Part shown: positions 1 through 32,113 of the stretch, piece after piece
How positions within the stretch are numbered: the stretch's first letter is position 1
Layout: every line of letters starts with the position of its first letter
Virus record (IMG/VR): IMGVR_UViG_2721755710_000003
Direction: 5' to 3' (one strand)
DNA from: a virus
Taxonomy: Duplodnaviria; Heunggongvirae; Uroviricota; Caudoviricetes
Length of the DNA stretch: 32,113 bases
Made by a program: the position numbers and the translations under genes
The notes under the pieces: model-generated
Seen by the model: only the letters and a program-made list of their open reading frames with translations
Databases searched by the model: none
What the model was told of the DNA's origin: nothing

Positions 1-276
1 TTACCGACTGCGGCCTGAGTTTTTTAAGTGACGTAAAATCGTGTTGAGGCCAACGCCCATAATGCGGGCAGTTGCCCGGCATCCAACGCCATTCATGGCC
101 ATATCAATGATTTTCTGGTGCGTACCGGGTTGAGAAGCGGTGTAAGTGAACTGCAGTTGCCATGTTTTACGGCAGTGAGAGCAGAGATAGCGCTGATGTC
201 CGGCGGTGCTTTTGCCGTTACGCACCACCCCGTCAGTAGCTGAACAGGAGGGACAGCTGATAGAAACAGAAGCCAC
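1..276 (-). CDS. insA: IS1 InsA (transposition repressor / N-terminal transposase component), complete 91 aa
   Basis: The ORF translation [43 protein letters not shown]... matches IS1 InsA as I recall it, with a zinc-finger CxxC...CxxC and an HTH region. The stop codon is at 1-3 on the minus strand. Confidence 0.92.
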
Positions 277-331
277 TGGAGCACCTCAAAAACACCATCA
301 TACACTAAATCAGTAAGTTGGCAGCATCACC
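1..331 (-). mobile_element. IS1, partial: insA-proximal end with terminal inverted repeat; the rest of the element lies beyond the window start
   Basis: Reverse complement of 281-331 reads GGTGATGCTGCCAACTTACTGATTTAGTGTATGATGG..., which I recognise as the IS1 left terminal repeat, and the adjacent ORF is InsA. The element boundary at 331 abuts phage gene A sequence. Confidence 0.9.
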
Positions 332-2317
332 GAGCGTGTGAATCAGCGCCATGAAATGAACACCGACGCGTCGTTGCTGTTTCTGGCAGAGCGTGACCAC
401 TATGCGCGCCTGCCGGGAATGAATGACAAGGAGCTGAAAAAGTTTGCCGCCCGTATCTCATCGCAGCTTTTCATGATGTATGAGGAACTCAGCGATGCCT
501 GGGTGGATGCACATGGCGAAAAAGAATCGCTGTTTACGGATGAGGCGCAGGCTCACCTCTATGGTCATGTTGCTGGCGCTGCACGTGCTTTCAATATTTC
601 CCCTCTCTACTGGAAAAAATACCGTAAAGGACAGATGACCACGAGGCAGGCATATTCTGCCATTGCCCGTCTGTTTAACGATGAGTGGTGGACTCATCAG
701 CTTAAAGGCCAGCGTATGCGCTGGCATGAGGCGTTACTGATTGCTGTCGGGGAGGTGAATAAAGACCGTTCTCCTTATGCCAGTAAACATGCCATTCGTG
801 ATGTGCGTGCACGCCGCCAGGCAAATCTGGAATTTCTTAAATCGTGTGACCTTGAAAACAGGGAAACCGGCGAGCGCATCGACCTTATCAGTAAGGTGAT
901 GGGCAGTATTTCTAATCCTGAAATTCGCCGGATGGAGCTGATGAACACCATTGCCGGTATTGAGCGTTACGCCGCCTCAGAGGGTGATGTGGGGATGTTT
1001 ATCACGCTGACCGCGCCGTCAAAGTATCACCCGACACGTCAGGTTGGAAAAGGCGAAAATAAAACCGTCCAGCTTAATCACGGCTGGAATGATGAGGCAT
1101 TTAATCCAAAGGATGCGCAGCGTTATCTCTGCCGTATCTGGAGCCTGATGCGCACGGCATTCAAGGATAATGATTTACAGGTCTACGGTTTGCGAGTCGT
1201 CGAGCCACACCACGACGGAACGCCGCACTGGCATATGATGCTTTTTTGTAATCCACGCCAGCGTAACCAGATTATCGAAATCATGCGCCGCTATGCGCTC
1301 AAAGAGGATGGCGACGAAAGAGGAGCCGCGCGAAACCGTTTTCAGGCAAAACACCTTAACCGGGGCGGTGCTGCGGGATATATCGCGAAATACATTTCAA
1401 AAAATATCGACGGCTATGCACTGGATGGTCAGCTCGATAACGATACCGGCAGACCGCTGAAAGATACTGCGGCGGCTGTTACCGCATGGGCGTCAACGTG
1501 GCGCATCCCGCAATTTAAAACGGTTGGCCTGCCGACAATGGGAGCTTACCGTGAGCTACGTAAATTGCCTCGCGGCGTCAGCATTGCTGATGAATTTGAC
1601 GAACGCGTGGAGGCTGCACGCGCCGCCGCAGACAGTGGCGATTTTGCGTTGTATATCAGCGCGCAGGGCGGGGCAAATGTCCCGCGCGATTGTCAGACTG
1701 TCAGGGTCGCCCGTAGCCCGTCGGATGACGTTAACGAATACGAGGAAGAAGTCGAGAGAGTGGTCGGCATTTACGCGCCGCATCTCGGCGCGCGTCATAT
1801 TCATATCACCAGAACGACGGACTGGCGCATTGTGCCGAAAGTTCCGGTCGTTGAGCCCTTGACTTTAAAAAGCGGCATCGCCGCGCCTCGGAGTCCTGTC
1901 AATAACTGTGGAAAGCTCACCGGTGGTGATACTTCGTTACCGGCTCCCACACCTTCTGAACACGCCGCAGCAGTGCTTAATCTGGTTGATGACGGTGTTA
2001 TCGAATGGAATGACCCGGAGGTCGTGAGGGCGCTCAGGGGCGCATTAAAATACGGGCTGAGAACACCAAATCGTCAGCAGAGAAACGGAAGCCCGTTAAA
2101 ACCACATGAAATTGCACCATCGGCCAGACTGACCCGGTCGGAAAGAATGCAAATTACCCGTATCCGCGTTGACCTTGCTCAGAACGGTATCAGGCCGCAG
2201 CGATGGGAGCTTGAGGCGCTGGCGCGTGGCGCGACCGTAAATTATGACGGGAAAAAATTCACGTATCCGGTCGCTGATGAGTGGCCGGGATTCTCAACAG
2301 TAATGGCGCGGATATAA
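332..2317 (+). pseudogene. A: Replication initiation protein GpA (rolling-circle HUH endonuclease), 5'-truncated by the IS1 insertion; about 100 N-terminal codons missing
   Basis: The frame is open from the IS1 boundary, with the first possible start a GTG at 338 and no ATG. The translation contains the HUH motif (PHWHMMLF) and the tyrosine motif (GYIAKYISKN). At about 660 aa it is shorter than the roughly 760 aa I recall for P2 GpA. Confidence 0.85.
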
Positions 2318-2673
2318 TGACAAAGATTCACAAAGTAAAGCTGCACGCAAGATATTTCAACCTTGTGCTGGAGGGAAAAGAAACGCACAGAATTTAGGGG
2401 GATAGCCGTTATCATGTGTATGAAGCACTTGAAATGTATCTGCATCACTTGGGAGTGTGTCAACGGGGAATTTCCATCTATGTGATTTTTTGAGAGCAAT
2501 GCAGTGAAGATAAAGATACTTATTATAAATCAATGTGATAGATGGTGCCTCGCAAACGTAAATGATAGTTTTGAAGCTTCAGGGCTGATGTCGTTCATAA
2601 GACTATGTTTACGCTATCATTTATGATAAAAATAATTAATTTTTATCATAAAGATTCAACAGAGGATATGTTG

Positions 2674-4179
2674 ATGAATCAACTAAAATCAATGAATATC
2701 AATAAGTTACTTTTGGATGTTGATAACCCTCGTTTCCCGACGTCAGCAGAAAATCAGCGTGATGCTATTGCCAAGATGCTTGACTTGCAGTACGACCGCA
2801 TTTATCGCTTGGCTAAAGATATTGCTTCGAAAGGTTTAGATCCGTCTGAAAACATATTAGTTTATCCTAGTGAAGAGGAATCTGGCTTTTTCGTCGTTGC
2901 TGAAGGTAATCGTCGAGTTACAGCCCTTAAACTTTTACACTCTCCTAGACTTGCACCAACAGAAAAAGCACGGAAAGCTTTTGAAAAACTTAAGATTACT
3001 CAGCTTAAAGATATTAATGTTATAGATAACTGCGTTCTTTTTGACGATGATGAATATGAGCATTGGGTCAATTTAAAGCATACTGGTCAAAATGCTGGAG
3101 TTGGAAGAGTTGAATGGACTGCAACAGAAAAAGCACGACATCTGGCTAGGATGGGTAAGCAGTCATTTGGTAATCAAATACTTACATTTATAGAGTTCAA
3201 TACTGATTTATATAAAGAGATAATTGCTAAAAAAAGACTTTTAAAAATCACAAACATCACGCGTCTTTTTGGTGATTTAAAGGTGAGGGATTATTTTAAT
3301 TTAAAAAGCATTAATGGAGTTCTATACTCATATCAGCCTTATGAACGTTTTTGTGTACAATTAAAAAATATTTTAGATGTAATGATTGAAGAGGATGATA
3401 AAGGTAAGGCTTGTTTTACTGTTAATAGGATTCGTAGCCAAGATGACAGGGTTACATTTATTATTGAACAAAAAATAAAACCTTCAGAATCTCTTTTAGA
3501 TAAGCCGTGGAGTTTACTAGAGCCTAAATCTTTTCTTACAGAGAAAAAACATGATTCTATTGACAAAAATGATGCATCTGTGAGTGTAAAGAAAGTAGGT
3601 CTTTCAGAAGGTGATGCCTTAAAGAATACAGGTGTGGATAAACAGGAAGATGATTATTCTAGACATGTAGGCACAGAAGAGAGTAAATCTAAAGTTTCGG
3701 GTACGGAACAGAATAAAAACAAGGGAAAAACTCCTCCTAAAGTAGATCGTAATGTGTTGGTGCCATCTTATGTGAAATTTAATTTTAGAGGGCATAAGAA
3801 ATGCTCTAGAATATTTAATGAGCTTAAGTCGCATCTGACATTTGATAACACCCCTAATGCTATCTCAATATTGTTGAGAATATTTATAGATCTCTCTGTA
3901 AGCACTTTTGTTGAAGAAAACAAGTTACAATTTAAGGAACCACATAGAACTCCAGGGCTTCATGATAAGGTTAAAATGTGTGCTAATTTCCTTCGGGAAA
4001 ATAAAAAGATGACGGGGAGTCAATGTACGGCTGTAATAACTTTCTCGAGCCAAATAACTAAACATGATGGTTCATTGCAGCAGTATGTACATAACCCACA
4101 CTTAATTCCCTCAAAAGAGGCTGTCAACACTGAGTGGGATAACTTTGAGTTGTTATTAAGCCTTATTTGGAGTGAGTGA
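2674..4179 (+). CDS. Accessory protein with an N-terminal ParB/Srx-superfamily domain (DUF262/DGQHR-like), a K/E/S-rich linker and an uncharacterised C-terminal domain
   Basis: The translation has INKLLLDVDNPRF followed by GFFVVAEGNRRVTALKLL, the ParB-type box pattern. The gene is strongly AT-rich. AGAGGA at 2661-2666 sits 7 nt upstream of the ATG at 2674; the ORF is open from 2605, with an alternative ATG at 2668, so the exact start is uncertain. Confidence 0.6.
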   Translation: MNQLKSMNINKLLLDVDNPRFPTSAENQRDAIAKMLDLQYDRIYRLAKDIASKGLDPSENILVYPSEEESGFFVVAEGNRRVTALKLLHSPRLAPTEKARKAFEKLKITQLKDINVIDNCVLFDDDEYEHWVNLKHTGQNAGVGRVEWTATEKARHLARMGKQSFGNQILTFIEFNTDLYKEIIAKKRLLKITNITRLFGDLKVRDYFNLKSINGVLYSYQPYERFCVQLKNILDVMIEEDDKGKACFTVNRIRSQDDRVTFIIEQKIKPSESLLDKPWSLLEPKSFLTEKKHDSIDKNDASVSVKKVGLSEGDALKNTGVDKQEDDYSRHVGTEESKSKVSGTEQNKNKGKTPPKVDRNVLVPSYVKFNFRGHKKCSRIFNELKSHLTFDNTPNAISILLRIFIDLSVSTFVEENKLQFKEPHRTPGLHDKVKMCANFLRENKKMTGSQCTAVITFSSQITKHDGSLQQYVHNPHLIPSKEAVNTEWDNFELLLSLIWSE

Positions 4180-4191
4180 GATTTGTCTACA

Positions 4192-4211
4192 TCTGGACAT
4201 GGATGTCCAGA
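4192..4211. promoter_or_regulatory. Perfect 9-bp inverted repeat with 2-bp spacer (TCTGGACAT gg ATGTCCAGA) in the 69-bp gap between the two cassette genes; candidate operator
   Basis: Read directly from the sequence. It lies about 37 bp upstream of the methyltransferase ATG and just upstream of its GAGAGGGA ribosome-binding site. Confidence 0.4.
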
Positions 4212-4248
4212 AACTGATAAACTACAAAATCAGGAATGAGAGGGATTT

Positions 4249-5133
4249 ATGAAATTTTATACTCCATTAAGATACCCCGGCGGGAAAGGTAAGTTATCTT
4301 ACTTTTTAAAAGATGTTATTGAAAAAAACTCGTTGAATGATGGAGCATATGCAGAACCTTACGCTGGTGGTGCAGGGGTGGCTTTAGAATTATTATTGGA
4401 AGAGTATGTCCGTAAAATCTATATAAATGATGCAGATTTTGCTGTTTATTCTTTTTGGTCATCTGTTGTTAGTGATACTGATGAGCTTTGCCGACTTATT
4501 AGCCGAGCAAAGATAGATATGGATGAATGGTCTTTTCATCGCTATGTTATTTCGAATCCTTCTGAGTTTACTAAGCTTGAGGTTGGCTTTGCTGCGTTTT
4601 TCTTAAATAGAACAAATCGTTCAGGTATTCTCAAGGCGGGGGTTATAGGCGGGAAATCACAAAATGGAAAATGGAAAATGGATGTTCGCTTTAACAGGGC
4701 GGATTTAATTTCAAGAATTGAGAAGATAGCAAATTATAATCAAAGAATAGTAGTAACTAATCTGGATGCTTTGGATTTTCTTGATGCCTTGAATTTTATG
4801 GATAATATGGGAAAGGTGGATAAAAATAAAATTCTTTTGTATTTGGATCCTCCTTACTATATTAAAGGGCAAGGGCTTTACAGGAATTTTTATGAGCATG
4901 ATGACCATGTATTGGTTATGAAGAAACTCACAGAAATTAATTTCCCAAATTGGCTTGTTTCTTATGATAACGCTAAGGAAATTAAAGATATTTATAATGG
5001 ATTTCCGCAAGTTGAGTATTCATTGCAATATACAGCGCATCTCAAAAAATCTGGAGAGGAAGTGATGATTTTTTCTCCTGAAATAATTATTCCTAATACC
5101 CTGAAAGGGGTCTCAATGCCAACTTGCGCCTGA
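4249..5133 (+). CDS. Dam-family (D12 class) N6-adenine DNA methyltransferase, 294 aa
   Basis: Motifs align with E. coli Dam as I recall it: PLRYPGGKGK (Dam LKWAGGK), EPYAGGAGV (Dam EPFVGAGSV), FFLNRTNRSG (Dam FLYLNRYGYNG) and the catalytic LYLDPPYY (DPPY). The gene is AT-rich with a GAGAGGGA ribosome-binding site. Confidence 0.8.
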   Translation: MKFYTPLRYPGGKGKLSYFLKDVIEKNSLNDGAYAEPYAGGAGVALELLLEEYVRKIYINDADFAVYSFWSSVVSDTDELCRLISRAKIDMDEWSFHRYVISNPSEFTKLEVGFAAFFLNRTNRSGILKAGVIGGKSQNGKWKMDVRFNRADLISRIEKIANYNQRIVVTNLDALDFLDALNFMDNMGKVDKNKILLYLDPPYYIKGQGLYRNFYEHDDHVLVMKKLTEINFPNWLVSYDNAKEIKDIYNGFPQVEYSLQYTAHLKKSGEEVMIFSPEIIIPNTLKGVSMPTCA

Positions 5134-5280
5134 TTTTACTTATTTTTTGTCAGTAAGTAATTAGTTTGGTGCATTTATTTGCATTCATTTTTAAATGCCA
5201 GTTCTGGTATCTAACATCAGTGCTGGCGCATTCTAACCATTACTGCTGCACTGCATTTAAAGCCCTGCATGAAGCGGGCG

Positions 5281-5299
5281 GGCGAGGCGGGGAAAGCAC
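5281..5299. other. cos: Phage cos site (19-nt cohesive-end sequence GGCGAGGCGGGGAAAGCAC)
   Basis: Exact match to the P2 cohesive-end sequence as I recall it, located between the accessory cassette and the 3' end of Q, where cos lies in P2. Confidence 0.8.
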
Positions 5300-5466
5300 T
5301 GCGCGCTGACGGTGGTGCTGATTGTATTTTTTCAGCGTCTCAGCGCGTCGTGACGGCACTTAGTCTGCCCGTTGAGGCGTTGTGTGTCTGCGGGGTGTTT
5401 TGTGCGGTGGTGAGCGTGTGAGGGGGGATGACGGGGTGTAAAAAAGCCGCCCGCAGGCGGCGATGT

Positions 5467-6501
5467 TCAGTCGTTGTCAGTGTCCAGTGAGTAGTTTTTA
5501 AAGCGGATGACCTCCTGACCGAGCCAGCCGTTTATCTCGCGGATCCTGTCCTGTAACGGGATAAGCTCATTGCGGACAAAGACCTTTGCCACTTTCTCAA
5601 TATCACCCAGCGACCCGACGTTCTCCGGCTTGCCACCCATCAACTGAAAGGGGATGCGGTGCGCGTCCAGCAGGTCAGCGGCGCTGGCTTTTTTGATATT
5701 AAAAAAATCGTCCTTCGTCGCCACTTCACTGAGGGGGATAATTTTAATGCCGTCGGCTTTCCCCTGTGGGGCATAGAGAAACAGGTTTTTAAAGTTGTTG
5801 CGGCCTTTCGACTTGACCATGTTTTCGCGAAGCATTTCGATATCGTTGCGATCCTGCACGGCATCGGTGACGTACATGATGTATCCGGCATGTGCGCCAT
5901 TTTCGTAATACTTGCGGCGGAACAACGTGGCCGACTCATTCAGCCAGGCAGAGTTAAGGGCGCTGAGATATTCCGGCAGGCCGTACAGCTCCTGATTAAT
6001 ATCCGGCTCCAGCAGGTGAAACACGGAGCCGGGCGCGAAGGCTGTCGGCTCGTTGAAGGACGGCACCCACCAGTAAACATCCTCTTCCACGCCACGGCGG
6101 GTATATTTTGCCGGTGAGGTTTCCAGTCTGATGACCTTACCGGTGGTGCTGTAACGCTTTTCCAGAAACGCATTACCGAACACCAGAAAATCCAGCACAA
6201 AGCGGCTGAAATCCTGCTGGGAAAGCCATGGATGCGGGATAAATGTCGAGGCCAGAATATTGCGTTTGACGTAAATCGGCGAGCTGTGATGCACGGCAGC
6301 CCGCAGGCTTTTTGCCAGACCGGTAAAGCTGACCGGTGGCTCATACCATCTGCCGTTACTGATGCACTCGACGTAATCCAGAATGTCACGGCGGTCGAGT
6401 ACCGGCACCGGCTCACCAAAGGTGAATGCCTCCATTTTCGGGCCGCTGGCGGTCATTGTTTTTGCCGCAGGTTGCGGTGTTTTCCCTTTTTTCTTGCTCA
6501 T
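5467..6501 (-). CDS. Q: Portal protein GpQ, 344 aa
   Basis: Translation and length match P2 GpQ as I recall it. Its start overlaps the stop of P by 1 nt. Confidence 0.93.
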   Translation of the reverse strand: MSKKKGKTPQPAAKTMTASGPKMEAFTFGEPVPVLDRRDILDYVECISNGRWYEPPVSFTGLAKSLRAAVHHSSPIYVKRNILASTFIPHPWLSQQDFSRFVLDFLVFGNAFLEKRYSTTGKVIRLETSPAKYTRRGVEEDVYWWVPSFNEPTAFAPGSVFHLLEPDINQELYGLPEYLSALNSAWLNESATLFRRKYYENGAHAGYIMYVTDAVQDRNDIEMLRENMVKSKGRNNFKNLFLYAPQGKADGIKIIPLSEVATKDDFFNIKKASAADLLDAHRIPFQLMGGKPENVGSLGDIEKVAKVFVRNELIPLQDRIREINGWLGQEVIRFKNYSLDTDND

Positions 6502-8273
6502 CAGTAAAACTCCAGAATGGTGGATGTCAGCGGGGTGCTGATACCGGCGGTGAGTGGCTCATTTAACAGGGCGTGCATGGTCGCCCAGGCGAGGTCGGCG
6601 TGGCTGGCTTCCTCGCTGCGGCTGGCCTCATAGGTGGCGCTGCGTCCGCTGCTGGTCATGGTCTTGCGGATAGCCATAAACGAGCTGGTGATGTCGGTGG
6701 CGCTGACGTCGTATTCCAGACAGCCACGGCGGATAACGTCTTTTGCCTTGAGCACCATTGCGGTTTTCATTTCCGGCGTGTAGCGGATATCACGCGCGGC
6801 GGGATAGAACGAGCGCACGAGCTGGAACACGCCGACACCGAGGCCGGTGGCATCAATACCGATGTATTCGACGTTGTATCTTTCGGTGAGTTTGCGGATG
6901 GATTCCGCCTGGGTGGCAAAGTCCATGCCTTTCCACTGGTGACGCTCAAGTATTCTGAATTTGCCACCGGCCACCACCGGCGGTGCCAGTACCACGCATC
7001 CGGCGCTGTCGCCACGGTGTGACGGGTCGTAACCAATCCATACCGGGCGGGAGCCGAACGGATTGGCGGCAAACGGCGCATAGTCTTCCCATTCTTCCAG
7101 CGTGTCGACCATGCAGCGTTGCAGCTCCTCGAACGGGAACACCGATGCCTTGTCGTCAACAAATTCACACATGAACAGGTTTTTAAAATCGTCGGCGCTG
7201 TTTTCGCGTTTGAGCTGCTCAATGTCGAACAGCGTGCAGCCGCCTTTCAGGGCGTCCTCAATGGTGACAATCTGTCGCCACTGGCCGTCCGCACAGAGAA
7301 GCCCACCGGCAAGGGCGTTATGACTGACGTCGATTTCCACGCGTTCGGCGGCGCTGGCGCGTCCCCGGTTAAACAGTTCACCCGACCAGAACGGGTAGGC
7401 GTCGTGCGCCAGCGTGGACGGGGTGGAGAAATAGGTCGAGCGCAGGTGACTCTGTGAGGCCATACCTGATGCCACCTTACGCAGTACCTGAAAATTCGGG
7501 ATCCAGAAAATCTCATCGACGTACAGGTCGCCGTTATGACTCTGCGCGGTGTTGGAGTTGGTGCCGAGAAAAATCAGTTTTGCGCCGTTATTGCCCAGGA
7601 CAATCGGGTCACCGGTCAGGTCAACGTCAACCAGACGGGCAAAGGCGATGATGTATTCGCGGAACACATACGCCTGCGTTTTACTGGCCGACAGAAAAAT
7701 CTGGTTATGACCGGTTTTCAGGGCACGCAGCAGCGCCTCGCGGGAAAAATAAAACGTCGCGCCAATCTGGCGGGATTTCAGGATATCGCGGATGCGGTGC
7801 TCAAGCCCGGCACGATACCAGTGCAGCTGATAGTCGAAAGACTGCTCAAAGAAAATCTGCTCCAGCTTTTCGATGGCCTCGTCACTGAAAAAATTCTTTT
7901 TCGGTTTGCGCCGTCCGCCTTTGTTACGGTTAGCGACGTTCGGATTAAGGTCTGCCTCGTTGCCGGTCTGGCTGTAGCGGTTGACCCGTGCCAGTCGTTC
8001 AATCTGGCGTCCCAGCAGGTCAATTTCCTTGAAGTCACCGCCGGTTTTCTGTGGTTTGATGATGAGCTGGGTCAGCCGCGCTTCCAGACTCATTTCGACA
8101 CGGCTGATGGGGGCAACGCTGTCCCAGCCGTCGCGCTGTTTCCAGCTCTGCACTGTCGGGCGTTTCATCTGCAACATGGCGGCAATCTGCGGCACGGAAA
8201 ACCCCTGCCAGTACAGCAGCGCCGCCTGACGACGCGGGTCGTGTAAAAGAGTGGTGTCTGTGGTGATGGTCAT
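6501..8273 (-). CDS. P: Terminase large subunit (ATPase/endonuclease) GpP, 590 aa
   Basis: The ORF is open from 8303, but the P2-like protein starts at MTITTDTTLLHDPRR, giving 6501..8273. Gene order and size match P2 GpP. Confidence 0.92.
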   Translation of the reverse strand: MTITTDTTLLHDPRRQAALLYWQGFSVPQIAAMLQMKRPTVQSWKQRDGWDSVAPISRVEMSLEARLTQLIIKPQKTGGDFKEIDLLGRQIERLARVNRYSQTGNEADLNPNVANRNKGGRRKPKKNFFSDEAIEKLEQIFFEQSFDYQLHWYRAGLEHRIRDILKSRQIGATFYFSREALLRALKTGHNQIFLSASKTQAYVFREYIIAFARLVDVDLTGDPIVLGNNGAKLIFLGTNSNTAQSHNGDLYVDEIFWIPNFQVLRKVASGMASQSHLRSTYFSTPSTLAHDAYPFWSGELFNRGRASAAERVEIDVSHNALAGGLLCADGQWRQIVTIEDALKGGCTLFDIEQLKRENSADDFKNLFMCEFVDDKASVFPFEELQRCMVDTLEEWEDYAPFAANPFGSRPVWIGYDPSHRGDSAGCVVLAPPVVAGGKFRILERHQWKGMDFATQAESIRKLTERYNVEYIGIDATGLGVGVFQLVRSFYPAARDIRYTPEMKTAMVLKAKDVIRRGCLEYDVSATDITSSFMAIRKTMTSSGRSATYEASRSEEASHADLAWATMHALLNEPLTAGISTPLTSTILEFY

Positions 8274-8446
8274 GAATACCTCGCCGTGATGAATACACGG
8301 CAAGGCTACTGAGTCGCGCCCCGCGATTCGCTAAGGTGCTGTTGTGTCAGTGATAAGCCATCCGGGACTGATGGCGGAGGATGCGCATCGTCGGGAAACT
8401 GATGCCGACATGTGACTCCTCTAATCACTATTCAGGACTCCTGACA
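8274..8446. promoter_or_regulatory. Divergent P/O intergenic region, expected to carry the two Ogr-dependent late promoters
   Basis: Position only, between divergently transcribed P and O. I could not find a perfect TGT-N12-ACA dyad by eye; the nearest is TGT-N12-CAC at 8411-8428. Confidence 0.4.
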
Positions 8447-9301
8447 ATGGCAAAAAAAGTCTCAAAATTCTTTCGTATCGGCGTTGAGGGTGACACCTGT
8501 GACGGGCGTGTCATCAGTGCGCAGGATATTCAGGAAATGGCCGAAACCTTTGACCCGCGTGTCTATGGTTGCCGCATTAACCTGGAACATCTGCGCGGCA
8601 TCCTGCCTGACGGTATTTTTAAGCGTTATGGCGATGTGGCCGAACTGAAGGCCGAAAAGATTGACGATGATTCGGCGCTGAAAGGCAAATGGGCGCTGTT
8701 TGCGAAAATCACCCCGACCGATGACCTTATCGCGATGAACAAGGCCGCGCAGAAGGTCTACACCTCAATGGAAATTCAGCCGAACTTTGCCAACACCGGC
8801 AAATGTTATCTGGTGGGTCTGGCCGTCACCGATGACCCGGCAAGCCTCGGCACGGAATACCTGGAATTCTGCCGCACGGCAAAACACAACCCCCTGAACC
8901 GCTTCAAATTAAGCCCTGAAAACCTGATTTCAGTGGCAACGCCTGTTGAGCTGGAATTTGAAGACCTGCCTGAAACCGTGTTCACCGCCCTGACCGAAAA
9001 GGTGAAGTCCATTTTTGGCCGCAAACAGGCCAGCGATGATGCCCGTCTGAATGACGTGCATGAAGCGGTGACCGCTGTTGCTGAACATGTGCAGGAAAAA
9101 CTGAGCGCCACTGAGCAGCGCCTCGCTGAGATGGAAACCGCCTTTTCTGCACTTAAGCAGGAGGTGACTGACAGGGCGGATGAAACCAGCCAGGCATTCA
9201 CCCGCCTGAAAAACAGTCTCGACCACACCGAAAGTCTGACCCAGCAGCGCCGCAGCAAAGCCACCGGCGGTGGCGGTGACGCCCTGATGACGAACTGCTG
9301 A
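8447..9301 (+). CDS. O: Capsid scaffolding protein GpO, 284 aa
   Basis: Translation from MAKKVSKFFRIGVEGDTCDGR matches P2 GpO as I recall it; the ORF is open further upstream from 8381. Confidence 0.93.
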   Translation: MAKKVSKFFRIGVEGDTCDGRVISAQDIQEMAETFDPRVYGCRINLEHLRGILPDGIFKRYGDVAELKAEKIDDDSALKGKWALFAKITPTDDLIAMNKAAQKVYTSMEIQPNFANTGKCYLVGLAVTDDPASLGTEYLEFCRTAKHNPLNRFKLSPENLISVATPVELEFEDLPETVFTALTEKVKSIFGRKQASDDARLNDVHEAVTAVAEHVQEKLSATEQRLAEMETAFSALKQEVTDRADETSQAFTRLKNSLDHTESLTQQRRSKATGGGGDALMTNC

Positions 9302-9359
9302 CCGGCGTCAGCCAGTCCGGGAAAACCTTCACGATTAACCCTTAATTTCAGGAAAAACT

Positions 9360-10433
9360 ATGCGCCAGGAAACCCGCTTTAAATTTAATGCCTACCTGTC
9401 CCGTGTTGCCGAACTGAACGGCATCGACGCCGGTGATGTGTCGAAAAAATTCACCGTTGAACCGTCGGTCACCCAGACCCTGATGAACACCATGCAGGAG
9501 TCCTCTGACTTTCTGACCCGCATCAATATTGTGCCGGTCAGCGAAATGAAAGGGGAAAAAATTGGTATCGGTGTCACCGGCTCCATCGCCAGCACTACCG
9601 ACACTGCCGGTGGTACCGAGCGTCAGCCGAAGGACTTCTCGAAGCTGGCGTCAAACAAGTACGAATGCGACCAGATTAACTTCGATTTTTATATCCGCTA
9701 CAAAACGCTGGACCTGTGGGCGCGTTATCAGGATTTCCAGCTCCGTATCCGTAACGCCATTATCAAACGCCAGTCCCTTGATTTCATCATGGCCGGTTTT
9801 AACGGCGTGAAGCGTGCCGAAACCTCTGACCGCAGCAGCAATCCGATGTTGCAGGATGTGGCGGTCGGCTGGCTGCAGAAATACCGCAATGAAGCACCGG
9901 CGCGCGTGATGAGCAAGGTCACTGACGAGGAAGGCCGCACCACCTCTGAGGTTATCCGCGTGGGTAAGGGCGGTGATTATGCCAGCCTTGATGCACTGGT
10001 GATGGATGCGACCAACAACCTGATTGAACCGTGGTATCAGGAAGACCCTGACCTTGTGGTGATTGTGGGGCGTCAGCTACTGGCGGACAAGTATTTCCCC
10101 ATCGTCAACAAGGAGCAGGACAACAGCGAAATGCTGGCCGCTGACGTCATCATCAGCCAGAAACGCATCGGTAACCTACCAGCGGTACGCGTCCCGTACT
10201 TCCCGGCGGATGCGATGCTCATCACGAAGCTGGAAAACCTGTCCATCTACTACATGGATGACAGCCATCGCCGCGTGATTGAGGAAAACCCGAAACTCGA
10301 CCGCGTGGAGAACTACGAGTCAATGAACATTGATTACGTGGTGGAAGACTACGCCGCCGGTTGTCTGGTGGAAAAAATCAAGGTCGGTGACTTCTCCACA
10401 CCGGCTAAGGCGACCGCAGAGCCGGGAGCGTAA
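9360..10433 (+). CDS. N: Major capsid protein GpN, 357 aa
   Basis: Size and position match P2 GpN; it follows O in the late operon. Confidence 0.93.
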   Translation: MRQETRFKFNAYLSRVAELNGIDAGDVSKKFTVEPSVTQTLMNTMQESSDFLTRINIVPVSEMKGEKIGIGVTGSIASTTDTAGGTERQPKDFSKLASNKYECDQINFDFYIRYKTLDLWARYQDFQLRIRNAIIKRQSLDFIMAGFNGVKRAETSDRSSNPMLQDVAVGWLQKYRNEAPARVMSKVTDEEGRTTSEVIRVGKGGDYASLDALVMDATNNLIEPWYQEDPDLVVIVGRQLLADKYFPIVNKEQDNSEMLAADVIISQKRIGNLPAVRVPYFPADAMLITKLENLSIYYMDDSHRRVIEENPKLDRVENYESMNIDYVVEDYAAGCLVEKIKVGDFSTPAKATAEPGA

Positions 10434-10436
10434 CCG

Positions 10437-10648
10437 ATGACGAGTCCCGCACAGCGCCACATGATGCGGGTCTCGGCAGCGATGACCGCGCAGCGGGAAG
10501 CCGCCCCGCTGCGACATGCAACTGTCTATGAGCAGATGCTGGTTAAGCTCGCCGCAGACCAGCGCACACTGAAAGCGATTTACTCAAAAGAGCTGAAGGC
10601 CGCAAAAAAACGCGAACTGCTGCCGTTCTGGTTGCCGTGGGTGAACGG
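10437..10648 (+). pseudogene. M: Terminase small subunit GpM, N-terminal fragment (interrupted by IS21-family insertion)
   Basis: Translation MTSPAQRHMMRVSAAMTAQREAAPLRH...LPFWLPWVNG then runs into IS sequence and stops after 9 unrelated codons. Confidence 0.9.
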
Positions 10649-10733
10649 TGCGTATTACCGTGAAGGAGATCGGTGAGTAACATCGATGGAGATCGGTTCG
10701 TGTCACTTTCACAGAACCGTTTTTAAATTACCT

Positions 10734-11483
10734 TCACTGATCTCCTTCGGTCAACGGAGATTGTATTTTCCGCATTGATTCTCCTTTAAGTTCGATCTTG
10801 ATACTGCCATGAACCAGTCGATCTAGGATGGCATCCGCATGTGTGGAGTCTCCGATCATTTTGTACCAGTTTTCCACCGGCAACTGGCTCACTACGATGA
10901 TTGAGCCTCGTTGGTACATCAGATCCACTATTTCCAGCAGGTCGCTACGCTGTTCTGATGAGAGAGGTTCCAGCCCCCAGTCATCCAGAAGCAGCAGATC
11001 GCTATTATTCAGCCTGGTCAAAAGTTTGCTGTATCTTCCATCAGCATGCCCCTGATAGCACTGTTCCATCAGCGCTTTAAGGCGATAATAGTAGACCTTG
11101 TATCCCTGTCGGCAGGCATTATGACCAAGTGCACATGCCAGGAACGTTTTACCGCTGCCGGTGGCCCCGGTCAGTAAAATATTTTGTTTCAGGGTTAACC
11201 AGTTTCCCTGACTGAGTGAACGGATGAGGGCCCTGTCCAGCCCTCTATTGTTACGATAATCCAGCTTTGATAACTCAGCATTAAGTCTGAACCGTGCATG
11301 TTTGATCAGACGCTCTGCCTTCCTGTTTTCACGGCAGGTTAGTTCTTCTGCTGTCAGTAATGACAGGCGTTCTTCGAAGCCCAGCTCCTGGTATGTGCCC
11401 GGCTGAGCAAGTTGCTTTTTAAGCGCATCACGGAAGCCGGTGAGTTTAAGTGCGGTCAGTTGTTCGTAAAGATGATTCATCAT
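10734..11483 (-). CDS. istB: IS21-family ATP-binding helper protein IstB, 249 aa
   Basis: Walker A LLTGATGSGKTFLACALG and Walker B LLLLDDWG, in the IstB/DnaC-like architecture, immediately downstream of istA. Confidence 0.88.
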   Translation of the reverse strand: MMNHLYEQLTALKLTGFRDALKKQLAQPGTYQELGFEERLSLLTAEELTCRENRKAERLIKHARFRLNAELSKLDYRNNRGLDRALIRSLSQGNWLTLKQNILLTGATGSGKTFLACALGHNACRQGYKVYYYRLKALMEQCYQGHADGRYSKLLTRLNNSDLLLLDDWGLEPLSSEQRSDLLEIVDLMYQRGSIIVVSQLPVENWYKMIGDSTHADAILDRLVHGSIKIELKGESMRKIQSPLTEGDQ

Positions 11484-11494
11484 TGGATCCCGTA

Positions 11495-13036
11495 TCAGTG
11501 GTAATACTCACTGCCGCGTACGTTTTCGTGTTCCATCGTGGATAACAGATCTGGTTTTGGATCCTGAACAGGTTGTTTATCCAGACCTTTTTCCAGGATC
11601 GATTTAATACCTGACAGACGCCATACCTTTGTTTTCAGAGCTCTTGCACATGCTGCATTAAGTCTGGCTTTACTGTATTTTTTATGAAGGTTCAGGAGTC
11701 CAAGGCAGAAGCGATAGCTTTGTTCCGGATGTGGACGAGAGTTCAGTATATGAAGCACATAACTATGAGTTTCACTGCCTATGTGCCCCGCCCATTCCAG
11801 AAGACGCTCTGGCGTCCAGGTGGCATGCTGTCGATGAGCTTCAGGCATGTGCTCGTTGCGGGTACTGTAGCCATAAGTACGCTTGCGCGGGTGCACAGCA
11901 ACCTCCTGCCCCTGATTGAAGAGTCTTACCAGTTCTCCGGAGATCCATGCTTCCAGTTGCTGGCCTAACAGCGAACATGGAACCGAGTAGTAATGTTTGT
12001 CGATTTCCACGTGGTAATCGGCATGAACTCTGACTTTCTTCACCAGGGTGTAACTGTAACTGGCTTCAGGAAGAGGCTTCAGTGCGGGTTTATCAAGCTG
12101 GATGAAGAGTTCTGCACGTGAATAACCCAACTTCTGCATTATTTTGTTATTCAGTCTTTCCAGCAACTCCCGAATGCGCTGATTAAGCGATGCAAGGCTG
12201 TAGAAGATCTCATGCCTGATTCGGGCCATGATCCAGCGTTCAACAACCTGAACGCCAACTTCAGCTTTGGCTTTATCTTTCGGTTTACGTGGCCGCGCAG
12301 GCAAAACTGCGACATTATAATGCTCAAGCATCTGCTGGTAGGTAGGGTTAACGTCAGGATCATACTTACATGCCCTGGATGTGGCGCTTTTCAGATTGTC
12401 CGGAACAACAAGTTCAGGAACGCCACCCAACCACTGGAAGCAGCGAACATGACTCATCACCCAGTCTTCAAGCTGCTGAGACCAGGTGGCCTCTGCCCAT
12501 GTGTAACTTGATGCCCCGAGAACAGCTACGATGACCTGAGCAGTTCTTATTTCTCCGGTCTCAGGGTCGGTAACGCCAACGGTAGGTCCACAGTAATCAA
12601 CGAAAAGTTTTTCGCCAGCTTTATGTACCTGACGCATTGATGGTGAAGTGGTTTTGAGCCATTCACGGTACATCCGGCAGTAATGGTTATAGCTGTAAAA
12701 ACCGCCTGGATTACGCTCACAGTATTCTTCCCAGAGTAGCTGCAGCGTCACGCATTTATTACGCAGTTCCCGGTGTACTGTAGCCCAGTCAGGCAGAGAG
12801 TGCTTCTTCATCTTAACCTGGGTCTGAAGGAACGCATGTTTTAGTTTTGTATCATCCCATCCTGTAGGTAAGGGCCACTGCTTTATGCCAAGTTGAGCCG
12901 CCCGATTAGCATATCTGGATACAACGGAAGGGGAGATTGCAAGACTACGACCAATTTGTCGATGGCTGAGTCCAACACCGTATTTAAGCCTAAGAATTTC
13001 TTTAAGTTTTCTCATAGAAATTGGAACTGTTGGCAT
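11495..13036 (-). CDS. istA: IS21-family transposase IstA (N-terminal HTH, DDE catalytic domain), 513 aa
   Basis: N-terminal HTH region (LSHRQIGRSLAISPSVVSRY), size and pairing with istB. I cannot name the specific IS by eye. Confidence 0.85.
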   Translation of the reverse strand: MPTVPISMRKLKEILRLKYGVGLSHRQIGRSLAISPSVVSRYANRAAQLGIKQWPLPTGWDDTKLKHAFLQTQVKMKKHSLPDWATVHRELRNKCVTLQLLWEEYCERNPGGFYSYNHYCRMYREWLKTTSPSMRQVHKAGEKLFVDYCGPTVGVTDPETGEIRTAQVIVAVLGASSYTWAEATWSQQLEDWVMSHVRCFQWLGGVPELVVPDNLKSATSRACKYDPDVNPTYQQMLEHYNVAVLPARPRKPKDKAKAEVGVQVVERWIMARIRHEIFYSLASLNQRIRELLERLNNKIMQKLGYSRAELFIQLDKPALKPLPEASYSYTLVKKVRVHADYHVEIDKHYYSVPCSLLGQQLEAWISGELVRLFNQGQEVAVHPRKRTYGYSTRNEHMPEAHRQHATWTPERLLEWAGHIGSETHSYVLHILNSRPHPEQSYRFCLGLLNLHKKYSKARLNAACARALKTKVWRLSGIKSILEKGLDKQPVQDPKPDLLSTMEHENVRGSEYYH

Positions 13037-13229
13037 AGGTATCCTTTACCGGAATGGCAAAAGATACAGATCAACACACCTGTGAAGTTCCAATAACATT
13101 GATGGAGATCACTGAATAACAAAATGAGTCAAAAGTGATCTCCATCGATGTTATTCAGCGATCTGTTCAAATGTTATTACCCGATCTCGATGGAAGTTAT
13201 TGAGTGATCTCCTTTCATGAAAATACGCA

Positions 13230-13766
13230 AACGGCGTGCTGGAGCTGGGCAAAGGTGCACAGGATGACATTCTGATGACGGTCATGCTGTGGCGTCTGGA
13301 TACCGGCGATATTGCCGGTGCGCTGGAGATTGCCCGTTATGCCCTGAAGTACGGTCTGACCATGCCGGGTAAACACCGCCGTACCCCGCCGTACATGTTC
13401 ACCGAGGAGGTGGCGCTTGCGGCCATGCGCGCTCACGCTGCCGGTGAGTCTGTGGATACCCGCCTGCTGACGGAGACCCTTGAACTGACCGCCACGGCTG
13501 ACATGCCTGATGAAGTGCGCGCAAAGCTGCACAAAATCACCGGTCTGTTTCTGCGTGACGGTGGTGATGCCGCCGGTGCGCTGGCTCACCTGCAACGTGC
13601 GACACAGCTCGACTGTCAGGCAGGCGTCAAAAAAGAGATTGAACGACTGGAGCGGGAGCTGAAACCGAAGCCGGAGCCGCAGCCCAAAGCGGCCACCCGC
13701 GCCCCGCGTAAGACCCGGAGCGTGACACCGGCAAAACGTGGACGCCCGAAAAAGAAAGCCAGTTAA
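13230..13766 (+). pseudogene. M: Terminase small subunit GpM, C-terminal fragment
   Basis: Translation resumes (N)GVLELGKGAQDDILMTVMLWRLDTGD... exactly at the target duplication. Removing the IS and one AACGG copy restores the continuous WVNGVLELGKG reading frame. Confidence 0.9.
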
Positions 13767-13865
13767 CAACCGAATGCGCCCCGCGCCAGGGCGGCACGCC
13801 GGTCAGTGACGGTGAATCACCTGACACTGCACCGGCGTCCACCGCCCGACTTTTCAGAGGTAGTC

Positions 13866-14375
13866 ATGATGACGCTGATTATTCCGCGAAAGGAGGCTCC
13901 CGTGTCCGGTGAGGGTACGGTGGTCATCCCGCAACCGGCAGGCGACGAGCCGGTGATTAAAAACACGTTCTTTTTTCCCGATATCGACCCGAAGCGCGTC
14001 CGGGAACGTATGCGCCTTGAGCAGACCGTCGCCCCCGCCCGTCTGCGTGAGGCCATCAAGTCAGGCATGGCTGAAACGAATGCGGAGCTGTACGAGTACC
14101 GCGAACAGAAAATTGCCGCCGGTTTTACGCGTCTGGCTGACGTCCCGGCGGACGATATCGACGGTGAAAGCATCAAGGTTTTTTACTACGAGCGCGCCGT
14201 GTGTGCGATGGCGACCGCGTCGCTTTATGAGCGTTATCGCGGTGTGGATGCCAGTGCGAAAGGCGACAAGAAGGCTGACAGCATTGACAGCACCATTGAT
14301 GAGCTGTGGCGGGATATGCGCTGGGCGGTGGCGCGCATCCAGGGCAAGCCGCGCTGCATCGTGAGTCAAATCTGA
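13866..14375 (+). CDS. L: Head completion protein GpL, 169 aa
   Basis: Translation from MMTLIIPRKEAPVSGEGTVV matches P2 GpL as I recall it; the ORF is open from 13806. Confidence 0.9.
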   Translation: MMTLIIPRKEAPVSGEGTVVIPQPAGDEPVIKNTFFFPDIDPKRVRERMRLEQTVAPARLREAIKSGMAETNAELYEYREQKIAAGFTRLADVPADDIDGESIKVFYYERAVCAMATASLYERYRGVDASAKGDKKADSIDSTIDELWRDMRWAVARIQGKPRCIVSQI

Positions 14376-14578
14376 TGAAGACCTTTGCGCTACAGGGCGA
14401 CACGCTCGACGCCATTTGTGTCCGCTATTACGGGCGCACTGAGGGCGTGGTTGAGGCCGTGCTCGCCGCAAATCCGGGACTGGCTGAACTGGGGGCGGTG
14501 CTGCCACACGGCACCGCCGTCGAACTGCCCGACGTTCAGACCGCGCCCGTGGCTGAAACTGTCAATCTGTGGGAGTAA
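14375..14578 (+). CDS. X: Tail protein X (LysM-like), 67 aa
   Basis: Translation MKTFALQGDTLDAICVRYYGRTEGVVEAVL... matches P2 GpX; the ATG overlaps the L stop (ATGA). Confidence 0.9.
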   Translation: MKTFALQGDTLDAICVRYYGRTEGVVEAVLAANPGLAELGAVLPHGTAVELPDVQTAPVAETVNLWE

Positions 14579-14581
14579 CGC

Positions 14582-14863
14582 ATGACAGCAGAAGAAAAAA
14601 GCGTCCTGTCGCTTTTCATGATTGGGGTGCTGATTGTTGTCGGCAAGGTGCTTGCCGGTGGTGAACCTATCACCCCGCGTCTGTTTATCGGGCGCATGTT
14701 GCTCGGTGGTTTTGTCTCGATGGTTGCCGGTGTTGTTCTGGTGCAGTTTCCTGACCTGTCACTGCCAGCGGTGTGCGGCATCGGCTCCATGCTGGGTATC
14801 GCCGGTTATCAGGTGATTGAGATTGCCATTCAGCGCCGCTTTAAGGGCAGGGGGAAACAGTAA
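14582..14863 (+). CDS. Y: Holin GpY, 93 aa
   Basis: Small protein with hydrophobic transmembrane segments and a charged C-terminus, immediately upstream of the endolysin, as in P2. Confidence 0.9.
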   Translation: MTAEEKSVLSLFMIGVLIVVGKVLAGGEPITPRLFIGRMLLGGFVSMVAGVVLVQFPDLSLPAVCGIGSMLGIAGYQVIEIAIQRRFKGRGKQ

Positions 14864-15360
14864 TGCCGGTAATTAACACGCATCAGAATATCGCCGCCTT
14901 TCTCGACATGCTGGCCGTGTCCGAAGGGACGGCGAATCATCCACTGACGAAAAACCGGGGCTATGACGTGATAGTCACCGGACTGGACGGAAAGCCGGAA
15001 ATTTTCACCGACTACAGTGACCACCCGTTCGCGCATGGCCGACCGGCGAAGGTGTTTAACCGTCGCGGTGAAAAATCCACGGCCTCCGGTCGTTATCAGC
15101 AGCTTTACCTGTTCTGGCCGCATTACCGCAAACAGCTTGCCCTGCCGGATTTCAGTCCGTTGTCACAGGACAGACTTGCCATTCAGTTGATCCGCGAACG
15201 CGGTGCACTGGATGACATCCGGGCGGGACGCATTGAGCGCGCCATTTCACGCTGTCGCAATATCTGGGCGTCCCTGCCGGGTGCCGGTTACGGTCAGCGT
15301 GAGCATTCACTGGAAAAACTGGTCACCGTCTGGCGTACCGCTGGCGGCGTACCGGCTTAA
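14863..15360 (+). CDS. K: Endolysin (lysozyme) GpK, 165 aa
   Basis: Translation and position match P2 GpK. Confidence 0.9.
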   Translation: MPVINTHQNIAAFLDMLAVSEGTANHPLTKNRGYDVIVTGLDGKPEIFTDYSDHPFAHGRPAKVFNRRGEKSTASGRYQQLYLFWPHYRKQLALPDFSPLSQDRLAIQLIRERGALDDIRAGRIERAISRCRNIWASLPGAGYGQREHSLEKLVTVWRTAGGVPA

Positions 15361-15374
15361 ACGGAGTAAATACC

Positions 15375-15800
15375 ATGAAGAAATTATCCCTTTCACTGAT
15401 GCTGAACGTGTCGCTGGCGCTGATGCTGGCACTGTCCCTGATTTACCCGCAGAGCGTGGCCGTCAGTTTTGTCGCCGCCTGGGCGATTCTGGCGACGGTT
15501 ATCTGTGCGGTTGCCGGTGGTGTCGGCGTGTATGCCACTGAGTATGTGCTGGAACGCTACGGGCGGGAGCTGCCACCGGAATCGCTGGCCGTGAAGATTG
15601 TCACGTCGCTGTTTTTGCAGCCGGTGCCGTGGCGCAGACGGGCAGTAGCTCTGGTGGTGATGGTGGCGACATTTATCTCGCTGGTCGCTGCCGGGTGGAT
15701 TTTTACCGCGCTGATTTATCTCGTGGCATCGGTGTTCTTCCGACTGATACGTACGGCCTGCCGTCAGCGTTTTGAGGGGCGGGAACCATGTCAAGGCTGA
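15375..15800 (+). CDS. lysA: Lysis accessory protein LysA (multi-pass membrane protein), 141 aa
   Basis: Hydrophobic membrane protein after K, with size and position as in P2. Confidence 0.85.
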   Translation: MKKLSLSLMLNVSLALMLALSLIYPQSVAVSFVAAWAILATVICAVAGGVGVYATEYVLERYGRELPPESLAVKIVTSLFLQPVPWRRRAVALVVMVATFISLVAAGWIFTALIYLVASVFFRLIRTACRQRFEGREPCQG

Positions 15801-16213
15801 TGATTGTGCTGGTCGTGTTGTTATCGCTGGCGGTGGCCGGTCTGTTTCTGGTGAAACACAAAAATGCCAGCCTGCGCGCCTCGCTGGACAGGGCGAACAA
15901 CGTCGCCAGCGGTCAGCAGACGACCATCACCATGCTGAAAAATCAGCTTCATGTTGCGCTCACCAGGGCAGATAAAAACGAGCTGGCGCAGGTGGCACTG
16001 CGTCAGGAACTGGAGAACGCCGCGAAACGTGAAGCACAGCGCGAGAAAACTATCACGAGGTTACTTAATGAGAACGAAGATTTTCGCCGCTGGTACGGTG
16101 CTGACCTGCCTGATGCTGTGCGCCGGTTGCACCAGCGTCCCGCCTGCACCGACGCCAGTGATTGTCCCCAACGCATGCCCGAAAGTGAGCCTTTGCCCGA
16201 TGCCGGGCAGTGA
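15788..16213 (+). CDS. lysB: LysB (Rz-like inner-membrane spanin), 141 aa
   Basis: N-terminal transmembrane segment followed by a coiled-coil-like region; position as in P2. Confidence 0.85.
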   Translation: MSRLMIVLVVLLSLAVAGLFLVKHKNASLRASLDRANNVASGQQTTITMLKNQLHVALTRADKNELAQVALRQELENAAKREAQREKTITRLLNENEDFRRWYGADLPDAVRRLHQRPACTDASDCPQRMPESEPLPDAGQ

Positions 16214-16358
16214 CCCGCAGACGAACGGCGATTTAAGTGCCGATATCCGGCAGCTTGAGAACGCGCTGGCACGCTGTGCCAGCCAGGTAAAAATGATTAA
16301 ACACTGTCAGGACGAAAACGATGCTCAAACCCGACAGCCTGCGCAGGGCGCTGACTGA
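16068..16358 (+). CDS. lysC: LysC (Rz1-like outer-membrane lipoprotein spanin), about 96 aa, starting inside lysB in the +1 frame and running into the start of R
   Basis: Translation MRTKIFAAGTVLTCLMLCAGCTS carries a lipobox (LCAGC) and a proline-rich mature region. Confidence 0.75.
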   Translation: MRTKIFAAGTVLTCLMLCAGCTSVPPAPTPVIVPNACPKVSLCPMPGSDPQTNGDLSADIRQLENALARCASQVKMIKHCQDENDAQTRQPAQGAD

Positions 16359-16788
16359 TGCCGTCACGGTGCTGAAAACTAACCCCGATATGCTGCGGAT
16401 ATTCGTGGATAACGGGAGTATTGCCTCCACACTGGCGGTGTCGCTGTCATTCGAAAAGCGTTACACGCTCAATGTGATTGTGACCGACTTTACCGGTGAT
16501 TTTGACCTGCTCATTGTGCCGGTGCTGGCGTGGCTGCGGGAAAATCAGCCCGACATCATGACCACCGACGAAGGCCAGAAAAAGGGCTTCACGTTTTATG
16601 CAGACATCAACAATGACAGCAGCTTTGATATCAGTATCAGCCTGATGCTGACCGAGCGCACGCTGGTCAGTGAGGTGGACGGCGCACTGCATGTGAAGAA
16701 TATCTCGGAACCCCCGCCGCCGGAGCCGGTCACCCGCCCGATGGAGCTGTATATCAATGGCGAACTGGTGAGTAAGTGGGATGAATGA
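16321..16788 (+). CDS. R: Tail completion protein GpR, 155 aa
   Basis: Size and position as in P2. Confidence 0.9.
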   Translation: MLKPDSLRRALTDAVTVLKTNPDMLRIFVDNGSIASTLAVSLSFEKRYTLNVIVTDFTGDFDLLIVPVLAWLRENQPDIMTTDEGQKKGFTFYADINNDSSFDISISLMLTERTLVSEVDGALHVKNISEPPPPEPVTRPMELYINGELVSKWDE

Positions 16789-17233
16789 GTTTAAGCGTTT
16801 TGAAGACCGGCTGACCGGACTGATTGAATCGCTGTCACCGTCAGGGCGTCGGCGACTGAGTGCCGAACTGGCGAAACGTCTGCGGCAGAGTCAGCAGCGT
16901 CGGGTGATGGCACAGAAAGCCCCGGACGGCACACCCTACGCGCCACGCCAGCAGCAGAGCGTCAGAAAAAAGACCGGTCGCGTTAAGCGAAAAATGTTTG
17001 CGAAACTTATTACCAGTCGTTTTTTGCATATCCGTGCCAGCCCGGAGCAGGCATCAATGGAATTTTACGGCGGGAAGTCGCCGAAAATCGCCAGTGTGCA
17101 TCAGTTTGGTCTGTCGGAAGAAAACCGGAAAGACGGTAAGAAAATTGATTATCCGGCGCGTCCCCTGCTCGGCTTTACCGGTGAGGATGTGCAGATGATT
17201 GAAGAGATTATCCTGGCTCACCTTGAGCGTTAG
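16781..17233 (+). CDS. S: Tail completion protein GpS, 150 aa
   Basis: Size and position as in P2. Confidence 0.9.
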   Translation: MNEFKRFEDRLTGLIESLSPSGRRRLSAELAKRLRQSQQRRVMAQKAPDGTPYAPRQQQSVRKKTGRVKRKMFAKLITSRFLHIRASPEQASMEFYGGKSPKIASVHQFGLSEENRKDGKKIDYPARPLLGFTGEDVQMIEEIILAHLER

Positions 17234-17262
17234 TTTTATCCAGGCAGAGGCTGATGCGCAAT

Positions 17263-17299
17263 TAAACATTGAGCGGCCATGCTGGTCGCTCAATGTTTA
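17263..17299. terminator. 13-bp perfect-stem hairpin (TAAACATTGAGCG / CGCTCAATGTTTA, 11-nt loop) between convergent S and the orf30-position gene; candidate bidirectional terminator
   Basis: Inverted repeat read directly from the sequence. There is no strong U-tract on either strand, so the function is uncertain. Confidence 0.45.
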
Positions 17300-17304
17300 G
17301 AGGT

Positions 17305-18090
17305 TTATGAGTGATTTTTATTTGATGCTTTGTATTCTAAAACCTTCTTATTGGCGTAAAAGAATTTTGTATATGACAGGAATATAACCAGACCTGAAGT
17401 GAAATAGACGAGGGATAGTATTAATAATGCTTTTTTGTGACTGTTATTATCTTTAATCTCCTGGCTTAACCATTCGGAGTCCTCCTCGTTTAGCTGTAAG
17501 AGCTTATTGCAGGCGATCTCAGGAAGTGTGTCTTTTATAAATACGTTTTGCAGTCTCTTGCAATCGGCAAGGCTATAAGTTTTATTAAATTCAACTGCTT
17601 TATTTTTGAAGGATAAAAGAACTTTGTCACTATAAACATAGTACATCATGTTTTTATATGGTATGCCTGTGGCATCCCTTACTATAACGGATTGTTCGTT
17701 GTGTATGTAACATGCGAGGAGAATGTAAAAAATACTGGCCAGAATTACAATTATTGTTTTAATTATGTGTGGTGGTTTTGTTATGTCACCCCAGATACGA
17801 GTAAGGAAAAAATACGATGTTTTTAGTTTTCCATCAATCAGTCCCTGCTGTATCATTCTCACATTTTCAATGCCTGATACATTGATTCCGTTAATTATTT
17901 TAAATAGTTGAATATCGCGCCACTCGCGGTCAAGTCTTTTTAATTTTTTGTCTGAATATCCAAAATTGAAATAATGTGCAATAAGCCTCATAAGGTTACT
18001 TTTACCAAAGCTAAAAAATGCTAATACTGCAAAGCTACAAAGGAAAAAAACGATTAGCCCCCACACATTAGTCACATTATAGCTGACCAT
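17305..18090 (-). CDS. AT-rich hypothetical membrane protein with three predicted transmembrane helices, 261 aa, antisense to the late operons at the S/V junction (P2 orf30 position)
   Basis: Hydrophobic stretches GLIVFFLCSFAVLAFFSF, IIKTIIVILASIFYILLACYI and ALLILSLVYFTSGLVIFLSY. A strong ribosome-binding site (AAGGAGAG) lies 4 nt upstream of the ATG on the minus strand. Confidence 0.7.
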   Translation of the reverse strand: MVSYNVTNVWGLIVFFLCSFAVLAFFSFGKSNLMRLIAHYFNFGYSDKKLKRLDREWRDIQLFKIINGINVSGIENVRMIQQGLIDGKLKTSYFFLTRIWGDITKPPHIIKTIIVILASIFYILLACYIHNEQSVIVRDATGIPYKNMMYYVYSDKVLLSFKNKAVEFNKTYSLADCKRLQNVFIKDTLPEIACNKLLQLNEEDSEWLSQEIKDNNSHKKALLILSLVYFTSGLVIFLSYTKFFYANKKVLEYKASNKNHS

Positions 18091-18105
18091 TACGCTCTCC
18101 TTGAA

Positions 18106-18125
18106 TGTTGTCTGGTAGTTCTACA
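18106..18125 (+). promoter_or_regulatory. Candidate Ogr-dependent late promoter element for the V operon (TGTTGTCTGGTAGTTCTACA; imperfect TGT...ACA dyad)
   Basis: Partial dyad about 50-70 bp upstream of the V start, where an activator-dependent late promoter is expected. Spacing is N11 or N14 rather than a perfect N12. Confidence 0.4.
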
Positions 18126-18173
18126 AATGAATCCAGATAGCATAACTTTTATATATTGTGCAATCTCACATGC

Positions 18174-18809
18174 ATGAACACTCTCGCAAATATTCAGGAA
18201 CTCGCGCGCGCACTGCGCAACATGATTCGCACTGGCATTATCGTCGAAACCGACCTTAACGCCGGTCGCTGCCGCGTGCAGACCGGCGGCATGTGCACCG
18301 ACTGGCTTCAGTGGCTGACCCATCGCGCAGGACGTTCGCGCACATGGTGGGCACCTTCCGTGGGGGAACAGGTGCTGATTCTGGCCGTGGGTGGTGAACT
18401 CGACACGGCGTTCGTTCTGCCGGGGATTTATTCCGGCGATAACCCCTCGCCGTCTGTGTCGGCGGATGCCCTGCATATCCGTTTCCCTGACGGGGCGGTG
18501 ATTGAATATGAACCCGAAACCAGTGCACTCACGGTAAGCGGAATTAAAACGGCCAGCGTGACGGCTTCTGATTCTGTTACTGCCACGGTGCCGGTGGTCA
18601 TGGTGAAAGCATCAACCCGCGTCACCCTGGACACCCCGGAGGTGGTCTGCACCAACAGGCTGATTACCGGCACGCTGGAAGTGCAGAAAGGCGGGACGAT
18701 GCGCGGCAACATTGAACACACCGGCGGTGAACTCTCATCAAACGGTAAGGTACTGCATACCCATAAACACCCCGGCGACAGCGGCGGCACAACCGGGAGT
18801 CCTTTATGA
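18174..18809 (+). CDS. V: Baseplate spike protein GpV, 211 aa
   Basis: Translation from MNTLANIQELARALRNM; size and position as in P2. Confidence 0.9.
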   Translation: MNTLANIQELARALRNMIRTGIIVETDLNAGRCRVQTGGMCTDWLQWLTHRAGRSRTWWAPSVGEQVLILAVGGELDTAFVLPGIYSGDNPSPSVSADALHIRFPDGAVIEYEPETSALTVSGIKTASVTASDSVTATVPVVMVKASTRVTLDTPEVVCTNRLITGTLEVQKGGTMRGNIEHTGGELSSNGKVLHTHKHPGDSGGTTGSPL

Positions 18810-19153
18810 CAGCGCGTTATCTCGGAATGAATCGCAGTGATGGCCTGACTGTCACTGACCTTGAGCATATCAGCCAGAGTATCGGCGATATCCTGCGCAC
18901 ACCGGTCGGCTCACGGGTGATGCGTCGTGATTACGGCTCGTTGCTGGCGTCAATGATTGACCAGCCGCAGACCCCGGCGCTTGAGTTGCAGATTAAAGTC
19001 GCCTGTTACATGGCAGTGCTGAAATGGGAACCCCGCGTCACCCTGTCATCCGTCACCACGGCGCGCAGTTTTGACGGGCGAATGACGGTCACGTTAACCG
19101 GCCAGCACAACGACACCGGCCAGCCACTTTCATTAACCATCCCTGTGAGTTGA
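18806..19153 (+). CDS. W: Baseplate protein GpW (gp25-like), 115 aa
   Basis: Size and position as in P2. Confidence 0.9.
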   Translation: MTARYLGMNRSDGLTVTDLEHISQSIGDILRTPVGSRVMRRDYGSLLASMIDQPQTPALELQIKVACYMAVLKWEPRVTLSSVTTARSFDGRMTVTLTGQHNDTGQPLSLTIPVS

Positions 19154-19157
19154 AACC

Positions 19158-20066
19158 ATGCCGATTATCGACCTGAACCAGCTACCCGCACCGGATGTGG
19201 TCGAGGAGCTGGACTTTGAAAGCATTCTCGCTGAACGCAAGGCGACACTGATTTCCCTTTACCCGGAAGATCAGCAGGAGGCGGTCGCCCGTACCCTGAC
19301 ACTGGAATCTGAGCCTCTCGTCAAACTGCTGGAAGAAAATGCTTATCGTGAGCTTATCTGGCGTCAGCGTGTGAATGAGGCCGCACGGGCGGTGATGCTG
19401 GCCTGTGCCGCCGGTAATGACCTTGATGTGATTGGTGCCAATTACAACACCACGCGCCTGACTATCACCCCGGCAGATGATTCGACCATGCCGCCGACAC
19501 CGGCAGTGATGGAATCTGACACCGATTATCGTCTGCGTATTCAGCAGGCTTTTGAGGGCTTAAGCGTCGCCGGGTCAGTGGGAGCCTATCAGTATCATGG
19601 TCGCAGTGCTGACGGGCGTGTCGCGGATATTTCTGTCACCAGTCCGTCTCCTGCCTGTGTCACCATCTCTGTGCTGTCACGTGAAAATAACGGCGTCGCA
19701 TCCGAAGACCTGCTGGCTGTGGTGCGTAACGCCCTTAATGGCGAGGACGTCAGGCCGGTGGCCGACCGCGTGACCGTGCAGTCTGCCGCCATCGTTGAAT
19801 ACCAGATAAACGCCACGCTTTACCTTTACCCTGGTCCCGAAAGCGAACCCATCCGCGCTGCCGCTGTGAAAAAGCTGGAAGCGTATATCACGGCACAGCA
19901 CCGGCTGGGGCGCGACATCCGTCTGTCTGCCATTTATGCCGCTTTGCATGTGGAAGGTGTGCAGCGTGTCGAACTGGCTGCACCACTGGCCGACATCGTG
20001 CTCAACAGTACGCAGGCGTCTTTCTGTACCGAATACCGCGTCGTGACCGGAGGCTCGGATGAGTGA
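19158..20066 (+). CDS. J: Baseplate protein GpJ, 302 aa
   Basis: Size and position as in P2. Confidence 0.9.
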   Translation: MPIIDLNQLPAPDVVEELDFESILAERKATLISLYPEDQQEAVARTLTLESEPLVKLLEENAYRELIWRQRVNEAARAVMLACAAGNDLDVIGANYNTTRLTITPADDSTMPPTPAVMESDTDYRLRIQQAFEGLSVAGSVGAYQYHGRSADGRVADISVTSPSPACVTISVLSRENNGVASEDLLAVVRNALNGEDVRPVADRVTVQSAAIVEYQINATLYLYPGPESEPIRAAAVKKLEAYITAQHRLGRDIRLSAIYAALHVEGVQRVELAAPLADIVLNSTQASFCTEYRVVTGGSDE

Positions 20067-20589
20067 TTCGCGACTGCTGCCGACCGGCTCATCACCGCTT
20101 GAGGTCGCCGCCGCAAAAGCCTGTGCGGAAATTGAAAAAACGCCGGTCAGTATTCGTGAACTGTGGAACCCGGACACCTGTCCGGCAAATCTGCTGCCGT
20201 GGCTGGCGTGGGCGTTTTCGGTCGACAGGTGGGATGAAAAGTGGCCGGAAGCGACAAAACGCGCCGTTATCCGCGATGCCTATTTCATCCACTGTCATAA
20301 GGGCACGATAGGTGCAATCCGGCGTGTGGTGGAGCCGCTCGGCTATCTCATCAACGTGACGGAGTGGTGGGAAAACAGTGACCCGCCCGGCACCTTCCGG
20401 CTTGATATTGGTGTACTGGAAAGCGGTATCACAGAGGCAATGTATCAGGAAATGGAACGGCTGATTGCTGATGCCAAACCTGCAAGCCGTCACCTTATTG
20501 GCCTGAACATTACCCGGGACATTCCCGGCTACCTGTTCGCCGGTGGTGTGGCTTACGACGGCGATGTAATTACGGTTTACCCCGGATAA
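20059..20589 (+). CDS. I: Baseplate protein GpI, 176 aa
   Basis: Size and position as in P2. Confidence 0.9.
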   Translation: MSDSRLLPTGSSPLEVAAAKACAEIEKTPVSIRELWNPDTCPANLLPWLAWAFSVDRWDEKWPEATKRAVIRDAYFIHCHKGTIGAIRRVVEPLGYLINVTEWWENSDPPGTFRLDIGVLESGITEAMYQEMERLIADAKPASRHLIGLNITRDIPGYLFAGGVAYDGDVITVYPG

Positions 20590-20599
20590 GTGAGGAATA

Positions 20600-22609
20600 A
20601 TGAGCACAAAATTCAAAACCGTTATCACCACTGCCGGTGCAGCAAAGCTGGCAGCGGCAACCGCACCGGGAGGGCGGAAGGTCAACATTACCACGATGGC
20701 CGTCGGGGATGGCGGTGGTAAATTGCCTGTCCCGGATGCCGGACAGACCGGGCTTATCCATGAAGTCTGGCGACATGCGCTGAACAAAATCAGCCAGGAC
20801 AAACGAAACAGTAATTATATTATCGCAGAGCTGGTTATTCCGCCGGAGGTGGGCGGTTTCTGGATGCGTGAGCTTGGCCTGTACGATGATGCGGGAACAT
20901 TAATTGCCGTGGCGAACATGGCCGAAAGTTATAAGCCAGCTCTTGCCGAAGGCTCAGGGCGTTCGCAGACCTGTCGCATGGTCATCATCGTCAGCAGTGT
21001 GGCCTCAGTGGCGCTGACCATTGACACCACAACGGTGATGGCGACGCAGGATTACGTTGATGACAAAATTGCAGAGCATGAACAGTCACGACGTCACCCG
21101 GACGCCTCGCTGACCGCAAAAGGTTTTACTCAGTTAAGCAATGCGACCAACAGCACGTCTGAAACACTGGCCGCAACGCCGAAAGCGGTAAAGGCCGCGT
21201 ATGATCTTGCTAACGGGAAATACACTGCGCAGGATGCCACCACAGCGCGAAAAGGCCTTGTCCAGCTCAGTAGCGCCACCAACAGCACGTCTGAAACGCT
21301 CGCCGCAACACCAAAAGCCGTTAAGACGGTAATGGATGAAACGAACAAAAAAGCGCCATTAAACAGCCCTGCACTGACCGGAACGCCAACGACGCCAACT
21401 GCGCGACAGGGAACGAATAATACTCAGATCGCAAACACGGCTTTCGTTATGGCCGCGATTGCCGCCCTTGTAGACTCGTCGCCTGACGCACTGAATACGC
21501 TGAACGAGCTGGCGGCGGCGCTGGGCAATGACCCGAATTTTGCTACCACCATGACTAATGCGCTTGCGGGTAAGCAACCGAAAGATGCTACCCTGACGGC
21601 GCTGGCGGGGCTTGCTACTGCGGCAGACAGGTTTCCGTATTTTACGGGGAATGATGTTGCCAGCCTGGCGACCCTGACAAAAGTCGGGCGGGATATTCTG
21701 GCTAAATCGACCGTTGCCGCCGTTATCGAATATCTCGGTTTACAGGAAACGGTAAACCGAGCCGGGAACGCCGTGCAAAAAAATGGCGATACCTTGTCCG
21801 GTGGACTTACTTTTGAAAACGACTCAATCCTTGCCTGGATTCGAAATACTGACTGGGCGAAGATTGGATTTAAAAATGATGCCGATGGTGACACTGATTC
21901 ATACATGTGGTTTGAAACGGGGGATAACGGCAATGAATATTTCAAATGGAGAAGCCGCCAGAGTACCACAACAAAAGACCTGATGACGTTGAAATGGGAT
22001 GCACTAAATATTCTTGTTAATGCCGTCATTAATGGCTGTTTTGGAGTTGGTACGACGAATGCACTAGGTGGTAGCTCTATTGTTCTTGGTGATAATGATA
22101 CCGGATTTAAACAGAATGGAGACGGTATTCTTGATGTTTATGCTAACAGTCAGCGTGTATTCCGTTTTCAGAATGGAGTGGCTATTGCTTTTAAAAATAT
22201 TCAGGCAGGTGATAGTAAAAAGTTCTCGCTATCCAGCTCTAATACATCCACGAAGAATATTACCTTTAATTTATGGGGTGCTTCCACCCGTCCAGTGGTT
22301 GCAGAGTTAGGCGATGAGGCCGGATGGCATTTCTATAGCCAGCGAAATACAGATAACTCGGTAATATTTGCTGTTAACGGTCAGATGCAACCCAGCAACT
22401 GGGGAAATTTTGATTCCCGCTATGTGAAAGATGTTCGCCTGGGTACGCGAGTTGTTCAATTGATGGCGCGAGGTGGTCGTTATGAAAAAGCCGGACACAC
22501 GATTACCGGATTAAGAATCATTGGTGAAGTAGATGGCGATGATGAAGCCATCTTCAGGCCGATACAAAAATACATCAATGGCACATGGTATAACGTTGCG
22601 CAGGTGTAA
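20600..22609 (+). CDS. H: Tail fibre protein GpH, 669 aa, with internal repeats and an AT-rich C-terminal (receptor-binding) portion
   Basis: The conserved N-terminus MSTKFKTVITTAGAAKLAAATAPGG is followed by the repeat motif QLS(N/S)ATNSTSETLAATPKAVK. Base composition drops markedly from about 21780 onward. Confidence 0.9.
   Translation: MSTKFKTVITTAGAAKLAAATAPGGRKVNITTMAVGDGGGKLPVPDAGQTGLIHEVWRHALNKISQDKRNSNYIIAELVIPPEVGGFWMRELGLYDDAGTLIAVANMAESYKPALAEGSGRSQTCRMVIIVSSVASVALTIDTTTVMATQDYVDDKIAEHEQSRRHPDASLTAKGFTQLSNATNSTSETLAATPKAVKAAYDLANGKYTAQDATTARKGLVQLSSATNSTSETLAATPKAVKTVMDETNKKAPLNSPALTGTPTTPTARQGTNNTQIANTAFVMAAIAALVDSSPDALNTLNELAAALGNDPNFATTMTNALAGKQPKDATLTALAGLATAADRFPYFTGNDVASLATLTKVGRDILAKSTVAAVIEYLGLQETVNRAGNAVQKNGDTLSGGLTFENDSILAWIRNTDWAKIGFKNDADGDTDSYMWFETGDNGNEYFKWRSRQSTTTKDLMTLKWDALNILVNAVINGCFGVGTTNALGGSSIVLGDNDTGFKQNGDGILDVYANSQRVFRFQNGVAIAFKNIQAGDSKKFSLSSSNTSTKNITFNLWGASTRPVVAELGDEAGWHFYSQRNTDNSVIFAVNGQMQPSNWGNFDSRYVKDVRLGTRVVQLMARGGRYEKAGHTITGLRIIGEVDGDDEAIFRPIQKYINGTWYNVAQV
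21131..21325 (+). repeat. Two copies of a roughly 62-nt repeat inside H, 132 bp apart (identical core ACCAACAGCACGTCTGAAAC at 21146-21165 and 21278-21297)
   Basis: Read directly from the sequence; mirrored in the spurious antisense ORF 21130..21348, which shows the same peptide twice. Confidence 0.85.
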
Positions 22610-22612
22610 GTT

Positions 22613-23140
22613 ATGCAGCATTTAAAGAACATTAAGTCAGGTAATCCAAAAACAAAAGAGCAATATCAGCTAACAAAGAATTTTGATGTTATCTGGTTAT
22701 GGTCCGAAGACGGAAAAAACTGGTATGAGGAAGTGAAGAACTTTCAGCCAGACACAATAAAGATTGTTTACGATGAAAATAATATTATTGTCGCTATCAC
22801 CAGAGATGCTTCAACGCTTAATCCTGAAGGTTTTAGCGTTGTTGAGGTTCCTGATATTACCTCCAACCGACGTGCTGACGACTCAGGTAAATGGATGTTT
22901 AAGGATGGTGCTGTGGTTAAACGGATTTATACGGCAGATGAACAGCAACAACAGGCAGAATCACAAAAGGCCGCGTTACTTTCCGAAGCGGAAAACGTTA
23001 TTCAGCCACTGGAACGCGCTGTCAGGCTGAATATGGCGACGGATGAGGAACGTGCACGACTGGAGTCATGGGAACGTTACAGCGTTCTGGTCAGCCGTGT
23101 GGATCCTGCAAATCCTGAATGGCCGGAAATGCCGCAATAA
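22613..23140 (+). CDS. G: Tail fibre assembly chaperone GpG, 175 aa
   Basis: Follows H, correct size, AT-rich like the H C-terminus. Confidence 0.85.
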
Positions 23141-23174
23141 GTTGTATGACCTCTGTTGTGAACTTACATATCTA

Positions 23175-23215
23175 TGGCACAGAGTAAAGCCTAATCTGAA
23201 GTCCACTCTGTGCCA
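23175..23215. repeat. 11-bp perfect inverted repeat (TGGCACAGAGT ... ACTCTGTGCCA) with a 19-nt loop between convergent G and the Z/fun-position gene
   Basis: Read directly from the sequence. It could be a terminator for either convergent transcript or a protein-binding site; there is no clear U-tract. Confidence 0.5.
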
Positions 23216-23533
23216 AAAGCGGACCTTATAAACAAGAACAATGGTCATATCAGTGTGTTTTGATTGCATAGCTAACGTGCGTCTTCCTGTACAGAATCAT
23301 AAGATGATAGGGCATAGGAGATGATTATTATCGCGTGTTTTAAAAATAGCTTTCTGCATCAAGTGTCACTTGCGAAGAGGTATTGGCGCTATGATTGGCA
23401 TCACTCAGTTCAGATAATATTTTAAATATTTGGTAAATGTTCAGATTACACAATTCGGTCTGCGTCCCGTTAAAATTATCTACTATTAGTTATTACTATG
23501 AGGTGAATGGCAAGTGTTTTCCACTCGCCATTT

Positions 23534-25120
23534 TTATTTTTTTAAAGCCTTTCCGACGTTTAAGGCTTTTGCCAAGCCATAAAATATTTGATATTTCATT
23601 CCTGTTTTTATTTTTGGTGAGATATTTGCGTAACTTCTTTCTCTAAAACACCAACGTATAAACCTATTATTATCTTCGGTTGTTTCTATATAGCATATTA
23701 CATTGAGACCAAAAAGAAACTGAAGGAAGTCATTTGCAGTTGTCATGAATTTTGGTTTTGTTGTGGAAATGGAACTAATATGAGTTTCAAGTTGTTTATA
23801 TGCTAAGAGGTATTCAGCGTAATCAAAAGTATCTTTTCCAGAGAGGAATTCAAAGAACTTTAAAAAAATCTCATAATGTTCACTTCCATAATAAAATGAT
23901 AAATGATCTTTTATTTCTCCAAGTAAATAGTTAGAGTAATCTCTTTGCATGCTAGGACTTTCAAAGTCATCTAGACTAAATTGATTTTTCCCATCATCAC
24001 CGCTGGCGTGTGATTTGATAATTTCGAGCATCCGTAATATATCTCTTGGGCGATAATATGACCAGCGAAGGAAATTAATAAATGATGTGGGGTGGTTATA
24101 ATTATCATGGACGTTGGGTGAATCCCAAGGGAAATAATGGTCCCATGCCTGTCCCTTTTTAAGGGCCATGTCTTGCTGAGTCCTAAGCAGATGATCTAAT
24201 ACCTCAAATAATTGAGAGCTACGGTGGTTAACATATTCTGTCCGCCAGTCCAAGAATACTGAATTATCTCTGATTTTTGCGTTTTGATTTTGTAATCCTA
24301 TGGATTCAAATATATCTGGCCTGATCAAGAGAACGGCCTTCATTCTCCCTTTTCCTCCCTTTATACTTGGGAAGAAATCGTTGTTAATCTCCCAGACTGC
24401 GTGAGCTAATCCTTTTATACATTCTAGATAATCATCGTATGGAATTGAGGAAGGGCGGATATCAATACCATCGATAAATAAAATATGATTTTGAGATAAA
24501 CGTATTTGGCTAAAGGCCTCTTCAAATTTTTTTTGTATATAAAATAAATTTATCTGAAATCTGCTCTCAGAAAAAGATAAAGACTCTCTTTCTTCACCTT
24601 TTAAGGTTGCATGCTTATGAAGTAGTTCGGCTGCAACTTTTGACTCTTGAACAAAACTGAGGGCTTGAATTATTTCTGGTGAAAATGCCTTAAGATAATA
24701 CTCATCTATTGCATCATTAAGTGATGAGAATTTTGAATAATTTAGTAACTTTGAAATTTTCCCTTCTTTATCTAATACTTGTTTTGATATTAATAAATAT
24801 AGAATAACTTTCCATATGCCAGAGAAGTCAGACAAATTTAAATGCTTTTCAGATTTAAGAGTGATAAATTTTTGATATTCTGTCTCTCTTATATATTTAG
24901 TTGTAGCTAGCGTATTGTTAATATTGTTATTTGAGAGATAGATAGAGTATGCGGTTTTACCAGTACCTTTCTCTCCTACAAGAAACGATATATTTGGTTC
25001 ACATAATCTAGATAGGTGATTATCACGTATGAACACTTTGTTAAGTAATTCTTTATTCTCCCTTCTCTTATAATTTTCAGCATCAGCATAGCCAAGAGTT
25101 AGATCTTTGATTGGTATCAT
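23534..25120 (-). CDS. AT-rich P-loop NTPase (Walker A GEKGTGKT, Walker B-like ILFIDGID), 528 aa, antisense to the tail genes in the Z/fun position
   Basis: N-terminal motifs FLVGEKGTGKTAYSIYL and HILFIDGIDIRP. A GAGGT ribosome-binding site precedes the ATG on the minus strand. The roughly 300-aa C-terminal region has no motif I can recognise by eye. Confidence 0.7.
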   Translation of the reverse strand: MIPIKDLTLGYADAENYKRRENKELLNKVFIRDNHLSRLCEPNISFLVGEKGTGKTAYSIYLSNNNINNTLATTKYIRETEYQKFITLKSEKHLNLSDFSGIWKVILYLLISKQVLDKEGKISKLLNYSKFSSLNDAIDEYYLKAFSPEIIQALSFVQESKVAAELLHKHATLKGEERESLSFSESRFQINLFYIQKKFEEAFSQIRLSQNHILFIDGIDIRPSSIPYDDYLECIKGLAHAVWEINNDFFPSIKGGKGRMKAVLLIRPDIFESIGLQNQNAKIRDNSVFLDWRTEYVNHRSSQLFEVLDHLLRTQQDMALKKGQAWDHYFPWDSPNVHDNYNHPTSFINFLRWSYYRPRDILRMLEIIKSHASGDDGKNQFSLDDFESPSMQRDYSNYLLGEIKDHLSFYYGSEHYEIFLKFFEFLSGKDTFDYAEYLLAYKQLETHISSISTTKPKFMTTANDFLQFLFGLNVICYIETTEDNNRFIRWCFRERSYANISPKIKTGMKYQIFYGLAKALNVGKALKK

Positions 25121-25379
25121 TATTACCTCAACTAAAGCAATTGAAAAACATATGGTTATAAAAACATAGCGCTGCTCTGTCGCATATTGTGGATATCAAC
25201 ATATGAAATGTAAAGGAACTATTTGTGGATGAATGAACCGAATCGCTGTAGCTTCGGTAGTCATCTTTCAGACTTGTATAAATGAACAACTTCCGCTTCT
25301 CGCTCAAAGGAAACTGTCAGATTTGATAGCTTTTGGGCTATGTAAACTGTCAGTCGGAAAATGAGTGAGTACAAATCAG

Positions 25380-25510
25380 GGCAGGTGAGCGAATTGCCCG
25401 CCTTTTCTTTACCGGTGGTTGTGCTGTCGATTAGCCAACCGGGACAAATAGCCTGACATCTCCGGCGCAACTGAAAATACCACTCACCCATTAACCACGG
25501 AGTTAAACGG
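25380..25510 (+). promoter_or_regulatory. Expected position of the late promoter for the FI-FII-E-T-U-D operon
   Basis: Position only: intergenic region upstream of FI. No convincing dyad found by eye. Confidence 0.3.
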
Positions 25511-26701
25511 ATGAGTGACTATCATCACGGCGTGCAGGTGCTGGAGATTAACGAGGGCACCCGCGTCATTTCCACCGTATCCACGGCCATTGTCGGCATG
25601 GTCTGCACGGCCAGCGATGCAGATGCGGAAACCTTCCCCCTCAATAAACCTGTGCTGATTACCAATGTGCAGAGCGCAATTTCAAAGGCCGGTAAAAAAG
25701 GCACGCTGGCGGCATCGTTGCAGGCCATCGCTGACCAGTCAAAACCGGTCACCGTTGTCGTGCGCGTGGAAGACGGCACCGGTGATGACGAGGAAACGAA
25801 ACTCGCGCAGACCGTTTCCAATATCATCGGCACCACCGATGAAAACGGTCAGTACACCGGACTAAAAGCCCTGCTGGCGGCGGAGTCGGTAACCGGTGTT
25901 AAACCGCGTATTCTCGGCGTGCCGGGACTGGATACCAAAGAGGTGGCTGTTGCACTGGCATCAGTCTGTCAGAAGCTGCGTGCTTTCGGGTATATCAGCG
26001 CATGGGGCTGTAAAACCATTTCCGAGGTGAAAGCCTATCGTCAGAATTTCAGCCAGCGTGAGCTGATGGTCATCTGGCCGGATTTCCTCGCATGGGATAC
26101 GGTCACCAGTACCACCGCCACCGCGTATGCCACCGCCCGTGCGCTGGGGCTGCGCGCTAAAATCGACCAGGAGCAGGGCTGGCATAAAACGCTGTCCAAT
26201 GTCGGGGTGAACGGTGTTACCGGCATCAGCGCATCTGTATTCTGGGATTTGCAGGAGTCCGGCACCGATGCTGACCTGCTTAACGAGTCAGGCGTCACTA
26301 CGCTGATTCGCCGCGACGGTTTCCGCTTCTGGGGTAACCGTACCTGCTCTGATGACCCGCTGTTCCTCTTTGAAAACTACACCCGCACCGCGCAGGTGCT
26401 GGCCGACACGATGGCTGAGGCGCACATGTGGGCGGTGGACAAGCCCATCACTGCAACGCTGATTCGCGACATCGTTGACGGCATCAATGCCAAATTCCGT
26501 GAGCTGAAAACAAACGGCTATATCGTGGATGCGACCTGCTGGTTCAGCGAAGAATCCAACGATGCGGAAACCCTCAAGGCCGGAAAACTGTATATCGACT
26601 ACGACTATACACCGGTGCCTCCTCTCGAAAACCTGACCCTGCGCCAGCGTATTACCGATAAATACCTGGCAAATCTGGTCACCTCGGTTAACAGCAATTA
26701 A
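25511..26701 (+). CDS. FI: Tail sheath protein GpFI, 396 aa
   Basis: Size and position as in P2. Confidence 0.92.
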   Translation: MSDYHHGVQVLEINEGTRVISTVSTAIVGMVCTASDADAETFPLNKPVLITNVQSAISKAGKKGTLAASLQAIADQSKPVTVVVRVEDGTGDDEETKLAQTVSNIIGTTDENGQYTGLKALLAAESVTGVKPRILGVPGLDTKEVAVALASVCQKLRAFGYISAWGCKTISEVKAYRQNFSQRELMVIWPDFLAWDTVTSTTATAYATARALGLRAKIDQEQGWHKTLSNVGVNGVTGISASVFWDLQESGTDADLLNESGVTTLIRRDGFRFWGNRTCSDDPLFLFENYTRTAQVLADTMAEAHMWAVDKPITATLIRDIVDGINAKFRELKTNGYIVDATCWFSEESNDAETLKAGKLYIDYDYTPVPPLENLTLRQRITDKYLANLVTSVNSN

Positions 26702-26713
26702 GGAGCCTGACCG

Positions 26714-27232
26714 ATGGCAATGCCGCGCAAACTCAAGTTAATGAACGTCTTTCTGAACGGCTACAGCTATCAGGGCGTTGCAAAGTCCGTCACGCTGCCA
26801 AAACTGACCCGTAAGCTCGAAAACTATCGCGGTGCGGGGATGAACGGCAGCGCACCGGTAGACCTCGGCCTTGATGACGATGCGCTGTCAATGGAGTGGT
26901 CGCTCGGTGGCTTCCCGGATTCGGTTATCTGGGAGCTTTACGCCGCAACCGGTGTGGATGCCGTGCCGATTCGTTTTGCAGGCTCTTACCAGCGCGACGA
27001 TACCGGCGAAACGGTGGCCGTCGAAGTGGTCATGCGTGGACGTCAGAAAGAAATCGACACCGGCGAGGGTAAACAGGGAGAAGACACTGAGTCGAAAATC
27101 TCCGTGGTCTGCACCTATTTCCGGCTGACGATGGACGGTAAGGAGCTGGTCGAAATTGACACCATCAACATGATTGAGAAGGTGAACGGCGTCGATCGGC
27201 TGGAGCAACACCGCCGCAATATCGGCCTGTGA
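26714..27232 (+). CDS. FII: Tail tube protein GpFII, 172 aa
   Basis: Size and position as in P2. Confidence 0.92.
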   Translation: MAMPRKLKLMNVFLNGYSYQGVAKSVTLPKLTRKLENYRGAGMNGSAPVDLGLDDDALSMEWSLGGFPDSVIWELYAATGVDAVPIRFAGSYQRDDTGETVAVEVVMRGRQKEIDTGEGKQGEDTESKISVVCTYFRLTMDGKELVEIDTINMIEKVNGVDRLEQHRRNIGL

Positions 27233-27288
27233 TTTTCATCCGGTCAGCCTGGCTGGCCGGTTAACCCTGATTCAGAAGTGAGAAAACC

Positions 27289-27564
27289 ATGAACAAAGAA
27301 AATGTCATTACCCTGGACAATCCGGTCAAACGTGGTGAGCAGGTTATCGAACAGGTCACGCTGATGAAACCCAGTGCCGGGACGCTACGCGGTGTCAGTC
27401 TGGCTGCGGTTGCAAACTCCGAAGTCGATGCACTGATTAAGGTGCTGCCGCGCATGACGGCACCGATGCTGACCGAGCAGGAAGTCGCCGCGCTGGAACT
27501 GCCTGACCTTGTGGCGCTGGCCGGTAAGGTGGTCGGTTTTTTGTCGCCGAACTCGGTGCAGTGA
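27289..27564 (+). CDS. E: Tail assembly chaperone GpE, 91 aa (zero-frame product)
   Basis: Small ORF between the tail tube and tape measure genes. Confidence 0.88.
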   Translation: MNKENVITLDNPVKRGEQVIEQVTLMKPSAGTLRGVSLAAVANSEVDALIKVLPRMTAPMLTEQEVAALELPDLVALAGKVVGFLSPNSVQ

Positions 27565-27716
27565 CGTTTCCGAAAAATCTCTCGGTCGATGACCTGATGG
27601 CGGATGTGGCAGTGATATTTCACTGGCCGCCATCAGAACTGTATCCCATGAGCCTGACCGAACTCATCACATGGCGCGAAAAGGCGCTCCGGCGAAGCGG
27701 AAACACGAATGAGTAA
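27289..27716 (+). CDS. E': Tail assembly chaperone E+E', produced by a programmed -1 ribosomal frameshift at slippery heptamer T_TTT_TTG (27537-27543); the product ends at TAA 27714-27716, overlapping the T start
   Basis: The slippery site was read from the sequence. The -1 frame is open from the slip site to 27716 (...VAELGAVTFPKNLSVDDLMADVAVIFHWPPSELYPMSLTELITWREKALRRSGNTNE). Confidence 0.75.
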
Positions 27717-30156
27717 CAATGTAAAATTACAGGTATTGCTCAGGGCTGTTGACCAGGCATCCCGCCCGTTTAAATCCATCCGCACAGCGAGCAAGTCGCT
27801 GTCGGGGGATATCCGGGAAACACAAAAATCACTGCGCGAGCTGAACGGTCACGCATCCCGTATTGAGGGATTCCGCAAGACCAGTGCACAGCTCGCCGTG
27901 ACTGGTCATGCACTTGAAAAGGCACGGCAGGAGGCCGAAGCCCTTGCCACACAGTTTAAAAACACCGAACGTCCGACCCGTGCTCAGGCGAAAGTCCTGG
28001 AATCCGCAAAGCGTGCGGCGGAGGACTTACAGGCGAAATATAACCGCCTGACAGATTCCGTTAAACGCCAGCAGCGGGAACTGGCCGCTGTGGGAATTAA
28101 TACCCGCAATCTTGCACATGATGAGCAGGGACTGAAAAACCGTATCAGTGAAACCACCGCACAGCTTAACCGTCAGCGTGATGCGCTGGTGCGTGTCAGT
28201 GCGCAACAGGCAAAACTTAACGCAGTAAAACAGCGTTATCAGGCCGGAAAGGAACTGGCCGGAAATATGGCCTCAGTGGGCGCTGCCGGTGTGGGGATTG
28301 CGGCGGCGGGAACGATGGCCGGTGTTAAGCTACTGATGCCCGGTTATGAGTTTGCGCAGAAAAACTCAGAATTACAGGCTGTGATCGGAGTGGCAAAAGA
28401 CTCCGCCGAAATGGCCGCACTCCGCAAGCAGGCGCGCCAGCTCGGCGACAATACCGCCGCCTCGGCAGATGATGCAGCCGGTGCGCAGATTATTATTGCG
28501 AAAGCCGGTGGGGATGTTGATGCCATTCAGGCGGCAACGCCGGTCACGCTGAACATGGCGCTGGCGAACCGTCGCACAATGGAAGAAAACGCCGCCCTGC
28601 TGATGGGGATGAAATCCGCCTTTCAGCTTTCAAACGATAAGGTCGCTCATATCGGGGATGTTCTCTCCATGACGATGAACAAAACCGCCGCCGATTTTGA
28701 CGGCATGAGCGATGCGCTGACCTATGCCGCACCTGTGGCAAAAAATGCCGGTGTCAGCATTGAAGAAACCGCGGCAATGGTCGGGGCGCTGCATGATGCA
28801 AAAATCACAGGCTCAATGGCGGGGACGGGAAGCCGTGCCGTGTTAAGCCGCCTGCAGGCACCGACGGGAAAAGCATGGGATGCACTCAAAGAGCTTGGAG
28901 TGAAAACCTCAGACAGCAAAGGAAACACCCGGCCAATATTTACCATTCTGAAAGAAATGCAGGCCAGTTTTGAGAAAAACCGGCTCGGTACTGCCCAGCA
29001 GGCTGAATACATGAAAACTATTTTCGGGGAGGAGGCCAGCTCAGCCGCTGCCGTGCTGATGACTGCCGCCTCAACCGGAAAGCTGGACAAACTGACCGCT
29101 GCGTTTAAAGCCTCAGACGGGAAGACCGCCGAGCTGGTAAATATCATGCAGGACAACCTAGGCGGTGACTTTAAAGCGTTTCAGTCCGCTTATGAGGCGG
29201 TGGGGACTGACCTGTTTGACCAGCAGGAAGGCGCGCTGCGTAAGCTCACGCAGACGGCCACAAAGTATGTGTTAAAACTCGACGGCTGGATACAGAAAAA
29301 CAAATCACTGGCGTCAACCATCGGCATCATTGCCGGCGGTGCACTGGCGCTTACTGGCATCATCGGTGCCATTGGCCTCGTAGCCTGGCCGGTTATCACC
29401 GGCATCAATGCCATCATCGCGGCAGCAGGCGCAATGGGGGCAGTCTTCACGACGGTTGGCAGTGCTGTTATGACCGCCATCGGGGCTATTAGCTGGCCGG
29501 TTGTGGCCGTGGTGGCTGCCATTGTCGCCGGTGCGTTGCTTATCCGTAAATACTGGGAGCCTGTCAGCGCATTCTTTGGTGGTGTGGTTGAAGGGCTGAA
29601 AGCGGCATTTGCGCCGGTGGGGGAACTGTTCACGCCACTTAAACCGGTTTTTGACTGGCTGGGCGAAAAGTTACAGGCCGCGTGGCAGTGGTTTAAAAAC
29701 CTGATTGCCCCGGTCAAAGCCACCCAGGACACCCTGAACCGTTGCCGTGACACGGGCGTCATGTTCGGGCAGGCACTGGCTGACGCGTTGATGCTGCCGC
29801 TTAATGCGTTCAACAAACTGCGCAGTGGTATTGACTGGGTACTGGAAAAACTCGGTGTTATCAACAAAGAGTCAGACACACTTGACCAGACCGCCGCCAG
29901 AACTCATACCGCCACGTATGGTACCGGTGACTATATTCCGGCGACCAGCTCTTATGCAGGCTATCAGGCTTATCAGCCGGTCACGGCACCGGCTGGCCGC
30001 TCTTATGTGGACCAGAGTAAAAACGAATATCACATCAGCCTGACGGGGGGGACTGCGCCGGGGACACAGCTTGACCGCCAGTTACAGGATGCGCTCGAAA
30101 AATACGAGCGGGATAAACGTGCGCGCGCCCGTGCCAGCATGATGCATGACGGTTAA
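27709..30156 (+). CDS. T: Tail tape measure protein GpT, 815 aa
   Basis: Long protein with a coiled-coil N-terminal region and Ala/Gly-rich hydrophobic segments; size and position as in P2. Confidence 0.92.
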   Translation: MSNNVKLQVLLRAVDQASRPFKSIRTASKSLSGDIRETQKSLRELNGHASRIEGFRKTSAQLAVTGHALEKARQEAEALATQFKNTERPTRAQAKVLESAKRAAEDLQAKYNRLTDSVKRQQRELAAVGINTRNLAHDEQGLKNRISETTAQLNRQRDALVRVSAQQAKLNAVKQRYQAGKELAGNMASVGAAGVGIAAAGTMAGVKLLMPGYEFAQKNSELQAVIGVAKDSAEMAALRKQARQLGDNTAASADDAAGAQIIIAKAGGDVDAIQAATPVTLNMALANRRTMEENAALLMGMKSAFQLSNDKVAHIGDVLSMTMNKTAADFDGMSDALTYAAPVAKNAGVSIEETAAMVGALHDAKITGSMAGTGSRAVLSRLQAPTGKAWDALKELGVKTSDSKGNTRPIFTILKEMQASFEKNRLGTAQQAEYMKTIFGEEASSAAAVLMTAASTGKLDKLTAAFKASDGKTAELVNIMQDNLGGDFKAFQSAYEAVGTDLFDQQEGALRKLTQTATKYVLKLDGWIQKNKSLASTIGIIAGGALALTGIIGAIGLVAWPVITGINAIIAAAGAMGAVFTTVGSAVMTAIGAISWPVVAVVAAIVAGALLIRKYWEPVSAFFGGVVEGLKAAFAPVGELFTPLKPVFDWLGEKLQAAWQWFKNLIAPVKATQDTLNRCRDTGVMFGQALADALMLPLNAFNKLRSGIDWVLEKLGVINKESDTLDQTAARTHTATYGTGDYIPATSSYAGYQAYQPVTAPAGRSYVDQSKNEYHISLTGGTAPGTQLDRQLQDALEKYERDKRARARASMMHDG

Positions 30157-30170
30157 GGAGGTGACGAAAA

Positions 30171-30650
30171 ATGATGCTCGCGTTAGGTATGTTTGTTTTT
30201 ATGCGCCAGACGCTGCCACACCAGACCATGCAGCGTGAATCAGATTATCGCTGGCCGTCAAATTCCCGTATCGGTAAACGGGATGCCTTTCAGTTTCTCG
30301 GTGTGGGTGAGGAAAACATCACGCTGGCCGGTGTGCTTTATCCCGAACTGACCGGCGGCAAGCTGACGATGACCACGCTCAGGCTGATGGCAGAGGAGGG
30401 GCGGGCGTGGCCGTTGCTGGATGGCACCGGCATGATTTACGGCATGTATGTCATCAGCAGGGTGAGTGAAACAGGGAGTATTTTCTTTGCAGACGGCACA
30501 CCCCGGAAAATTGATTTTACGCTGTCACTCACCCGCGTTGATGAATCACTGGCCGCGCTTTATGGCGATATCGGTAAACAGGCGGAATCGCTCATCGGTA
30601 AGGCCGGCAGTATGGCGACCAGATTCACAGGTATGACGGGGGCGGGATAA
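30171..30650 (+). CDS. U: Tail protein GpU, 159 aa
   Basis: Size and position as in P2. Confidence 0.9.
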   Translation: MMLALGMFVFMRQTLPHQTMQRESDYRWPSNSRIGKRDAFQFLGVGEENITLAGVLYPELTGGKLTMTTLRLMAEEGRAWPLLDGTGMIYGMYVISRVSETGSIFFADGTPRKIDFTLSLTRVDESLAALYGDIGKQAESLIGKAGSMATRFTGMTGAG

Positions 30651-31813
30651 TGCTGGATGCGCTGACATTTGATGCAGGCAGTACGCTGACGCCGGATTAC
30701 ATGCTGATGCTCGACAGCAGGGATATTACCGGCAATATCAGCGACCGTCTGATGAGCATGACCCTGACGGATAACCGGGGCTTTGAGGCTGACCAGCTTG
30801 ATATTGAACTGAACGATGCCGACGGGCAGGTCGGGCTGCCGGTTCGTGGCGCTGTCCTGACGGTGTATATCGGCTGGAAAGGTTTTGCCCTGGTATGCAA
30901 AGGGAAATTTACCGTTGATGAGGTTGAACACCGGGGCGCACCGGATGTAGTCACCATCCGCGCCCGGAGTGCAGATTTTCGCGGGACGCTCAATTCCCGC
31001 CGGGAAGGCTCCTGGCATGACACCACGCTCGGTGCGATTGTTAAGGCGATAGCCACCCGTAACAGGCTGGAAGCCAGTGTCGCTCCGTCACTGGCCGGAA
31101 TAAAAATTCCACACATCGACCAGTCGCAGGAGTCTGATGCGAAATTCCTGACCCGTCTTGCAGAACGCAACGGCGGTGAGGTGTCGGTAAAAATGGGAAA
31201 ACTGTTGTTTCTCAAAGCGGGGCAGGGAGTGACGGCCAGCGGTAAAAAAATCCCGCAGGTCACCATAACCCGCAGCGACGGCGACCGCCATCATTTTGCG
31301 ATTGCTGACCGTGGAGCCTACACCGGTGTAACGGCAAAATGGCTACACACTAAAGACCCGAAGCCGCAAAAGCAGAAGGTAAAACTGAAACGCAAAAAGA
31401 AAGAGAAACACCTGCGCGCACTGGAGCACCCGAAAGCGAAACCGGTCAGGCAGAAGAAAGCGCCTAAAGTACCGGAAGCGCGTGAAGGTGAATACATGGC
31501 CGGTGAGGCTGACAACGTTTTTGCCCTGACCACGGTATATGCCACGAAAGCGCAGGCCATGCGCGCCGCTCAGGCGAAGTGGGATAAACTGCAACGGGGC
31601 GTTGCGGAGTTCTCTATCAGCCTGGCTACCGGTCGGGCAGATATTTACACGGAAACACCGGTCAAAGTGTCTGGCTTTAAGCGCGTCATAGACGAGCAGG
31701 ACTGGACAATCACTAAGGTGACACATTTTCTGAATAATAGCGGCTTCACGACGTCCTTAGAGCTTGAGGTCAGGCTTTCTGATGTGGAGTACGAAACAGA
31801 AGATGATGAGTGA
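30650..31813 (+). CDS. D: Tail protein GpD, 387 aa
   Basis: Size and position as in P2; the start overlaps the U stop. Confidence 0.9.
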   Translation: MLDALTFDAGSTLTPDYMLMLDSRDITGNISDRLMSMTLTDNRGFEADQLDIELNDADGQVGLPVRGAVLTVYIGWKGFALVCKGKFTVDEVEHRGAPDVVTIRARSADFRGTLNSRREGSWHDTTLGAIVKAIATRNRLEASVAPSLAGIKIPHIDQSQESDAKFLTRLAERNGGEVSVKMGKLLFLKAGQGVTASGKKIPQVTITRSDGDRHHFAIADRGAYTGVTAKWLHTKDPKPQKQKVKLKRKKKEKHLRALEHPKAKPVRQKKAPKVPEAREGEYMAGEADNVFALTTVYATKAQAMRAAQAKWDKLQRGVAEFSISLATGRADIYTETPVKVSGFKRVIDEQDWTITKVTHFLNNSGFTTSLELEVRLSDVEYETEDDE

Positions 31814-31894
31814 TGTTTTTGTTTTATCTGTTTGTTTTGTAAGGATAAATTAACTAAAATGGCACCATCAACAAAACCGGAAGAGGTGCTCGCG

Positions 31895-32113
31895 ATGTTT
31901 CATTGTCCTTTATGCCAGCATGCCGCACATGCGCGTACAAGTCGCTATATCACTGACACGACAAAAGAGCGTTATCATCAGTGCCAGAACGTGAATTGCA
32001 GCGCCACGTTCATCACTTATGAGTCGGTACAGCGATACATCGTGAAGCCGGGAGAAGTCCACGCCGTAAGGCCGCACCCGTTGCCATCAGGGCAGCAAAT
32101 TATGTGGATGTAA
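31895..32113 (+). CDS. ogr: Late transcription activator Ogr (zinc-finger), 72 aa
   Basis: Translation MFHCPLCQHAAHARTSRYITDTTKERYHQCQNVNCSATF... with a CxxC...CxxxxC zinc-binding pattern matches P2 Ogr as I recall it; the ORF is open from 31832. Confidence 0.9.
   Translation: MFHCPLCQHAAHARTSRYITDTTKERYHQCQNVNCSATFITYESVQRYIVKPGEVHAVRPHPLPSGQQIMWM

Follow-up and report, generated by a model that had tools for sequence, protein, structure and literature searches.

The P2-like prophage of Escherichia coli elppa10 meets an IS1 element inside its replication initiator gene A, and comparison with related strains indicates that this structure is an IS1-anchored deletion of 4.6 kb and not a simple insertion of IS1 into A. 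We read it so because undeleted strains carry IS1 at the same host site with a 9-bp target duplication and because strain LR-24 carries an intact prophage beside that site. The best explanation, and on balance the probable one, is that a one-step adjacent deletion in an LR-24-like ancestor left behind a dead, fixed remnant. The stretch of DNA analysed here (the window, 32,113 nucleotides; IMG/VR record IMGVR_UViG_2721755710_000003) derives from the elppa10 chromosome (NZ_CP083478.1). Strain elppa10 is a clinical bloodstream isolate with a P2-like element of ~32 kb. Its genome was assembled from Nanopore reads alone, with Homopolish used for polishing (PMC9062692), and the chromosome is closed and circular; given this mode of assembly and polishing, single-nucleotide differences inside repeats are soft evidence.

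An earlier, sequence-only reading of this DNA placed the end of the IS1 terminal repeat at 331 and the continuation of the A reading frame at 332, with about 100 N-terminal codons of GpA missing, and comparison with P2 bears out both the coordinates and the frame. The retained portion of the gene (A') aligns without gaps to P2 28334-30319, with 63 nucleotide and 13 amino acid differences and a shared stop codon. Gene A of P2 begins at 28034 and window position 332 aligns to P2 nucleotide 28334, which puts the junction exactly at codon 101 and the number of missing codons at exactly 100. The frame opens at 317, 15 nt inside IS1, since an in-frame TAA occupies 314-316, and the GTG at 338 (P2 codon 103) is its first start-like codon, again as first described. 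The accompanying claim that no ATG is available was mistaken: in-frame ATGs occur at 356 (codon 109), 419, 473 and 476. None of these is preceded by an obvious Shine-Dalgarno sequence, and no promoter-like site was found on the + strand in or near the IS1 end. RefSeq describes A' as 'incomplete; missing N-terminus', and its status as a pseudogene is already flagged in public annotation. Features of the locus are collected in Table 1.

Table 1. Coordinates of the IS1-gene A junction region and of associated prophage features, in window positions.
Feature	Position	Strand	Basis
IS1A, IRL-proximal 331 nt of the complete 768-bp element	1..331	-	Sequence, ORF list, source-genome locus
insA, complete, encoding the 91-aa InsA	1..276	-	ORF list
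IS1 left terminal inverted repeat (IRL), 23 bp; ATCAGTAAGTTGGCAGCATCACC in the window is the reverse complement of IRL; element tip at 331	309..331	-	Sequence; pairs with IRR
A', P2-type replication initiator gene A, codons 101-761 plus stop; promoterless 5'-truncated pseudogene	332..2317	+	P2 alignment, Pfam, RefSeq
HUH motif HWHMM, P2 GpA residues 399-403, retained	1226..1240	+	P2 comparison
Tyrosine pair YIAKY, P2 GpA Y450 and Y454, retained	1379..1393	+	P2 comparison
P2 ori region within A'	1870..1910	+	rep_origin annotation of NC_001895; 41/41 nt identical to P2
orf91 (DUF3850/ASCH) remnant, 27 codons, cut at the variable cargo boundary	2317..2398	+	Annotation
ISEc12 (IS21 family; istA/istB) in terminase small-subunit gene M	10650..13223 (approximate)	-	Annotation

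The IS1 element is 768 bp in full (source-genome locus L001 11564-12331) and extends 437 bp to the left of the window. Together with this length, imperfect terminal inverted repeats of ~23 bp identify it as a member of the IS1 family: IRR, at L001 11564-11586, reads GGTAATGACTCCAACTTATTGAT, and the opposite end, ATCAGTAAGTTGGCAGCATCACC, finishes at 12331. RefSeq annotates its transposase as a two-segment 'IS1A family transposase, programmed frameshift' (insA plus insB', -1), and the frameshift site is known from that annotation. Neither identity is due to chance: the IS1 sequence in the window has thousands of matching copies, and A' shares 96-99% identity with gene A of 1,559 E. coli genomes and of P2. 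The junction between the two is found in just 1 of 5,426 complete E. coli genomes.

The far end of the element adjoins host DNA of the yegS-yegR intergenic region, in the order gatR-yegS-IS1-A'. P2 integrates at the 3' end of cyaR, ~0.6 kb to the right of the IS1 site. IS1 is flanked on the left by AAAGCCCCC, within the yegS-yegR spacer, and on the right by GAGCGTGTG, at codon 101 of A; because these flanks differ, elppa10 has no 9-bp target duplication. The left junction is base-identical in eight other strains. In the five that are undeleted (LR-24, YZ22PE244, ZH142, PSS-13 and L37), IS1 has the same position and orientation, carries AAAGCCCCC on both sides and is followed by yegR. In JX21CE33 and 30EVA2 the same anchor abuts a truncated portal gene, and in HUE1 it abuts a tape-measure gene ~90 nt shorter than that of JX21CE33. 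The strains elppa10, JX21CE33/30EVA2 and HUE1 form a nested deletion series from one IS1 anchor, in which two deletions are deeper than that of elppa10. The tail block of HUE1 lies on the opposite strand, and an IS1-mediated inversion was considered for it; JX21CE33 shows that this orientation is native to that phage type, so HUE1 is simply a deeper deletion. K-12, without IS1 at the yegS-yegR site, differs at 1 of 2,900 nt of this host flank, and identity of the flank is therefore no proof of descent shared with the IS1-bearing strains.

In LR-24 a near-identical P2-like (Peduovirus) prophage lies intact at the same locus beside the yegS-yegR IS1, with gene A whole and with the same PD-lambda-5 cargo. 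To the right of the junction the two strains differ at 46 positions in 9,369 bp, 43 of them in one patch inside A, and outside this patch they are 99.96% identical. Measured on LR-24, the deletion in elppa10 spans 4,621 bp (L003 2380-7000) and takes in yegR, attL with its copy of the 29-bp att core, int, C, cox, orf78, B, orf80-83 and A codons 1-100, whereas LR-24 retains yegR, attL, int, C, cox, B, orf80-83 and a full-length A. In LR-24, IRL is followed by the second copy of AAAGCCCCC and then yegR; in elppa10 it is followed by nucleotide 301 of A. One junction of the element is thus that of the undeleted relatives and the deletion begins exactly at the other IS terminus, as in an IS-anchored deletion. 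The sequences flanking the elppa10 element lie 4,621 bp apart in LR-24, unlike the flanks of a simple insertion.

Survival of the deleted interval was checked with a chimeric query comprising 1.8 kb of elppa10-specific cargo as an anchor and seven pieces of the LR-24 interval (181-300 bp each). The pieces, drawn from yegR, int, C, cox, B, orf81/82 and the 5' part of A, gave no megablast match elsewhere in the NZ_CP083478.1 chromosome record, and the anchor alone was covered. A' occupies a single place in the chromosome; a second A gene, suggested when window 300-2317 was used as the query and gave two places, was discarded once the 32 nt of IS1 had been removed from that query and one place was left. 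Where the upstream region had been described as separated or lost, the sampled pieces without a chromosomal match and the single copy of A' speak for loss and against separation.

A' retains much of what defines GpA. The Pfam Phage_GPA domain (PF05840) is present above its gathering score (E=9e-124, 413 bits), with profile positions 1-321 of 321 aligned to residues 31-360 of the truncated ORF; in the intact GpA of LR-24 the domain spans residues 133-462. Compared with P2 GpA (NP_046795), an HUH rolling-circle initiator, A' is collinear over residues 101-761 with 13 substitutions and matches it fully at the HUH motif, at Y450/Y454 and across the internal ori nick region. Nicking of P2 is annotated at P2 29892, equivalent to window position 1890. 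The two tyrosines of YIAKY are the active-site pair of P2 GpA, an enzyme that acts in cis, as Lindahl reportedly found in 1970. The difference lies in front of the domain: codons 1-100, the start codon and the Pe early operon are gone from A', which is for this reason a pseudogene fragment and not a functional member of the family. Far from being a complete coding sequence with its own start and Pe-driven expression, it has lost codons 1-100 along with cox, B, orf80-83 and the Pe region. Despite an undamaged catalytic domain and ori, A' is predicted to be a silent pseudogene, because its start codon and Pe have been lost and it faces the 5' end of the divergent insA.

The conclusion of the sequence-only reading that this prophage is defective in replication stands, while the loss of the GpA N terminus is not its strongest argument, as the Pfam domain, HUH motif, tyrosines and ori are all retained. 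What is decisive is the loss of the Pe region, B, cox, int and attL, together with the ISEc12 insertion in terminase gene M. From P2 biology, the remnant would be unable to excise, since attL, int and cox are missing; it would confer no P2 immunity, since C is missing; and it would neither replicate nor switch on its late genes, since B and A are missing. Of the two att cores, attL falls within the deleted interval along with int and cox, and attR survives immediately beyond the right edge of the window, at the 3' end of cyaR. ISEc12 in M is a second, independent inactivating lesion of the elppa10 prophage. It splits gpM into annotated fragments at 10437-10649 and 13224-13766; an inverted-repeat search for the exact ends of ISEc12 and its duplication gave no clean boundaries. 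The other late genes are annotated as intact, and the full late set is broken by the split gpM. The truncation of orf91 predates the IS1 event, because the same remnant is found in LR-24 and PCP07014. What remains would be a fixed remnant with defence cargo, head, tail and lysis genes, ogr and attR.

To account for this structure in one step, an LR-24-like ancestor would have had the order yegS - IS1 (with the 9-bp duplication AAAGCCCCC) - yegR - attL - int - C - cox - orf78 - B - orf80-83 - A - PD-lambda-5 cargo - late genes - ogr - attR - cyaR - yegQ. The resident IS1 would have transposed intramolecularly into gene A, a transposase-mediated adjacent deletion. Such an event would keep the element and its far junction, while the near copy of the duplication and all DNA as far as the new target would be discarded. 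In elppa10 the loss runs from the IRL tip through A codon 100, and IRL is joined to codon 101. A missing target duplication typically reflects adjacent deletion or IS x IS recombination, and adjacent deletions often extend stepwise (PMC11708052). The elppa10 locus resembles known IS-anchored deletions in its conserved IS junction, in a deletion that starts at an IS terminus, in the loss of the deleted-side copy of the duplication and in the nesting of end points (A codon 101, the portal gene and the tape-measure gene) on one anchor. It differs in that the end product alone is seen here, in natural isolates, and in that the IS1 sequence of elppa10 is unlike that of every undeleted relative.

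This last difference bears directly on the route. As read in a Nanopore-only assembly, the elppa10 IS1 is identical to the site-b (yegS-yegR) IS1 of no relative, differing from the IS1B-type copies at 9 positions and from the LR-24 copy at 13. All 13 are internal (289-687) and both ends (1-288 and 688-768) match, so one-step deletion from an LR-24-like copy would have to be supplemented by gene conversion within the element or by errors in the sequence. Among the 9 that separate the elppa10 element from the IS1B-type copies is position 761, 7 nt from the IRL tip. No intermediate or closer relative was found, and a search with the ISEc12-gpM junction matched elppa10 alone.

A two-step route is the most serious competitor, which we regard as possible though distinctly less probable. 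A second IS1A would have entered A at codon 100/101, oriented like the resident IS1, and RecA-dependent recombination between the two copies would then have removed the 4.6 kb and one IS copy. This sequence of events yields exactly the observed junctions and the missing duplication, and IS x IS recombination is a recognised source of absent duplications (PMC11708052). It is also consistent with the type of the element, which is IS1A and differs by 1 nt from the IS1A of strain C10 but by 9 nt from the IS1B-type copies that strains with an identical host flank carry here; a crossover in the first ~324 nt would account for the switch in sequence and the deletion together. Against it, IS1 is present at that position of A in 0 of 5,426 genomes, and two events are needed where one suffices. 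The site-b IS1 of LR-24, beside the same prophage, already has the IS ends of elppa10, with G at 761, so the IRL end need not be foreign, and IS1 SNPs are weak evidence in a Nanopore-only, homology-polished assembly. The original notion that IS1 inserted into A survives as the first step of this route and not as a simple insertion. The final structure and its consequences are the same under the two-step route and the one-step deletion.

Whichever of these routes was taken, we think it very unlikely that A' is still alive, as a truncated GpA made by read-through from GTG 338 or ATG 356 that nicks a resident or incoming P2-like ori. The ORF is open over 659 codons, with its Pfam domain complete and its HUH motif, tyrosine pair and ori undamaged; an intact ORF is in any case to be expected when a deletion is recent, and only one genome shows the junction. 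A promoter-like site and a Shine-Dalgarno sequence are absent, and the neighbouring insA/insB and yegS are transcribed in the opposite direction. A more elaborate proposal, that low-level A' from either start is a shortened HUH nickase acting on its own ori or on incoming P2-like genomes and aiding superinfection interference beside PD-lambda-5 and the other hotspot cargo, is likewise improbable speculation. On a milder reading, IS1 by the cyaR attachment site may repeatedly erase P2-like prophages in one direction while their defence cargo stays fixed in the chromosome.

IS copies are classic sites of misjoining, and the collapse of two IS1 copies during assembly would have dropped the 4.6-kb segment between them. 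We hold such an artefact to be most improbable, since the Nanopore GridION reads assembled with Flye are long enough to span a 768-bp repeat (PMC9062692) and the chromosome closed as a circle. Moreover, 0 of the 7 sampled pieces occur anywhere in the chromosome record, and similar IS1-anchored deletions appear in the independent assemblies of other strains. Least probable of all, and negligible barring an assembly error, is the simple insertion of IS1 into a complete prophage whose 5' A segment, B, cox, C and int would continue past the far end of the element: it accords with the right-hand junction taken alone, whereas the other end lies in host DNA upstream of yegS at the occupied site of eight other strains, shows no 9-bp duplication, and the sampled upstream phage pieces are missing from the chromosome.

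The elppa10 remnant can be compared with the K-12 cryptic prophage PR-X (ogrK and the yegZ fragment of gene D). PR-X uses the same cyaR 3'-end attachment site, between yegQ and yegR, and is likewise a P2-type prophage that has lost its left part and kept its attR-proximal end. It differs in being ~0.6 kb long, in keeping yegR and in having an edge without an IS element, whereas the elppa10 remnant is ~32 kb long, lacks yegR and is bounded by IS1. The elppa10 event is ordinary prophage decay and leaves current understanding unchallenged. The P2-like element of elppa10 would be a locked-in, non-inducible remnant, and PD-lambda-5 and the other hotspot anti-phage genes would therefore now be vertically inherited chromosomal DNA. 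The series of deletions from the IS1 anchor offers a natural example of stepwise prophage erosion from one host site, and could be used as a test bed for distinguishing adjacent deletion from IS x IS recombination.

The window matches nucleotides 2803712-2835824 of the E. coli elppa10 chromosome (NZ_CP083478.1) with 100% identity; the strain is a Taiwanese bloodstream isolate, and Flye was used to assemble its genome from Nanopore reads (PMC9062692). Extension leftward to the other IS1 end, a step proposed in the sequence-only reading, reveals a complete 768-bp element (11564-12331 of elppa10 region L001). Its far end lies in the yegS-yegR spacer, 247 bp upstream of the host gene yegS, and has no contact with phage DNA. 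The 8-9 bp target duplication sought by that reading is absent, the nine bases outside the IS1 ends being AAAGCCCCC and GAGCGTGTG. On the phage side, sequence and collinearity with bacteriophage P2 both confirm that the IS1 left terminal inverted repeat (IRL) ends at 331 and that the A frame resumes at 332.

A query of yegS plus IS1 adds eight strains (nine records) in which IS1 occupies the identical base in the identical orientation, hereafter site b. LR-24, YZ22PE244, ZH142, PSS-13, and L37 carry AAAGCCCCC at both sides of IS1, followed by yegR. No prophage occupies the yegS-yegR locus in PSS-13 or L37; in YZ22PE244, ZH142, and LR-24, the left end of a P2-like prophage comes after yegR. The LR-24 annotation lists int, C, cox, orf78, B, orf80-83, and an A of full length (761 codons). 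The elppa10 and LR-24 prophages show 46 differences over 9,369 bp right of the junction and are also alike in their cargo genes, so that the LR-24 prophage is essentially the elppa10 phage.

Relative to LR-24, elppa10 lacks 4,621 bp (2380-7000 of LR-24 region L003), with the contents listed in the table. Just right of the window end, at L008 32214-32304, the att core overlaps the 3' end of the cyaR sRNA gene (Rfam RF00112, 100.7 bits), and attR is kept, ~100 bp past the right end of the window. We queried elppa10 with a chimera of an elppa10-specific anchor and seven segments drawn from the missing DNA (yegR, int, C, cox, B, orf81/82, and A 5'); the anchor alone matched, at one place, and at megablast sensitivity no deleted-gene piece was found elsewhere on the chromosome. 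The upstream genes, previously described as separated or lost, are on these seven samples lost and not separated. The truncated gene A (A') has a single match in the chromosome, an apparent second place having vanished once the query was trimmed of its 32 nt of IS1. The uncharacterised host gene yegR (105 aa) is deleted with the phage arm in elppa10, JX21CE33, 30EVA2, and HUE1, and no second copy was found elsewhere in elppa10.

One IS junction conserved to the base, a deletion running from the other IS tip, loss of the near duplication copy, and absence of the deleted DNA from the genome together form the signature of an IS-anchored deletion. We regard an IS1-anchored deletion of 4.6 kb as nearly certain.

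Features of the elppa10 window and contents of the interval missing relative to LR-24
Feature	Position	Strand	Details
IS1, IRL-proximal third	1-331		sequence reading
insA, complete	1-276	minus	91 aa
IS1 left terminal repeat, reverse complement	309-331		23 nt; sequence reading
HUH motif in A'	1226-1240		kept
Tyrosine pair in A'	1379-1393		kept
ori region in A'	nick-site equivalent at 1890		same as P2 over surrounding 41 nt
orf91 (DUF3850/ASCH) stub	2317-2398	+	27 codons; left edge of cargo region
PD-Lambda-5_A	2674-4179	+	PADLOC E=1.4e-167
PD-Lambda-5_B	4249-5133	+	D12-class adenine methyltransferase; PADLOC E=1.4e-121
ISEc12 (IS21 family; istA/istB)	~10650-13223	minus	in terminase small-subunit gene M; boundaries approximate
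Hypothetical protein	17305-18090	minus	260 aa; between virion-morphogenesis gene and baseplate gene V
P-loop ATPase, Sll1717 family	23534-25120	minus	527 aa; NCBIfam NF047389, E=4.5e-62
IRL-side copy of duplication	missing interval
yegR	missing interval
attL copy of att core	missing interval		29 bp, TAAAAAAATAAGCCCGTGTAAGGGAGATT
Phage genes	missing interval		int, C, Pe/Pc control region, cox, orf78, B, orf80-83
Part of gene A	missing interval		codons 1-100

IS copies that lack a target duplication are known to arise both by adjacent deletion and by recombination between IS copies (PMC11708052). We favour a one-step route, which we hold to be somewhat probable, in which the resident IS1 would have transposed intramolecularly into A, yielding a transposase-mediated adjacent deletion. 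This preference rests on the documented stepwise growth of adjacent deletions (PMC11708052) and on the fusion of the same anchor to other end points elsewhere, with an IS1 identical to the undeleted site-b copy. In JX21CE33 and 30EVA2, site-b IS1 runs directly into a truncated portal gene (L006 7432/7433 and L010 4432/4433), and in HUE1 into a tape-measure gene ~90 nt shorter than that of JX21CE33 (L005 7432/7433), all three deletions affecting one shared second type of P2-like prophage. As JX21CE33 shows, this phage natively has its tail block on the minus strand; HUE1 is therefore a deeper deletion, and its reading as an inversion is rejected.

In a possible but less probable two-step route, a second IS1 inserts into A and then undergoes homologous recombination with the resident copy. 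The elppa10 IS1 is of the IS1A type: it differs by 1 nt from the IS1A found in strain C10, against 9 nt for the IS1B-type copies at site b and 13 nt for the LR-24 copy. A crossover between the resident element and an IS1A that had inserted in A would account for this sequence. However, the elppa10 and LR-24 elements are identical at both ends (1-288 and 688-768), and SNPs in a 13-copy repeat carry limited weight when the assembly is Nanopore-only and homology-polished. Nor is host-flank identity diagnostic of descent: K-12 has no IS1 at the site, and yet its flank departs at just 1 of 2,900 nt. Simple IS1 insertion into A, as originally proposed, is excluded by the host flank and the missing duplication.

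Across strains, IS1 occupies three positions in the yegS-yegR spacer (elppa10 L001 11317-11563; homologous spacer in L014, L013, and L003), always facing the same way, and every position has a 9-bp duplication of its own: TGGGGACAG in C10, AAAGCCCCC in site-b strains, and AAGGGCCTC in 1EC213, whose position is matched over equal length by four more records (three strains). The spacer is an IS1 hot region.

The A' reading frame runs from 332 to a stop at 2315-2317 and aligns collinearly with gene A of P2, beginning at P2 nt 28334. With the start of P2 A at 28034, codon 101 begins at base 332, and the earlier estimate of about 100 missing N-terminal codons becomes exactly 100. The frame is shut by TAA at 314-316 and thus opens 15 nt inside IS1, with GTG 338 as the first start-like codon, as had been noted; the accompanying claim that no ATG is available is wrong, in-frame ATGs occurring at 356, 419, 473, and 476, none with a recognisable ribosome-binding site. 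RefSeq labels the frame 'replication endonuclease, incomplete, missing N-terminus', adjoining an IS1A. The Pfam Phage_GPA domain is whole (profile 1-321/321, E=9e-124); because it spans residues 133-462 of intact GpA, the lost 100 residues lie wholly N-terminal of it. The exact IS1-A junction occurs in 1 of 5,426 complete E. coli genomes, namely elppa10, and the A' frame has no internal stop codons, which together suggest a probably recent event. Forty-three of the 46 differences from LR-24 fall within a 1.4-kb stretch of A (448-1858), with three in the other ~8 kb compared; this clustering suggests that one of the two lineages acquired a patch of A by recombination with another P2-like phage.

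With the Phage_GPA domain, HUH motif, tyrosine pair, and ori all kept, protein truncation is not the strongest reason for defectiveness. The prophage lacks the early promoter region, cox, and B, and its A lacks a start codon. Upstream of A' stand insA/insB and yegS, transcribed in the opposite direction, and the sole promoter-like site at the IS1 end faces inward on the minus strand. With attL, int, and cox gone, the element is predicted to be unable to excise, and with repressor gene C gone it should confer no immunity. GpA acts in cis, and P2 late transcription requires replication besides Ogr. We infer that the prophage would be non-inducible. ISEc12 in gene M is a lesion independent of the IS1 deletion, and elppa10 alone has this junction. 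Four more genomes have ISEc12 elsewhere in or beside gpM, and in PCP07014 a related prophage has it in its orf82/83 region. Overall, truncation and defectiveness survive from the sequence-only reading, the latter borne out by gene content including the split gpM, while insertion into A does not.

Between A/orf91 and the portal gene, at the P2 tin/old hotspot, lie two genes that make up the anti-phage system PD-lambda-5, a broad-range, compacted RM+Abi-like system known from this position in P2-like prophages (Vassallo et al., PMC9519451). The adjoining orf91 stub is identical in LR-24 and PCP07014 and therefore stems from cargo replacement, not from the IS1 event. The Sll1717-family ATPase, between the tail-fibre assembly and sheath genes, lies at the Z/fun position, the second variable hotspot of P2. 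Pfam gives no match for it and PADLOC only a marginal one, and it is a candidate defence gene. The gene for the 260-aa protein, which has no match in Pfam, NCBIfam, or PADLOC, is possibly a third moron locus.

The elppa10 case is ordinary IS-mediated prophage decay, already known in kind. The K-12 cryptic prophage PR-X, at the same attachment site (cyaR 3' end), is a 0.6-kb remnant retaining ogrK and a fragment of gene D (yegZ). Its one feature of mild interest is that it belongs to a small natural series of nested deletions, all starting from a single IS1 anchor next to the P2 attachment site. Through this decay, PD-lambda-5 is now locked into the chromosome.

Follow-up and report, generated by a model that had tools for sequence, protein, structure and literature searches.

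The stretch of DNA analysed here, referred to as the window (32,113 nucleotides), is an ordinary and recently crippled copy of the well-known phage P2. It is very probably a P2 prophage at locI that was grounded recently by two unrelated transposable-element events within one Escherichia coli clone. The two lesions, an IS1-associated deletion at the left end and an ISEc12 insertion in the small terminase gene M, are listed with the other features of the window in Table 1.

Table 1 Features of the window and their positions.
Feature	Position	Strand	Remarks
IS1A, IRL/insA end	1..331	-	Annotated IS1A family transposase; window begins inside the element
Gene A remnant, codons 101-761	332..2317	+	96.4% identical to P2 28334-30319; annotated pseudogene, N-terminus missing
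orf91 stub, cargo-swap scar	2314..2398	+	Sequence match to P2
PD-Lambda-5 gene A	2605..4179	+	Annotated start 2674, 501 aa; PDLC03998, E = 1.7e-167, profile 1-465 of 466
PD-Lambda-5 gene B, D12-class N6-adenine DNA methyltransferase	4249..5133	+	PF02086; PDLC04018, E = 1.4e-121, profile 1-280 of 291
cos, 19-nt cohesive-end sequence	5281..5299	+	Identical to P2
Q (portal) and P (large terminase)	5467..8273	-	Full length
O (scaffold) and N (major capsid)	8447..10433	+	Nucleotide-identical to P2
M 5' fragment (small terminase)	10437..10648	+	70 codons plus 2 nt
ISEc12 (IS21 family)	10649..13229	-	2581 bp; istA 513 aa and istB 249 aa, both on the minus strand
M 3' fragment	13230..13766	+	Sequence match to P2
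L, X, Y (holin), K (endolysin), lysA, lysB, lysC, R, S	13866..17233	+	Full length
orf30, non-essential low-GC accessory gene	17305..18090	-	Amino-acid identical to P2
V, W, J, I, H, G (baseplate, tail fibre, fibre assembly)	18174..23140	+	Full length
fun(Z), Sll1717-family P-loop ATPase, P2 hotspot 2	23534..25120	-	One amino-acid difference from P2
FI, FII, E, E', T, U, D (sheath, tube, chaperones, tape measure, tail)	25511..31813	+	Full length
ogr (late-gene activator)	31895..32113	+	Identical to P2; window stops at the ogr stop codon

Identity of the prophage

Sequence matches to the P2 reference (Bacteriophage P2, Peduovirus P2; NC_001895 / AF063097) place window positions 332-2398 on P2 28334-30399 with 96.4% identity, 5281-10648 on P2 1-5368 with 99.93% identity, and 13230-32113 on P2 5364-24254 with 99.6% identity. 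The genomes are collinear, and identity over all shared segments (96.4-99.9%) exceeds the 95% at the nucleotide level expected of members of Peduovirus P2, bearing out the P2-type prophage recognised in a preliminary description of this DNA; in the late genes, identity to the reference is 99.6-99.9%. P2 gene order is kept throughout, and coverage of P2 is partial, with the early region deleted and tin/old replaced. As in P2, the element runs from gene A, here a remnant, via the late genes to ogr, and it retains fun(Z) and orf30 as well as identical cos, ori, late-promoter activator sites and terminators.

The integration site can be read from E. coli elppa10, whose yegS/yegQ (locI) locus is separated from the window by just 2 SNPs over 32 kb. 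Here, ogr is followed by attR and yegQ, and the attR core (AAAAAATAAGCCCGTGTAAGGGAGATT) lies 3' of ogr beside cyaR/yegQ, as in P2 integrated at locI, while attL has been deleted from the same locus. Unlike P2, the element lacks attL, int, C, cox, orf78, B, orf80-83 and codons 1-100 of A, its M gene is split by ISEc12, and PD-lambda-5 stands in place of orf91-tin-old. It further differs from P2 by recombination patches in A, lysA and H and by the loss of 7 bp from the interval that separates the V-operon terminator from the stop codon of fun(Z). A tRNA scan and an Rfam scan of the whole window returned no matches.

The IS1-associated deletion

At the left end of the window, IS1 joins codon 101 of gene A directly (331/332), leaving a remnant of A without promoter and start codon. 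The P2 ori nick site is retained in this remnant near position 1890, and the ori region is identical to P2 at 61 of 61 positions. The full IS1 copy, 768 bp long in elppa10, is flanked by AAAGCCCCC and GAGCGTGTG without a target duplication, and its far end adjoins the yegS-yegR intergenic spacer. A simple IS1 insertion would show an 8-9 bp duplication and a contiguous target; here, the flanks differ and lie ~4.6 kb apart in the ancestral arrangement (approximately 4613 bp when measured against an intact sister prophage), which indicates that IS1 marks the endpoint of a deletion rather than a simple insertion in A. As read from elppa10, the deletion took out yegR together with the attachment site and early genes missing relative to P2, up to codon 100 of A. 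An inversion at IS1 was dismissed, because in elppa10 orientation and synteny are native to either side of the element, with gat-yegS to the one and A'-late genes-ogr-attR-yegQ to the other. The genome from which the window derives probably shares the left IS1 junction of elppa10, the two being 2 SNPs apart. The orf91 stub, which is also present in intact sister prophages, is for that reason not a lineage-specific lesion.

The preliminary description had assigned the loss of A and M to two independent IS hits. Two different IS elements are indeed found at A and M, but the IS1 copy marks a deletion reaching from yegR and attL through int, C, cox, orf78, B and orf80-83; this could not have been detected at the time, because the window begins inside IS1. 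In consequence, int, cox, the C repressor, attL, B and a full-length A, all expected of a functional prophage, are missing, elppa10 being the source for the region between yegS and IS1. The suggestion that A and M supplied in trans could revive the element is therefore not upheld, since int, C, cox, B and attL are absent too and the P2 A protein is said, after work by Lindahl in 1970, to be classically cis-acting.

The ISEc12 insertion in M

M is split after nucleotide 212, and its 5' fragment reads on into ISEc12 to give a 79-aa product. The inserted element has the hallmarks of an IS21-family ISEc12, namely istA and istB, terminal inverted repeats (TGCGTATT/AATACGCA) with internal repeats of the motif GATCTCC, and a short target duplication (5-bp AACGG, at 10644-10648 and 13230-13234), and it is 100% identical to the ISEc12 copy in PCP07014. 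When rejoined in silico, M is amino-acid identical to M of P2. By splitting M, ISEc12 leaves the terminase (P and M) incomplete. A comparable case has been described in tssM of E. coli ST131 clade C, where ISEc12 is likewise flanked by a 5-bp target duplication and is fixed in a clade of thousands of genomes (PMC10711316). In both cases, a single insertion knocks out a contractile-machine locus, yet the tssM insertion is fixed in a globally successful clade, whereas the insertion in M belongs to one minor clone.

Proposed history of the element

The two lesions suggest the following course of events. A P2 prophage would have integrated at the classical locI, between yegR/yegS and cyaR/yegQ. 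In one event, ~4.6 kb would have been lost in an IS1-associated deletion that arose either as an adjacent deletion or from recombination between a pair of IS1 copies; with the early region and attL gone, the element would therefore be unable to excise, to replicate or to express early and immunity functions. In the other, a simple transposition of ISEc12 into codon 71 of M, its 5-bp duplication still intact, would have abolished packaging and probably exerted a polar effect on genes L-S further along the O operon. The rest of the element, including cos, ori, ogr, the activator sites, ~30 late genes and the cargo, would be untouched because almost no time has passed, and not through any demonstrable preservation by selection. 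The late operons are predicted to be silent unless a superinfecting P2-like or P4-like element supplies Ogr or a satellite delta-type activator.

Late genes and regulatory sites

All late genes other than M (Q, P, O, N, L, X, Y, K, lysA, lysB, lysC, R, S, V, W, J, I, H, G, FI, FII, E, E', T, U, D and ogr) have the P2 length and the P2 start codon, and a frame-by-frame comparison with P2 found no internal stops or frameshifts in any of them. This agrees with the preliminary description, in which every late gene but M was full length, and the frameshift survey proposed there revealed no additional inactivating lesion in the late genes beyond A and M. Q shows no amino-acid differences from P2 and P only one (K465R), while the recombination patch in H (20899-21286) is mostly synonymous. 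Similarly, 12 of 12 checked regulatory sites are identical to P2, among them cos, the activator sites, the terminators, the E/E' slip site, the ogr promoter Pogr (31832-31861) and ori; the late activator sites, three for four late promoters, are untouched.

Accessory loci

The cassette in P2 hotspot 1 (2605-5133) consists of two genes in place of tin/old. It was identified as PD-lambda-5 by PADLOC alone, with adjacent genes A and B each matching its family profile over the full length, while Pfam and NCBIfam searches returned nothing for PD-lambda-5 A or orf30. The reference system confers phage resistance as a validated broad-range defence (Vassallo et al. 2022, PMC9519451). As in that system, A and B of the window lie between the replication endonuclease and portal genes of a P2-like prophage, and nothing notable sets the two apart, gene A of the window carrying the lineage-specific changes A251V and S307P.

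The frames of PD-lambda-5, orf30 and fun(Z) are all full length, so that the three accessory loci are intact, as first described. All three are located away from the late operons: fun(Z) and orf30 are encoded on the opposite strand, and PD-lambda-5 occupies the place of old/tin. In the cargo region, promoter and terminator patterns were no more numerous than in shuffled sequence. Presumably, these loci are still expressed and provide anti-phage protection, as would be expected in any P2 lysogen. The strain keeps PD-lambda-5, validated as the reference system, and fun(Z) locked in its chromosome, and incoming P2-like or P4-like elements could recombine with its late genes or activate them in trans.

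Relatives and age of the lesions

Each lesion junction (IS1/A and ISEc12/M) was found in one of 5426 complete E. coli genomes. In addition, contigs of at least six other samples are 100% identical to the window over the fragments recovered; several of these samples also show the A' lesion, and the truncated A' product is found on eight contigs. A sister prophage in E. coli O169:H41 Res13-Lact-PER13-34 (NZ_CP062824.1) occupies the same site, carries the same three accessory loci, is apparently intact and shows 99.7-99.8% identity to the window; the 61 SNPs between them fall mostly within two mostly synonymous recombination patches. Unlike the window, it has a complete int-C-cox-B-A region and an uninterrupted M, with neither IS1 nor ISEc12, and represents the ancestral state of the element. 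The same cargo is found in ~20 other complete genomes, in which gene A is annotated as replication endonuclease and IS1 is absent from the junction, and the two sister prophages checked in detail are otherwise intact.

A further relative at locI is the cryptic prophage PR-X of E. coli K-12 (ogrK plus yegZ), a P2-type remnant in which, as in the window, the part next to attR survives (ogr and the 3' end of D). This 629-bp remnant is 97.6% identical to window positions 31607-32113. While the window retains ~29 kb, PR-X keeps only about 0.6 kb, and the two are an early stage and the end stage of the same decay path at locI. Beyond such bookkeeping the importance of the window is small, as it presents a textbook early stage of prophage decay. 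The doubly damaged element occurs in several independent samples and has thus lasted long enough for the clone to spread, an observation that is compatible with a benefit without being evidence of one.

Domestication or neutral persistence

According to the preliminary description, the element is a domesticated prophage retained for its cargo rather than a recently decayed one. In this explanation, selection keeps the element for its defence cargo (PD-lambda-5, fun(Z) and orf30), and the frames are intact as a result. The cargo does comprise a validated broad-range defence system and known P2 conversion genes, the loss of int, cox and attL would fix it in the chromosome, and the element has been seen in several samples. 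Moreover, the scattered lineage-specific changes relative to the sister prophage comprise 5 nonsynonymous against 6 synonymous substitutions, fewer nonsynonymous ones than expected under neutrality (P = 0.03). This deficit could reflect purifying selection, but it is not datable to after the lesions, and the simplest dating places it before them; the carriers themselves differ by 0-2 substitutions, too few for statistical power on post-lesion selection.

Selection on the cargo would also leave ~19 kb of intact late genes unexplained, whereas chance suffices at such low divergence. Under neutrality, a nonsense mutation would be avoided with a probability of 0.96 after 2 substitutions and of 0.80 after 10, and intact late frames are thus expected because so few substitutions have occurred. 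As a useful caution, intact frames in a freshly inactivated prophage are uninformative on selection. The term domesticated defective prophage is used here in the sense reportedly given to it by Bobay, Touchon and Rocha in 2014, that is, the same defect conserved vertically across diverged hosts. Here, the junctions are private to one lineage (1/5426), and what was recovered from other carriers matches the window at 100% identity. Nor is the cargo specifically tied to degraded copies, because the ~20 further genomes with the same cargo lack the IS1 junction and the two examined sisters are otherwise intact. With private junctions, identical carriers, an intact sister and a neutral expectation that accounts for the frames, retention for cargo is considered unlikely, and the recent grounding of an ordinary P2 prophage is preferred.

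The intact late genes could alternatively be read as an inducible tailocin or a late-gene reservoir. With M broken, heads could not package DNA, but activation by Ogr or delta would set free contractile tails able to kill competitors, or furnish incoming P2-like phages with parts. In sequence, ogr, the activator-binding sites and all tail and lysis genes differ little or not at all from those of P2, and the late genes of a P2 prophage can be activated by P4 delta. However, an R-type tailocin is free of capsid and packaging genes, and here Q, P, O, N and L are present and intact; all head genes but M remain, without any streamlining. There is also no built-in trigger, as the early region is gone and P2 is not known to be SOS-inducible. 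Within the O operon, the ISEc12 copy precedes the lysis genes, on which it is likely polar, and the state is too recent for adaptation, making this explanation highly improbable. Finally, an assembly artefact, in which misplaced IS elements disguise an intact prophage, has a negligible chance of being correct: nothing specific speaks for it other than that IS copies are classic misassembly sites, while the same junctions occur in one complete genome and in independent short-read and metagenome contigs spanning them, and the 5-bp duplication around ISEc12 is clean.

A possible target preference of ISEc12

The only lead of some general interest concerns the position of ISEc12. Contig L008 (SRR10286125) carries ISEc12 at the very nucleotide of M that is interrupted in the window, in a backbone that is 97.7% identical and has different hotspot cargo. 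Six mismatches to the window lie within 105 nt of the M/ISEc12 junction, the nearest 38 nt away, making transfer of the disrupted M into L008 by homologous recombination unlikely; by this sequence comparison, ISEc12 appears to have hit the same nucleotide independently in two P2 backbones. Other complete genomes carry ISEc12 at three more positions within ~580 bp, and every one of these insertions points the same way; no insertion in the reverse orientation turned up among the 5426 genomes. It might tentatively be speculated, although the odds are against it, that ISEc12 selects the M region of P2-like prophages as its target, always inserting in a single orientation, so that such prophages are repeatedly grounded. 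In elppa10, the copy in M is the sole chromosomal ISEc12.

Identity and map of the prophage

This prophage is an ordinary P2 that has been grounded recently, and its cargo has already been described. BLAST against phage records identified the window as bacteriophage P2 itself, and direct alignment with the P2 reference resolved three collinear blocks, whose order in the window is that expected for integrated P2, as well as three non-P2 stretches (see table). Only 2 SNPs separate the window from the E. coli genome elppa10 (NZ_CP083478.1), a Taiwanese bloodstream isolate carrying a near-identical prophage at locI, between yegS and yegQ. The components, namely P2, IS1, ISEc12, PD-lambda-5, fun(Z) and the locI site, are all already known, and the A and M pseudogenes of elppa10 are already in the RefSeq annotation.

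Features of the prophage and their coordinates
Feature	Window	P2	Content	Identity or remark
P2 block 1	332-2398	28334-30399	gene A codon 101 to first bases of orf91	96.4%
P2 block 2	5281-10648	1-5368	cos, Q, P, O, N to M nucleotide 212	99.93%
P2 block 3	13230-32113	5364-24254	remaining M to ogr stop codon	99.6%
IS1 end (non-P2)	1-331		IRL/insA end of IS1	fused to A codon 101
Low-GC cargo (non-P2)	2399-5280
IS21-family element (non-P2), annotated ISEc12	10649-13229		IstA 513 aa, IstB 249 aa	2581 bp, minus strand
Patch in A	977-1741			vs Res13-Lact-PER13-34 prophage
Patch in H	20899-21286			vs Res13-Lact-PER13-34 prophage
Further ISEc12 sites		5472-5476; 5697-5701; 5936-5940		other genomes
P2-identical features			cos; Q, O-operon and V-operon terminators; O-operon attenuator; three Ogr/activator binding sites; E/E' slip region; E' extension; ogr promoter; ori nick region	identical to P2

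The IS1 lesion at gene A

The preliminary description had ascribed the loss of A and M to two IS hits. Both genes are indeed broken, but the damage was under-called, as IS1 marks a deletion of ~4.6 kb and the lesion in A is not a simple IS hit. In elppa10, IS1 is complete (768 bp) and no target duplication is found at it. Its IRL/insA end is joined to A, while the other end lies in the yegS-yegR intergenic spacer, ~250 bp from yegS, and native orientation is kept on both flanks (gat-yegS // A'-late genes-ogr-attR-yegQ, where A' is the truncated gene A). The same interval is occupied in the sister prophages of E. coli strains PCP07014 and Res13-Lact-PER13-34 by yegR, attL, int, C, cox, orf78, B, orf80-83 and the 5' end of A, and ~4.6 kb has therefore been lost. 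The functions lost thus extend beyond A alone: integration/excision and immunity are gone, as are the early promoter region and the two replication genes. The extent of this deletion was invisible in the preliminary description because the window starts within IS1, and we infer the left IS1 junction in the window's own genome from its 2-SNP relative elppa10. Both right-hand junctions are present on a draft contig from another assembly that runs from IS1 to ISEc12.

ISEc12 in gene M

The disruption of M by an IS was correctly recognized: ISEc12 has split the gene by a simple, clean transposition. The termini, TGCGTATT and AATACGCA, carry multiple terminal repeats of the IS21-family type, and a perfect duplication of 5 bp, AACGG, borders the element on either side (window 10644-10648 and 13230-13234; P2 5364-5368); ISEc12 in tssM of ST131 is likewise reported with a 5-bp duplication (PMC10711316). 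Lying inside the O operon, the element probably has a polar effect on L-S, the lysis genes among them. The elppa10 chromosome appears to hold no ISEc12 other than the one in M; junction queries give no other place, and the only ISEc12 insertion of this genome therefore lies within the prophage.

The M region of P2 may be a target hot spot for ISEc12. The exact 79-aa truncated M product (M') is also encoded on a contig from SRR10286125 (L008), which has a clearly different P2 backbone, only 97.7% identical to the window, and other cargo at hotspot 1. Six mismatches fall inside 105 nt of the ISEc12 junction on this contig (8203-8442), and ISEc12 looks to have entered there independently, hitting the nucleotide used in the window and with the orientation seen there. 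Three further insertion positions, spread over ~580 bp of the M region (see table), are occupied by ISEc12 in four other complete genomes, always in the orientation of the window copy, and a query of 5426 genomes returned no ISEc12 in the opposite orientation in the M region. With ~5 independent events (two-sided P ~0.06), the orientation bias is only suggestive. The PCP07014 sister prophage has its own ISEc12 (L004 8819-11399), 100% identical to the window copy; it interrupts orf82 and has produced a 6-bp duplication, CTTTGA, in a prophage that is otherwise intact.

Late genes and regulatory sites

The P2 late genes were located in the window one by one, and their translations were examined. 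Length and start codon are those of P2 in 26 genes (Q, P, O, N, L, X, Y, K, lysA, lysB, lysC, R, S, V, W, J, I, H, G, FI, FII, E, T, U, D and ogr), none of which contains an internal stop or frameshift, and half of them (13/26) have zero amino-acid changes relative to P2. Gene M with the IS excised in silico encodes a protein identical to P2 M, the E/E' slip region and E' extension are identical to P2 at the nucleotide level, and, with these two included, all 12 regulatory features checked match P2 exactly (see table). Since frames and regulatory sites match P2, the view that the late genes are otherwise undamaged holds. The sole indel relative to P2 within 18.9 kb is a 7-bp deletion (window 23528-23535), absent from P2 and the sister prophage, in the T-tract that separates the stem of the V-operon terminator from the stop codon of fun(Z). 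Both the terminator T-tract and the fun(Z) 3' untranslated end are shortened, but no reading frame is affected and nothing is disrupted.

Accessory loci

Full-length profile matches identify the cassette at window 2605-5133 as PD-Lambda-5, with E = 1.7e-167 for gene A and E = 1.4e-121 for gene B, the latter a D12-class adenine methyltransferase. PD-lambda-5 provides broad-range defence, as validated by experiment, and Vassallo et al. (2022) characterize it as RM+Abi-like and compact. In the window it is placed between the genes for the replication endonuclease and the portal, a slot known as a P2 defence hotspot that holds tin and old in P2 itself, while fun(Z), a Sll1717-family P-loop ATPase, occupies the second P2 hotspot (Vassallo et al. 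2022). The third locus, orf30, is amino-acid identical to that of P2. The reading frames of all three loci are intact, as originally proposed, and presumably these genes continue to be expressed and to protect the host. The orf91 stub, also found in the intact sister prophages, is a scar of the cargo swap. Compared with the allele of two sister prophages, PD-lambda-5 A carries two lineage-specific non-synonymous changes, A251V and S307P (window 3356 and 3523), and zero synonymous ones, numbers too small for interpretation; S307P falls where a low-complexity linker begins.

Recent grounding or domestication

The preliminary description favoured a domesticated prophage over a recently decayed one. 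This reading is not supported, and four lines of evidence favour recency. First, junction-spanning queries (M::ISEc12 and IS1::A) against 5426 complete E. coli genomes found each exact junction in a single genome, that of elppa10. Second, exact-protein look-ups retrieved the 79-aa M' on 12 contigs and the 653-aa A' on eight, from several isolates and metagenomes, and every window-type M' contig inspected is 100% identical to the window. The carriers, among them GCA_958313695.1, SRR6292797, SRR22877846 and ERR13927796, represent one young clone and not a conserved state.

Third, Res13-Lact-PER13-34 (E. coli O169:H41, NZ_CP062824.1) carries an apparently intact sister prophage at the same site, and its three cargo loci are those of the window. 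Of the 61 positions at which the two differ, 42 fall in two mostly synonymous patches, in A and H (see table), which are recombination imports and not decay. A short, mostly synonymous cluster is also seen in lysA (15375-15800) relative to P2, a signature of recombination among P2-like phages and not of decay by point mutation.

Fourth, a neutral calculation with random substitutions over 19.3 kb of late coding sequence showed that 3.3% of them create a stop under strict neutrality. With 2-10 substitutions since the lesions, the probability of no nonsense mutation is 0.96-0.80, and intact frames are therefore uninformative on selection. The scattered lineage-specific changes comprise five non-synonymous and six synonymous ones; the non-synonymous changes are fewer than neutral (P = 0.03), and these changes date most simply to the time when the phage was still functional.

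PD-lambda-5 occupies the hotspot in ~20 other complete genomes, where gene A is annotated as replication endonuclease and the junction is without IS1, and the two sister prophages examined in detail (PCP07014 and Res13-Lact-PER13-34) are otherwise intact. The cargo is therefore not specifically tied to degraded copies.

Capability and mobilisation

The element is unable to excise (int, cox and attL missing), replicate (B and the early promoter missing, A truncated) or package its DNA (M split). In the late operons, the activator sites and ogr are intact. The P2 A protein is classically said to be cis-acting. The suggested complementation in trans by A together with M would not restore the element, because A acts in cis and the other lost functions would remain absent. 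Homologous recombination with P2-like phages entering the cell is the realistic route of mobilisation, and the A, H and lysA patches show that such recombination occurs within the family.

The K-12 remnant and rotated genome records

Like the window's element, the K-12 remnant PR-X (ogrK + yegZ; 629 bp) is situated at locI, and it is 97.6% identical to window 31607-32113. As PR-X (L003 7184-7821) corresponds to the last 507 bp of the window and occupies the same site, it represents the end stage of decay and the window an early stage. Many RefSeq 'complete' E. coli chromosomes are rotated so as to be numbered from the start codon of a P2-type gene A, and rotated records (H17, H21, H22, H24, H25, H30, H31, H34 and H36; L005) match window 332 from position 300 or 301. 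Presumably, a start-fixing tool took the prophage replication gene for the chromosome origin, and with the chromosome start set at gene A, the prophage is split over the record ends.

Follow-up and report, generated by a model that had tools for sequence, protein, structure and literature searches.

The window, a 32,113-nucleotide stretch of DNA, holds a P2-like prophage in which two AT-rich genes lie between P2 gene A and cos. The features of the locus and its flanks are as follows.

338-2317, + strand: open reading frame of P2 A, the replication endonuclease (left flank)
2317..2398, + strand: DUF3850/P2 orf91-like pseudogene remnant (RefSeq annotation of identical DNA)
2402..2673, + strand: non-coding region upstream of the cassette, the site of its native promoter judging from published cloning
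2674..4179, + strand: PD-λ-5A, 501 aa (PADLOC, strain A7 identity, PHROG 9592)
2674..3048, + strand: residues 1-125 of PD-λ-5A, predicted ParB/Srx (ParB-CTPase) fold with NPRF and EGNRR motifs
3049..3543, + strand: residues 126-290 of PD-λ-5A, helical middle region (alignment, AF2 secondary structure, Foldseek)
3544..3738, + strand: residues 291-355 of PD-λ-5A, disordered linker (composition, alignment, pLDDT)
3739..4176, + strand: residues 356-501 of PD-λ-5A, HEPN-fold helical domain of ~146 aa (predicted structure)
4180..4248, + strand: intergenic spacer of 69 bp with a GAGGG ribosome-binding site for the second gene (sequence)
4249..5133, + strand: PD-λ-5B, 294 aa (PADLOC, Pfam, strain A7 identity)
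5281-5299, + strand: presumed P2 cos cohesive-end sequence GGCGAGGCGGGGAAAGCAC (exact string), the right hotspot boundary, outside the system
5467-6501, - strand: portal Q (right flank)
6501-8303, - strand: terminase P (right flank)

The gpA-cos-gpQ region of P2 is an accessory hotspot, occupied in reference P2 by tin and old (Rousset et al., PMC9122126; Vassallo et al., PMC9519451). The flanking A, cos and Q place the insert at this site, as an earlier sequence-only reading had proposed, and, again in agreement with it, no tin or old homologue was found in the slot, whose sole other content is the DUF3850 remnant. Annotated in RefSeq (E. coli IAL7250, A7) as 'DUF3850 domain-containing protein, frameshifted, incomplete', with coordinates converted here from the RefSeq genomes to the window, this remnant forms the left edge of the hotspot insert, directly 3' of P2 gene A. 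Position 5280 is the last base before the P2 cos sequence. Within the insert, no other open reading frame of at least 50 aa with a family match was found. GC content is 0.29-0.38 across ~2400-5200 against 0.50-0.59 in the flanks on either side (35.0% for the insert 2400-5270 vs 50.7% for the whole window), and the description of two co-oriented AT-rich genes 69 bp apart was confirmed together with its coordinates. The 2963-bp segment recurs, identical or at least 99% identical, in 22 of 5426 complete E. coli genomes, and the cassette is therefore no chance feature.

We assign the cassette, with a probability of roughly 0.97, to PD-λ-5, an anti-phage defence system that was named and experimentally validated in 2022 and is included in PADLOC. 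The product of the first gene matched the PADLOC profile PD-Lambda-5_A over its full length (PDLC03998, E=1.7e-167, 556 bits; residues 24-523 of the long open reading frame against profile positions 1-465 of 466), along with 24 further PD-Lambda-5_A profiles, and PHROG 9592 (E=1e-209). The product of the second gene matched PD-Lambda-5_B (PDLC04018, E=1.4e-121, 403 bits; residues 1-286 against profile positions 1-280 of 291), and the two genes are adjacent in the PADLOC sense, being co-oriented with 69 bp between them. The defence-annotator search suggested by the sequence-only reading thus returned both components, and its statement that the architecture corresponds to no named system gives way to PADLOC and the literature, which have listed the identical architecture under this name since 2022. 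One outcome that it had itself named as refuting, homology searches that place the two genes in a characterised system of like architecture, has thereby come about. PD-λ-5A is identical at 499/501 residues to the protein of E. coli strain A7 (ECOR7), from which it differs by V228A and V308A, and PD-λ-5B at 292/294 residues to the A7 methyltransferase (A180V, V288G). The A7 methyltransferase is in turn 100% identical to a cluster member with the accession RCQ13838.1, the type PD-λ-5B of ECOR7 in Table S2 of Vassallo et al. (PMC9519451); from the shared genome and equal gene span we infer that the A7 PD-λ-5A protein is the type RCQ13837.1, and the gene spans of the type system and the window agree in length (2461 vs 2460 bp). 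Gene order, spacing, length and the P2 hotspot between replication endonuclease and portal gene are all shared with ECOR7; the prophage of this window additionally carries IS1 inside gene A. Nothing in these differences suggests altered function.

PD-λ-5 was described by Vassallo et al. (2022, Nat Microbiol 7:1568; PMC9519451) in P2 hotspot #1. Carried on a low-copy plasmid and driven by its own promoter, the type system reduced plating or plaque size for 9/10 phages, most strongly for T-even phages and more weakly for λvir and T7 (PMC9519451). The ECOR7 clone included 272 bp 5' of the first gene (264327 vs 264599, Table S2, PMC9519451), and because it conferred defence with no vector promoter, we place the native promoter in 2402..2673; promoter-like hexamers in this region (12 seen vs 10.8 expected) are not above chance. 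The cassette of the window is a defence module, as had been proposed from its sequence, on the strength of the protection published for its 99%-identical copy in K-12 (PMC9519451). Its discoverers annotate it as 'ParB/HEPN, methyltransferase', term it a compacted prophage 'RM+Abi' system and group it with systems of putative DNA binding/cleavage domains, among which it is the sole one with a methylase (PMC9519451). No mechanistic paper on PD-λ-5 was found in the literature searched.

Translation of PD-λ-5A likely starts at ATG 2674, within a mechanical open reading frame of 524 aa (2605-4179), and yields 501 aa. A GAGGA ribosome-binding site lies at 2661-2665, 8 nt 5' of this codon, which is also the RefSeq start on identical DNA, and the PADLOC profile, starting at residue 24 of the long frame, supports the same choice. 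The N-terminus of the 501-aa protein probably belongs to the ParB/Srx superfamily. The box I-like motif NPRF is found at residue 18, VVAEGNRRVTALKLL follows at residue 74, and N18, R20, E77, G78, N79, R80 and R81 are invariant in an alignment of 39 sequences; by comparison with the ParB motifs GERRxRA and NPxQPR, we take EGNRR to be equivalent to ParB box II (GxxR, phosphate-binding) and NPRF to box I. Predicted structure and a published HHpred analysis, which gave ParBc at 96.4% probability, are the basis for calling the ParB and HEPN domains, whereas in the search for ParBc (PF02195) no Pfam family matched the window protein or any of 39 homologues at E<=1, a PDB sequence search detected neither ParBc nor HEPN in the protein, and the NCBIfam RepB match was sub-threshold (E=0.021). 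Structurally nearest to the N-domain are the NTP-binding proteins ParB/KorB/PadC/SerK and no characterised nuclease, and the N-terminal half appears to resemble the NTP switches ParB/KorB more than it does DUF262 enzymes. The middle region is mostly helical in the AF2 model, with an invariant W131...H136-x-G138-x-N140-x-G142 in the alignment, and Foldseek alignments to C-terminally truncated KorB/ParB span 215-285 columns, past the ParB N-domain; residues 126-290 may form a DNA-binding module. As ParB/Srx domains may be NTPases, kinases or nickases, a sensor role for PD-λ-5A is one among several possibilities.

The linker at residues 291-355 is rich in K/S/D/E, unconserved, indel-rich and variable in length across homologues, and it is predicted to be disordered (pLDDT<50, AF2). 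Beyond it, the predicted structure of the C-terminal domain has the four-helix HEPN core fold. Invariant residues in this domain are E383, L384, R402, Y471, H473 and N474, and the set of Y471, H473, N474 and R402, the last on another helix, stays invariant even in homologues with as little as 25-30% identity. The window protein lacks the canonical Rx4-6H motif, having no Arg 5-7 residues before H473 (GSLQQYVHN); among homologues, R-x6-H occurs in a distant clade only. RNase activity is consequently not assured, since this clade has a HEPN domain without the canonical arginine. Anantharaman et al. 2013 (PMC3710099) count families with 'conserved H but no R' among the HEPN proteins, and the missing arginine therefore makes activity less certain but leaves the fold call unaffected. 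Pfam HEPN-family models, MAE_28990 and Swt1 included, found no match in PD-λ-5A at E<=10, and single homologues gave stray weak matches to the Csm6 HEPN domain (E=0.013) and DUF5677 (E=0.001). Pfam, PADLOC and fold searches detected no restriction endonuclease domain (PD-(D/E)XK, HNH, GIY-YIG, PLD) in PD-λ-5A.

PD-λ-5B is, on its sequence motifs and family match, a D12-class N6-adenine DNA methyltransferase. It matched Pfam MethyltransfD12 (PF02086) over residues 9-255 (E=3.6e-16, 60.1 bits, cutoff 22), with the SAM-binding motif AGGAG at residue 39 and DPPY (motif IV) at residue 200, and its best PDB relative is 7m6b (E=2.3e-12). The type system was cloned in a host without the mrr region (PMC9519451); if, as we surmise, this host was chosen on account of Mrr, the choice suggests that PD-λ-5B writes methylation restricted by K-12 Mrr, and its product would therefore be non-GATC. 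The ParB/Srx-type N-terminus, the K/E/S-rich linker and the D12 methyltransferase with DPPY, all named in the sequence-only reading, are thus borne out, and the C-terminal domain that it left unassigned has a predicted HEPN fold that was already published as 'ParB/HEPN' (PMC9519451). Of the checks that it proposed, the profile searches were positive for MethyltransfD12 in PD-λ-5B and negative for ParBc in PD-λ-5A and for DUF262/DUF1524, and the search of the C-terminal structure for nuclease folds returned HEPN but not the canonical Rx4-6H.

Conservation of the gene pair extends well beyond close relatives. Viral-contig homologues of PD-λ-5A were grouped into 42 clusters at >=90% identity, and a methyltransferase lies directly 3' of the gene in 40/42, arranged as in the window in 33/42 and convergent in 7/42; the remaining two clusters run off contig ends. 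A D12 methyltransferase also lies directly 3' in 3/3 distant genomic or metagenomic contexts, and the pairing is kept in homologues down to ~25% identity. Among the five loci that have room for a methyltransferase but lack one, four have shortened PD-λ-5A reading frames (254-440 aa) and the fifth, L058, has one of 482 aa. These lengths fit a PD-λ-5A that is harmful or useless without its partner, and loss of the methyltransferase while PD-λ-5A stays intact almost never occurs. The pair is also found outside prophages, beside Tn7-like genes in Methylomonas and in Vibrio islands.

The mechanism that we propose for these components, to which as a whole we give a little under even odds, combines a methylation self-mark, a ParB-type DNA reader and a HEPN effector. 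PD-λ-5B would mark self by adenine methylation of host and prophage DNA at a motif other than GATC, and PD-λ-5A would engage DNA via its ParB-type nucleotide-binding N-terminal half (NPRF, EGNRR, helical middle) and read the missing mark. Unmarked incoming DNA would switch the state of PD-λ-5A and activate the HEPN domain tethered at its C-terminus, which would shut down phage, and possibly also host, gene expression. This domain would probably be an RNase, its active site an unusual one composed of the invariant H473/N474/Y471 and of R402 from another helix. An RM-like recognition layer and an Abi-type effector would thereby be fused in one polypeptide. For ParB-HEPN fusions and HEPN/ParB/methylase operons, a role as suicide RNases coupled to RM was predicted by Anantharaman et al. 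2013 (PMC3710099), and the ParB-CTPase-like fold, the invariant box I/II residues and the HEPN fold with its invariant His speak for the mechanism, as do the methyltransferase gene kept directly 3' of PD-λ-5A, the mostly shortened PD-λ-5A frames at loci lacking it and the Dam-model score below cutoff. Putative self-marking by PD-λ-5B and action of PD-λ-5A on unmarked DNA, the logic already sketched in the sequence-only reading, are consistent with a 'compacted RM+Abi' system and with the synteny of the pair. T-even phage DNA is heavily modified, and strong activity against these phages is unusual for a simple reader of unmethylated sites, which counts against the mechanism. The combined statement of PD-λ-5 identity and this mechanism strikes us as slightly better than an even bet.

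A more specific version, which we put forward tentatively and consider rather unlikely, casts PD-λ-5A as the first case of immune sensing by a ParB-type nucleotide-gated DNA clamp. Loading on or sliding along DNA, the protein would detect whether adenine methylation by PD-λ-5B is present and relay this via the flexible linker to a HEPN RNase whose active site is non-canonical (His/Asn/Tyr plus distal Arg, lacking Rx4-6H). If true, this would be restriction-modification logic whose 'restriction' arm cuts RNA, not DNA, and would account for the pronounced effect on T-even phages, against which ordinary DNA restriction fails.

Other arrangements of the same parts have to be weighed against the self-mark mechanism. 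PD-λ-5A could be a latent HEPN toxin held by the binding, activity or SAM status of PD-λ-5B, as in PrrC-EcoprrI, and freed for abortive infection when a phage attacks methyltransferases, RM or SAM pools, DNA methylation then not being the self-mark that it reads. RM-linked HEPN nucleases such as PrrC and RloC and, more generally, the scheme of Anantharaman et al. (PMC3710099) provide precedent, the discoverers' 'RM+Abi' wording and the finding that T-even phages are hit harder than λvir or T7 (PMC9519451) agree with it, and the tight synteny would also suit a toxin-antitoxin-like pair. However, such a guard leaves the invariant ParB-type nucleotide-/DNA-binding half unexplained, and a convergent, not co-transcribed methyltransferase in 7/42 clusters is less typical of a stoichiometric toxin-antitoxin; we consider it improbable. 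More improbable is an unconventional Type II-like RM giving direct immunity, in which the ParB/Srx-like domain is itself a nickase or nuclease on unmethylated DNA and the HEPN-fold domain is non-catalytic, serving dimerisation or regulation. DNA nicking is on record for some ParB/Srx proteins (cited in PMC12839542), ParB figures among the RM-type endoDNase domains of Anantharaman et al. (PMC3710099), the placement of PD-λ-5 among putative DNA binding/cleavage systems (PMC9519451) points the same way, and the HEPN domain does lack its canonical arginine. Against this, the deep invariance of Y471, H473, N474 and R402 points to a working HEPN site, NTP-binding proteins and not characterised nucleases are the closest structural neighbours of the N-domain, and the phages best restricted are the T-even phages, which normally resist conventional restriction.

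Two further readings would remove defence, or the link between the genes, and are very hard to sustain. The sequence-only reading had entertained a phage anti-restriction pair. In such an anti-restriction or self-protection pair, PD-λ-5B would shield P2 DNA from host restriction, the ParB-like protein would do phage housekeeping (partition, regulation) and there would be no defence; phage methyltransferases and ParB-methyltransferase fusions are indeed common and have been suggested to be anti-defence (PMC12704722), and PD-λ-5B may secondarily protect prophage DNA. This reading is contradicted by the published phenotype, as the 99%-identical cassette cloned alone gives K-12 phage resistance (PMC9519451); the occurrence of the pair outside prophages and a HEPN effector domain without a housekeeping rationale further reduce it to a very slim chance. 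Slimmer still is the chance that PD-λ-5B is just a second GATC Dam with no functional tie to the adjacent gene. Dam and PD-λ-5B are both D12-class with DPPY, and RefSeq names the gene 'DNA adenine methylase', but its score of 47 bits against TIGR00571 (dam) misses the Dam (GATC) subfamily cutoff of 114.85, its best PDB relative is distant (E=2e-12), it stands beside PD-λ-5A almost invariably across wide divergence, and the mrr-less cloning host (PMC9519451) would be needless for GATC methylation in dam+ K-12.

As a discovery the cassette carries no weight, being a near-identical PD-λ-5 copy in the hotspot of its first description. The contributions made here are the ParB/KorB-like N-terminal half of PD-λ-5A, the 40/42 synteny and the position of PD-λ-5B below the Dam threshold. 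A HEPN domain with an invariant YxHN and without the canonical arginine, a ParB/KorB-like N-terminal half and a retained methyltransferase narrow the mechanistic hypotheses, and the RNA-targeting, methylation-reading model, if true, would amount to a distinct restriction-modification variant and a new job for the ParB-CTPase fold.

Among known systems, ParB-HEPN fusions of the Saro_3948 type and MAE_28990-type HEPN operons have ParB-like, HEPN and DNA methylase modules in common with PD-λ-5 (PMC3710099), and the logic proposed for these families, an RM-coupled suicide RNase, is alike (Anantharaman et al. 2013, Biol Direct 8:15); the likeness is one of architecture, the MAE_28990 Pfam model finding no match at E<=10. 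PrrC-EcoprrI and RloC, anticodon nucleases that act as an abortive back-up to restriction, likewise join an N-terminal NTP-binding regulatory module to a methylation-linked C-terminal HEPN effector (PMC3710099). PrrC has an ABC-ATPase head instead of a ParB fold, a canonical Rx4-6H and a place within a three-subunit Type Ic RM, whereas in PD-λ-5 the D12 methyltransferase stands alone, no restriction endonuclease being recognisable. The cassette is accordingly no classical Type II restriction-modification system, which would place an endonuclease beside the methyltransferase. In GmrSD/BrxU/SspE (DUF262-DUF1524), an N-terminal ParB/Srx-superfamily NTPase senses modification and controls a C-terminal nuclease, an organisation like that of PD-λ-5A, which itself has neither the DUF262 N-domain nor the DUF1524/HNH C-domain that define the GmrSD Type IV class. 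The CTP-dependent clamps ParB/KorB are the best structural match to residues 1 to ~290, with box I (NPxxR-F) and box II (G-x-R-R) kept; unlike them, PD-λ-5A has no ParA partner, C-terminal dimerisation domain or parS context, and is instead fused to a predicted HEPN domain and partnered with a methyltransferase.

Between the replication endonuclease gene of the P2-like prophage (P2 gene A) and the portal gene Q, GC content falls to 0.29–0.38, compared with 0.50–0.59 in the flanks; the insert at 2400–5270 has 35.0% GC and the window as a whole 50.7%. It carries two co-oriented ORFs spaced exactly 69 bp apart. The order of features is as follows:

338–2317, plus strand: P2 gene A, replication endonuclease (ORF)
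2317–2398, directly after P2 gene A: DUF3850 (PUA-like) pseudogene remnant, frameshifted and truncated (RefSeq annotation on identical DNA)
2674–4179, plus strand: PD-λ-5A, ParB-like protein; likely ATG start at 2674, giving 501 aa
4249–5133, plus strand: PD-λ-5B, D12-class methyltransferase (ORF, 294 aa)
5467–6501, minus strand: portal gene Q (ORF)
6501–8303, minus strand: terminase gene P (ORF)

The mechanical ORF for PD-λ-5A spans 2605–4179 (524 aa). The ATG at 2674 is the likely start because a GAGGA ribosome-binding site lies 8 nt upstream, RefSeq places the start there on identical DNA and the best PADLOC profile begins at this position. The sequence-only reading had described an AT-rich two-gene cassette at 2318–5280, and its ORFs, spacing, composition and slot between P2 gene A and Q are all confirmed, as are the motifs it quoted: NPRF at residue 18, VVAEGNRRVTALKLL at residue 74 and a K/S/D/E-rich stretch at residues 291–355 of PD-λ-5A, and DPPY at residue 200 of the methyltransferase. 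The DUF3850 remnant abuts the left end of that interval and is probably the leftover of an ancestral P2 orf91-like gene after cassette acquisition. Its right end, 5280, abuts GGCGAGGCGGGGAAAGCAC at 5281–5299, which we take to be the P2 cohesive-end (cos) sequence. Promoter-like sites in the insert numbered 12, about as many as the 10.8 expected by chance, and a terminator scan of the insert found no convincing terminator between the two genes. A variant of old or tin was rejected, as the cassette shows no similarity to either.

Both genes correspond to a named system. Searched against PADLOC-DB, PD-λ-5A matched PD-Lambda-5_A PDLC03998 over its full length (E=1.7e-167) together with 24 further PD-Lambda-5_A sub-profiles, and PD-λ-5B matched PD-Lambda-5_B PDLC04018 (E=1.4e-121). 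PD-λ-5 comes from work by Vassallo et al. (Nat Microbiol 2022, PMC9519451), who put E. coli genome fragments through a functional selection with λvir; their type from ECOR7 (contig QOWS01000001; proteins RCQ13837.1 and RCQ13838.1; Supplementary Tables) is described as ‘ParB/HEPN, methyltransferase’. Its genes span 264599–267059 (2461 bp), compared with 2674–5133 (2460 bp) in the window. Of 5426 complete E. coli genomes, 22 hold the 2963-bp segment at 99.8–100% identity, among them strain A7, isolated from an orangutan, whose proteins are identical to those of the window at 499/501 (PD-λ-5A) and 292/294 (PD-λ-5B) positions. The database member with accession RCQ13838.1 is 100% identical to the A7 methyltransferase, and A7 is therefore either ECOR7 itself or a carrier of an identical system. 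Judged by sequence, the cassette is an allele of type PD-λ-5 differing by two residues per protein, and a member of the system by all criteria tested: it matches both profiles, has its genes side by side, is nearly identical to the type and occupies the same slot. The pair had been taken for an unnamed architecture; because both genes belong to a characterised system, that claim of novelty falls by its own terms, and the cassette is already known, as PD-λ-5. Several ‘complete’ E. coli records with the cassette match (H3, H5–H9; record positions 2286/2287 to 5248/5249) begin exactly at the first base of the prophage replication endonuclease gene, presumably because rotation software took P2 A for the replicon start gene.

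PD-λ-5 has been shown to be a defence system whose protection is greater for T-even phages than for λvir or T7 and which does not block adsorption (PMC9519451); since the cassette was cloned alone, it needs no other prophage gene. The guess of a defence module is thus borne out, whereas the alternative of a phage anti-restriction pair is contradicted by the published phenotype, and we consider it refuted. The slot is a P2 hotspot extending from the replication endonuclease to the portal gene, where P2 carries tin and old (PMC9519451), and was likewise described as the gpA-cos-gpQ hotspot by Rousset et al. (PMC9122126). A literature search for mechanistic study of PD-λ-5 returned only surveys, counts and restatements of the ‘RM+Abi’ idea; a survey of ParB-CTPases (PMC12704722) does not treat the PD-λ-5A architecture.

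A homologue search with PD-λ-5A gave 204 matches, of which 39 covering 30–78% identity were aligned. Pfam hmmscan of PD-λ-5A, the 39 homologues and 24 isolated C-terminal domains placed no ParBc, DUF262, DUF1524, HNH or HEPN family above threshold, and PDB sequences searched with the PD-λ-5A profile returned noise only (best E=0.11, a ribosomal protein). As profile membership is not demonstrable by Pfam, the domain calls rest on predicted structure. The full-length AlphaFold2 model, built from the 39-sequence alignment, has a mean pLDDT of 79, with residues 291–355 disordered; the same residues vary in length and are unalignable across the 39 sequences. Foldseek against the PDB ranked C-terminally truncated, nucleotide-bound forms of KorB and ParB first (probability about 1.0, 215–285 columns). 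These matches identify the modelled N-terminal half as a ParB/Srx-superfamily module without a Pfam ParBc match; DUF262 and DndB are more distant from it than the ParB-CTPase branch. The C-terminal domain is predicted to adopt a HEPN fold without the canonical motif: Rx4-6H is absent from the PD-λ-5A clade (…GSLQQYVHN…) in the alignment, the HEPN His never varies, R402 on an earlier helix is likewise invariant, and a distant clade of homologues has R-x6-H. Catalytic competence of this domain is plausible from these residues. Invariant positions in the alignment comprise N18, R20, E77-G78-N79-R80-R81, W131, H136, G138, N140, G142, R197, D201, R359, P364, E383, L384, R402, Y471, H473 and N474.

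PD-λ-5B belongs to the D12-class methyltransferases (PF02086, 60 bits; cutoff 22). Among solved structures its nearest relative, 7m6b, is remote (E=2e-12), and every source name is the generic ‘DNA adenine methylase’. A D12 methyltransferase lies immediately downstream of the PD-λ-5A homologue in all three distant contexts inspected: a metagenomic contig (homologue at 30% identity), a Methylomonas chromosome, where the pair adjoins Tn7-like tniQ/tniB genes, and a Vibrio island. In viral contigs, ORFs of 78 loci were searched with both profiles and the PD-λ-5A proteins clustered at >=90% identity into 42 clusters; 40 of these have a D12 methyltransferase at most 100 bp downstream, on the same strand in 33 and convergent in seven (L059–L063, L075, L079), and the other two stop at a contig edge. 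The convergent layout speaks against the two genes being strictly co-translated. Five viral loci have room downstream but lack the methyltransferase; four of them have shortened PD-λ-5A ORFs (254–440 aa), while the fifth (L058) is near full length at 482 aa. Synteny and shortened ORFs would fit PD-λ-5A being useless or harmful without the methyltransferase. In the 30%-identical metagenomic homologue (L003 7255–10927; L004 3919–7591), a 662-aa ORF without a Pfam match comes after the pair, as does a 294-aa ORF whose DpnII-MboI match is weak; this may be an extended or stacked RM-like locus. The DpnII-MboI match, some genes downstream, is too faint and too distant to inform methyltransferase specificity.

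The window starts within an IS1 copy (InsA ORF at 1–276, minus strand, with Pfam InsA domains; terminal repeat ending at about 330), and colinearity with the intact A7 prophage, at 99.0% identity, covers only 332–6000, beginning 300 nt inside P2 gene A, so that IS1 interrupts this gene 300 nt in. The prophage has probably lost the ability to replicate, while the defence cassette is intact. The 344-aa portal ORF is also intact in the window, and is frameshifted (1034 nt) in RefSeq for strains IAL7250 and A7 (L001 5350–6383; L002 6151–7184). Two more AT-rich islands hold one ORF each without a Pfam or PADLOC match:

17305–18090, minus strand: 261-aa ORF, phrog_2407, in the island at about 17000–18200
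23534–25120, minus strand: 528-aa ORF, phrog_13260, in the island at about 23500–25400

The former runs in the opposite direction to the morphogenesis genes around it, in what looks like another moron slot, comparable to P2 orf30. The latter is flanked by a tail-fibre assembly gene (22613–23140) and the next tail gene (25511–26701); as it lies in the second P2 defence hotspot, the Z/fun locus (Vassallo et al., PMC9519451), it is a candidate defence gene.

Several familiar systems were weighed against the cassette. That the methyltransferase is an unlinked Dam duplicate is refuted by its synteny with PD-λ-5A and by a Dam-subfamily score of 47 bits, below the 114.85-bit threshold. The cassette is not a classical Type II RM system, having no recognisable restriction endonuclease, and a GmrSD-like Type IV enzyme was rejected because fold and effector differ. 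A plasmid partition ParB was rejected because PD-λ-5A lacks both a ParA partner and a dimerisation domain; the RepB model gives it 14 bits where 201.5 are required. Two rival mechanisms concern how the proteins act: in a PrrC-like guard model PD-λ-5A would be physically restrained by PD-λ-5B, and in plain restriction the ParB domain would be a DNase and the HEPN domain structural.

In the mechanism that we propose instead, PD-λ-5B would methylate adenines in a non-GATC motif, and the ParB-like half of PD-λ-5A would bind nucleotide and DNA and distinguish unmarked DNA, the flexible linker joining it to a HEPN effector that is probably an RNase. The cloning host for the type was an MG1655 derivative without the mrr region (PMC9519451, reason unstated), a choice that, in our own reading, suggests Mrr-sensitive methylation by PD-λ-5B. 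For the mechanism of PD-λ-5, the analysis supplies specific residues to probe. The proposal follows the general one of Anantharaman et al. 2013 (PMC3710099) for RM-associated HEPN domains and ParB–HEPN fusions, and the discoverers’ reading of PD-λ-5 as ‘RM+Abi’ (PMC9519451).

What the first reader, a model, noticed from the sequence alone, without database searches (positions are those of the whole stretch)
4192..4211. Perfect palindrome between the two cassette genes
TCTGGACAT-gg-ATGTCCAGA sits in the short gap just upstream of the methyltransferase ribosome-binding site. Restriction-modification-like modules often use such operators to time methylase versus effector expression. It could also form an intercistronic RNA hairpin that modulates translation of the downstream gene. 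No regulator gene is obvious in the cassette, so the binding factor, if any, may be one of the two proteins themselves.
Basis: seen in the sequence. Interest (0 to 1): 0.4.

Follow-up and report, generated by a model that had tools for sequence, protein, structure and literature searches.

The report
Conserved stem-loop between two defence genes
The palindrome is real and is conserved, with compensating base changes, in related copies of a two-gene phage-defence cassette (PD-Lambda-5), where it most likely forms an RNA hairpin that helps set how much protective methylase is made, possibly through the host regulator CsrA.

Summary
Observation confirmed. TCTGGACAT-GG-ATGTCCAGA lies at 4192-4211, in the 69-nt gap between a ParB-like gene (2674-4179) and a Dam-type methyltransferase gene (4249-5133). 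These two genes are the PD-Lambda-5 defence cassette, in the hotspot of a P2-like prophage.

A 9-bp perfect inverted repeat is expected about once per 32 kb, so the palindrome alone is not significant. Comparison makes it significant. In 18 distinct relatives (ParB-like protein 64-100% identical):
- the gap is nearly always 69 nt;
- the stem is kept through compensatory and G:U changes;
- the centre reads ACA-N-GGA-N-GU, varying only at the two N positions.

That is the published CsrA/RsmE RNA consensus, with GGA in the loop of a hairpin.

The left arm also serves as the -35 hexamer (TGGACA) of an extended -10 promoter for the methylase. That promoter is conserved across the family. In many relatives the hairpin is followed by a T-run, like a terminator; in this window it is not.

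Best reading: a sense-strand RNA stem-loop derived from a terminator, probably bound by CsrA. A DNA operator for the ParB/KorB-like protein remains a live rival. I class it as a new member of a known kind, of moderate interest. Nothing here was tested experimentally.

The parts
2674..4179 (+). PD-Lambda-5_A gene: ParB-N-terminal-domain protein, 501 aa. The true start is at 2674, not at the 2605 ATG of the longest ORF.
   Evidence: PADLOC PD-Lambda-5_A, E 1.7e-167, match starting at residue 24 of the long ORF. RefSeq CDS start maps to 2674. AlphaFold model pLDDT 78; best PDB fold matches are ParB (7bm8) and KorB (8qa8/8qa9), with weak E-values.
4180..4248 (+). Intercistronic control region, 69 nt.
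   Evidence: The 69-nt length is kept in 12 of 18 distinct clade I relatives; the rest are 62-74 nt. The 151 nt around it are 100% identical in all 21 E. coli genomes that carry the cassette.
4192..4211 (+). The palindrome. Predicted RNA stem-loop: 8-bp stem 4192-4199 with 4204-4211, loop UGGA at 4200-4203.
   Evidence: Present in both the MFE and the centroid fold. Hairpin alone -11.4 kcal/mol. RNAalifold predicts the same 8 pairs on 18 relatives; pair types CG8/AU5, GU8/AU5/GC4, UA10/UG3/CG2/GC1. 86% of cells are paired, against 30-50% with slid partners.
4197..4206 (+). ACAUGGAUGU: matches the CsrA/RsmE RNA consensus (A/U)CANGGANG(U/A), and 10 of 12 positions of the SELEX consensus RUACARGGAUGU. 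The GGA at 4201-4203 is in the loop.
   Evidence: Only match in the window. Invariant columns in 18 relatives are A4197, C4198, A4199, G4201, A4203, G4205 and T4206; G4202 is nearly invariant; the variable columns are 4200 and 4204, the two N positions. Consensus taken from PMC4347634, PMC2896534, PMC5864733 and PMC6849547.
4194..4199 (+). TGGACA: -35-like hexamer of the internal methylase promoter. It lies inside the left arm of the palindrome.
   Evidence: Promoter scan: TGGACA-18-TAAACT preceded by TG. TGGACA, TAGACA or TGGCCA sits 17-18 nt upstream of the -10 element in relatives.
4215..4223 (+). Extended -10 element TGaTAAACT.
   Evidence: TGnTAnnnT is present in 49 of 72 unique gaps of 40 nt or more, against 9.6 (maximum 16) in shuffles.
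4214..4233 (+). Second small hairpin: CUGAU (4214-4218) with AUCAG (4229-4233).
   Evidence: Part of it appears in the centroid fold. The outer pair runs UA7/UG7/CG2 across relatives, and 93% of cells are paired.
4233..4245 (+). Two further GGA motifs (4233-4235 and 4243-4245). The second lies inside the methylase Shine-Dalgarno GAGAGGGA (4238-4245).
   Evidence: Sequence. The Shine-Dalgarno GGA is kept in most clade I relatives but not all.
4249..5133 (+). PD-Lambda-5_B gene: D12-class (Dam-like) N6-adenine DNA methyltransferase, 294 aa.
   Evidence: Pfam PF02086, E 3.6e-16. PADLOC PD-Lambda-5_B, E 1.4e-121.
2657..2673 (+). Leader of gene A: CAACA-GAGGAUA-UGUUG, with the Shine-Dalgarno GGA between short complementary arms. 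A tentative second CsrA-type site.
   Evidence: ACAGAGGAUGU is conserved in clade I leaders, but RNAalifold predicts no consensus structure there.

Best explanation
The palindrome acts mainly as RNA. When the ParB-like gene is transcribed through its stop codon, positions 4192-4211 fold into an 8-bp stem capped by the loop N-G-G-A.

The same position in related cassettes holds hairpins that look like intrinsic terminators. The element is therefore best seen as a terminator-derived stem-loop that marks the 3' end of the effector cistron and limits or shapes read-through into the methylase gene. In this E. coli copy the U-tract is lost, so I expect it to be leaky.

Its loop and closing pairs (ACAUGGAUGU) equal the high-affinity binding consensus of the host regulator CsrA. 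With further GGA motifs at 4233-4235 and in the methylase Shine-Dalgarno (4243-4245), a CsrA dimer could bridge the hairpin and the ribosome-binding site and repress methylase translation from the bicistronic mRNA. The colicin E7 cei-cel intercistronic T1 stem-loop is shown to work this way.

The same DNA has a second use. Its left arm is the -35 hexamer of a conserved extended -10 promoter (TGGACA-18-TGaTAAACT) that gives the methylase its own short-leader transcript lacking the hairpin.

Shown here: conservation, covariation, motif identity and promoter conservation. Inferred: that the hairpin forms in vivo, that CsrA binds it, and the direction of any effect on the methylase.
For: 1. Conservation with compensation. 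In 18 distinct relatives (ParB-like protein 64-100% identical; hosts include E. coli, Enterobacter, Klebsiella, Salmonella, Cronobacter and Edaphovirga), RNAalifold independently predicts the same 8 pairs. Pair 4193:4210 is CG in 8 and AU in 5. Pair 4195:4208 is GU in 8, AU in 5 and GC in 4. Pair 4192:4211 is UA, UG, CG or GC. Overall 86% of cells are paired, against 30-50% with slid partners; no shuffle of 500 reaches the paired fraction and 2 of 500 reach the covariation score.

2. Strand asymmetry. Wobble cells that pair only on the sense strand (G:U or U:G) number 13, against 2 A:C or C:A.

3. The centre is asymmetric yet invariant. ACA-n-G(G)A-n-GT is invariant, and only the two N positions vary (T/G/A/C and T/C/G). 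This equals (A/U)CANGGANG(U/A) and the SELEX consensus, in which ACA and GGA are 100% conserved and GGA lies in a hairpin loop.

4. A more distant clade (about 45% identity; best protein matches Cronobacter and Dickeya) keeps CACA-NGGAU-UGUG, with a loop one nucleotide longer. A longer loop is harmless for an RNA hairpin but awkward for a dimeric DNA site.

5. Hairpins in the same position in other clades have unrelated sequences and strong folds (gap MFE z-scores -3 to -6.5). Terminator-like sites occur in 11 of 72 unique gaps, against 0.83 in shuffles; with T>=4 the count is 22 of 72 against 2.1, and includes most of clade I.

6. The hairpin travels with the cassette into contexts that are not P2-like (L256, L257, L259).

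7. Precedents: CsrA binds a GGA in the loop of the intercistronic T1 terminator stem-loop and a GGA at the cel Shine-Dalgarno of ColE7 (PMC2896534). Rsm/Csr controls CRISPR-Cas systems in Serratia (PMC8450108).
Against: - The conserved internal promoter places its -10 element downstream of the hairpin. The methylase-only transcript would therefore lack it, and CsrA control through the hairpin could act only on read-through mRNA.
- A compensatory change also preserves a DNA palindrome, so covariation alone does not separate RNA from DNA.
- The G:U excess rests on few independent events. The commonest G:U (4195:4208) is statistically compatible with independent variation of the two arms.
- One match to ACANGGANGT per window is what chance predicts (mean 0.72).
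- The second GGA (4233-4235) is lost in several relatives, and the Shine-Dalgarno GGA is absent in the L090 group.
- The window copy fails the terminator scan because it has no U-tract. T-richness after the stem in relatives is partly due to the promoter itself.
- No Rfam family matches.
- RNAalifold finds no structure in the leader of gene A.
- No binding or expression data exist for any of this.
Confidence: 0.4

Rival explanations
1. DNA operator. The palindrome is bound as double-stranded DNA by a dimer of a cassette protein, most plausibly the ParB/KorB-like protein A. Because it covers the -35 hexamer and spacer of the methylase promoter, binding represses or tunes methylase transcription.
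For: - The palindrome overlaps TGGACA (-35) and the spacer of a promoter whose extended -10 is conserved family-wide.
- The best fold matches of protein A are ParB and the transcriptional repressor KorB, both of which bind palindromes.
- No other regulator is encoded.
- The arms co-vary symmetrically.
- In clades II, III and V a palindrome also overlaps or abuts the promoter.
- Many distant relatives carry the palindromic hexamer TGGCCA at the -35 position, sometimes extended to 8-10 bp. That is too short to be an RNA hairpin.
Against: - The invariant centre GGA is asymmetric, which a symmetric dimer does not explain.
- Eight of 18 relatives are asymmetric at 4195:4208, in the direction that keeps RNA pairing.
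- The related Cronobacter/Dickeya clade keeps the same motif with a centre one base longer.
- Closely related A proteins (76% identical: L261 and L187) have palindromes that share only the inner GCGTC/GACGC.
- No second copy of the site exists in the 32-kb window, allowing up to 3 mismatches.
- The fold matches to ParB and KorB are weak (E 6.5e-3 to 4e-2), and a profile search of PDB sequences found nothing.
Confidence: 0.25
2. Plain terminator or 3'-end protective hairpin, with no specific ligand. The stem-loop only ends or stabilises the effector mRNA and insulates it from the separately promoted methylase gene. The match to the CsrA consensus is then fortuitous, or reflects the -35 hexamer and its complement.
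For: - Terminator-like hairpins are enriched in homologous gaps (11 of 72 against 0.83).
- Clades II and V have long G+C-rich stems followed by T-rich tails.
- GACA and its complement TGTC are explained by the -35 hexamer plus pairing.
- The stem starts 12 nt after the stop codon, roughly where a terminating ribosome's footprint would end (my inference).
Against: - Loop sequences of ordinary terminators drift, but here GGA is present in 18 of 18 while the first loop base takes all four values.
- The window copy has no U-tract and is not called as a terminator, yet it is 100% conserved in 21 genomes.
- The same ACA..GGA..UGU motif recurs in a distant enterobacterial clade without a strong stem.
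Confidence: 0.2
3. Methylation-sensitive promoter. The palindrome contains the target of the cassette's own adenine methyltransferase, so the methylation state of the -35 region feeds back on methylase transcription, as reported for CfrBI (from memory).
For: - The methylase is active enough to require an mrr-deleted host (PMC9519451).
- The palindrome holds GAC/GTC and CAG/CTG on both strands, which are contexts reported as Mrr-sensitive (from memory).
- Distant relatives have a short palindrome (TGGCCA) exactly at the -35 position.
Against: - The specificity of the methylase is unknown and could not be derived here.
- The idea does not explain the invariant asymmetric GGA or the G:U pattern.
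- No other evidence supports it.
Confidence: 0.05
4. Chance palindrome with no function of its own.
For: About one such inverted repeat is expected per 32 kb, and about 0.7 matches to the CsrA-type pattern.
Against: Position, length of the gap, stem pairing and the core motif are all conserved across 18 distinct relatives down to 64% protein identity, while the flanking gap positions diverge.
Confidence: 0.05

Closest known systems
ColE7 cei-cel intercistronic T1 stem-loop bound by CsrA (PMC2896534)
   Same: Both lie on a mobile element in E. coli. Both are a stem-loop just after the stop codon of the upstream gene. Both have a GGA in the loop and a second GGA at the Shine-Dalgarno of the downstream gene. 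Both stem-loops are terminator-like.
   Different: In ColE7, binding and repression are shown experimentally; here nothing is tested. In ColE7 the downstream gene has no promoter of its own, whereas here a conserved internal promoter overlaps the hairpin. The regulated gene here is a protective methylase, not a lysis gene.
Canonical CsrA/RsmA-RsmE sites (SELEX RUACARGGAUGU; hcnA-type (A/U)CANGGANG(U/A); glgC leader hairpin plus Shine-Dalgarno site)
   Same: The ACA and GGA cores are present and invariant. GGA lies in a hairpin loop. Variation is confined to the N positions. Further GGA motifs lie 32 and 42 nt downstream, within the 10-63 nt bridging range I recall from memory.
   Different: The stem (8-12 bp) is longer than typical CsrA hairpins. 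The site is intercistronic and upstream of the predicted methylase transcription start, not in a 5' leader.
Restriction-modification control elements (C-protein C-boxes; methylase autoregulation in SsoII, EcoRII and MspI; internal ecoRIM promoters inside ecoRIR), recalled from memory
   Same: Effector-then-methylase gene order. A separate methylase promoter lies at the end of, or after, the effector gene. A palindrome sits at that promoter.
   Different: There is no C gene. The methylase has no extra DNA-binding domain (294 aa, D12 domain only). The conserved centre of the palindrome is asymmetric.
ParB-parS and KorB-OB operator sites
   Same: Protein A has a ParB N-terminal domain and fold matches to ParB and KorB. 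The site is a palindrome next to the gene of the protein that would bind it.
   Different: parS and OB sites are symmetric through the centre, whereas this one is not. The fold matches are weak. There is only one site in 32 kb.
Rsm/Csr control of CRISPR-Cas in Serratia (PMC8450108)
   Same: A host Csr/Rsm pathway would set the expression level of an anti-phage system.
   Different: That case concerns chromosomal CRISPR-Cas operons. This one would be a prophage-borne RM-like cassette, and it is only predicted.

Membership tests
PD-Lambda-5 defence system (the cassette that holds the palindrome) | Two adjacent genes matching the PD-Lambda-5_A and PD-Lambda-5_B models | tested here: met
   PADLOC E 1.7e-167 for A and 1.4e-121 for B. 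A is followed by B on the same strand in 212 of 221 homologous loci.
CsrA/RsmA binding site | GGA core with the flanking consensus (A/U)CANGGANG(U/A) or RUACARGGAUGU | tested here: met
   ACAUGGAUGU at 4197-4206. It matches 10 of 12 SELEX positions; relatives with ACAGGGAUGU or ACAAGGAUGU match 11 of 12. Invariance falls on the specified positions.
CsrA/RsmA binding site | GGA presented in the loop of a hairpin | tested here: met
   The MFE fold, the centroid fold and RNAalifold all place GGA in a tetraloop or hexaloop.
CsrA/RsmA binding site | A second site overlapping the Shine-Dalgarno or start codon of the regulated gene | tested here: inconclusive
   GGA is present at 4233-4235 and in the Shine-Dalgarno at 4243-4245 in the window, but one or the other is missing in several relatives. 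GGA in a Shine-Dalgarno is common by chance.
CsrA/RsmA binding site | The site lies on the mRNA that is translated | tested here: inconclusive
   The hairpin is on read-through mRNA from gene A. It is upstream of the -10 element of the conserved internal promoter, so it is absent from a methylase-only transcript. No transcript data are available.
CsrA/RsmA binding site | Direct binding by CsrA and a csrA-dependent change in expression | not testable with these tools
   Needs gel shifts, footprinting and reporter assays.
Intrinsic (Rho-independent) terminator | G+C-rich stem followed directly by a U-tract | tested here: not met
   The window copy is not called; its tail is AACUGAUAAACU. Homologous hairpins in relatives do meet the criterion: 11 of 72 unique gaps against 0.83 in shuffles, including L257, L090 and L098.
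Sigma-70 extended -10 promoter | TGn plus a TAnnnT hexamer, with a -35-like hexamer 17-18 nt upstream, conserved in homologues | tested here: met
   TGGACA-18-TGaTAAACT. The extended -10 occurs in 49 of 72 unique gaps against 9.6 in shuffles; the -35 is TGGACA, TAGACA or TGGCCA. Activity was not measured.
C-protein/C-box control of restriction-modification systems | A small helix-turn-helix controller gene in the cassette, with its operator upstream of it | tested here: not met
   No such gene exists: the RefSeq annotation shows only A and B, and the small ORFs in the flanks are implausible.
ParB-parS / KorB-OB type operator | A symmetric palindrome bound by the helix-turn-helix of a ParB-family protein | tested here: inconclusive
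   Protein A gives ParB and KorB as top fold matches, but weakly. The centre of the palindrome is asymmetric and invariant. Binding cannot be tested here.
Rfam families | A match to any curated RNA family | tested here: not met
   Nothing near the gathering score in 2200-5600.

The most novel reading that the evidence does not exclude
The palindrome is a parS-like loading site for the ParB/KorB-like effector of PD-Lambda-5. The protein would bind its own cassette at 4192-4211, repress the methylase promoter, and possibly load there as a nucleotide-dependent clamp. One DNA site would then couple self-recognition, methylase dosage and activation of the defence protein.

A second reading is less exotic and more likely (about 0.35). 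Host CsrA directly gates a prophage-borne RM-like defence system through this hairpin, tying the effector-to-methylase balance to growth state.
Probability: 0.1. Interest if true: 0.8.

Novelty: new member of a known kind. Interest (0 to 1): 0.45.

Why it matters
PD-Lambda-5 is a broadly protective but mechanistically uncharacterised system. Its methylase is harmful enough to require an mrr-deleted host (PMC9519451). How such a compact effector-plus-methylase pair avoids self-damage when it enters a new cell is unknown.

This work finds a conserved regulatory module in the gap: a stem-loop, an internal methylase promoter and GGA motifs. That gives a concrete and cheaply testable handle on the question.

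If CsrA is the ligand, this would be a case of a mobile defence cassette plugging into a host global post-transcriptional regulator. Such control is so far documented for CRISPR-Cas in Serratia and for a colicin lysis gene.

If the ParB-like protein is the ligand, the finding would say something about how that protein recognises DNA.

Tried and rejected
- Rfam scan of 2200-5600 at E<=10: only noise.
- Profile search of the A family against PDB sequences: no hit. Foldseek gave only weak ParB/KorB/sulfiredoxin matches.
- Search for further copies of the palindrome in the window, allowing up to 3 mismatches: none beyond itself. A multi-site operator network is therefore not supported.
- Search for a controller (C-protein-like) gene in the cassette flanks: none.
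- The near-identical E. coli copies (21 genomes) are uninformative, because the 151 nt around the gap are 100% identical.
- RNAalifold on the leader of gene A: no consensus structure, so the idea of a structured second CsrA hairpin at A's ribosome-binding site is not supported, although the sequence ACAGAGGAUGU is conserved.
- A sigma-54 reading of the TGGCCA boxes in distant relatives was rejected by hand, because the spacing does not fit TGGCAC-N5-TTGC.
- FokI-like GGATG or DrdI-like GAC-N6-GTC as the methylase target: considered and left as speculation. GGATG is not invariant (GGAGG, GGACG and GGAAT occur in relatives), and the methylase specificity is unknown.
- Literature search for a PD-Lambda-5 mechanism or regulation: 18 papers mention the system, none in title or abstract. 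I read only the Vassallo paper, which says nothing about the intergenic region.

Full report
**The observation**

The sequence TCTGGACAT-GG-ATGTCCAGA is at 4192-4211, exactly as described. It lies in a 69-nt gap (4180-4248). The gap begins after the TGA stop of the upstream gene (4177-4179) and ends before the ATG of the downstream gene (4249). The ribosome-binding site GAGAGGGA is at 4238-4245.

On its own the palindrome is not statistically remarkable. The window holds one perfect inverted repeat of at least 9 bp with a spacer of 4 nt or less, and Markov simulations of the window give 0.77. Everything therefore depends on context and comparison.

**Context**

The window is a P2-like prophage. 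It carries a replication gene A homologue (338-2317), portal, terminase, scaffold and capsid genes. The two genes flanking the palindrome sit in the known P2 hotspot between the replication gene and the portal gene.

Both genes match the PADLOC models of PD-Lambda-5, with E-values of 1.7e-167 and 1.4e-121. Vassallo et al. found this system by functional selection. They describe it as a compacted prophage RM+Abi system and had to clone it in an mrr-deleted host (PMC9519451).

- **Gene A** encodes a protein with a ParB N-terminal domain. Its real start is 2674, not the 2605 ATG of the longest ORF.
- **Gene B** encodes a D12-class (Dam-like) adenine methyltransferase.
- No controller gene is present.
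- The literature held here says nothing about the intergenic region.

**Comparison with related cassettes**

I collected 265 loci encoding relatives of protein A from genomes, metagenomes, viral contigs and specific assemblies. In 212 of the 221 loci that include the end of gene A, a B homologue follows on the same strand.

The gap length is bimodal. It is 10 nt or less in 85 loci, which suggests translational coupling with no palindrome. It is about 60-100 nt in 89 loci.

Among the 72 unique gaps of 40 nt or more:
- 49 contain an extended -10 element TGnTAnnnT, against 9.6 (maximum 16) in shuffles;
- a hexamer TGGACA, TAGACA or TGGCCA usually lies 17-18 nt upstream of it.

The window has TGGACA (4194-4199), an 18-nt spacer, and TGaTAAACT (4215-4223). 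The methylase therefore very probably has its own promoter, and the left arm of the palindrome is that promoter's -35 hexamer.

**The closest clade (clade I)**

Clade I has 18 distinct gap sequences, with protein A 64-100% identical to the window's. Best-matching protein records or contig titles name E. coli, Enterobacter asburiae, Klebsiella pneumoniae, Salmonella enterica, Cronobacter malonaticus and Edaphovirga cremea; several members come from metagenomes with no host named. The gap is 69 nt in most members.

RNAalifold, with no guidance, predicts the same 8-bp stem with a 4-nt loop.

| Pair (window coordinates) | Pair types across the 18 sequences |
|---|---|
| 4193:4210 | C:G 8, A:U 5 (double change) |
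| 4195:4208 | G:U 8, A:U 5, G:C 4 |
| 4192:4211 | U:A, U:G, C:G, G:C |

One lineage (L090 and L098) extends the stem to 11-12 bp. Overall 86% of cells pair, against 30-50% when partners are slid. No shuffle of 500 reaches the paired fraction, and 2 of 500 reach the covariation score.

A second small hairpin (4214-4218 with 4229-4233) shows a U:A, U:G, C:G series.

The hairpin stays with the cassette in contexts that are not P2-like: a plasmid-like contig with ccdAB, an integrase island, and a contig carrying a ThsB-TIR gene and a small-terminase gene.

**RNA or DNA?**

Compensatory changes preserve both an RNA stem and a DNA palindrome, so they do not decide the question. Three features lean towards RNA on the sense strand.

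1. The centre is invariant yet asymmetric. The invariant positions are A4197, C4198, A4199, G4201, A4203, G4205 and T4206, with G4202 nearly invariant. Positions 4200 (T/G/A/C) and 4204 (T/C/G) vary. A symmetric dimer on DNA does not explain an invariant GGA in the middle.
2. Non-Watson-Crick cells are mostly G:U or U:G (13). A:C or C:A, which would be the wobble on the other strand, number 2. These are few independent events, so this is only suggestive.
3. A more distant clade keeps CACA-NGGAU-UGUG with a loop one nucleotide longer. Its protein A is about 45% identical, and its best protein matches are Cronobacter sakazakii and Dickeya dianthicola. A longer loop is harmless for a hairpin and awkward for a two-half-site operator.

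**The CsrA match**

The invariant pattern ACA-N-GGA-N-GU is the published recognition sequence of CsrA/RsmE, (A/U)CANGGANG(U/A) (PMC5864733, PMC6849547). It also fits the E. coli CsrA SELEX consensus RUACARGGAUGU, in which ACA and GGA are 100% conserved and GGA lies in a hairpin loop (PMC4347634, PMC2896534). The window matches 10 of 12 positions. Relatives with ACAGGGAUGU or ACAAGGAUGU match 11 of 12.

Further GGA motifs lie at 4233-4235 and inside the methylase Shine-Dalgarno at 4243-4245.

The ColE7 operon offers a precise precedent. There CsrA binds a GGA in the loop of the intercistronic T1 terminator stem-loop and a GGA at the cel Shine-Dalgarno, and represses translation (PMC2896534). 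Rsm/Csr control of an immune system is also documented, for CRISPR-Cas in Serratia (PMC8450108).

**The terminator aspect**

Other clades carry hairpins of unrelated sequence at the same place, 3-12 nt after the stop codon of gene A. They have long G+C-rich stems, and gap MFE z-scores of -3 to -6.5.

Using the same criteria as the scan tool, 11 of 72 unique gaps have a terminator-like site, against 0.83 in shuffles. With four T's allowed, 22 of 72 qualify against 2.1, including most of clade I.

The window's own copy does not qualify. Its tail is AACUGAUAAACU. I read the element as terminator-derived and, in this E. coli variant, leaky.

**Caveats**

- The hairpin lies upstream of the -10 element of the conserved internal promoter. 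A methylase-only transcript would lack it, so CsrA could act through it only on read-through mRNA, or on the 3' end of the effector mRNA.
- One match to the CsrA-type pattern per 32 kb is what chance predicts. The argument rests on position, on the hairpin context and on the pattern of invariance.
- The downstream GGA motifs are not kept in all relatives.
- The leader of gene A carries a conserved ACAGAGGAUGU around its Shine-Dalgarno, but no consensus structure is predicted there.

**The rival operator model**

The operator model keeps real weight. The palindrome covers the -35 hexamer and spacer of the methylase promoter. Protein A gives ParB (7bm8) and the repressor KorB (8qa8/8qa9) as its best fold matches, though weakly, with E-values of 6.5e-3 to 4e-2. 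Distant relatives have a short palindromic TGGCCA at the -35 position, which cannot be an RNA hairpin.

**Verdict**

The element is regulatory and conserved, and the RNA-hairpin alternative is favoured over the operator.
- My probabilities: about 0.4 for a terminator-derived stem-loop with CsrA as the most likely ligand; about 0.2 for the same hairpin with no specific ligand; about 0.25 for a DNA operator; about 0.05 for a methylation-sensitive promoter; about 0.05 for chance.
- It is a new member of known kinds of element, in a defence system whose regulation has not been described.
- Interest is moderate. The decisive experiments are simple: transcript mapping, CsrA and protein A gel shifts, and G:U versus A:C and loop mutants.

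Noticed in passing
window 2623-2649: A second perfect inverted repeat, A+T-rich with 11-bp arms (ATGATAAAAAT-AATTA-ATTTTTATCAT). It overlaps the predicted promoter of gene A (TTTACG-17-AATAAT). It is perfect only in the E. coli variant; relatives have an imperfect version (ATGATAAAAA...TTTTGACCAT).
   Followed up: partly
window 2605-2674: The longest ORF of the ParB-like gene starts at 2605. The family models begin at residue 24 of that ORF, and RefSeq annotates the start at 2674, with the Shine-Dalgarno GAGGA at 2662-2666.
   Followed up: yes
window 2657-2673: The leader of gene A reads CAACA-GAGGAUA-UGUUG. This is conserved as ACAGAGGAUGUGUUG in clade I and has the same ACA..GGA..UGU flavour as the intercistronic hairpin. 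RNAalifold predicts no consensus structure there.
   Followed up: partly
window 2317-2398 and about 5243-5466: The cassette appears to be inserted into a DUF3850/ASCH gene of the P2 backbone. RefSeq annotates a truncated DUF3850 pseudogene right after the replication gene, and homology to other E. coli P2-like prophages resumes at about 5243.
   Followed up: partly
loci L002-L009, L013, L022, L029, L034, L044, L077, L079 and others (gaps between A and B): Distant relatives (protein A 28-50% identical, from many phyla) carry the palindromic hexamer TGGCCA exactly at the -35 position of the internal promoter. It is sometimes extended to 8-10 bp with co-varying flanks (CTGGCCAG, ATGGCCAT, GTGGCCAC, TATGGCCATA). 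It is too short for an RNA hairpin and remains unexplained. It may be a protein or methylation site.
   Followed up: partly
all fetched loci: There are two architectures for the gene pair: tight coupling (gap 10 nt or less, 85 loci), or a 60-100-nt gap with its own promoter (89 loci). A is followed by B in 212 of 221 loci.
   Followed up: yes
window 4168-4173 with 4261-4266: The MFE and centroid folds include a long-range helix, UGGAGU with ACUCCA, that encloses the whole intercistronic region together with the methylase start codon. Both sides are coding, so conservation would be hard to interpret.
   Followed up: no
protein A (window 2674-4179): The AlphaFold model shows a ParB/KorB-like N-terminal half, a disordered Lys/Glu/Ser-rich linker (residues 289-353), and an all-helical C-terminal domain (about 360-500) with invariant Q470, Y471, H473 and N474. 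No protein of solved structure matches at the sequence level; the fold search was run on the whole model only and its hits are ParB/KorB/sulfiredoxin-type.
   Followed up: partly
L198 and L199 (IMGVR_UViG_3300034072_002256): One 75-kb viral contig carries two copies of the A homologue, about 39 kb apart.
   Followed up: no

Follow-up and report, generated by a model that had tools for sequence, protein, structure and literature searches.

A simple ISEc12 insertion in the terminase small-subunit gene M of a defective P2-like prophage of Escherichia coli

We analyzed a stretch of viral DNA of 32,113 nucleotides (IMG/VR record IMGVR_UViG_2721755710_000003; hereafter the window) in which gene M, encoding the terminase small subunit of a P2-like prophage, is interrupted by a complete copy of the insertion sequence ISEc12. 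The interruption is almost certainly a single simple insertion at codon 70/71 of M, in a prophage situated between yegS/yegR and yegQ on the E. coli chromosome. The protein gpM is truncated after 70 native residues as a result. ISEc12 is a named and common insertion sequence and its insertion here is of an already known kind. This is an ordinary insertion of a known element into a known gene of a prophage that is defective. The features on which these statements are based are compiled in Table 1.

Table 1. Features of the IS1-linked left end, the interrupted gene M, and the ISEc12 element, in window coordinates.
Feature	Position	Strand	Evidence or description
End of an IS1A copy, replacing the prophage left end	1-331	-	Alignment to the intact relative begins at window 332
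Replication gene A without its first 300 nt and promoter	332-2317	+	PF05840; PGAP 'replication endonuclease, missing N-terminus'
Gene M, 5' fragment (codons 1-70 plus 2 nt)	10437-10648	+	PF05944 profile positions 1-39
Target-site duplication AACGG, left copy	10644-10648	.	Identical to right copy; single AACGG at the empty site of the relative
ISEc12, complete, 2,581 bp	10649-13229	-	istAB operon antisense to M; 100% identity to E. coli copies
istB-proximal terminal inverted repeat	10649-10705	.	5'-TG start; two direct repeats with a GGAGATC core at 23-bp spacing
istB, AAA+ helper ATPase, 248-249 aa	10734-11483	-	Walker A GATGSGKT and Walker B LLLLDD in translation
istA, DDE transposase, 513 aa	11495-13036	-	NF033546 equivalog, 310 bits (cutoff 160)
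istA-proximal terminal inverted repeat	13137-13229	.	CA-3' end; four repeats in 23-bp register
Target-site duplication AACGG, right copy	13230-13234	.	Window sequence and empty-site alignment
Gene M, 3' fragment (completes codon 71, to codon 247 plus stop)	13235-13766	+	PF05944 profile positions 39-130

The boundaries of the element could be placed to the base. At the left junction, the flank ...GGGTGAACGG is followed by TGCGTATTACC..., which is the start of the element, and at the right junction the element end ...AAAATACGCA is followed by the flank AACGGCGTGCTGG...; the two junctions read ...CCGTGGGTGAACGG / TGCGTATTACCGTGAAGGAGATCGG... on the left and ...GATCTCCTTTCATGAAAATACGCA / AACGGCGTGCTGGAGCTG... 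on the right. The outer eight bases of the two ends are complementary at 8/8 positions (TGCGTATT / AATACGCA), and inward of these the inverted repeats extend further with imperfect matching and are offset by 1 nt. The GGAGATC core also occurs in inverted orientation near both ends, at 10739-10745 on the istB-proximal side and at 13104-13110 on the istA-proximal side. The first-pass annotation, which was made from the window sequence, had described an element spanning 10649-13229 with matching terminal repeats and a 5-bp AACGG direct duplication. Every one of its coordinates proved correct to the base, and the terminal repeats match as described over the outer bases before the match becomes imperfect.

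The same annotation had taken the element to be a complete member of the IS21 family, and profile searches agree with this assignment. The element encodes, in istA, a DDE transposase with an N-terminal helix-turn-helix (HTH), which carries the Pfam domains rve (PF00665) and Mu-transpos_C_2 (PF22483) and scores above the equivalog cutoff of the NCBIfam profile 'IS21 family transposase' (NF033546). Directly downstream of istA, and separated from its stop codon by 11-14 nt, is the start of istB, the product of which matches the profile 'IS21-like element helper ATPase IstB' (NF038214; equivalog, 270 bits against a cutoff of 200) as well as PF01695 (IstB_IS21; 227 bits). The ends, beginning with TG and finishing with CA, are built from multiple direct repeats with 23-bp spacing, of which the istB end has two and the istA end four, and the element is flanked on both sides by a short direct target duplication of the length typical of the family (5 bp).

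Complete E. coli genomes contain many copies that are 100% identical to the window element throughout its 2,581 bp, and matching copies are labeled 'IS21-like element ISEc12 family' by PGAP. The element is therefore named here as ISEc12, a name that rests on 100% identity to PGAP-annotated copies. A look at other genomic copies, as had been advised at first pass, revealed 5,552 matching places, spread over 1,908 of the 5,426 complete E. coli genomes searched, on chromosomes and plasmids alike, with a median of 3 places per genome that had any. The same length and the same ends were recovered at 15 other insertion sites. The intact open reading frames and the identity of this copy, ends included, to widespread copies suggest that it may be competent for transposition.

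The target of the insertion had been named as the terminase small-subunit gene M, and domain content, nucleotide identity to bacteriophage P2, and synteny all confirm this. Matches to PF05944 (Phage_term_smal) are split at profile position 39 and are contiguous over both M fragments. The surrounding gene order is O, N, M, L, as in P2, with M positioned between the major capsid gene N and the head-completion gene L. Joining 10437-10648 to 13235-13766, which removes the element and one AACGG copy, yields an open reading frame of 744 nt that is in frame and encodes a gpM of 247 aa (...LPFWLPWVNGVLELGKG...), such that the exact restoration of the frame claimed at first pass is borne out; over its first 612 nt, the restored gene has 99.7% identity to M of bacteriophage P2. 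In the interrupted state, the reading frame of the 5' fragment enters the insertion sequence for 9 codons and terminates with a stop at 10676 (ORF 10437-10676), and in the E. coli elppa10 chromosome (NZ_CP083478.1) this fragment is called 'gpM, partial' by PGAP. Truncation of gpM after 70 native residues leaves the prophage without the means to make a functional terminase.

That the element entered M by simple insertion is best seen by comparison with an empty site. E. coli Res13-Lact-PER13-34 (NZ_CP062824.1) carries a prophage that is 99.7-99.8% identical to that of the window at the same chromosomal site adjoining yegQ, with no insertion sequence in M. Window positions 332-10648 and 13230-32113 align collinearly to this genome with a shared stretch of exactly 5 bp, which implies that AACGG is present as a single copy at the empty site. 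An uninterrupted M allele, for which a search among relatives had been proposed, is thus available in silico, and it encodes the same protein as the restored window gene. Independent assembly of the interrupted allele is provided by elppa10, the chromosome of which has the identical M::ISEc12 junction and is separated from the window by 2 SNPs across 30.8 kb. Among the 5,426 complete E. coli genomes, this junction was found in elppa10 only. The elppa10 chromosome has one place that matches the junction query (which included 150 bp of the end of the insertion sequence), and a search of its plasmid unnamed1 for a donor copy found no ISEc12. Together, the single match on the chromosome and the lack of any on this plasmid leave little repeat ambiguity.

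Two alternatives to a simple insertion were weighed against these data. The element might mark a rearrangement (a deletion, an inversion, or resolution of a cointegrate), in which case the two M fragments would not originally have been contiguous. IS21-family elements have been reported to form cointegrates through tandem copies (PMC10122671), and the same prophage has an IS1-associated deletion at its left end. However, the flanks align collinearly with the intact prophage and share there just the 5 bp of the duplication, AACGG is identical on both sides of the element, and the restored M is in frame and encodes the same protein as the relative. The empty-site alignment already refutes a rearrangement, to which we assign a very low probability, and the first-pass reading of a simple insertion without IS-mediated rearrangement holds. 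An assembly artefact, with a repeated insertion sequence misplaced inside M, appears just as improbable. Many E. coli strains carry several copies of ISEc12, and repeats are well known to cause assembly errors, but a misplaced repeat would yield no 5-bp target duplication, and a closed genome only 2 SNPs away has the same structure. The possibility of an assembly chimera, which had been named as grounds for refuting the insertion, is ruled out by the junction in NZ_CP083478.1 together with the empty site.

The insertion in M is not the only lesion of this prophage. In the intact relative, the genes are ordered yegS, yegR, int, the C-type repressor gene, cox, five small early genes, and A. In the window lineage, 4,633 bp extending from just downstream of yegS to nt 300 of A have been replaced by IS1, the end of which abuts A at window position 332, equivalent to nt 301 of the full-length gene. 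Compared to the intact prophage, this lineage has lost yegR, attL, int, C, cox, the remaining early genes, and the beginning of A. An intact inducible P2 prophage is expected to have attL, int, C, cox, the early genes, and a full-length A, and the window prophage does not retain this set. Since the loss includes attL, int, cox, the repressor, the early promoter region, and the start of A, the prophage is without the capacity for excision or replication. It is defective whatever the state of M, and at least one other disabling lesion thus accompanies the insertion in M.

The IS1/A junction was found only in the elppa10 lineage among the 5,426 complete genomes. A search of these genomes for relatives with only one of the two lesions, the IS1 deletion or M::ISEc12, by which the lesions might be ordered, found none, both junctions being confined to a single lineage. 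The first-pass annotation had regarded the insertion as a knockout of DNA packaging that is clean and potentially reversible. Disruption of M is upheld, but the framing as a clean and reversible knockout is not supported, since the prophage is independently crippled by the IS1-linked deletion, and owing to that loss the restoration of M would yield no phage. Precise loss of an insertion sequence together with one copy of its duplication is, moreover, not a product of the transposase of DDE elements, and would need rare host-mediated slippage between the 5-bp repeats. We conclude that the prophage is a decaying, non-excisable remnant and that the ISEc12 insertion is a step in this decay rather than a switch.

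The way in which the element is likely to have entered M can be proposed by analogy with the IS21 family. Tetramers of IstA would synapse both multi-repeat ends of the element (PMC10122671, PMC11208146), and the ATPase IstB, acting as decamers, would capture and bend the target DNA and activate IstA. Cleavage and strand transfer by IstA with a 5-bp stagger, followed by gap repair, would then generate the AACGG duplication. Beyond the loss of gpM, the antisense insert of 2.6 kb may exert polar effects on the genes that follow M in its late operon (L, X, the lysis genes, R, and S), and helper capacity for P4-type satellites would probably have been lost. A scan of the region for promoters and terminators recovered nothing above shuffled expectation, and this includes the terminator-like matches inside the insertion sequence.

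ISEc12 was also encountered in P2-like prophages of other E. coli strains. Three further positions are in or just after M, with duplications of TATGC, GGTGA, and GTCAG. Other insertions are in cox, Q, V, J, FI, and T, in H in three strains, and at the X/Y junction, the FII/E junction, and the intergenic region upstream of V. The 16 loci that were examined represent 16 different sites, and the duplication is 5 bp in 12 of the 16 insertions; longer duplications are of 6 bp (two cases), 7 bp (one case), and 8 bp (two cases). A census of the 5,426 genomes was conducted with a query composed of the insertion sequence and thirteen conserved 60-bp P2 blocks, for which 80% coverage requires the insertion sequence and at least two chained blocks. 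This detected complete ISEc12 copies in the late region of P2-like prophages, in the orientation of the window in at least 68 genomes and in the opposite orientation in at least 81. A P2-type M gene is present in 1,502 genomes, and the genomes with ISEc12 in a P2-like prophage amount to roughly 10% of that number. When P2-like prophages were sampled with queries free of the insertion sequence, ISEc12 was present in 6 of 21 and 3 of 34. By a rough estimate, P2-like late regions, which represent ~0.1% of the DNA searched, contain a few per cent of the ISEc12 copies overall. In the literature library that was searched, no paper tied ISEc12 to P2 prophages.

Two patterns that were considered in these data were discarded. 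The four antisense insertions in or just after M prompted the idea that M is a hot spot for ISEc12 with a fixed orientation; this was rejected as ascertainment bias, given that the initial queries were skewed toward this orientation and that the IS-free query and the two-orientation census returned sites throughout the prophage in both orientations (68 versus 81). A resemblance between the flanks of other copies and the GTGGGTGAACGG beside the element was likewise set aside, as the flanks in question had been selected by BLAST for chance similarity and unselected sites have no consensus.

It is possible, although we lean against it, that ISEc12 lands preferentially in P2-like prophages, more often than would be explained by dispensable DNA tolerating insertions. 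If such a bias is real, it could reflect a structure-based choice by IstB of silent, deformable DNA, or selection for the disabling of P2 late genes. Simple tolerance of insertions in silent, dispensable DNA may account for the pattern instead.

Selection could also be invoked for the window insertion itself, which might have been favored for disabling the terminase, and possibly the lysis genes via polarity, and so for shielding the host. The threat averted would be late-gene expression set off by a superinfecting P2 or by a P4-type satellite, or helper service rendered to satellites. The delta protein of P4 can transactivate P2 late promoters without P2 replication. The recurrence of ISEc12 in P2-like prophages of at least ~149 of the 5,426 genomes, at many independent sites that are mostly in essential late genes, would fit such an explanation. 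However, the insertions are distributed over all late genes and occur in both orientations, as is expected of unselected events in dispensable DNA, and the window prophage was incapable of excision or replication anyway. We consider positive selection unlikely and retain the reading of the insertion as a step in the decay of a remnant.

Prophage decay by insertion of an insertion sequence is a textbook process, and the present case carries little weight alone. Its use is chiefly in annotation, where gpM should be given as a pseudogene split by ISEc12 and the prophage as a non-excisable remnant. Because the M::ISEc12 and IS1/A junctions are both unique to one lineage among the 5,426 complete genomes, they could also serve as lineage markers. 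The recurrent insertion of ISEc12 in P2-type prophages could justify a systematic in vivo study of target choice in the IS21 family.

Compared to bacteriophage P2, the M gene of the window is alike in length (247 aa when restored), in its placement within O-N-M-L, and in nucleotide sequence over the first 612 nt. In the window, however, the gene is split after codon 70 and resides in a remnant without int, C, cox, and the start of A. A parallel with regard to decay is the cryptic P2 remnant of E. coli K-12 at the yegQ/yegR locus, comprising ogrK and yegZ. This remnant occupies the same attachment region as the window prophage, whose ogrK adjoins yegQ, and is likewise a decaying prophage of P2 type. 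It has been reduced to a couple of genes, whereas the window retains about 29 kb of late genes together with two IS-associated lesions.

With regard to the element, the nearest precedent is the insertion of ISEc12 in tssM of E. coli ST131 clade C/H30, which has a 5-bp target duplication (PMC10711316). The element is the same, the duplication is of the same length, and in both cases a gene was inactivated through simple insertion; the target alone differs, being gene M of a P2-type prophage instead of tssM. Among IS21-family elements more broadly, terminal repeats are organized in an L1/L2 and R1/R2 architecture with 23-bp spacing, cointegrates are possible via tandem copies, IS5376 generates a 5-bp duplication, and no strong target specificity is reported (PMC10122671). 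ISEc12 shares with IS21 and IS5376 the istA-istB operon, the TG...CA ends, the 23-bp repeats, and the 5-bp duplication (PMC10122671, PMC11208146), and like them it has no obvious target consensus. It differs from these models in being longer (2.58 kb) and in having four repeats at the istA end, and its IstA, at 513 aa, compares with about 400 aa for the structurally studied transposase of the family. Unlike in the IS21 and IS5376 models, the duplication among the natural ISEc12 insertions that were examined is occasionally 6-8 bp.

Insertions of ISEc12 were identified within P2-like prophages in at least 68 (orientation as in the window) and 81 (opposite orientation) of 5,426 complete E. coli genomes, at many independent sites. 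This frequency is far above that expected from a uniform distribution, and the excess may reflect either a target preference of ISEc12 or a tolerance of such insertions. The ISEc12 loci in other E. coli genomes (L003-L005, L007, L008, L010-L016, and L019-L021) map to window positions ~6202, 13338, 13563, 13802, 14572, 18140, 18467, 19468, ~22024, 25870, 27204, and 29589. Among 16 insertions of the same 2,581-bp element in P2-like prophages, the target duplication varied in length and was not always 5 bp: duplications of 5 bp were recorded in 12 cases, of 6 bp in two (GTTGCT and AGCGTC), of 7 bp in one (ATGGATG), and of 8 bp in two (GTGATAAT and GCATAACT).

In the chromosome of strain elppa10 (NZ_CP083478.1), which matches the window, the ISEc12 in M is apparently the sole copy with that end. 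No ISEc12 was found on plasmid unnamed1 of this strain (NZ_CP083479.1), a plasmid of the ColV type that carries several resistance genes and whose IS21-family content comprised only a fragment of a different element. Given the apparently single chromosomal copy and the lack of ISEc12 on this plasmid, a donor for the insertion in M is not evident.

The prophage carries a second lesion at its left end, where 4,633 bp that are present in the intact relative (strain Res13-Lact-PER13-34, NZ_CP062824.1) are absent. The lost segment takes in yegR, attL, int, C and cox, then the small early genes, and reaches 300 nt into gene A. Excision and replication of the window prophage are impossible. The junction of IS1 with gene A was detected in only one of the 5,426 genomes. 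The remnant directly 3' of gene A (see table) is also a pseudogene in that relative, which is otherwise intact, and it therefore predates the IS events. The window differs from the intact relative by few SNPs, and these fall in clusters at 977-1741 (gene A) and 20899-21286 (tail-fibre gene H), a pattern suggestive of short recombined patches and not of divergence at a clock-like rate.

Features of the window prophage outside the ISEc12 insertion
Feature	Window position	Strand	Remarks
IS1A end	1-331		takes the place of the prophage left end
Truncated gene A	332-2317		first 300 nt missing
Short frameshifted remnant	2317-2398		PGAP: RNA-binding/DUF3850 protein
Cassette gene 1	2674-4179	+	PADLOC PD-Lambda-5_A, E 1e-167
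Cassette gene 2	4249-5133	+	PADLOC PD-Lambda-5_B, D12-class adenine methyltransferase, E 1e-121
Hypothetical protein	17305-18090	-	261 aa; between late genes S and V, on the opposite strand
P-loop ATPase, Sll1717 family	23534-25120	-	528 aa; PGAP annotation

Two minus-strand genes returned no match in Pfam and PADLOC searches (E ≤ 0.001 for the ATPase). The hypothetical protein encoded between S and V is kept in many P2-like prophages. The Sll1717-family ATPase is encoded between the tail-fibre assembly gene G and the sheath gene FI, a variable position at which other P2-like prophages carry different cargo (Shedu, a restriction endonuclease, and others), and it may be an uncharacterised defence candidate. 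A 7-bp indel relative to the intact relative lies just outside this gene, at 23530.

In P2-type phages the cargo between A and the portal gene Q also varies, and here a two-gene cassette occupies this position. By its PADLOC matches, this cassette is a known anti-phage system, PD-Lambda-5, carried as prophage cargo.

Follow-up and report, generated by a model that had tools for sequence, protein, structure and literature searches.

The tail fibre region of this DNA raises the question whether its two genes were inherited as one unit or assembled from parts, and, in the latter case, where the parts are joined. The window, i.e. the whole analysed stretch of 32,113 nucleotides, is 99.1–99.6% identical to phage P2, which identifies it as a P2-type prophage. 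We are highly confident that the region comprises the tail fibre gene H and the fibre-assembly chaperone gene G of such a prophage, and that it is modular and exchanged by recombination. The two genes are:

20600–22609, + strand: gene H, an intact open reading frame for a tail fibre protein of 669 aa, 99% identical to P2 H (AF063097 12734–14743)
22613–23140, + strand: gene G, an open reading frame for a tail fibre assembly chaperone of 175 aa, with a PF02413 domain and a match to Mu U

The chaperone gene lies directly 3' of its own fibre gene, with the H stop codon ending at 22609 and the G reading frame beginning at 22613. The upstream ORF (20059–20589) is Tail_P2_I (PF09684, E = 6e-56), so that H follows immediately on gene I for the baseplate wedge. 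The genes are arranged as in the annotated P2 record, with H and G at their positions in the V-W-J-I-H-G operon. In P2, gpH is the virion tail fibre protein and binds an LPS core receptor (PMC9594776); a passage of the same article, citing Haggård-Ljungquist et al. 1992, describes P2 fibre fusions that formed naturally by horizontal transfer.

The original prediction had named uniform base composition and colinear identity of the region with a single reference phage as results that would count against a mosaic. Colinear identity was found (99.1% to P2), whereas the composition was not uniform. However, this identity only shows that the window is P2, and the P2 H-G region is itself the mosaic. 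Swapping of this host-recognition module between unrelated phages is already known and has been a textbook case since 1992; our analysis adds nothing fundamental, as P2 H-G is the founding example of fibre exchange between unrelated phages. We take the article by Haggård-Ljungquist, Halling and Calendar of 1992 (J Bacteriol 174:1462) to deal with P2 genes H and G.

The beginning of H belongs to the P2 family:

20600–21052, + strand: N-terminal domain, aa 1–151, P2-family backbone with a GC content of 0.56 (Pfam PF12571, Phage_tail_fib, E = 4.1e-58)

Of 5426 complete E. coli genomes, 635 contain this domain, every time on the chromosome. Neither Mu S nor P1 S has anything that corresponds to the first 169 aa of H. 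Judged by domain family and gene position, aa 1–151 presumably serve as the baseplate attachment. Base composition changes far downstream of this domain. A single maximum-likelihood change point, calculated over 20059–23140, falls at 21777 (support interval 21690–21860), where the GC content drops, from left to right, from 0.556 to 0.432; its 2dLL is 47, while 200 permutations reached at most 24. The predicted backbone-like N-terminal third of H is thus backbone-like in composition, but the extent of one third was too short, as this composition reaches over the first 56% of the gene. Likewise, the predicted shift to AT-rich sequence at about 21780 was recovered, but it does not last through the whole of G, which is AT-rich only in its N-terminal half (GC 0.354, compared to 0.505 in the C-terminal half).

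Around the change point and to its right the region resembles the fibre genes of unrelated phages:

21741–22036, + strand: proximal, conserved portion of the distal fibre that is exchanged, aa 381–479, in which the AT-rich composition begins (88% DNA identity to Mu, 87% to P1)
22037–22554, + strand: most variable distal part, aa 480–652, presumed receptor-binding tip
22555–22609, + strand: conserved C-terminal peptide of H, ...RPIQKYINGTWYNVAQV, where right-hand homology resumes
23141–23234, + strand: brief conserved sequence following G, which closes the module on the right and abuts the variable fun(Z) cargo site

At the DNA level, distal H together with G is 87–88% identical to S-U of Mu, P1 and D108. 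Across 21741–23140 (1400 nt) the sequence agrees at 94% with one arm, S-U, of the segment that is invertible in a P1-like phage-plasmid of type IncY; there the cassette lies between cix sites with a recombinase gene adjoining. The view that distal H and G are probably an exchanged cassette of receptor-binding domain and chaperone, already put forward in the original prediction, is supported by this identity of 87–94% to S-U of Mu, P1, D108 and IncY. At the protein level H aa 373–479 are 90% identical to Mu S aa 167–270 and 88% identical to P1 S aa 654–756, and the structure of Mu S (PDB 5yvq_A) matches H aa 375–669. No blastp match was obtained in Mu S or P1 S for aa 480–601. The tip occurs at 88–99% identity in P2-type, Xuanwuvirus, Citrobacter and 39–49 kb Yersinia phages and at 93–97% in plasmids, one of which was inspected and is IncY; in the 5426 E. 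coli genomes it is present in 206, and 52 of its places are on plasmids. A 36-nt stretch (22076–22111) matches T-even genes for the distal subunit of the long tail fibre with 97% identity. Aa 480–652 presumably bind the receptor. The final 14–18 aa of H are near-invariant over the distal types.

G carries the Caudo_TAP domain (PF02413, aa 40–175, E = 5e-38), matches Mu U (PDB 5yvq_B) over its full length (residues 1–175, E = 2e-107) and shares 92–97% of its amino acids with U of Mu and P1. Among relatives its N-terminal half (22613–22849) is 66–91% identical and its C-terminal half (22850–23140) 81–98%. This half-wise divergence fits the modularity of Tfa proteins, as described in a passage of PMC9608196 citing North et al. 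2019. The block covering G ends at 23212–23234 in relatives and matches to phages end at 23212–23230. A scan after G detected no consensus terminator; P2 has one annotated at the equivalent of 23505–23532.

Within the part of H to the left of the change point we found the repeats that the original prediction had placed there, exactly as described, with two copies of a 21-aa motif and identical 20-nt cores 132 bp apart:

21116–21379, + strand: two fibre shaft repeat units of 44 aa (132 nt) in tandem, with direct repeat and exact cores (Pfam PF03406)

The core ACCAACAGCACGTCTGAAAC occurs twice in the whole window, at 21146–21165 and 21278–21297, and 100 shuffles gave no match of this kind. Taken alone, an exact 20-nt core is statistically unremarkable for two copies coding for the same peptide. 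The cores lie in a 76-nt direct repeat (21118–21193 and 21250–21325) with 78% identity and the same 132-nt spacing, and the motif QLS[N/S]ATNSTSETLAATPKAVK is identical in 20 of 21 residues between the copies. Both copies belong to Phage_fiber_2, the "phage tail fibre repeat" (PF03406, two stretches, E = 4.7e-38), and a 132-bp repeated element, a1, is annotated in P1 gene S. Relatives contain one to five units, always spaced by 44 aa. The number is related to the distal type, with two units in every P2-type case and four in most others, and given this correlation part of the repeat array may travel with the cassette.

The use of the repeats as junctions was assessed in 80 relatives with a near-identical H N-terminal domain, which carry at least 14 different distal ends. 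Colinearity with the window is lost at 21324–21327, the end of repeat 2, in 70 of the 80, and at 22024–22036 in three. On the right-hand side, 43 relatives regain homology at 22555 and 12 at 22412. Among P2-like relatives the repeat (~21325), and not the GC shift at ~21780, is the boundary in most frequent use. Copy numbers from one to five were seen among relatives that are 97–99% identical upstream, and the one-unit variants L077 and L078 are shorter by exactly one 132-nt unit. When relatives of equal copy number are considered, many junctions lie 50–860 nt past the repeat array. Over all relatives, many breaks at the repeat partly reflect unequal array lengths. The count of 56 out of 57 junctions at a repeat-unit end in pairs with unequal copy numbers, being partly forced by array length, was set aside as independent evidence.

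The ancestry of this prophage holds one such crossover:

21269–21318, + strand: interval of a homologous crossover inside repeat unit 2 (last difference to P2 at 21268; L035 and L066 first differ at 21319)

In comparison to P2, gene H has 23 SNPs and 7 amino acid changes in 2010 nt, all within 20607–21268, while the DNA is identical to P2 across 21269–23529 and the G protein is identical to P2 G. We compared mismatches between the window and relatives from 20600 onward. L035 and L066, whose distal ends are of other types, share every base of 20736–21318 with the window and show the first difference at 21319. Over 20600–21325 the nearest relatives (4–7 mismatches) bear different distal types, whereas relatives with the P2-type distal part differ at 15–23 sites. 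Since the N-terminal patch matches relatives with other distal ends, this prophage has recombined within H when compared to the reference P2. The prediction that the repeats are plausible recombination substrates gained support from the 70 breaks, the range of copy numbers and this crossover: the sequence comparisons support that the repeats act as recombination junctions and that a crossover in the ancestry of the window probably maps inside repeat 2. We infer homologous recombination as the mechanism of these exchanges.

A second and older junction, separate from the repeat boundary, is indicated by the GC shift and lies at a sequence resembling an invertase crossover site:

21326–21722, + strand: shaft segment with a GC content of 0.578, resembling the terminal stretch of Sc, the constant part of P1 gene S
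21723–21748, + strand: degenerate invertase crossover site (pseudo-gix/cix), TTATCGAATATC TC GGTTTACAGGAA, coding for part of VIEYLGLQE

H aa 258–372 are 77% identical to P1 S aa 333–447, and the DNA at 21350–21742 agrees at 69–70% with Sc of P1 and IncY as far as their cix site. Most of the 80 relatives gave no blastn match in 21326–21722. The gix-like site matches Mu gixL TTATCCAAAACCTCGGTTTACAGGAA (L002 1509–1534) in 23 of 26 bases, with the central TC and the entire right half-site intact and three mismatches in the left half-site; the boundary of the Mu G segment is annotated at L002 1521, in the central TC of gixL. At up to 6 mismatches the site is unique in the 32-kb window. Similarity to P1 Sc extends up to 21742 and similarity to Mu/P1 Sv begins at 21716–21741, so that both blocks meet on the 26-bp site. 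In L095 and L128 another distal end is joined at the same point, next to a U-like chaperone (83%). An assignment of this cassette to the Mu/P1 S' type was rejected, as only the first ~20 residues past the site resemble S'; beyond these residues the DNA did not closely match Sv' of Mu or P1. The published P2-P1(S') chimera which works best, with U' supplied, joins H aa 370 to P1 S aa 446 (PMC9942202), and this fusion point falls 5 residues before the gix-like site.

This arrangement could mean that the cassette was captured, and maybe is still exchanged, site-specifically by a Din-family invertase (Gin, Cin or Pin) at the pseudo-gix. The meeting of Sc-like and Sv-like blocks on the site, its intact TC and right half-site, the other distal end joined there in L095 and L128 and the location of the same cassette between cix sites beside a recombinase gene in the IncY phage-plasmid all point in this direction, and PMC8986868 contains a passage according to which Sandmeier (1994) reported sequences like invertase sites at the ends of host-specificity fibre segments. 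Still, we consider such a capture unlikely. The left half-site is degenerate by three mismatches, no second site was present in the window or, within the DNA fetched, in any of the 46 loci carrying the first, and the H-G neighbourhood contains no invertase gene, fun(Z) and then FI following after G. Wild-type invertases are known to require two sites in cis and an enhancer. Moreover, the ~300 nt conserved to the right of the site are sufficient for homologous exchange. The composition shift itself might reflect the amino acid or structural needs of fibre tips instead of a foreign origin, as all 14 distal types on the same N-terminal domain are AT-richer (GC 0.44–0.49) than the N-terminal part (0.55–0.56) and the GC2 of G is low (0.352). 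We regard this as highly improbable: GC3 also falls past the change point, from ~0.60 to 0.37–0.45, the shift starts within a block that is 88–94% DNA-identical to unrelated phages, and the GC content of the cassette is 0.436–0.446 in all four carriers.

More credit is due to the possibility that the repeats are purely structural and set the fibre length, their DNA similarity being a by-product of coding for the same peptide and recombination incidental. PF03406 is a widespread protein repeat family found also in Mu S and P1 S, whole 132-nt units are only 58% identical, and across 183 distinct units third positions vary freely at many codons of the conserved part. Nevertheless we find this doubtful as the full explanation, given that the crossover maps within unit 2, that L077 and L078 lack exactly one unit and that copy number varies among relatives nearly identical upstream; a structural role would also be compatible with junction use. 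Codons 11–16 and codon 20 show low third-position diversity (e.g. TCT in 179 of 183 units, GCA in 179 of 181), which is suggestive but confounded by shared ancestry. In the third-codon-position entropy of the 183 distinct units, selection on this core is inseparable from shared ancestry or gene conversion. Based on these near-invariant synonymous sites one could go further and regard the core as a DNA-level, family-wide adaptor for in-frame swapping, with the pseudo-gix in addition usable by co-resident P1, Mu or e14 invertases. We hold this to be very unlikely; if the pseudo-gix were usable, a P2 prophage could capture Sv-U cassettes site-specifically from phage-plasmids.

Our preferred reading remains modular exchange by recombination. 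H consists of the P2-family N-terminal domain (aa 1–151), a shaft beginning with tandem 44-aa repeats, the P1-Sc-like segment and a distal part with the presumed tip, and G is a Tfa-type chaperone travelling with distal H. According to literature on the Mu homologue, the variable N-terminal half of G may bind the fibre and the conserved C-terminal half may trimerise. We infer the functional roles of the H and G domains. Host range would change when distal H and G are replaced jointly through a few recurrent in-frame junctions, namely the repeat units (~21193 and ~21325), the gix-like site with the conserved block beyond it (21723–22036), and the conserved H C-terminus with G and the stretch just past G (22555–23234). 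The cassette would stem from an AT-richer pool (GC ~0.44) common to Mu, P1 and P1-like plasmids, where it appears as one arm of an invertible segment, while in the window it is fixed. The H-G module decides which bacteria are bound by a P2-type phage or by a P4 or P2-based delivery particle, and the engineering of chimeric fibres can usefully be guided by the natural junctions and by the rule that distal part and chaperone move jointly.

Compared to known systems, the region is closest to P2 H-G (AF063097 12734–15274), with the same genes, the same lengths of 669 and 175 aa and the same order after V-W-J-I, and differs from it by the substitutions confined to the first 669 nt of H. The Sv and U genes of the Mu G segment (Gin), the P1 C segment (Cin) and IncY are homologous to distal H and G (87–94% DNA identity, 88–97% protein identity except for tip residues 480–601), with a gix-like sequence at the equivalent position and the chaperone directly after the fibre gene. 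In P1-type S, cix and the shared block are ~600 nt further apart. Two inverted crossover sites, as in the Mu G, P1 C, e14 P and p15B Min segments, were not found, nor was any long inverted repeat in H-G; no serine invertase gene adjoins G, which is followed by fun(Z) (no Pfam match) and FI; and the minus strand of 22613–25120 contains no opposite Sv'-U' gene set, its only such ORF being fun(Z). With one degenerate site, no inverted second cassette and no invertase, the cassette is thus fixed in the window. Among Tfa chaperones (Caudo_TAP; Mu U, PDB 5YVQ; lambda Tfa), G agrees in domain, homology to Mu U and variable N-terminal half, and no difference to them was found. Motif-mediated adhesin swapping was reportedly described for T-even gp37/gp38 by Tétart et al. 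in 1996 and 1998. The motifs and fibre architecture of that system are unlike those of H, but it likewise uses short conserved motifs within fibre genes as in-frame recombination points.

In a megablast search with 20000–23700, bacteriophage P2 (AF063097) matched the query over its full length (100%) with an identity of 99.1%, and the annotated P2 genes under this match were J, I, H, G and fun(Z). The whole window aligned to P2 in three blocks:

332–2395: P2 28334–30396
5281–10648: P2 1–5368
13230–32113: P2 5364–24254 (99.6%)

The window is thus a P2-type prophage, covered from within gene A to ogr. Among complete E. coli genomes a 100% match in one piece across the IS junction was found solely in strain elppa10 (NZ_CP083478). 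The module of the tail fibre gene H and the gene G of its Tfa-type assembly chaperone is an already known object. A mosaic H-G region of P2, with kinship to the fibre genes of Mu, P1, lambda and T-even phages, was reportedly described by Haggård-Ljungquist, Halling and Calendar in 1992.

Further genes of the window are the following:

2605–4179: PD-Lambda-5 protein A, 524 aa (PADLOC E 1.7e-167)
4249–5133: PD-Lambda-5 D12-class N6-adenine methyltransferase (E 1.4e-121)
10734–11483, minus strand: IstB of an IS21-family element
11495–13036, minus strand: IstA of the IS21-family element
17305–18090, minus strand: orf30, 261 aa
23534–25120, minus strand: fun(Z), 528 aa, with a GEKGTGKT P-loop-like motif

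The IS21-family element (10649–13229; ISEc12 family in RefSeq) sits in the terminase small-subunit gene M, and the P2 matches flanking it share 5 bp (P2 5364–5368), as a target-site duplication would give. This prophage is probably unable to package DNA. An IS1 insA gene (1–276, minus strand, Pfam InsA domains) adjoins the 5'-truncated replication gene A (338–2317, 659 aa; 2286 nt in the P2 annotation), and the window lacks the early region with int, C, cox and B, which lies upstream of A. The two-gene PD-Lambda-5 defence system takes up 2396–5280 in place of the P2 orf91-tin-old cargo. Both fun(Z), which blocks phage T5 according to the P2 annotation, and orf30 are very AT-rich minus-strand cargo genes (GC 0.26–0.41) with no match in Pfam or PADLOC. 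Near the 3' end of fun(Z), a 7-nt deletion relative to P2 (TTTTTGT, at 23530) falls at the 3' end of the annotated V-operon terminator (23505–23532) and just past it; a simple terminator scan found no terminator at 23505–23532 in the window.

The observation on H-G in the original prediction is confirmed. The 20-nt core it had reported (ACCAACAGCACGTCTGAAAC) is present exactly twice in the window, at 21146–21165 and 21278–21297, and did not turn up in any of 100 shuffles. Both copies are contained in a 76-nt direct repeat (21118–21193 and 21250–21325; 78% identity, spacing 132 nt), seen at the protein level as two tandem 44-aa units that each match Pfam Phage_fiber_2. Base composition had been described as AT-rich from about 21780 through G. 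A single maximum-likelihood change point over 20059–23140 indeed lies at 21777 (support 21690–21860), with GC 0.556 to its left and 0.432 to its right and a statistic about twice the highest value among 200 permutations; within G, however, the N-terminal half alone is AT-rich (GC 0.354, compared to 0.505 in the C-terminal half). Since GC3 also drops, from about 0.60 to 0.37–0.45, the shift reflects more than amino-acid content.

Compared with the fibre proteins S of Mu and P1, the module is composed as follows:

20600–22609: gene H, 669 aa
H aa 1–151: Phage_tail_fib domain (Pfam), absent from Mu S and P1 S
H aa 170–257: repeats, 63% identity to P1 S aa 180–258
H aa 258–372: segment like the end of the P1 S constant part, 77% identity to P1 S aa 333–447
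H aa 373–479: 90% identity to Mu S aa 167–270, 88% to P1 S aa 654–756
H aa 480–601: no match in Mu S or P1 S
H aa 602–669: 91% identity to the C-terminus of P1 S
22613–23140: gene G, 175 aa

Both halves of G are 92–97% identical to the chaperones Mu U and P1 U. The solved structure of the Mu S-U complex (5YVQ) is matched by H aa 375–669 in chain A and by G in chain B (E 2e-107).

At the DNA level, homology to the constant part of P1 S (Sc; 69–70%) stops at 21742, and homology to the variable part of Mu and P1 S (Sv; 87–88%) begins at 21716–21741. Here, at 21723–21748, TTATCGAATATC-TC-GGTTTACAGGAA matches the invertase crossover site gixL of Mu (TTATCCAAAACC-TC-GGTTTACAGGAA) in 23 of 26 positions, with neither the central dinucleotide nor the right half-site altered; the central TC of gixL is where the annotated boundary of the Mu G segment is located. 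Two P2-like relatives, L095 and L128, share the sequence of the window exactly until this gix-like site and continue with another distal end. According to PMC8986868, Sandmeier 1994 reported that sequences resembling invertase sites mark the ends of host-specificity segments. The most efficient P2-P1(S') chimera, in which H residue 370 was joined to P1 S residue 446 and U' was supplied (PMC9942202), was fused at a point five residues ahead of the natural junction at the gix-like site, and engineered swaps confirm fibre modularity.

We then compared the window with 80 IMG/VR loci whose H N-domain has a protein identity of at least 98%. The colinear match stops at 21324–21327 in 70 loci, at 22024–22036 in three and at 21193 in two, and runs on through G in five. 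The two loci stopping at 21193 have one repeat unit each, and because homology is back at 21250 they are exactly one unit shorter. Overall, 43 loci regain homology at 22555 and 12 at 22412, and otherwise it returns at 22217–22403; the right-hand homology ends at 23212–23234. One, two, three, four and five repeat units are found in 2, 10, 3, 55 and 10 loci, respectively, always spaced by 44 aa. The 80 relatives comprise at least 14 distal types (classes of distal H end at 90% protein identity), every one of them AT-richer than the N-part. As the copy number of the repeats goes with the distal type, the cassette may carry some of the array along when it moves. Types of equal copy number have many junctions beyond the array.

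Two relatives show further rearrangements. In L109 (IMGVR_UViG_2939172355_000006) a stretch that matches gene V (encoding ...GEQVLILAVGGELDTAFVLPGIYSGDNP...) runs straight into H at the equivalent of about window position 21692, some 30 nt to the left of the gix-like site; the joint implies that W, J and I were lost along with the first half of H, so that the locus looks like a decayed prophage. In L014 the G 3' end and following sequence are present a second time, at 7834–8067 (89% identity to window 22985–23217), about 1 kb beyond the G homologue of that locus; this arrangement is suggestive of an insertion or of a remnant of a duplicated chaperone.

Over 17000–26700, 33 substitutions and a single 7-nt deletion separate the window from P2. 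Twenty-three of these substitutions fall in 20607–21268, and 21269–23529 shows no differences; given 68 mismatches in the whole 18.9-kb block, the Poisson probability of this clustering is 2e-15. The nearest relatives in 20600–21325 (4–7 mismatches) have other distal types and four or five repeats, while relatives with a P2-type distal end differ there at 15–23 sites. L035 and L066 show no difference from the window over 20736–21318, and their first one is at 21319. Identity to P2 from 21269 and to these two loci up to 21318 places the exchange point within 21269–21318, in repeat unit 2 and including the 20-nt core, which directly supports the proposed role of the repeats as recombination substrates.

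Where relatives have a different distal type, identity of the G homologue is 66–91% in its N-half and 81–98% in its C-half, and the final 14–18 residues of H are near-invariant. Both patterns fit the Tfa model outlined in PMC9608196 (citing North et al. 2019), in which a variable N-domain binds the fibre and a conserved C-domain trimerises. Of 5426 complete E. coli genomes, 635 have the N-part of H, chromosomal in every case; the tip (22037–22555) is present in 206, with 52 places on plasmids, and also in Xuanwuvirus, Citrobacter phages and several 39–49 kb Yersinia phages. Within the tip, 36 nt (22076–22111, encoding about SIVLGDNDTGFK) are 97% identical to T-even phage genes for the distal subunit of the long tail fibre (QL01, NHEP29 and others), an isolated short motif in otherwise unrelated genes.

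The whole of 21741–23140 is present at 94% identity in the IncY P1-like phage-plasmid NZ_CP101271, where its counterpart serves as the S-U arm of a segment; the same segment further includes an inverted U'-Sv' set and a recombinase gene. GC of the common cassette is 0.436–0.446 in P2, Mu, P1 and the IncY plasmid, and that of the upstream fibre parts is 0.557, 0.478, 0.489 and 0.492, respectively. The interpretation in the original prediction was right in substance; the module has two distinct junctions, at the repeats and at the gix-like site, and not one. The window contains no second gix-like site and no inverted cassette or invertase adjoining H-G. Its H-G cassette therefore stands outside the invertible segments of Mu, P1 and the IncY plasmid and acts as a single fixed arm of that kind would.

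Follow-up and report, generated by a model that had tools for sequence, protein, structure and literature searches.

A canonical P2 fun(Z) gene in an Escherichia coli prophage and a possible nucleic-acid-assembling ATPase switch behind phage exclusion

The FUdR-sensitivity phenotype of fun(Z), a gene of phage P2, dates from the 1960s era. A note in the P2 record states that the cloned gene blocks the growth of T5 and confers this sensitivity. Broad defence by fun(Z) was demonstrated in the BASEL phenotyping, in which the prophage-expressed gene blocked T5 as well as the majority of phages whose genomes exceed about 60 kb, the targets being T5-like, T-even, rV5-like, Felix O1-like, Kuravirus and N4-like phages (PMC8594841, PMC11990801). 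The slot between genes G and FI has been described as a second defence hotspot of P2 (PMC9519451). The literature searched contained no mechanism for exclusion by fun(Z).

We analyzed a window of 32,113 nucleotides, by which we mean the whole stretch of DNA under study and which represents a D5-like P2 prophage of E. coli. The interval 23141-25510 corresponds exactly to the space separating the stop of G from the start of FI, and it contains an open reading frame of 528 amino acids with an ATG start (Table 1). The first-pass annotation had described this reading frame correctly as lying between the tail-fibre and tail-sheath genes, AT-rich and antisense to the late operons: its GC content is 32.8% compared with 48.9% for H and G and 56.1% for FI to T. 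The reading frame is not due to chance because it stays open over 1587 nt in DNA of 33% GC. Whether it was the canonical fun allele or a different one had been left undecided. The comparison with P2 settled this question in favor of the former, since the protein is identical to P2 Fun(Z) (NP_046777.1) at 527 of the 528 positions, with the conservative A519S as the sole change, the coding sequences differ by a single nucleotide, and the whole interval is 99.7% identical in DNA to P2 15275-17651, where fun(Z) is annotated. Judged by sequence, the gene is the canonical P2 fun(Z) lysogenic-conversion allele in its native G-FI cassette. The alternative that a different, novel single-gene system sits in the slot draws on the fact that the Z/fun slot is a known exchange hotspot, at which Wphi, HQ103, P2-EC46 and other P2-like phages match our query only outside the Z-region cassette and carry other cargo, and on the other hotspot of the same prophage, which has already been swapped, with PD-Lambda-5 standing where P2 has tin/old. 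However, the near-identity across the entire cassette makes such a novel system extremely improbable and rules out a non-canonical allele.

The window copy and P2 Fun(Z) share length, position, orientation, flanking repeats and neighboring regulatory sites, whereas the prophage differs from P2 not only in PD-Lambda-5 but also in an ISEc12 element carried by gene M and in a 7-nt deletion (TTTTTGT) in the T-tract of the V-operon terminator. Because it is the same gene, we expect the published phenotypes, namely exclusion of T5, sensitivity to FUdR and a defence that covers many large phages, to hold for the window copy despite the one substitution. The exclusion function proposed as a candidate in the first-pass annotation had already been published for the P2 allele, both in the P2 record and in the BASEL work. 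The novelty that it implied is not supported, as the protein shows high identity to the characterized P2 Fun(Z), the very finding that the annotation had named as counting against it. Earlier publications cover the gene as well as its slot and phenotype, and its presence in a P2 prophage is ordinary.

The cassette is bounded by inverted repeats, which we recovered by comparison with the annotated repeats of P2-EC46 together with gapped alignment; an ungapped repeat search did not find them. The left repeat overlaps the 3' end of G, and its inner ~32 nt (about 23193-23224) pair in inverted orientation with 25292-25323. This inverted core is weak (75% identity over 32 nt, E 0.02 within the window). 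The putative V-operon terminator directly adjoins the stop codon of fun(Z) and was missed by a generic terminator scan. In the combined promoter and terminator scan no site exceeded the shuffle expectation, and the promoter-like sites in the region numbered 13 against 9.2 +/- 2.8 expected from shuffling.

Table 1. Coordinates of the fun(Z) gene, its cassette and the encoded motifs in the window
Feature	Position	Strand	Basis
G (tail-fibre assembly)	22613..23140	+	
Left inverted repeat of Z-region cassette	23113..23224	.	92% over 113 nt to the annotated repeat of P2-EC46 (AJ512680)
Putative rho-independent V-operon terminator, GGCAAGTG...CACTCGCC then T-tract	23505..23530	+	P2 annotation 15639-15666; hairpin visible
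fun(Z) CDS, 528 aa, 61.9 kDa, soluble Sll1717-family P-loop ATPase	23534..25120	-	ORF, homology, NF047389, phrog_13260
Predicted C-terminal helical linker and winged-helix domain, residues 375-528	23537..23998	-	
RPRD, residues 357-360, start of lid-domain helix	24041..24052	-	R359 invariant, P358/D360 nearly; model helix 358-372
LLIRPD, residues 264-269, end of strand beta-4	24314..24331	-	R267 invariant, D269 nearly; model strand 260-266
Walker B ILFIDGID, residues 213-220	24461..24484	-	D217, D220 invariant
Helical insertion, about residues 79-205	24506..24886	-	Model secondary structure and pLDDT
Walker A / P-loop GEKGTGKT, residues 49-56	24953..24976	-	K51, G52, G54, K55, T56 invariant in 55 members
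Shine-Dalgarno-like GAGG	25126..25129	-	5 nt upstream of fun(Z) ATG, read from sequence
Weak promoter-like TTTACA-17-CACAAT	25186..25214	-	Consensus scan, 9/12 matches; ~65 nt upstream of ATG
Right inverted repeat of Z-region cassette	25294..25378	.	90.6% over 85 nt to the annotated repeat of P2-EC46
FI (tail sheath)	25511..26701	+	

A homology search with the protein yielded 1804 clusters at E<=1e-3. It is a member of NCBIfam NF047389 (Sll1717-family P-loop ATPase), scoring 210.6 bits over its full length (cutoff 75), with residues 9-520 corresponding to model positions 1-454 of 454. PGAP gives the Sll1717-family name in 13 E. coli genomes, and the protein also matches phrog_13260. The first-pass annotation, which had placed a P-loop NTPase at the Z/fun position of P2, was correct in this. 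Pfam yielded no family at cutoff (best E 0.067), and the sole match in PADLOC was PDC-M28C with an E of 0.0033, confined to the P-loop region (residues 17-74); neither library revealed a nuclease or toxin domain. A PDB search with the single protein sequence gave nothing significant, and a profile of 55 diverse members found only echoes of the Walker motifs in the PDB, with E at least 0.29. Both Pfam and PADLOC v2.0.0 thus miss a classical defence gene, so that automated surveys relying on these libraries will overlook fun(Z) and its 688 family clusters.

Several known families had been suggested for comparison or were considered here. KAP NTPases were rejected because Fun(Z) has neither a transmembrane insert (maximum 19-residue hydropathy 1.24) nor a Pfam KAP_NTPase match. 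AbiJ/AbiL-like and other known Abi or defence families are not supported, with no significant match found in PADLOC-DB. ATPases of the OLD/ABC type, such as P2 Old, AriA of PARIS and GajA of Gabija, usually carry a TOPRIM nuclease; they were rejected because the fold is AAA+ and not ABC, and neither TOPRIM nor AAA_21/AAA_15 was matched in Pfam. A two-gene system was rejected as well: the family gene stands alone in all seven contexts examined, that is, the P2 prophage and six others, including the edge of a Proteus prophage, a conjugative tra region in Salmonella, an integrase island in Pseudomonas and the chromosome of a Shewanella, with no neighbor shared among them.

The AlphaFold model of Fun(Z) (pLDDT 73.7, pTM 0.73) is poor at residues 123-183 and 280-294, which include part of a helical insert. 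The model suggests a module of the ORC/Cdc6, archaeal AAA+ and STAND type, composed of a nucleotide-binding domain, a helical lid and a C-terminal winged-helix domain. This predicted arrangement is that of the ORC/Cdc6-like clade. A core fold resembling that of STAND proteins (NBD-helical-WHD) is also predicted, here with the Walker B sequence ILFIDGID. The best Foldseek matches were Orc4 (E 1.2e-4), Cdc6/Orc1 and SSO1545, followed by NB-ARC, all of them at superfamily level only with 10-14% identity. Pfam models for ORC-CDC6-like, AAA_16, AAA_22 and Arch_ATPase did not reach the gathering score for Fun(Z), and its relatives have only sub-threshold matches to ORC-CDC6-like and AAA_16. Of the families named in the first-pass annotation, AAA+ and STAND are the ones supported, at the level of the fold.

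We measured conservation over the 55 diverse family members, which share 25-63% identity. Thirteen residues are invariant and almost all of them lie in the ATPase core (K51, G52, G54, K55, T56, D217, D220, N246, R267 and N278) or the lid (Y329, F347 and R359). The two Walker boxes that had been recognized by eye are confirmed, and alignment to the Walker B motif of ClpA (ILFIDEI) places G218 opposite the catalytic Glu. We infer a sensor-1-like position for R267 in the LLIRPD motif, and R359 in the RPRD motif is a candidate sensor-2 arginine. The region downstream is indeed large, as had been noted, but it is not devoid of motifs: besides these two it contains the conserved QNQN at residues 277-280 and a predicted winged helix. 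Between beta-2 and the strand that bears Walker B lies a helical insert of ~125 residues, in which both conservation and model confidence are the lowest of the whole protein; its mean column conservation is 0.34 versus 0.52-0.57 in the ATPase core. Among the 55 members, no acidic residue, His or Lys is invariant in the C-terminal third, and we rejected a nuclease or another enzymatic C-terminal effector because catalytic-type residues are not invariant there. In both Pfam and the model, Fun(Z) ends after the winged helix, with neither a repeat nor an effector domain.

As the most likely mechanism, we tentatively favor an ATP-dependent switch in which Fun(Z), assembled on nucleic acid, serves as its own effector. 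When a phage infects, protomers with bound ATP would come together on nucleic acid, with DNA as the likeliest substrate, and would contact it by means of the winged helix and the insert in the manner of ORC/Cdc6, MuB and TnsC; this assembly would obstruct replication or expression and so abort the infection. The trigger would be recognized by the variable insert and would presumably be some disturbance of DNA or nucleotide metabolism that large lytic phages have in common and that thymidylate starvation with FUdR mimics; such a trigger would link the FUdR sensitivity with the large-genome range. Independent family members append cold-shock domains directly after the winged helix (P0123 and P0125, with scores of 25.5 and 23.2, just below the Pfam gathering score of 27; an approximate CspA sequence served for comparison), and another member (P0154) has an Arg/Lys/Gly-rich tail at the same place. 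On the sequence level these additions point to contact with nucleic acid. Because the winged helices of STAND proteins serve protein-protein packing and not DNA binding, the winged-helix domain alone does not imply DNA contact.

A further relative (P0202) is fused to a Ser/Thr kinase, which suggests that the module may also switch a separate effector. This fusion has the typical STAND layout of an effector joined to a nucleotide-binding domain and favors an alternative in which the insert of a STAND-type sensor binds a specific phage protein and the resulting ATP-bound oligomer sequesters an essential phage or host protein, without nucleic acid being involved, much as P2 Tin poisons gp32 of T4. 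The hhhhDGxD form of Walker B and the R-P pair at the end of beta-4 may resemble the NACHT motifs 'DGxDE' and 'TxRP', family members have sub-threshold matches to nSTAND3 and NPHP3_N, and low conservation of the insert is expected of a fast-evolving sensor. However, nearly all characterized STAND defence proteins carry a repeat sensor and an effector domain, both of which Fun(Z) lacks, and the best fold matches are to ORC/Cdc6, archaeal AAA+ proteins and TnsC instead of STAND proteins. The unrelated families of target phages are also hard to reconcile with one shared protein ligand, FUdR sensitivity arises without any phage protein, and the appended cold-shock domains and basic tails speak for nucleic acid. 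Such a protein-sequestering sensor is possible but, on balance, unlikely.

Another explanation would be a drain of energy or nucleotides, in which the triggered protein, as an NTPase that has escaped regulation, would hydrolyze ATP or dNTPs and thereby starve large phages with a high demand for replication. The NTPase site is the only invariant chemistry in the family, no other effector was detectable with Pfam and PADLOC, phages with large genomes are preferentially affected, and FUdR, to which fun(Z) sensitizes the cell, poisons the nucleotide pool. Yet switches of the AAA+/ORC type are slow ATPases, the absence of the canonical catalytic Glu from Walker B, with G218 in its place, indicates a switch rather than a high-turnover enzyme, and the conserved winged helix and lid would be superfluous for a simple hydrolase. 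We consider this drain improbable.

Returning to the nucleic-acid-assembling switch, a bolder proposition is that Fun(Z) would define a new mechanistic class of abortive-infection protein, an effector-less ORC/Cdc6-like ATPase that is sensor and effector in one and polymerizes on DNA when replication or nucleotide pools are disturbed in a general way, and not upon meeting a particular phage protein. We regard this as a rather unlikely proposition. If it were true, a DNA-polymerizing switch would explain both the broad range against large phages and the FUdR sensitivity, and FUdR would offer a phage-free trigger for studying Fun(Z). The structural reading also makes the mechanism of fun(Z) accessible to specific mutants and biochemical tests.

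Compared with other described systems, Fun(Z) shares with the STAND defence NTPases (Avs3/Avs5, NLR-like) a single-gene organization on mobile elements, but the Avs-type repeat sensor and the nuclease, SIR2 or other effector are absent from it. BrxC of BREX belongs to a six-gene system, whereas fun(Z) is a lone gene. TnsC, MuB and IstB lack a winged helix at the C terminus and work together with a transposase, whereas no partner of Fun(Z) is conserved across the seven contexts examined. The Walker A region shows a weak alignment with Cdc6, and from the topology the insert appears to be placed where the initiator-specific motif of Cdc6/Orc1 sits, a DNA-contacting helical element between alpha-2 and beta-3, although the insert is several times larger and poorly modelled. 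At the sequence level Fun(Z) is not a member of Cdc6/ORC, as the matches of its relatives to PF24389 (ORC-CDC6-like) are below cutoff, and Walker B reads DGxD instead of the DE of Cdc6/Orc1 and the ORC subunits. The archaeal AAA+ proteins of the Arch_ATPase type, SSO1545 (2fna), PAB2304 (2qen) and MJECL15 (3h92), are only 12-15% identical to Fun(Z), which has no match to Pfam PF01637 and is ~180 residues longer, mainly through the helical insert. These archaeal proteins nevertheless have the same three-part layout and, like Fun(Z), stand alone without an effector domain.

The G-FI interval was 99.7% identical to positions 15275-17651 of bacteriophage P2 (NC_001895/AF063097), where the CDS carries the annotation fun(Z), and the encoded protein matched the P2 product NP_046777.1 at 527 of 528 residues, with A519S (nt 23566) as the sole change. 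Besides this substitution, the interval differed from P2 only by a 7-nt deletion (TTTTTGT, window 23530/23531) in the T-tract that separates the hairpin of the V-operon terminator from the fun(Z) stop codon. Because both the protein and the interval are nearly identical to P2, the question of the allele, which the first-pass annotation had left undecided for its Z/fun-slot candidate, can be answered from the alignments: the gene is almost certainly the canonical P2 fun(Z). A different, non-canonical allele in the slot was refuted by the same protein and DNA identities. The single AT-rich antisense gene with Walker A and Walker B motifs was also confirmed as one open reading frame, with GEKGTGKT at residues 49-56 and ILFIDGID at residues 213-220 and a GC content of 32.8%, versus 48.9% for H+G and 56.1% for FI-T. 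The sole promoter-like site near the gene (25214-25186) was weak and not above chance expectation.

The record of the P2-like phage P2-EC46 (AJ512680) annotates left and right inverted repeats of ~100 nt around a different Z-region cargo. Their counterparts in the window, which have an imperfect inverted core of about 32 nt in common, bound the cassette, in agreement with a passage of PMC8987985, citing Nilsson et al. 2004, that describes fun as exchangeable through flanking inverted repeats. Matches in Wphi, HQ103, L-413C, fiAA91-ss and further P2-like phages were confined to the interval flanks. Among 5,426 complete E. coli genomes the exact cassette was rare, occurring in 13, each time as one copy and at least 99.5% identical. 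The TTTTTGT deletion was shared by D5 and elppa10, the two strains whose genomes match the cassette at 100%, and the other 11 carried the P2-length version (2074 nt vs 2067); the affected T-tract forms the tail of the V-operon terminator and at the same time the spacer ahead of the fun(Z) stop.

Features of the window, of the Fun(Z) protein model and of its closest Salmonella homologue
Feature	Position	Strand	Description
Gene A region	1-2398		mosaic, divergent from P2
tin/old hotspot	2399-5280		gene A to portal gene Q
PD-Lambda-5 A	2605-4179	+	524 aa, PADLOC E 1.7e-167
PD-Lambda-5 B	4249-5133	+	D12-class N6-adenine methyltransferase, 294 aa, PADLOC E 1.4e-121
ISEc12	10649-13229		IS21 family
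Target duplication AACGG	10644-10648 and 13230-13234		5 bp
istB	10734-11483	minus	249 aa
istA	11495-13036	minus	513 aa
P2 orf30	~17305-18090	minus	34% GC, between S and V
G	22613..23140	+	flanks fun(Z)
Left inverted repeat	23113-23224		92% identity to P2-EC46 repeat
G-to-FI space	23141-25510		exactly intergenic
Exchangeable unit	~23225-25291		holds fun(Z), 33.5% GC
fun(Z)	23534..25120	minus	528 codons, ATG start
GAGG	5 nt upstream of fun(Z) ATG		Shine-Dalgarno-like, read in sequence
Right inverted repeat	25294-25378		91% identity to P2-EC46 repeat
FI	25511..26701	+	flanks fun(Z)
Nucleotide-binding domain	residues 46-56, 70-76, 211-217, 260-266		beta-1/P-loop, beta-2, Walker B strand, beta-4 (model)
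Helical insert	between beta-2 and Walker B strand		about 125 residues (model)
Helical lid	about residues 296-375		model
Linker and winged helix	residues 375-528		model
P0001 gene (Salmonella)	L010/L011 5001-6587		closest non-E. coli homologue

As a whole, the window is a P2 prophage, its genes in prophage order; it matches E. coli strain D5 and is integrated beside yegQ. Identity to P2 is 99.6-99.9% in the late genes and only 96.4% in gene A; the first ~330 nt of the window gave no blastn match to P2. In the tin/old hotspot, the PD-Lambda-5 pair, a block of 35% GC without a match to P2, replaces P2 orf91/tin/old. The IS21-family element, annotated as ISEc12 in E. coli D5, splits the terminase small-subunit gene M; the prophage is therefore probably unable to package DNA, yet has kept both defence cargos. 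P2 orf30, a third AT-rich antisense block, is nonessential and another variable slot of P2-like phages according to the literature.

The P2 record states of fun(Z) that the 'cloned gene blocks growth of T5; nonessential; lysogenic conversion; confers sensitivity to FUdR', and Kuravirus and one Gamaleyavirus were later added to its inhibition range. The G-FI slot is itself described as a second P2 defence hotspot (PMC9519451). The first-pass annotation had named strong identity to a characterised protein as a ground for refutation, and on that ground its implied novelty is refuted: the gene was correctly observed but was already known. The remaining value of the finding lies in the mechanism, on which the non-subscription literature searched yielded no later paper, and in a classical defence gene being missed by Pfam and PADLOC.

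Sequence searches of Pfam, PADLOC and PDB with Fun(Z) returned nothing significant (best E values of 0.067 in Pfam-A and 0.0033 in PADLOC-DB v2.0.0), and PHROGs lists it as phrog_13260, 'unknown function'. Among these collections and NCBIfam, only NCBIfam supplied a family name, placing the full-length protein in NF047389, 'P-loop ATPase, Sll1717 family' (210.6 bits vs a cutoff of 75). Defence-system censuses built on Pfam-A, PADLOC-DB or PHROGs will leave Fun(Z) uncounted. Homologues form 1804 clusters at 90% identity and 688 at 50%; almost all of them are standalone, with a length of about 530 aa and a common architecture. Sequence conservation is exceptional, with identities above 60% in Pseudomonas, Shewanella, Methylobacter and Thermodesulfobacteriota.

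Six further contexts were compared with the P2 prophage: a Shewanella chromosome; a Pseudomonas integrase/IS island; a siphovirus-like Proteus prophage, at its integrase-proximal edge; the tra genes of a Salmonella conjugative element, where the homologue lies antisense; and two metagenome contigs. The homologue was a lone gene each time, and no shared neighbour was found. The Salmonella homologue P0001, 91% identical to Fun(Z), lies outside a P2 prophage, alone and antisense amid a conjugative-transfer cluster (TraG/TraU/TraC/TrbI); the same cassette-like cargo thus travels between phages and conjugative elements. Fusions are rare. Two family members, P0123 and P0125, carry C-terminal cold-shock domains scoring just under the Pfam cutoff, with visible RNP-like motifs and weak BLAST similarity to CspA. 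Another, P0154, has a strongly basic Arg/Lys/Gly-rich C-terminal tail, and P0202 joins an N-terminal Ser/Thr kinase to the ATPase and lid only.

We modelled Fun(Z) with AlphaFold2 from a 44-sequence alignment (mean pLDDT 73.7, pTM 0.73; weak at residues 123-183 and 280-294). Foldseek against the PDB with the full model ranked Orc4 best (E 1.2e-4), followed by Cdc6/Orc1 (target TM 0.49), SSO1545 and then NB-ARC modules. The layout that follows is a nucleotide-binding domain with a helical insert, a helical lid, and a linker plus winged helix, and this fold class is very probable. Among 55 full-length members (25-63% identity), K51, G52, G54, K55, T56, D217, D220, N246, R267, N278, Y329, F347 and R359 are invariant, covering Walker A, Walker B, an Arg that closes beta-4 and the arginine of the lid motif 'RPRD'. 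In the C-terminal third of these members, no acidic, His or Lys position is invariant, which argues against a hidden enzyme domain, and no transmembrane segment was found in Fun(Z). Unlike in classical AAA+ proteins, Walker B has the form DGxD, with Gly replacing the catalytic Glu; a rival explanation, a drain of NTP by Fun(Z), is very improbable. Conservation is lowest in the helical insert (mean column conservation 0.34 vs 0.52-0.57 for the ATPase core).

Fun(Z) is a protein of established identity, family, fold class and conserved ATPase site, with no recognisable effector or partner and with phenotypes established in the literature. Our overall explanation is tentative and somewhat more apt to be wrong than right. 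Fun(Z) may act as an ATP-dependent switch and be its own effector, with the variable helical insert sensing the trigger. Given the sensitivity to FUdR and the preference shown for large phages, this trigger may lie in disturbed DNA or nucleotide metabolism. A STAND-type protein sensor that sequesters its target without involving nucleic acid would be an alternative, which we consider unlikely; ORC/Cdc6-type proteins ranked ahead of NB-ARC modules among the structural matches. The mechanism proper that we infer, an ATP switch assembling on nucleic acid, is itself doubtful: Fun(Z) would assemble through its winged helix and insert and thereby block replication or expression, by analogy with the assembly of ORC/Cdc6, MuB and TnsC.
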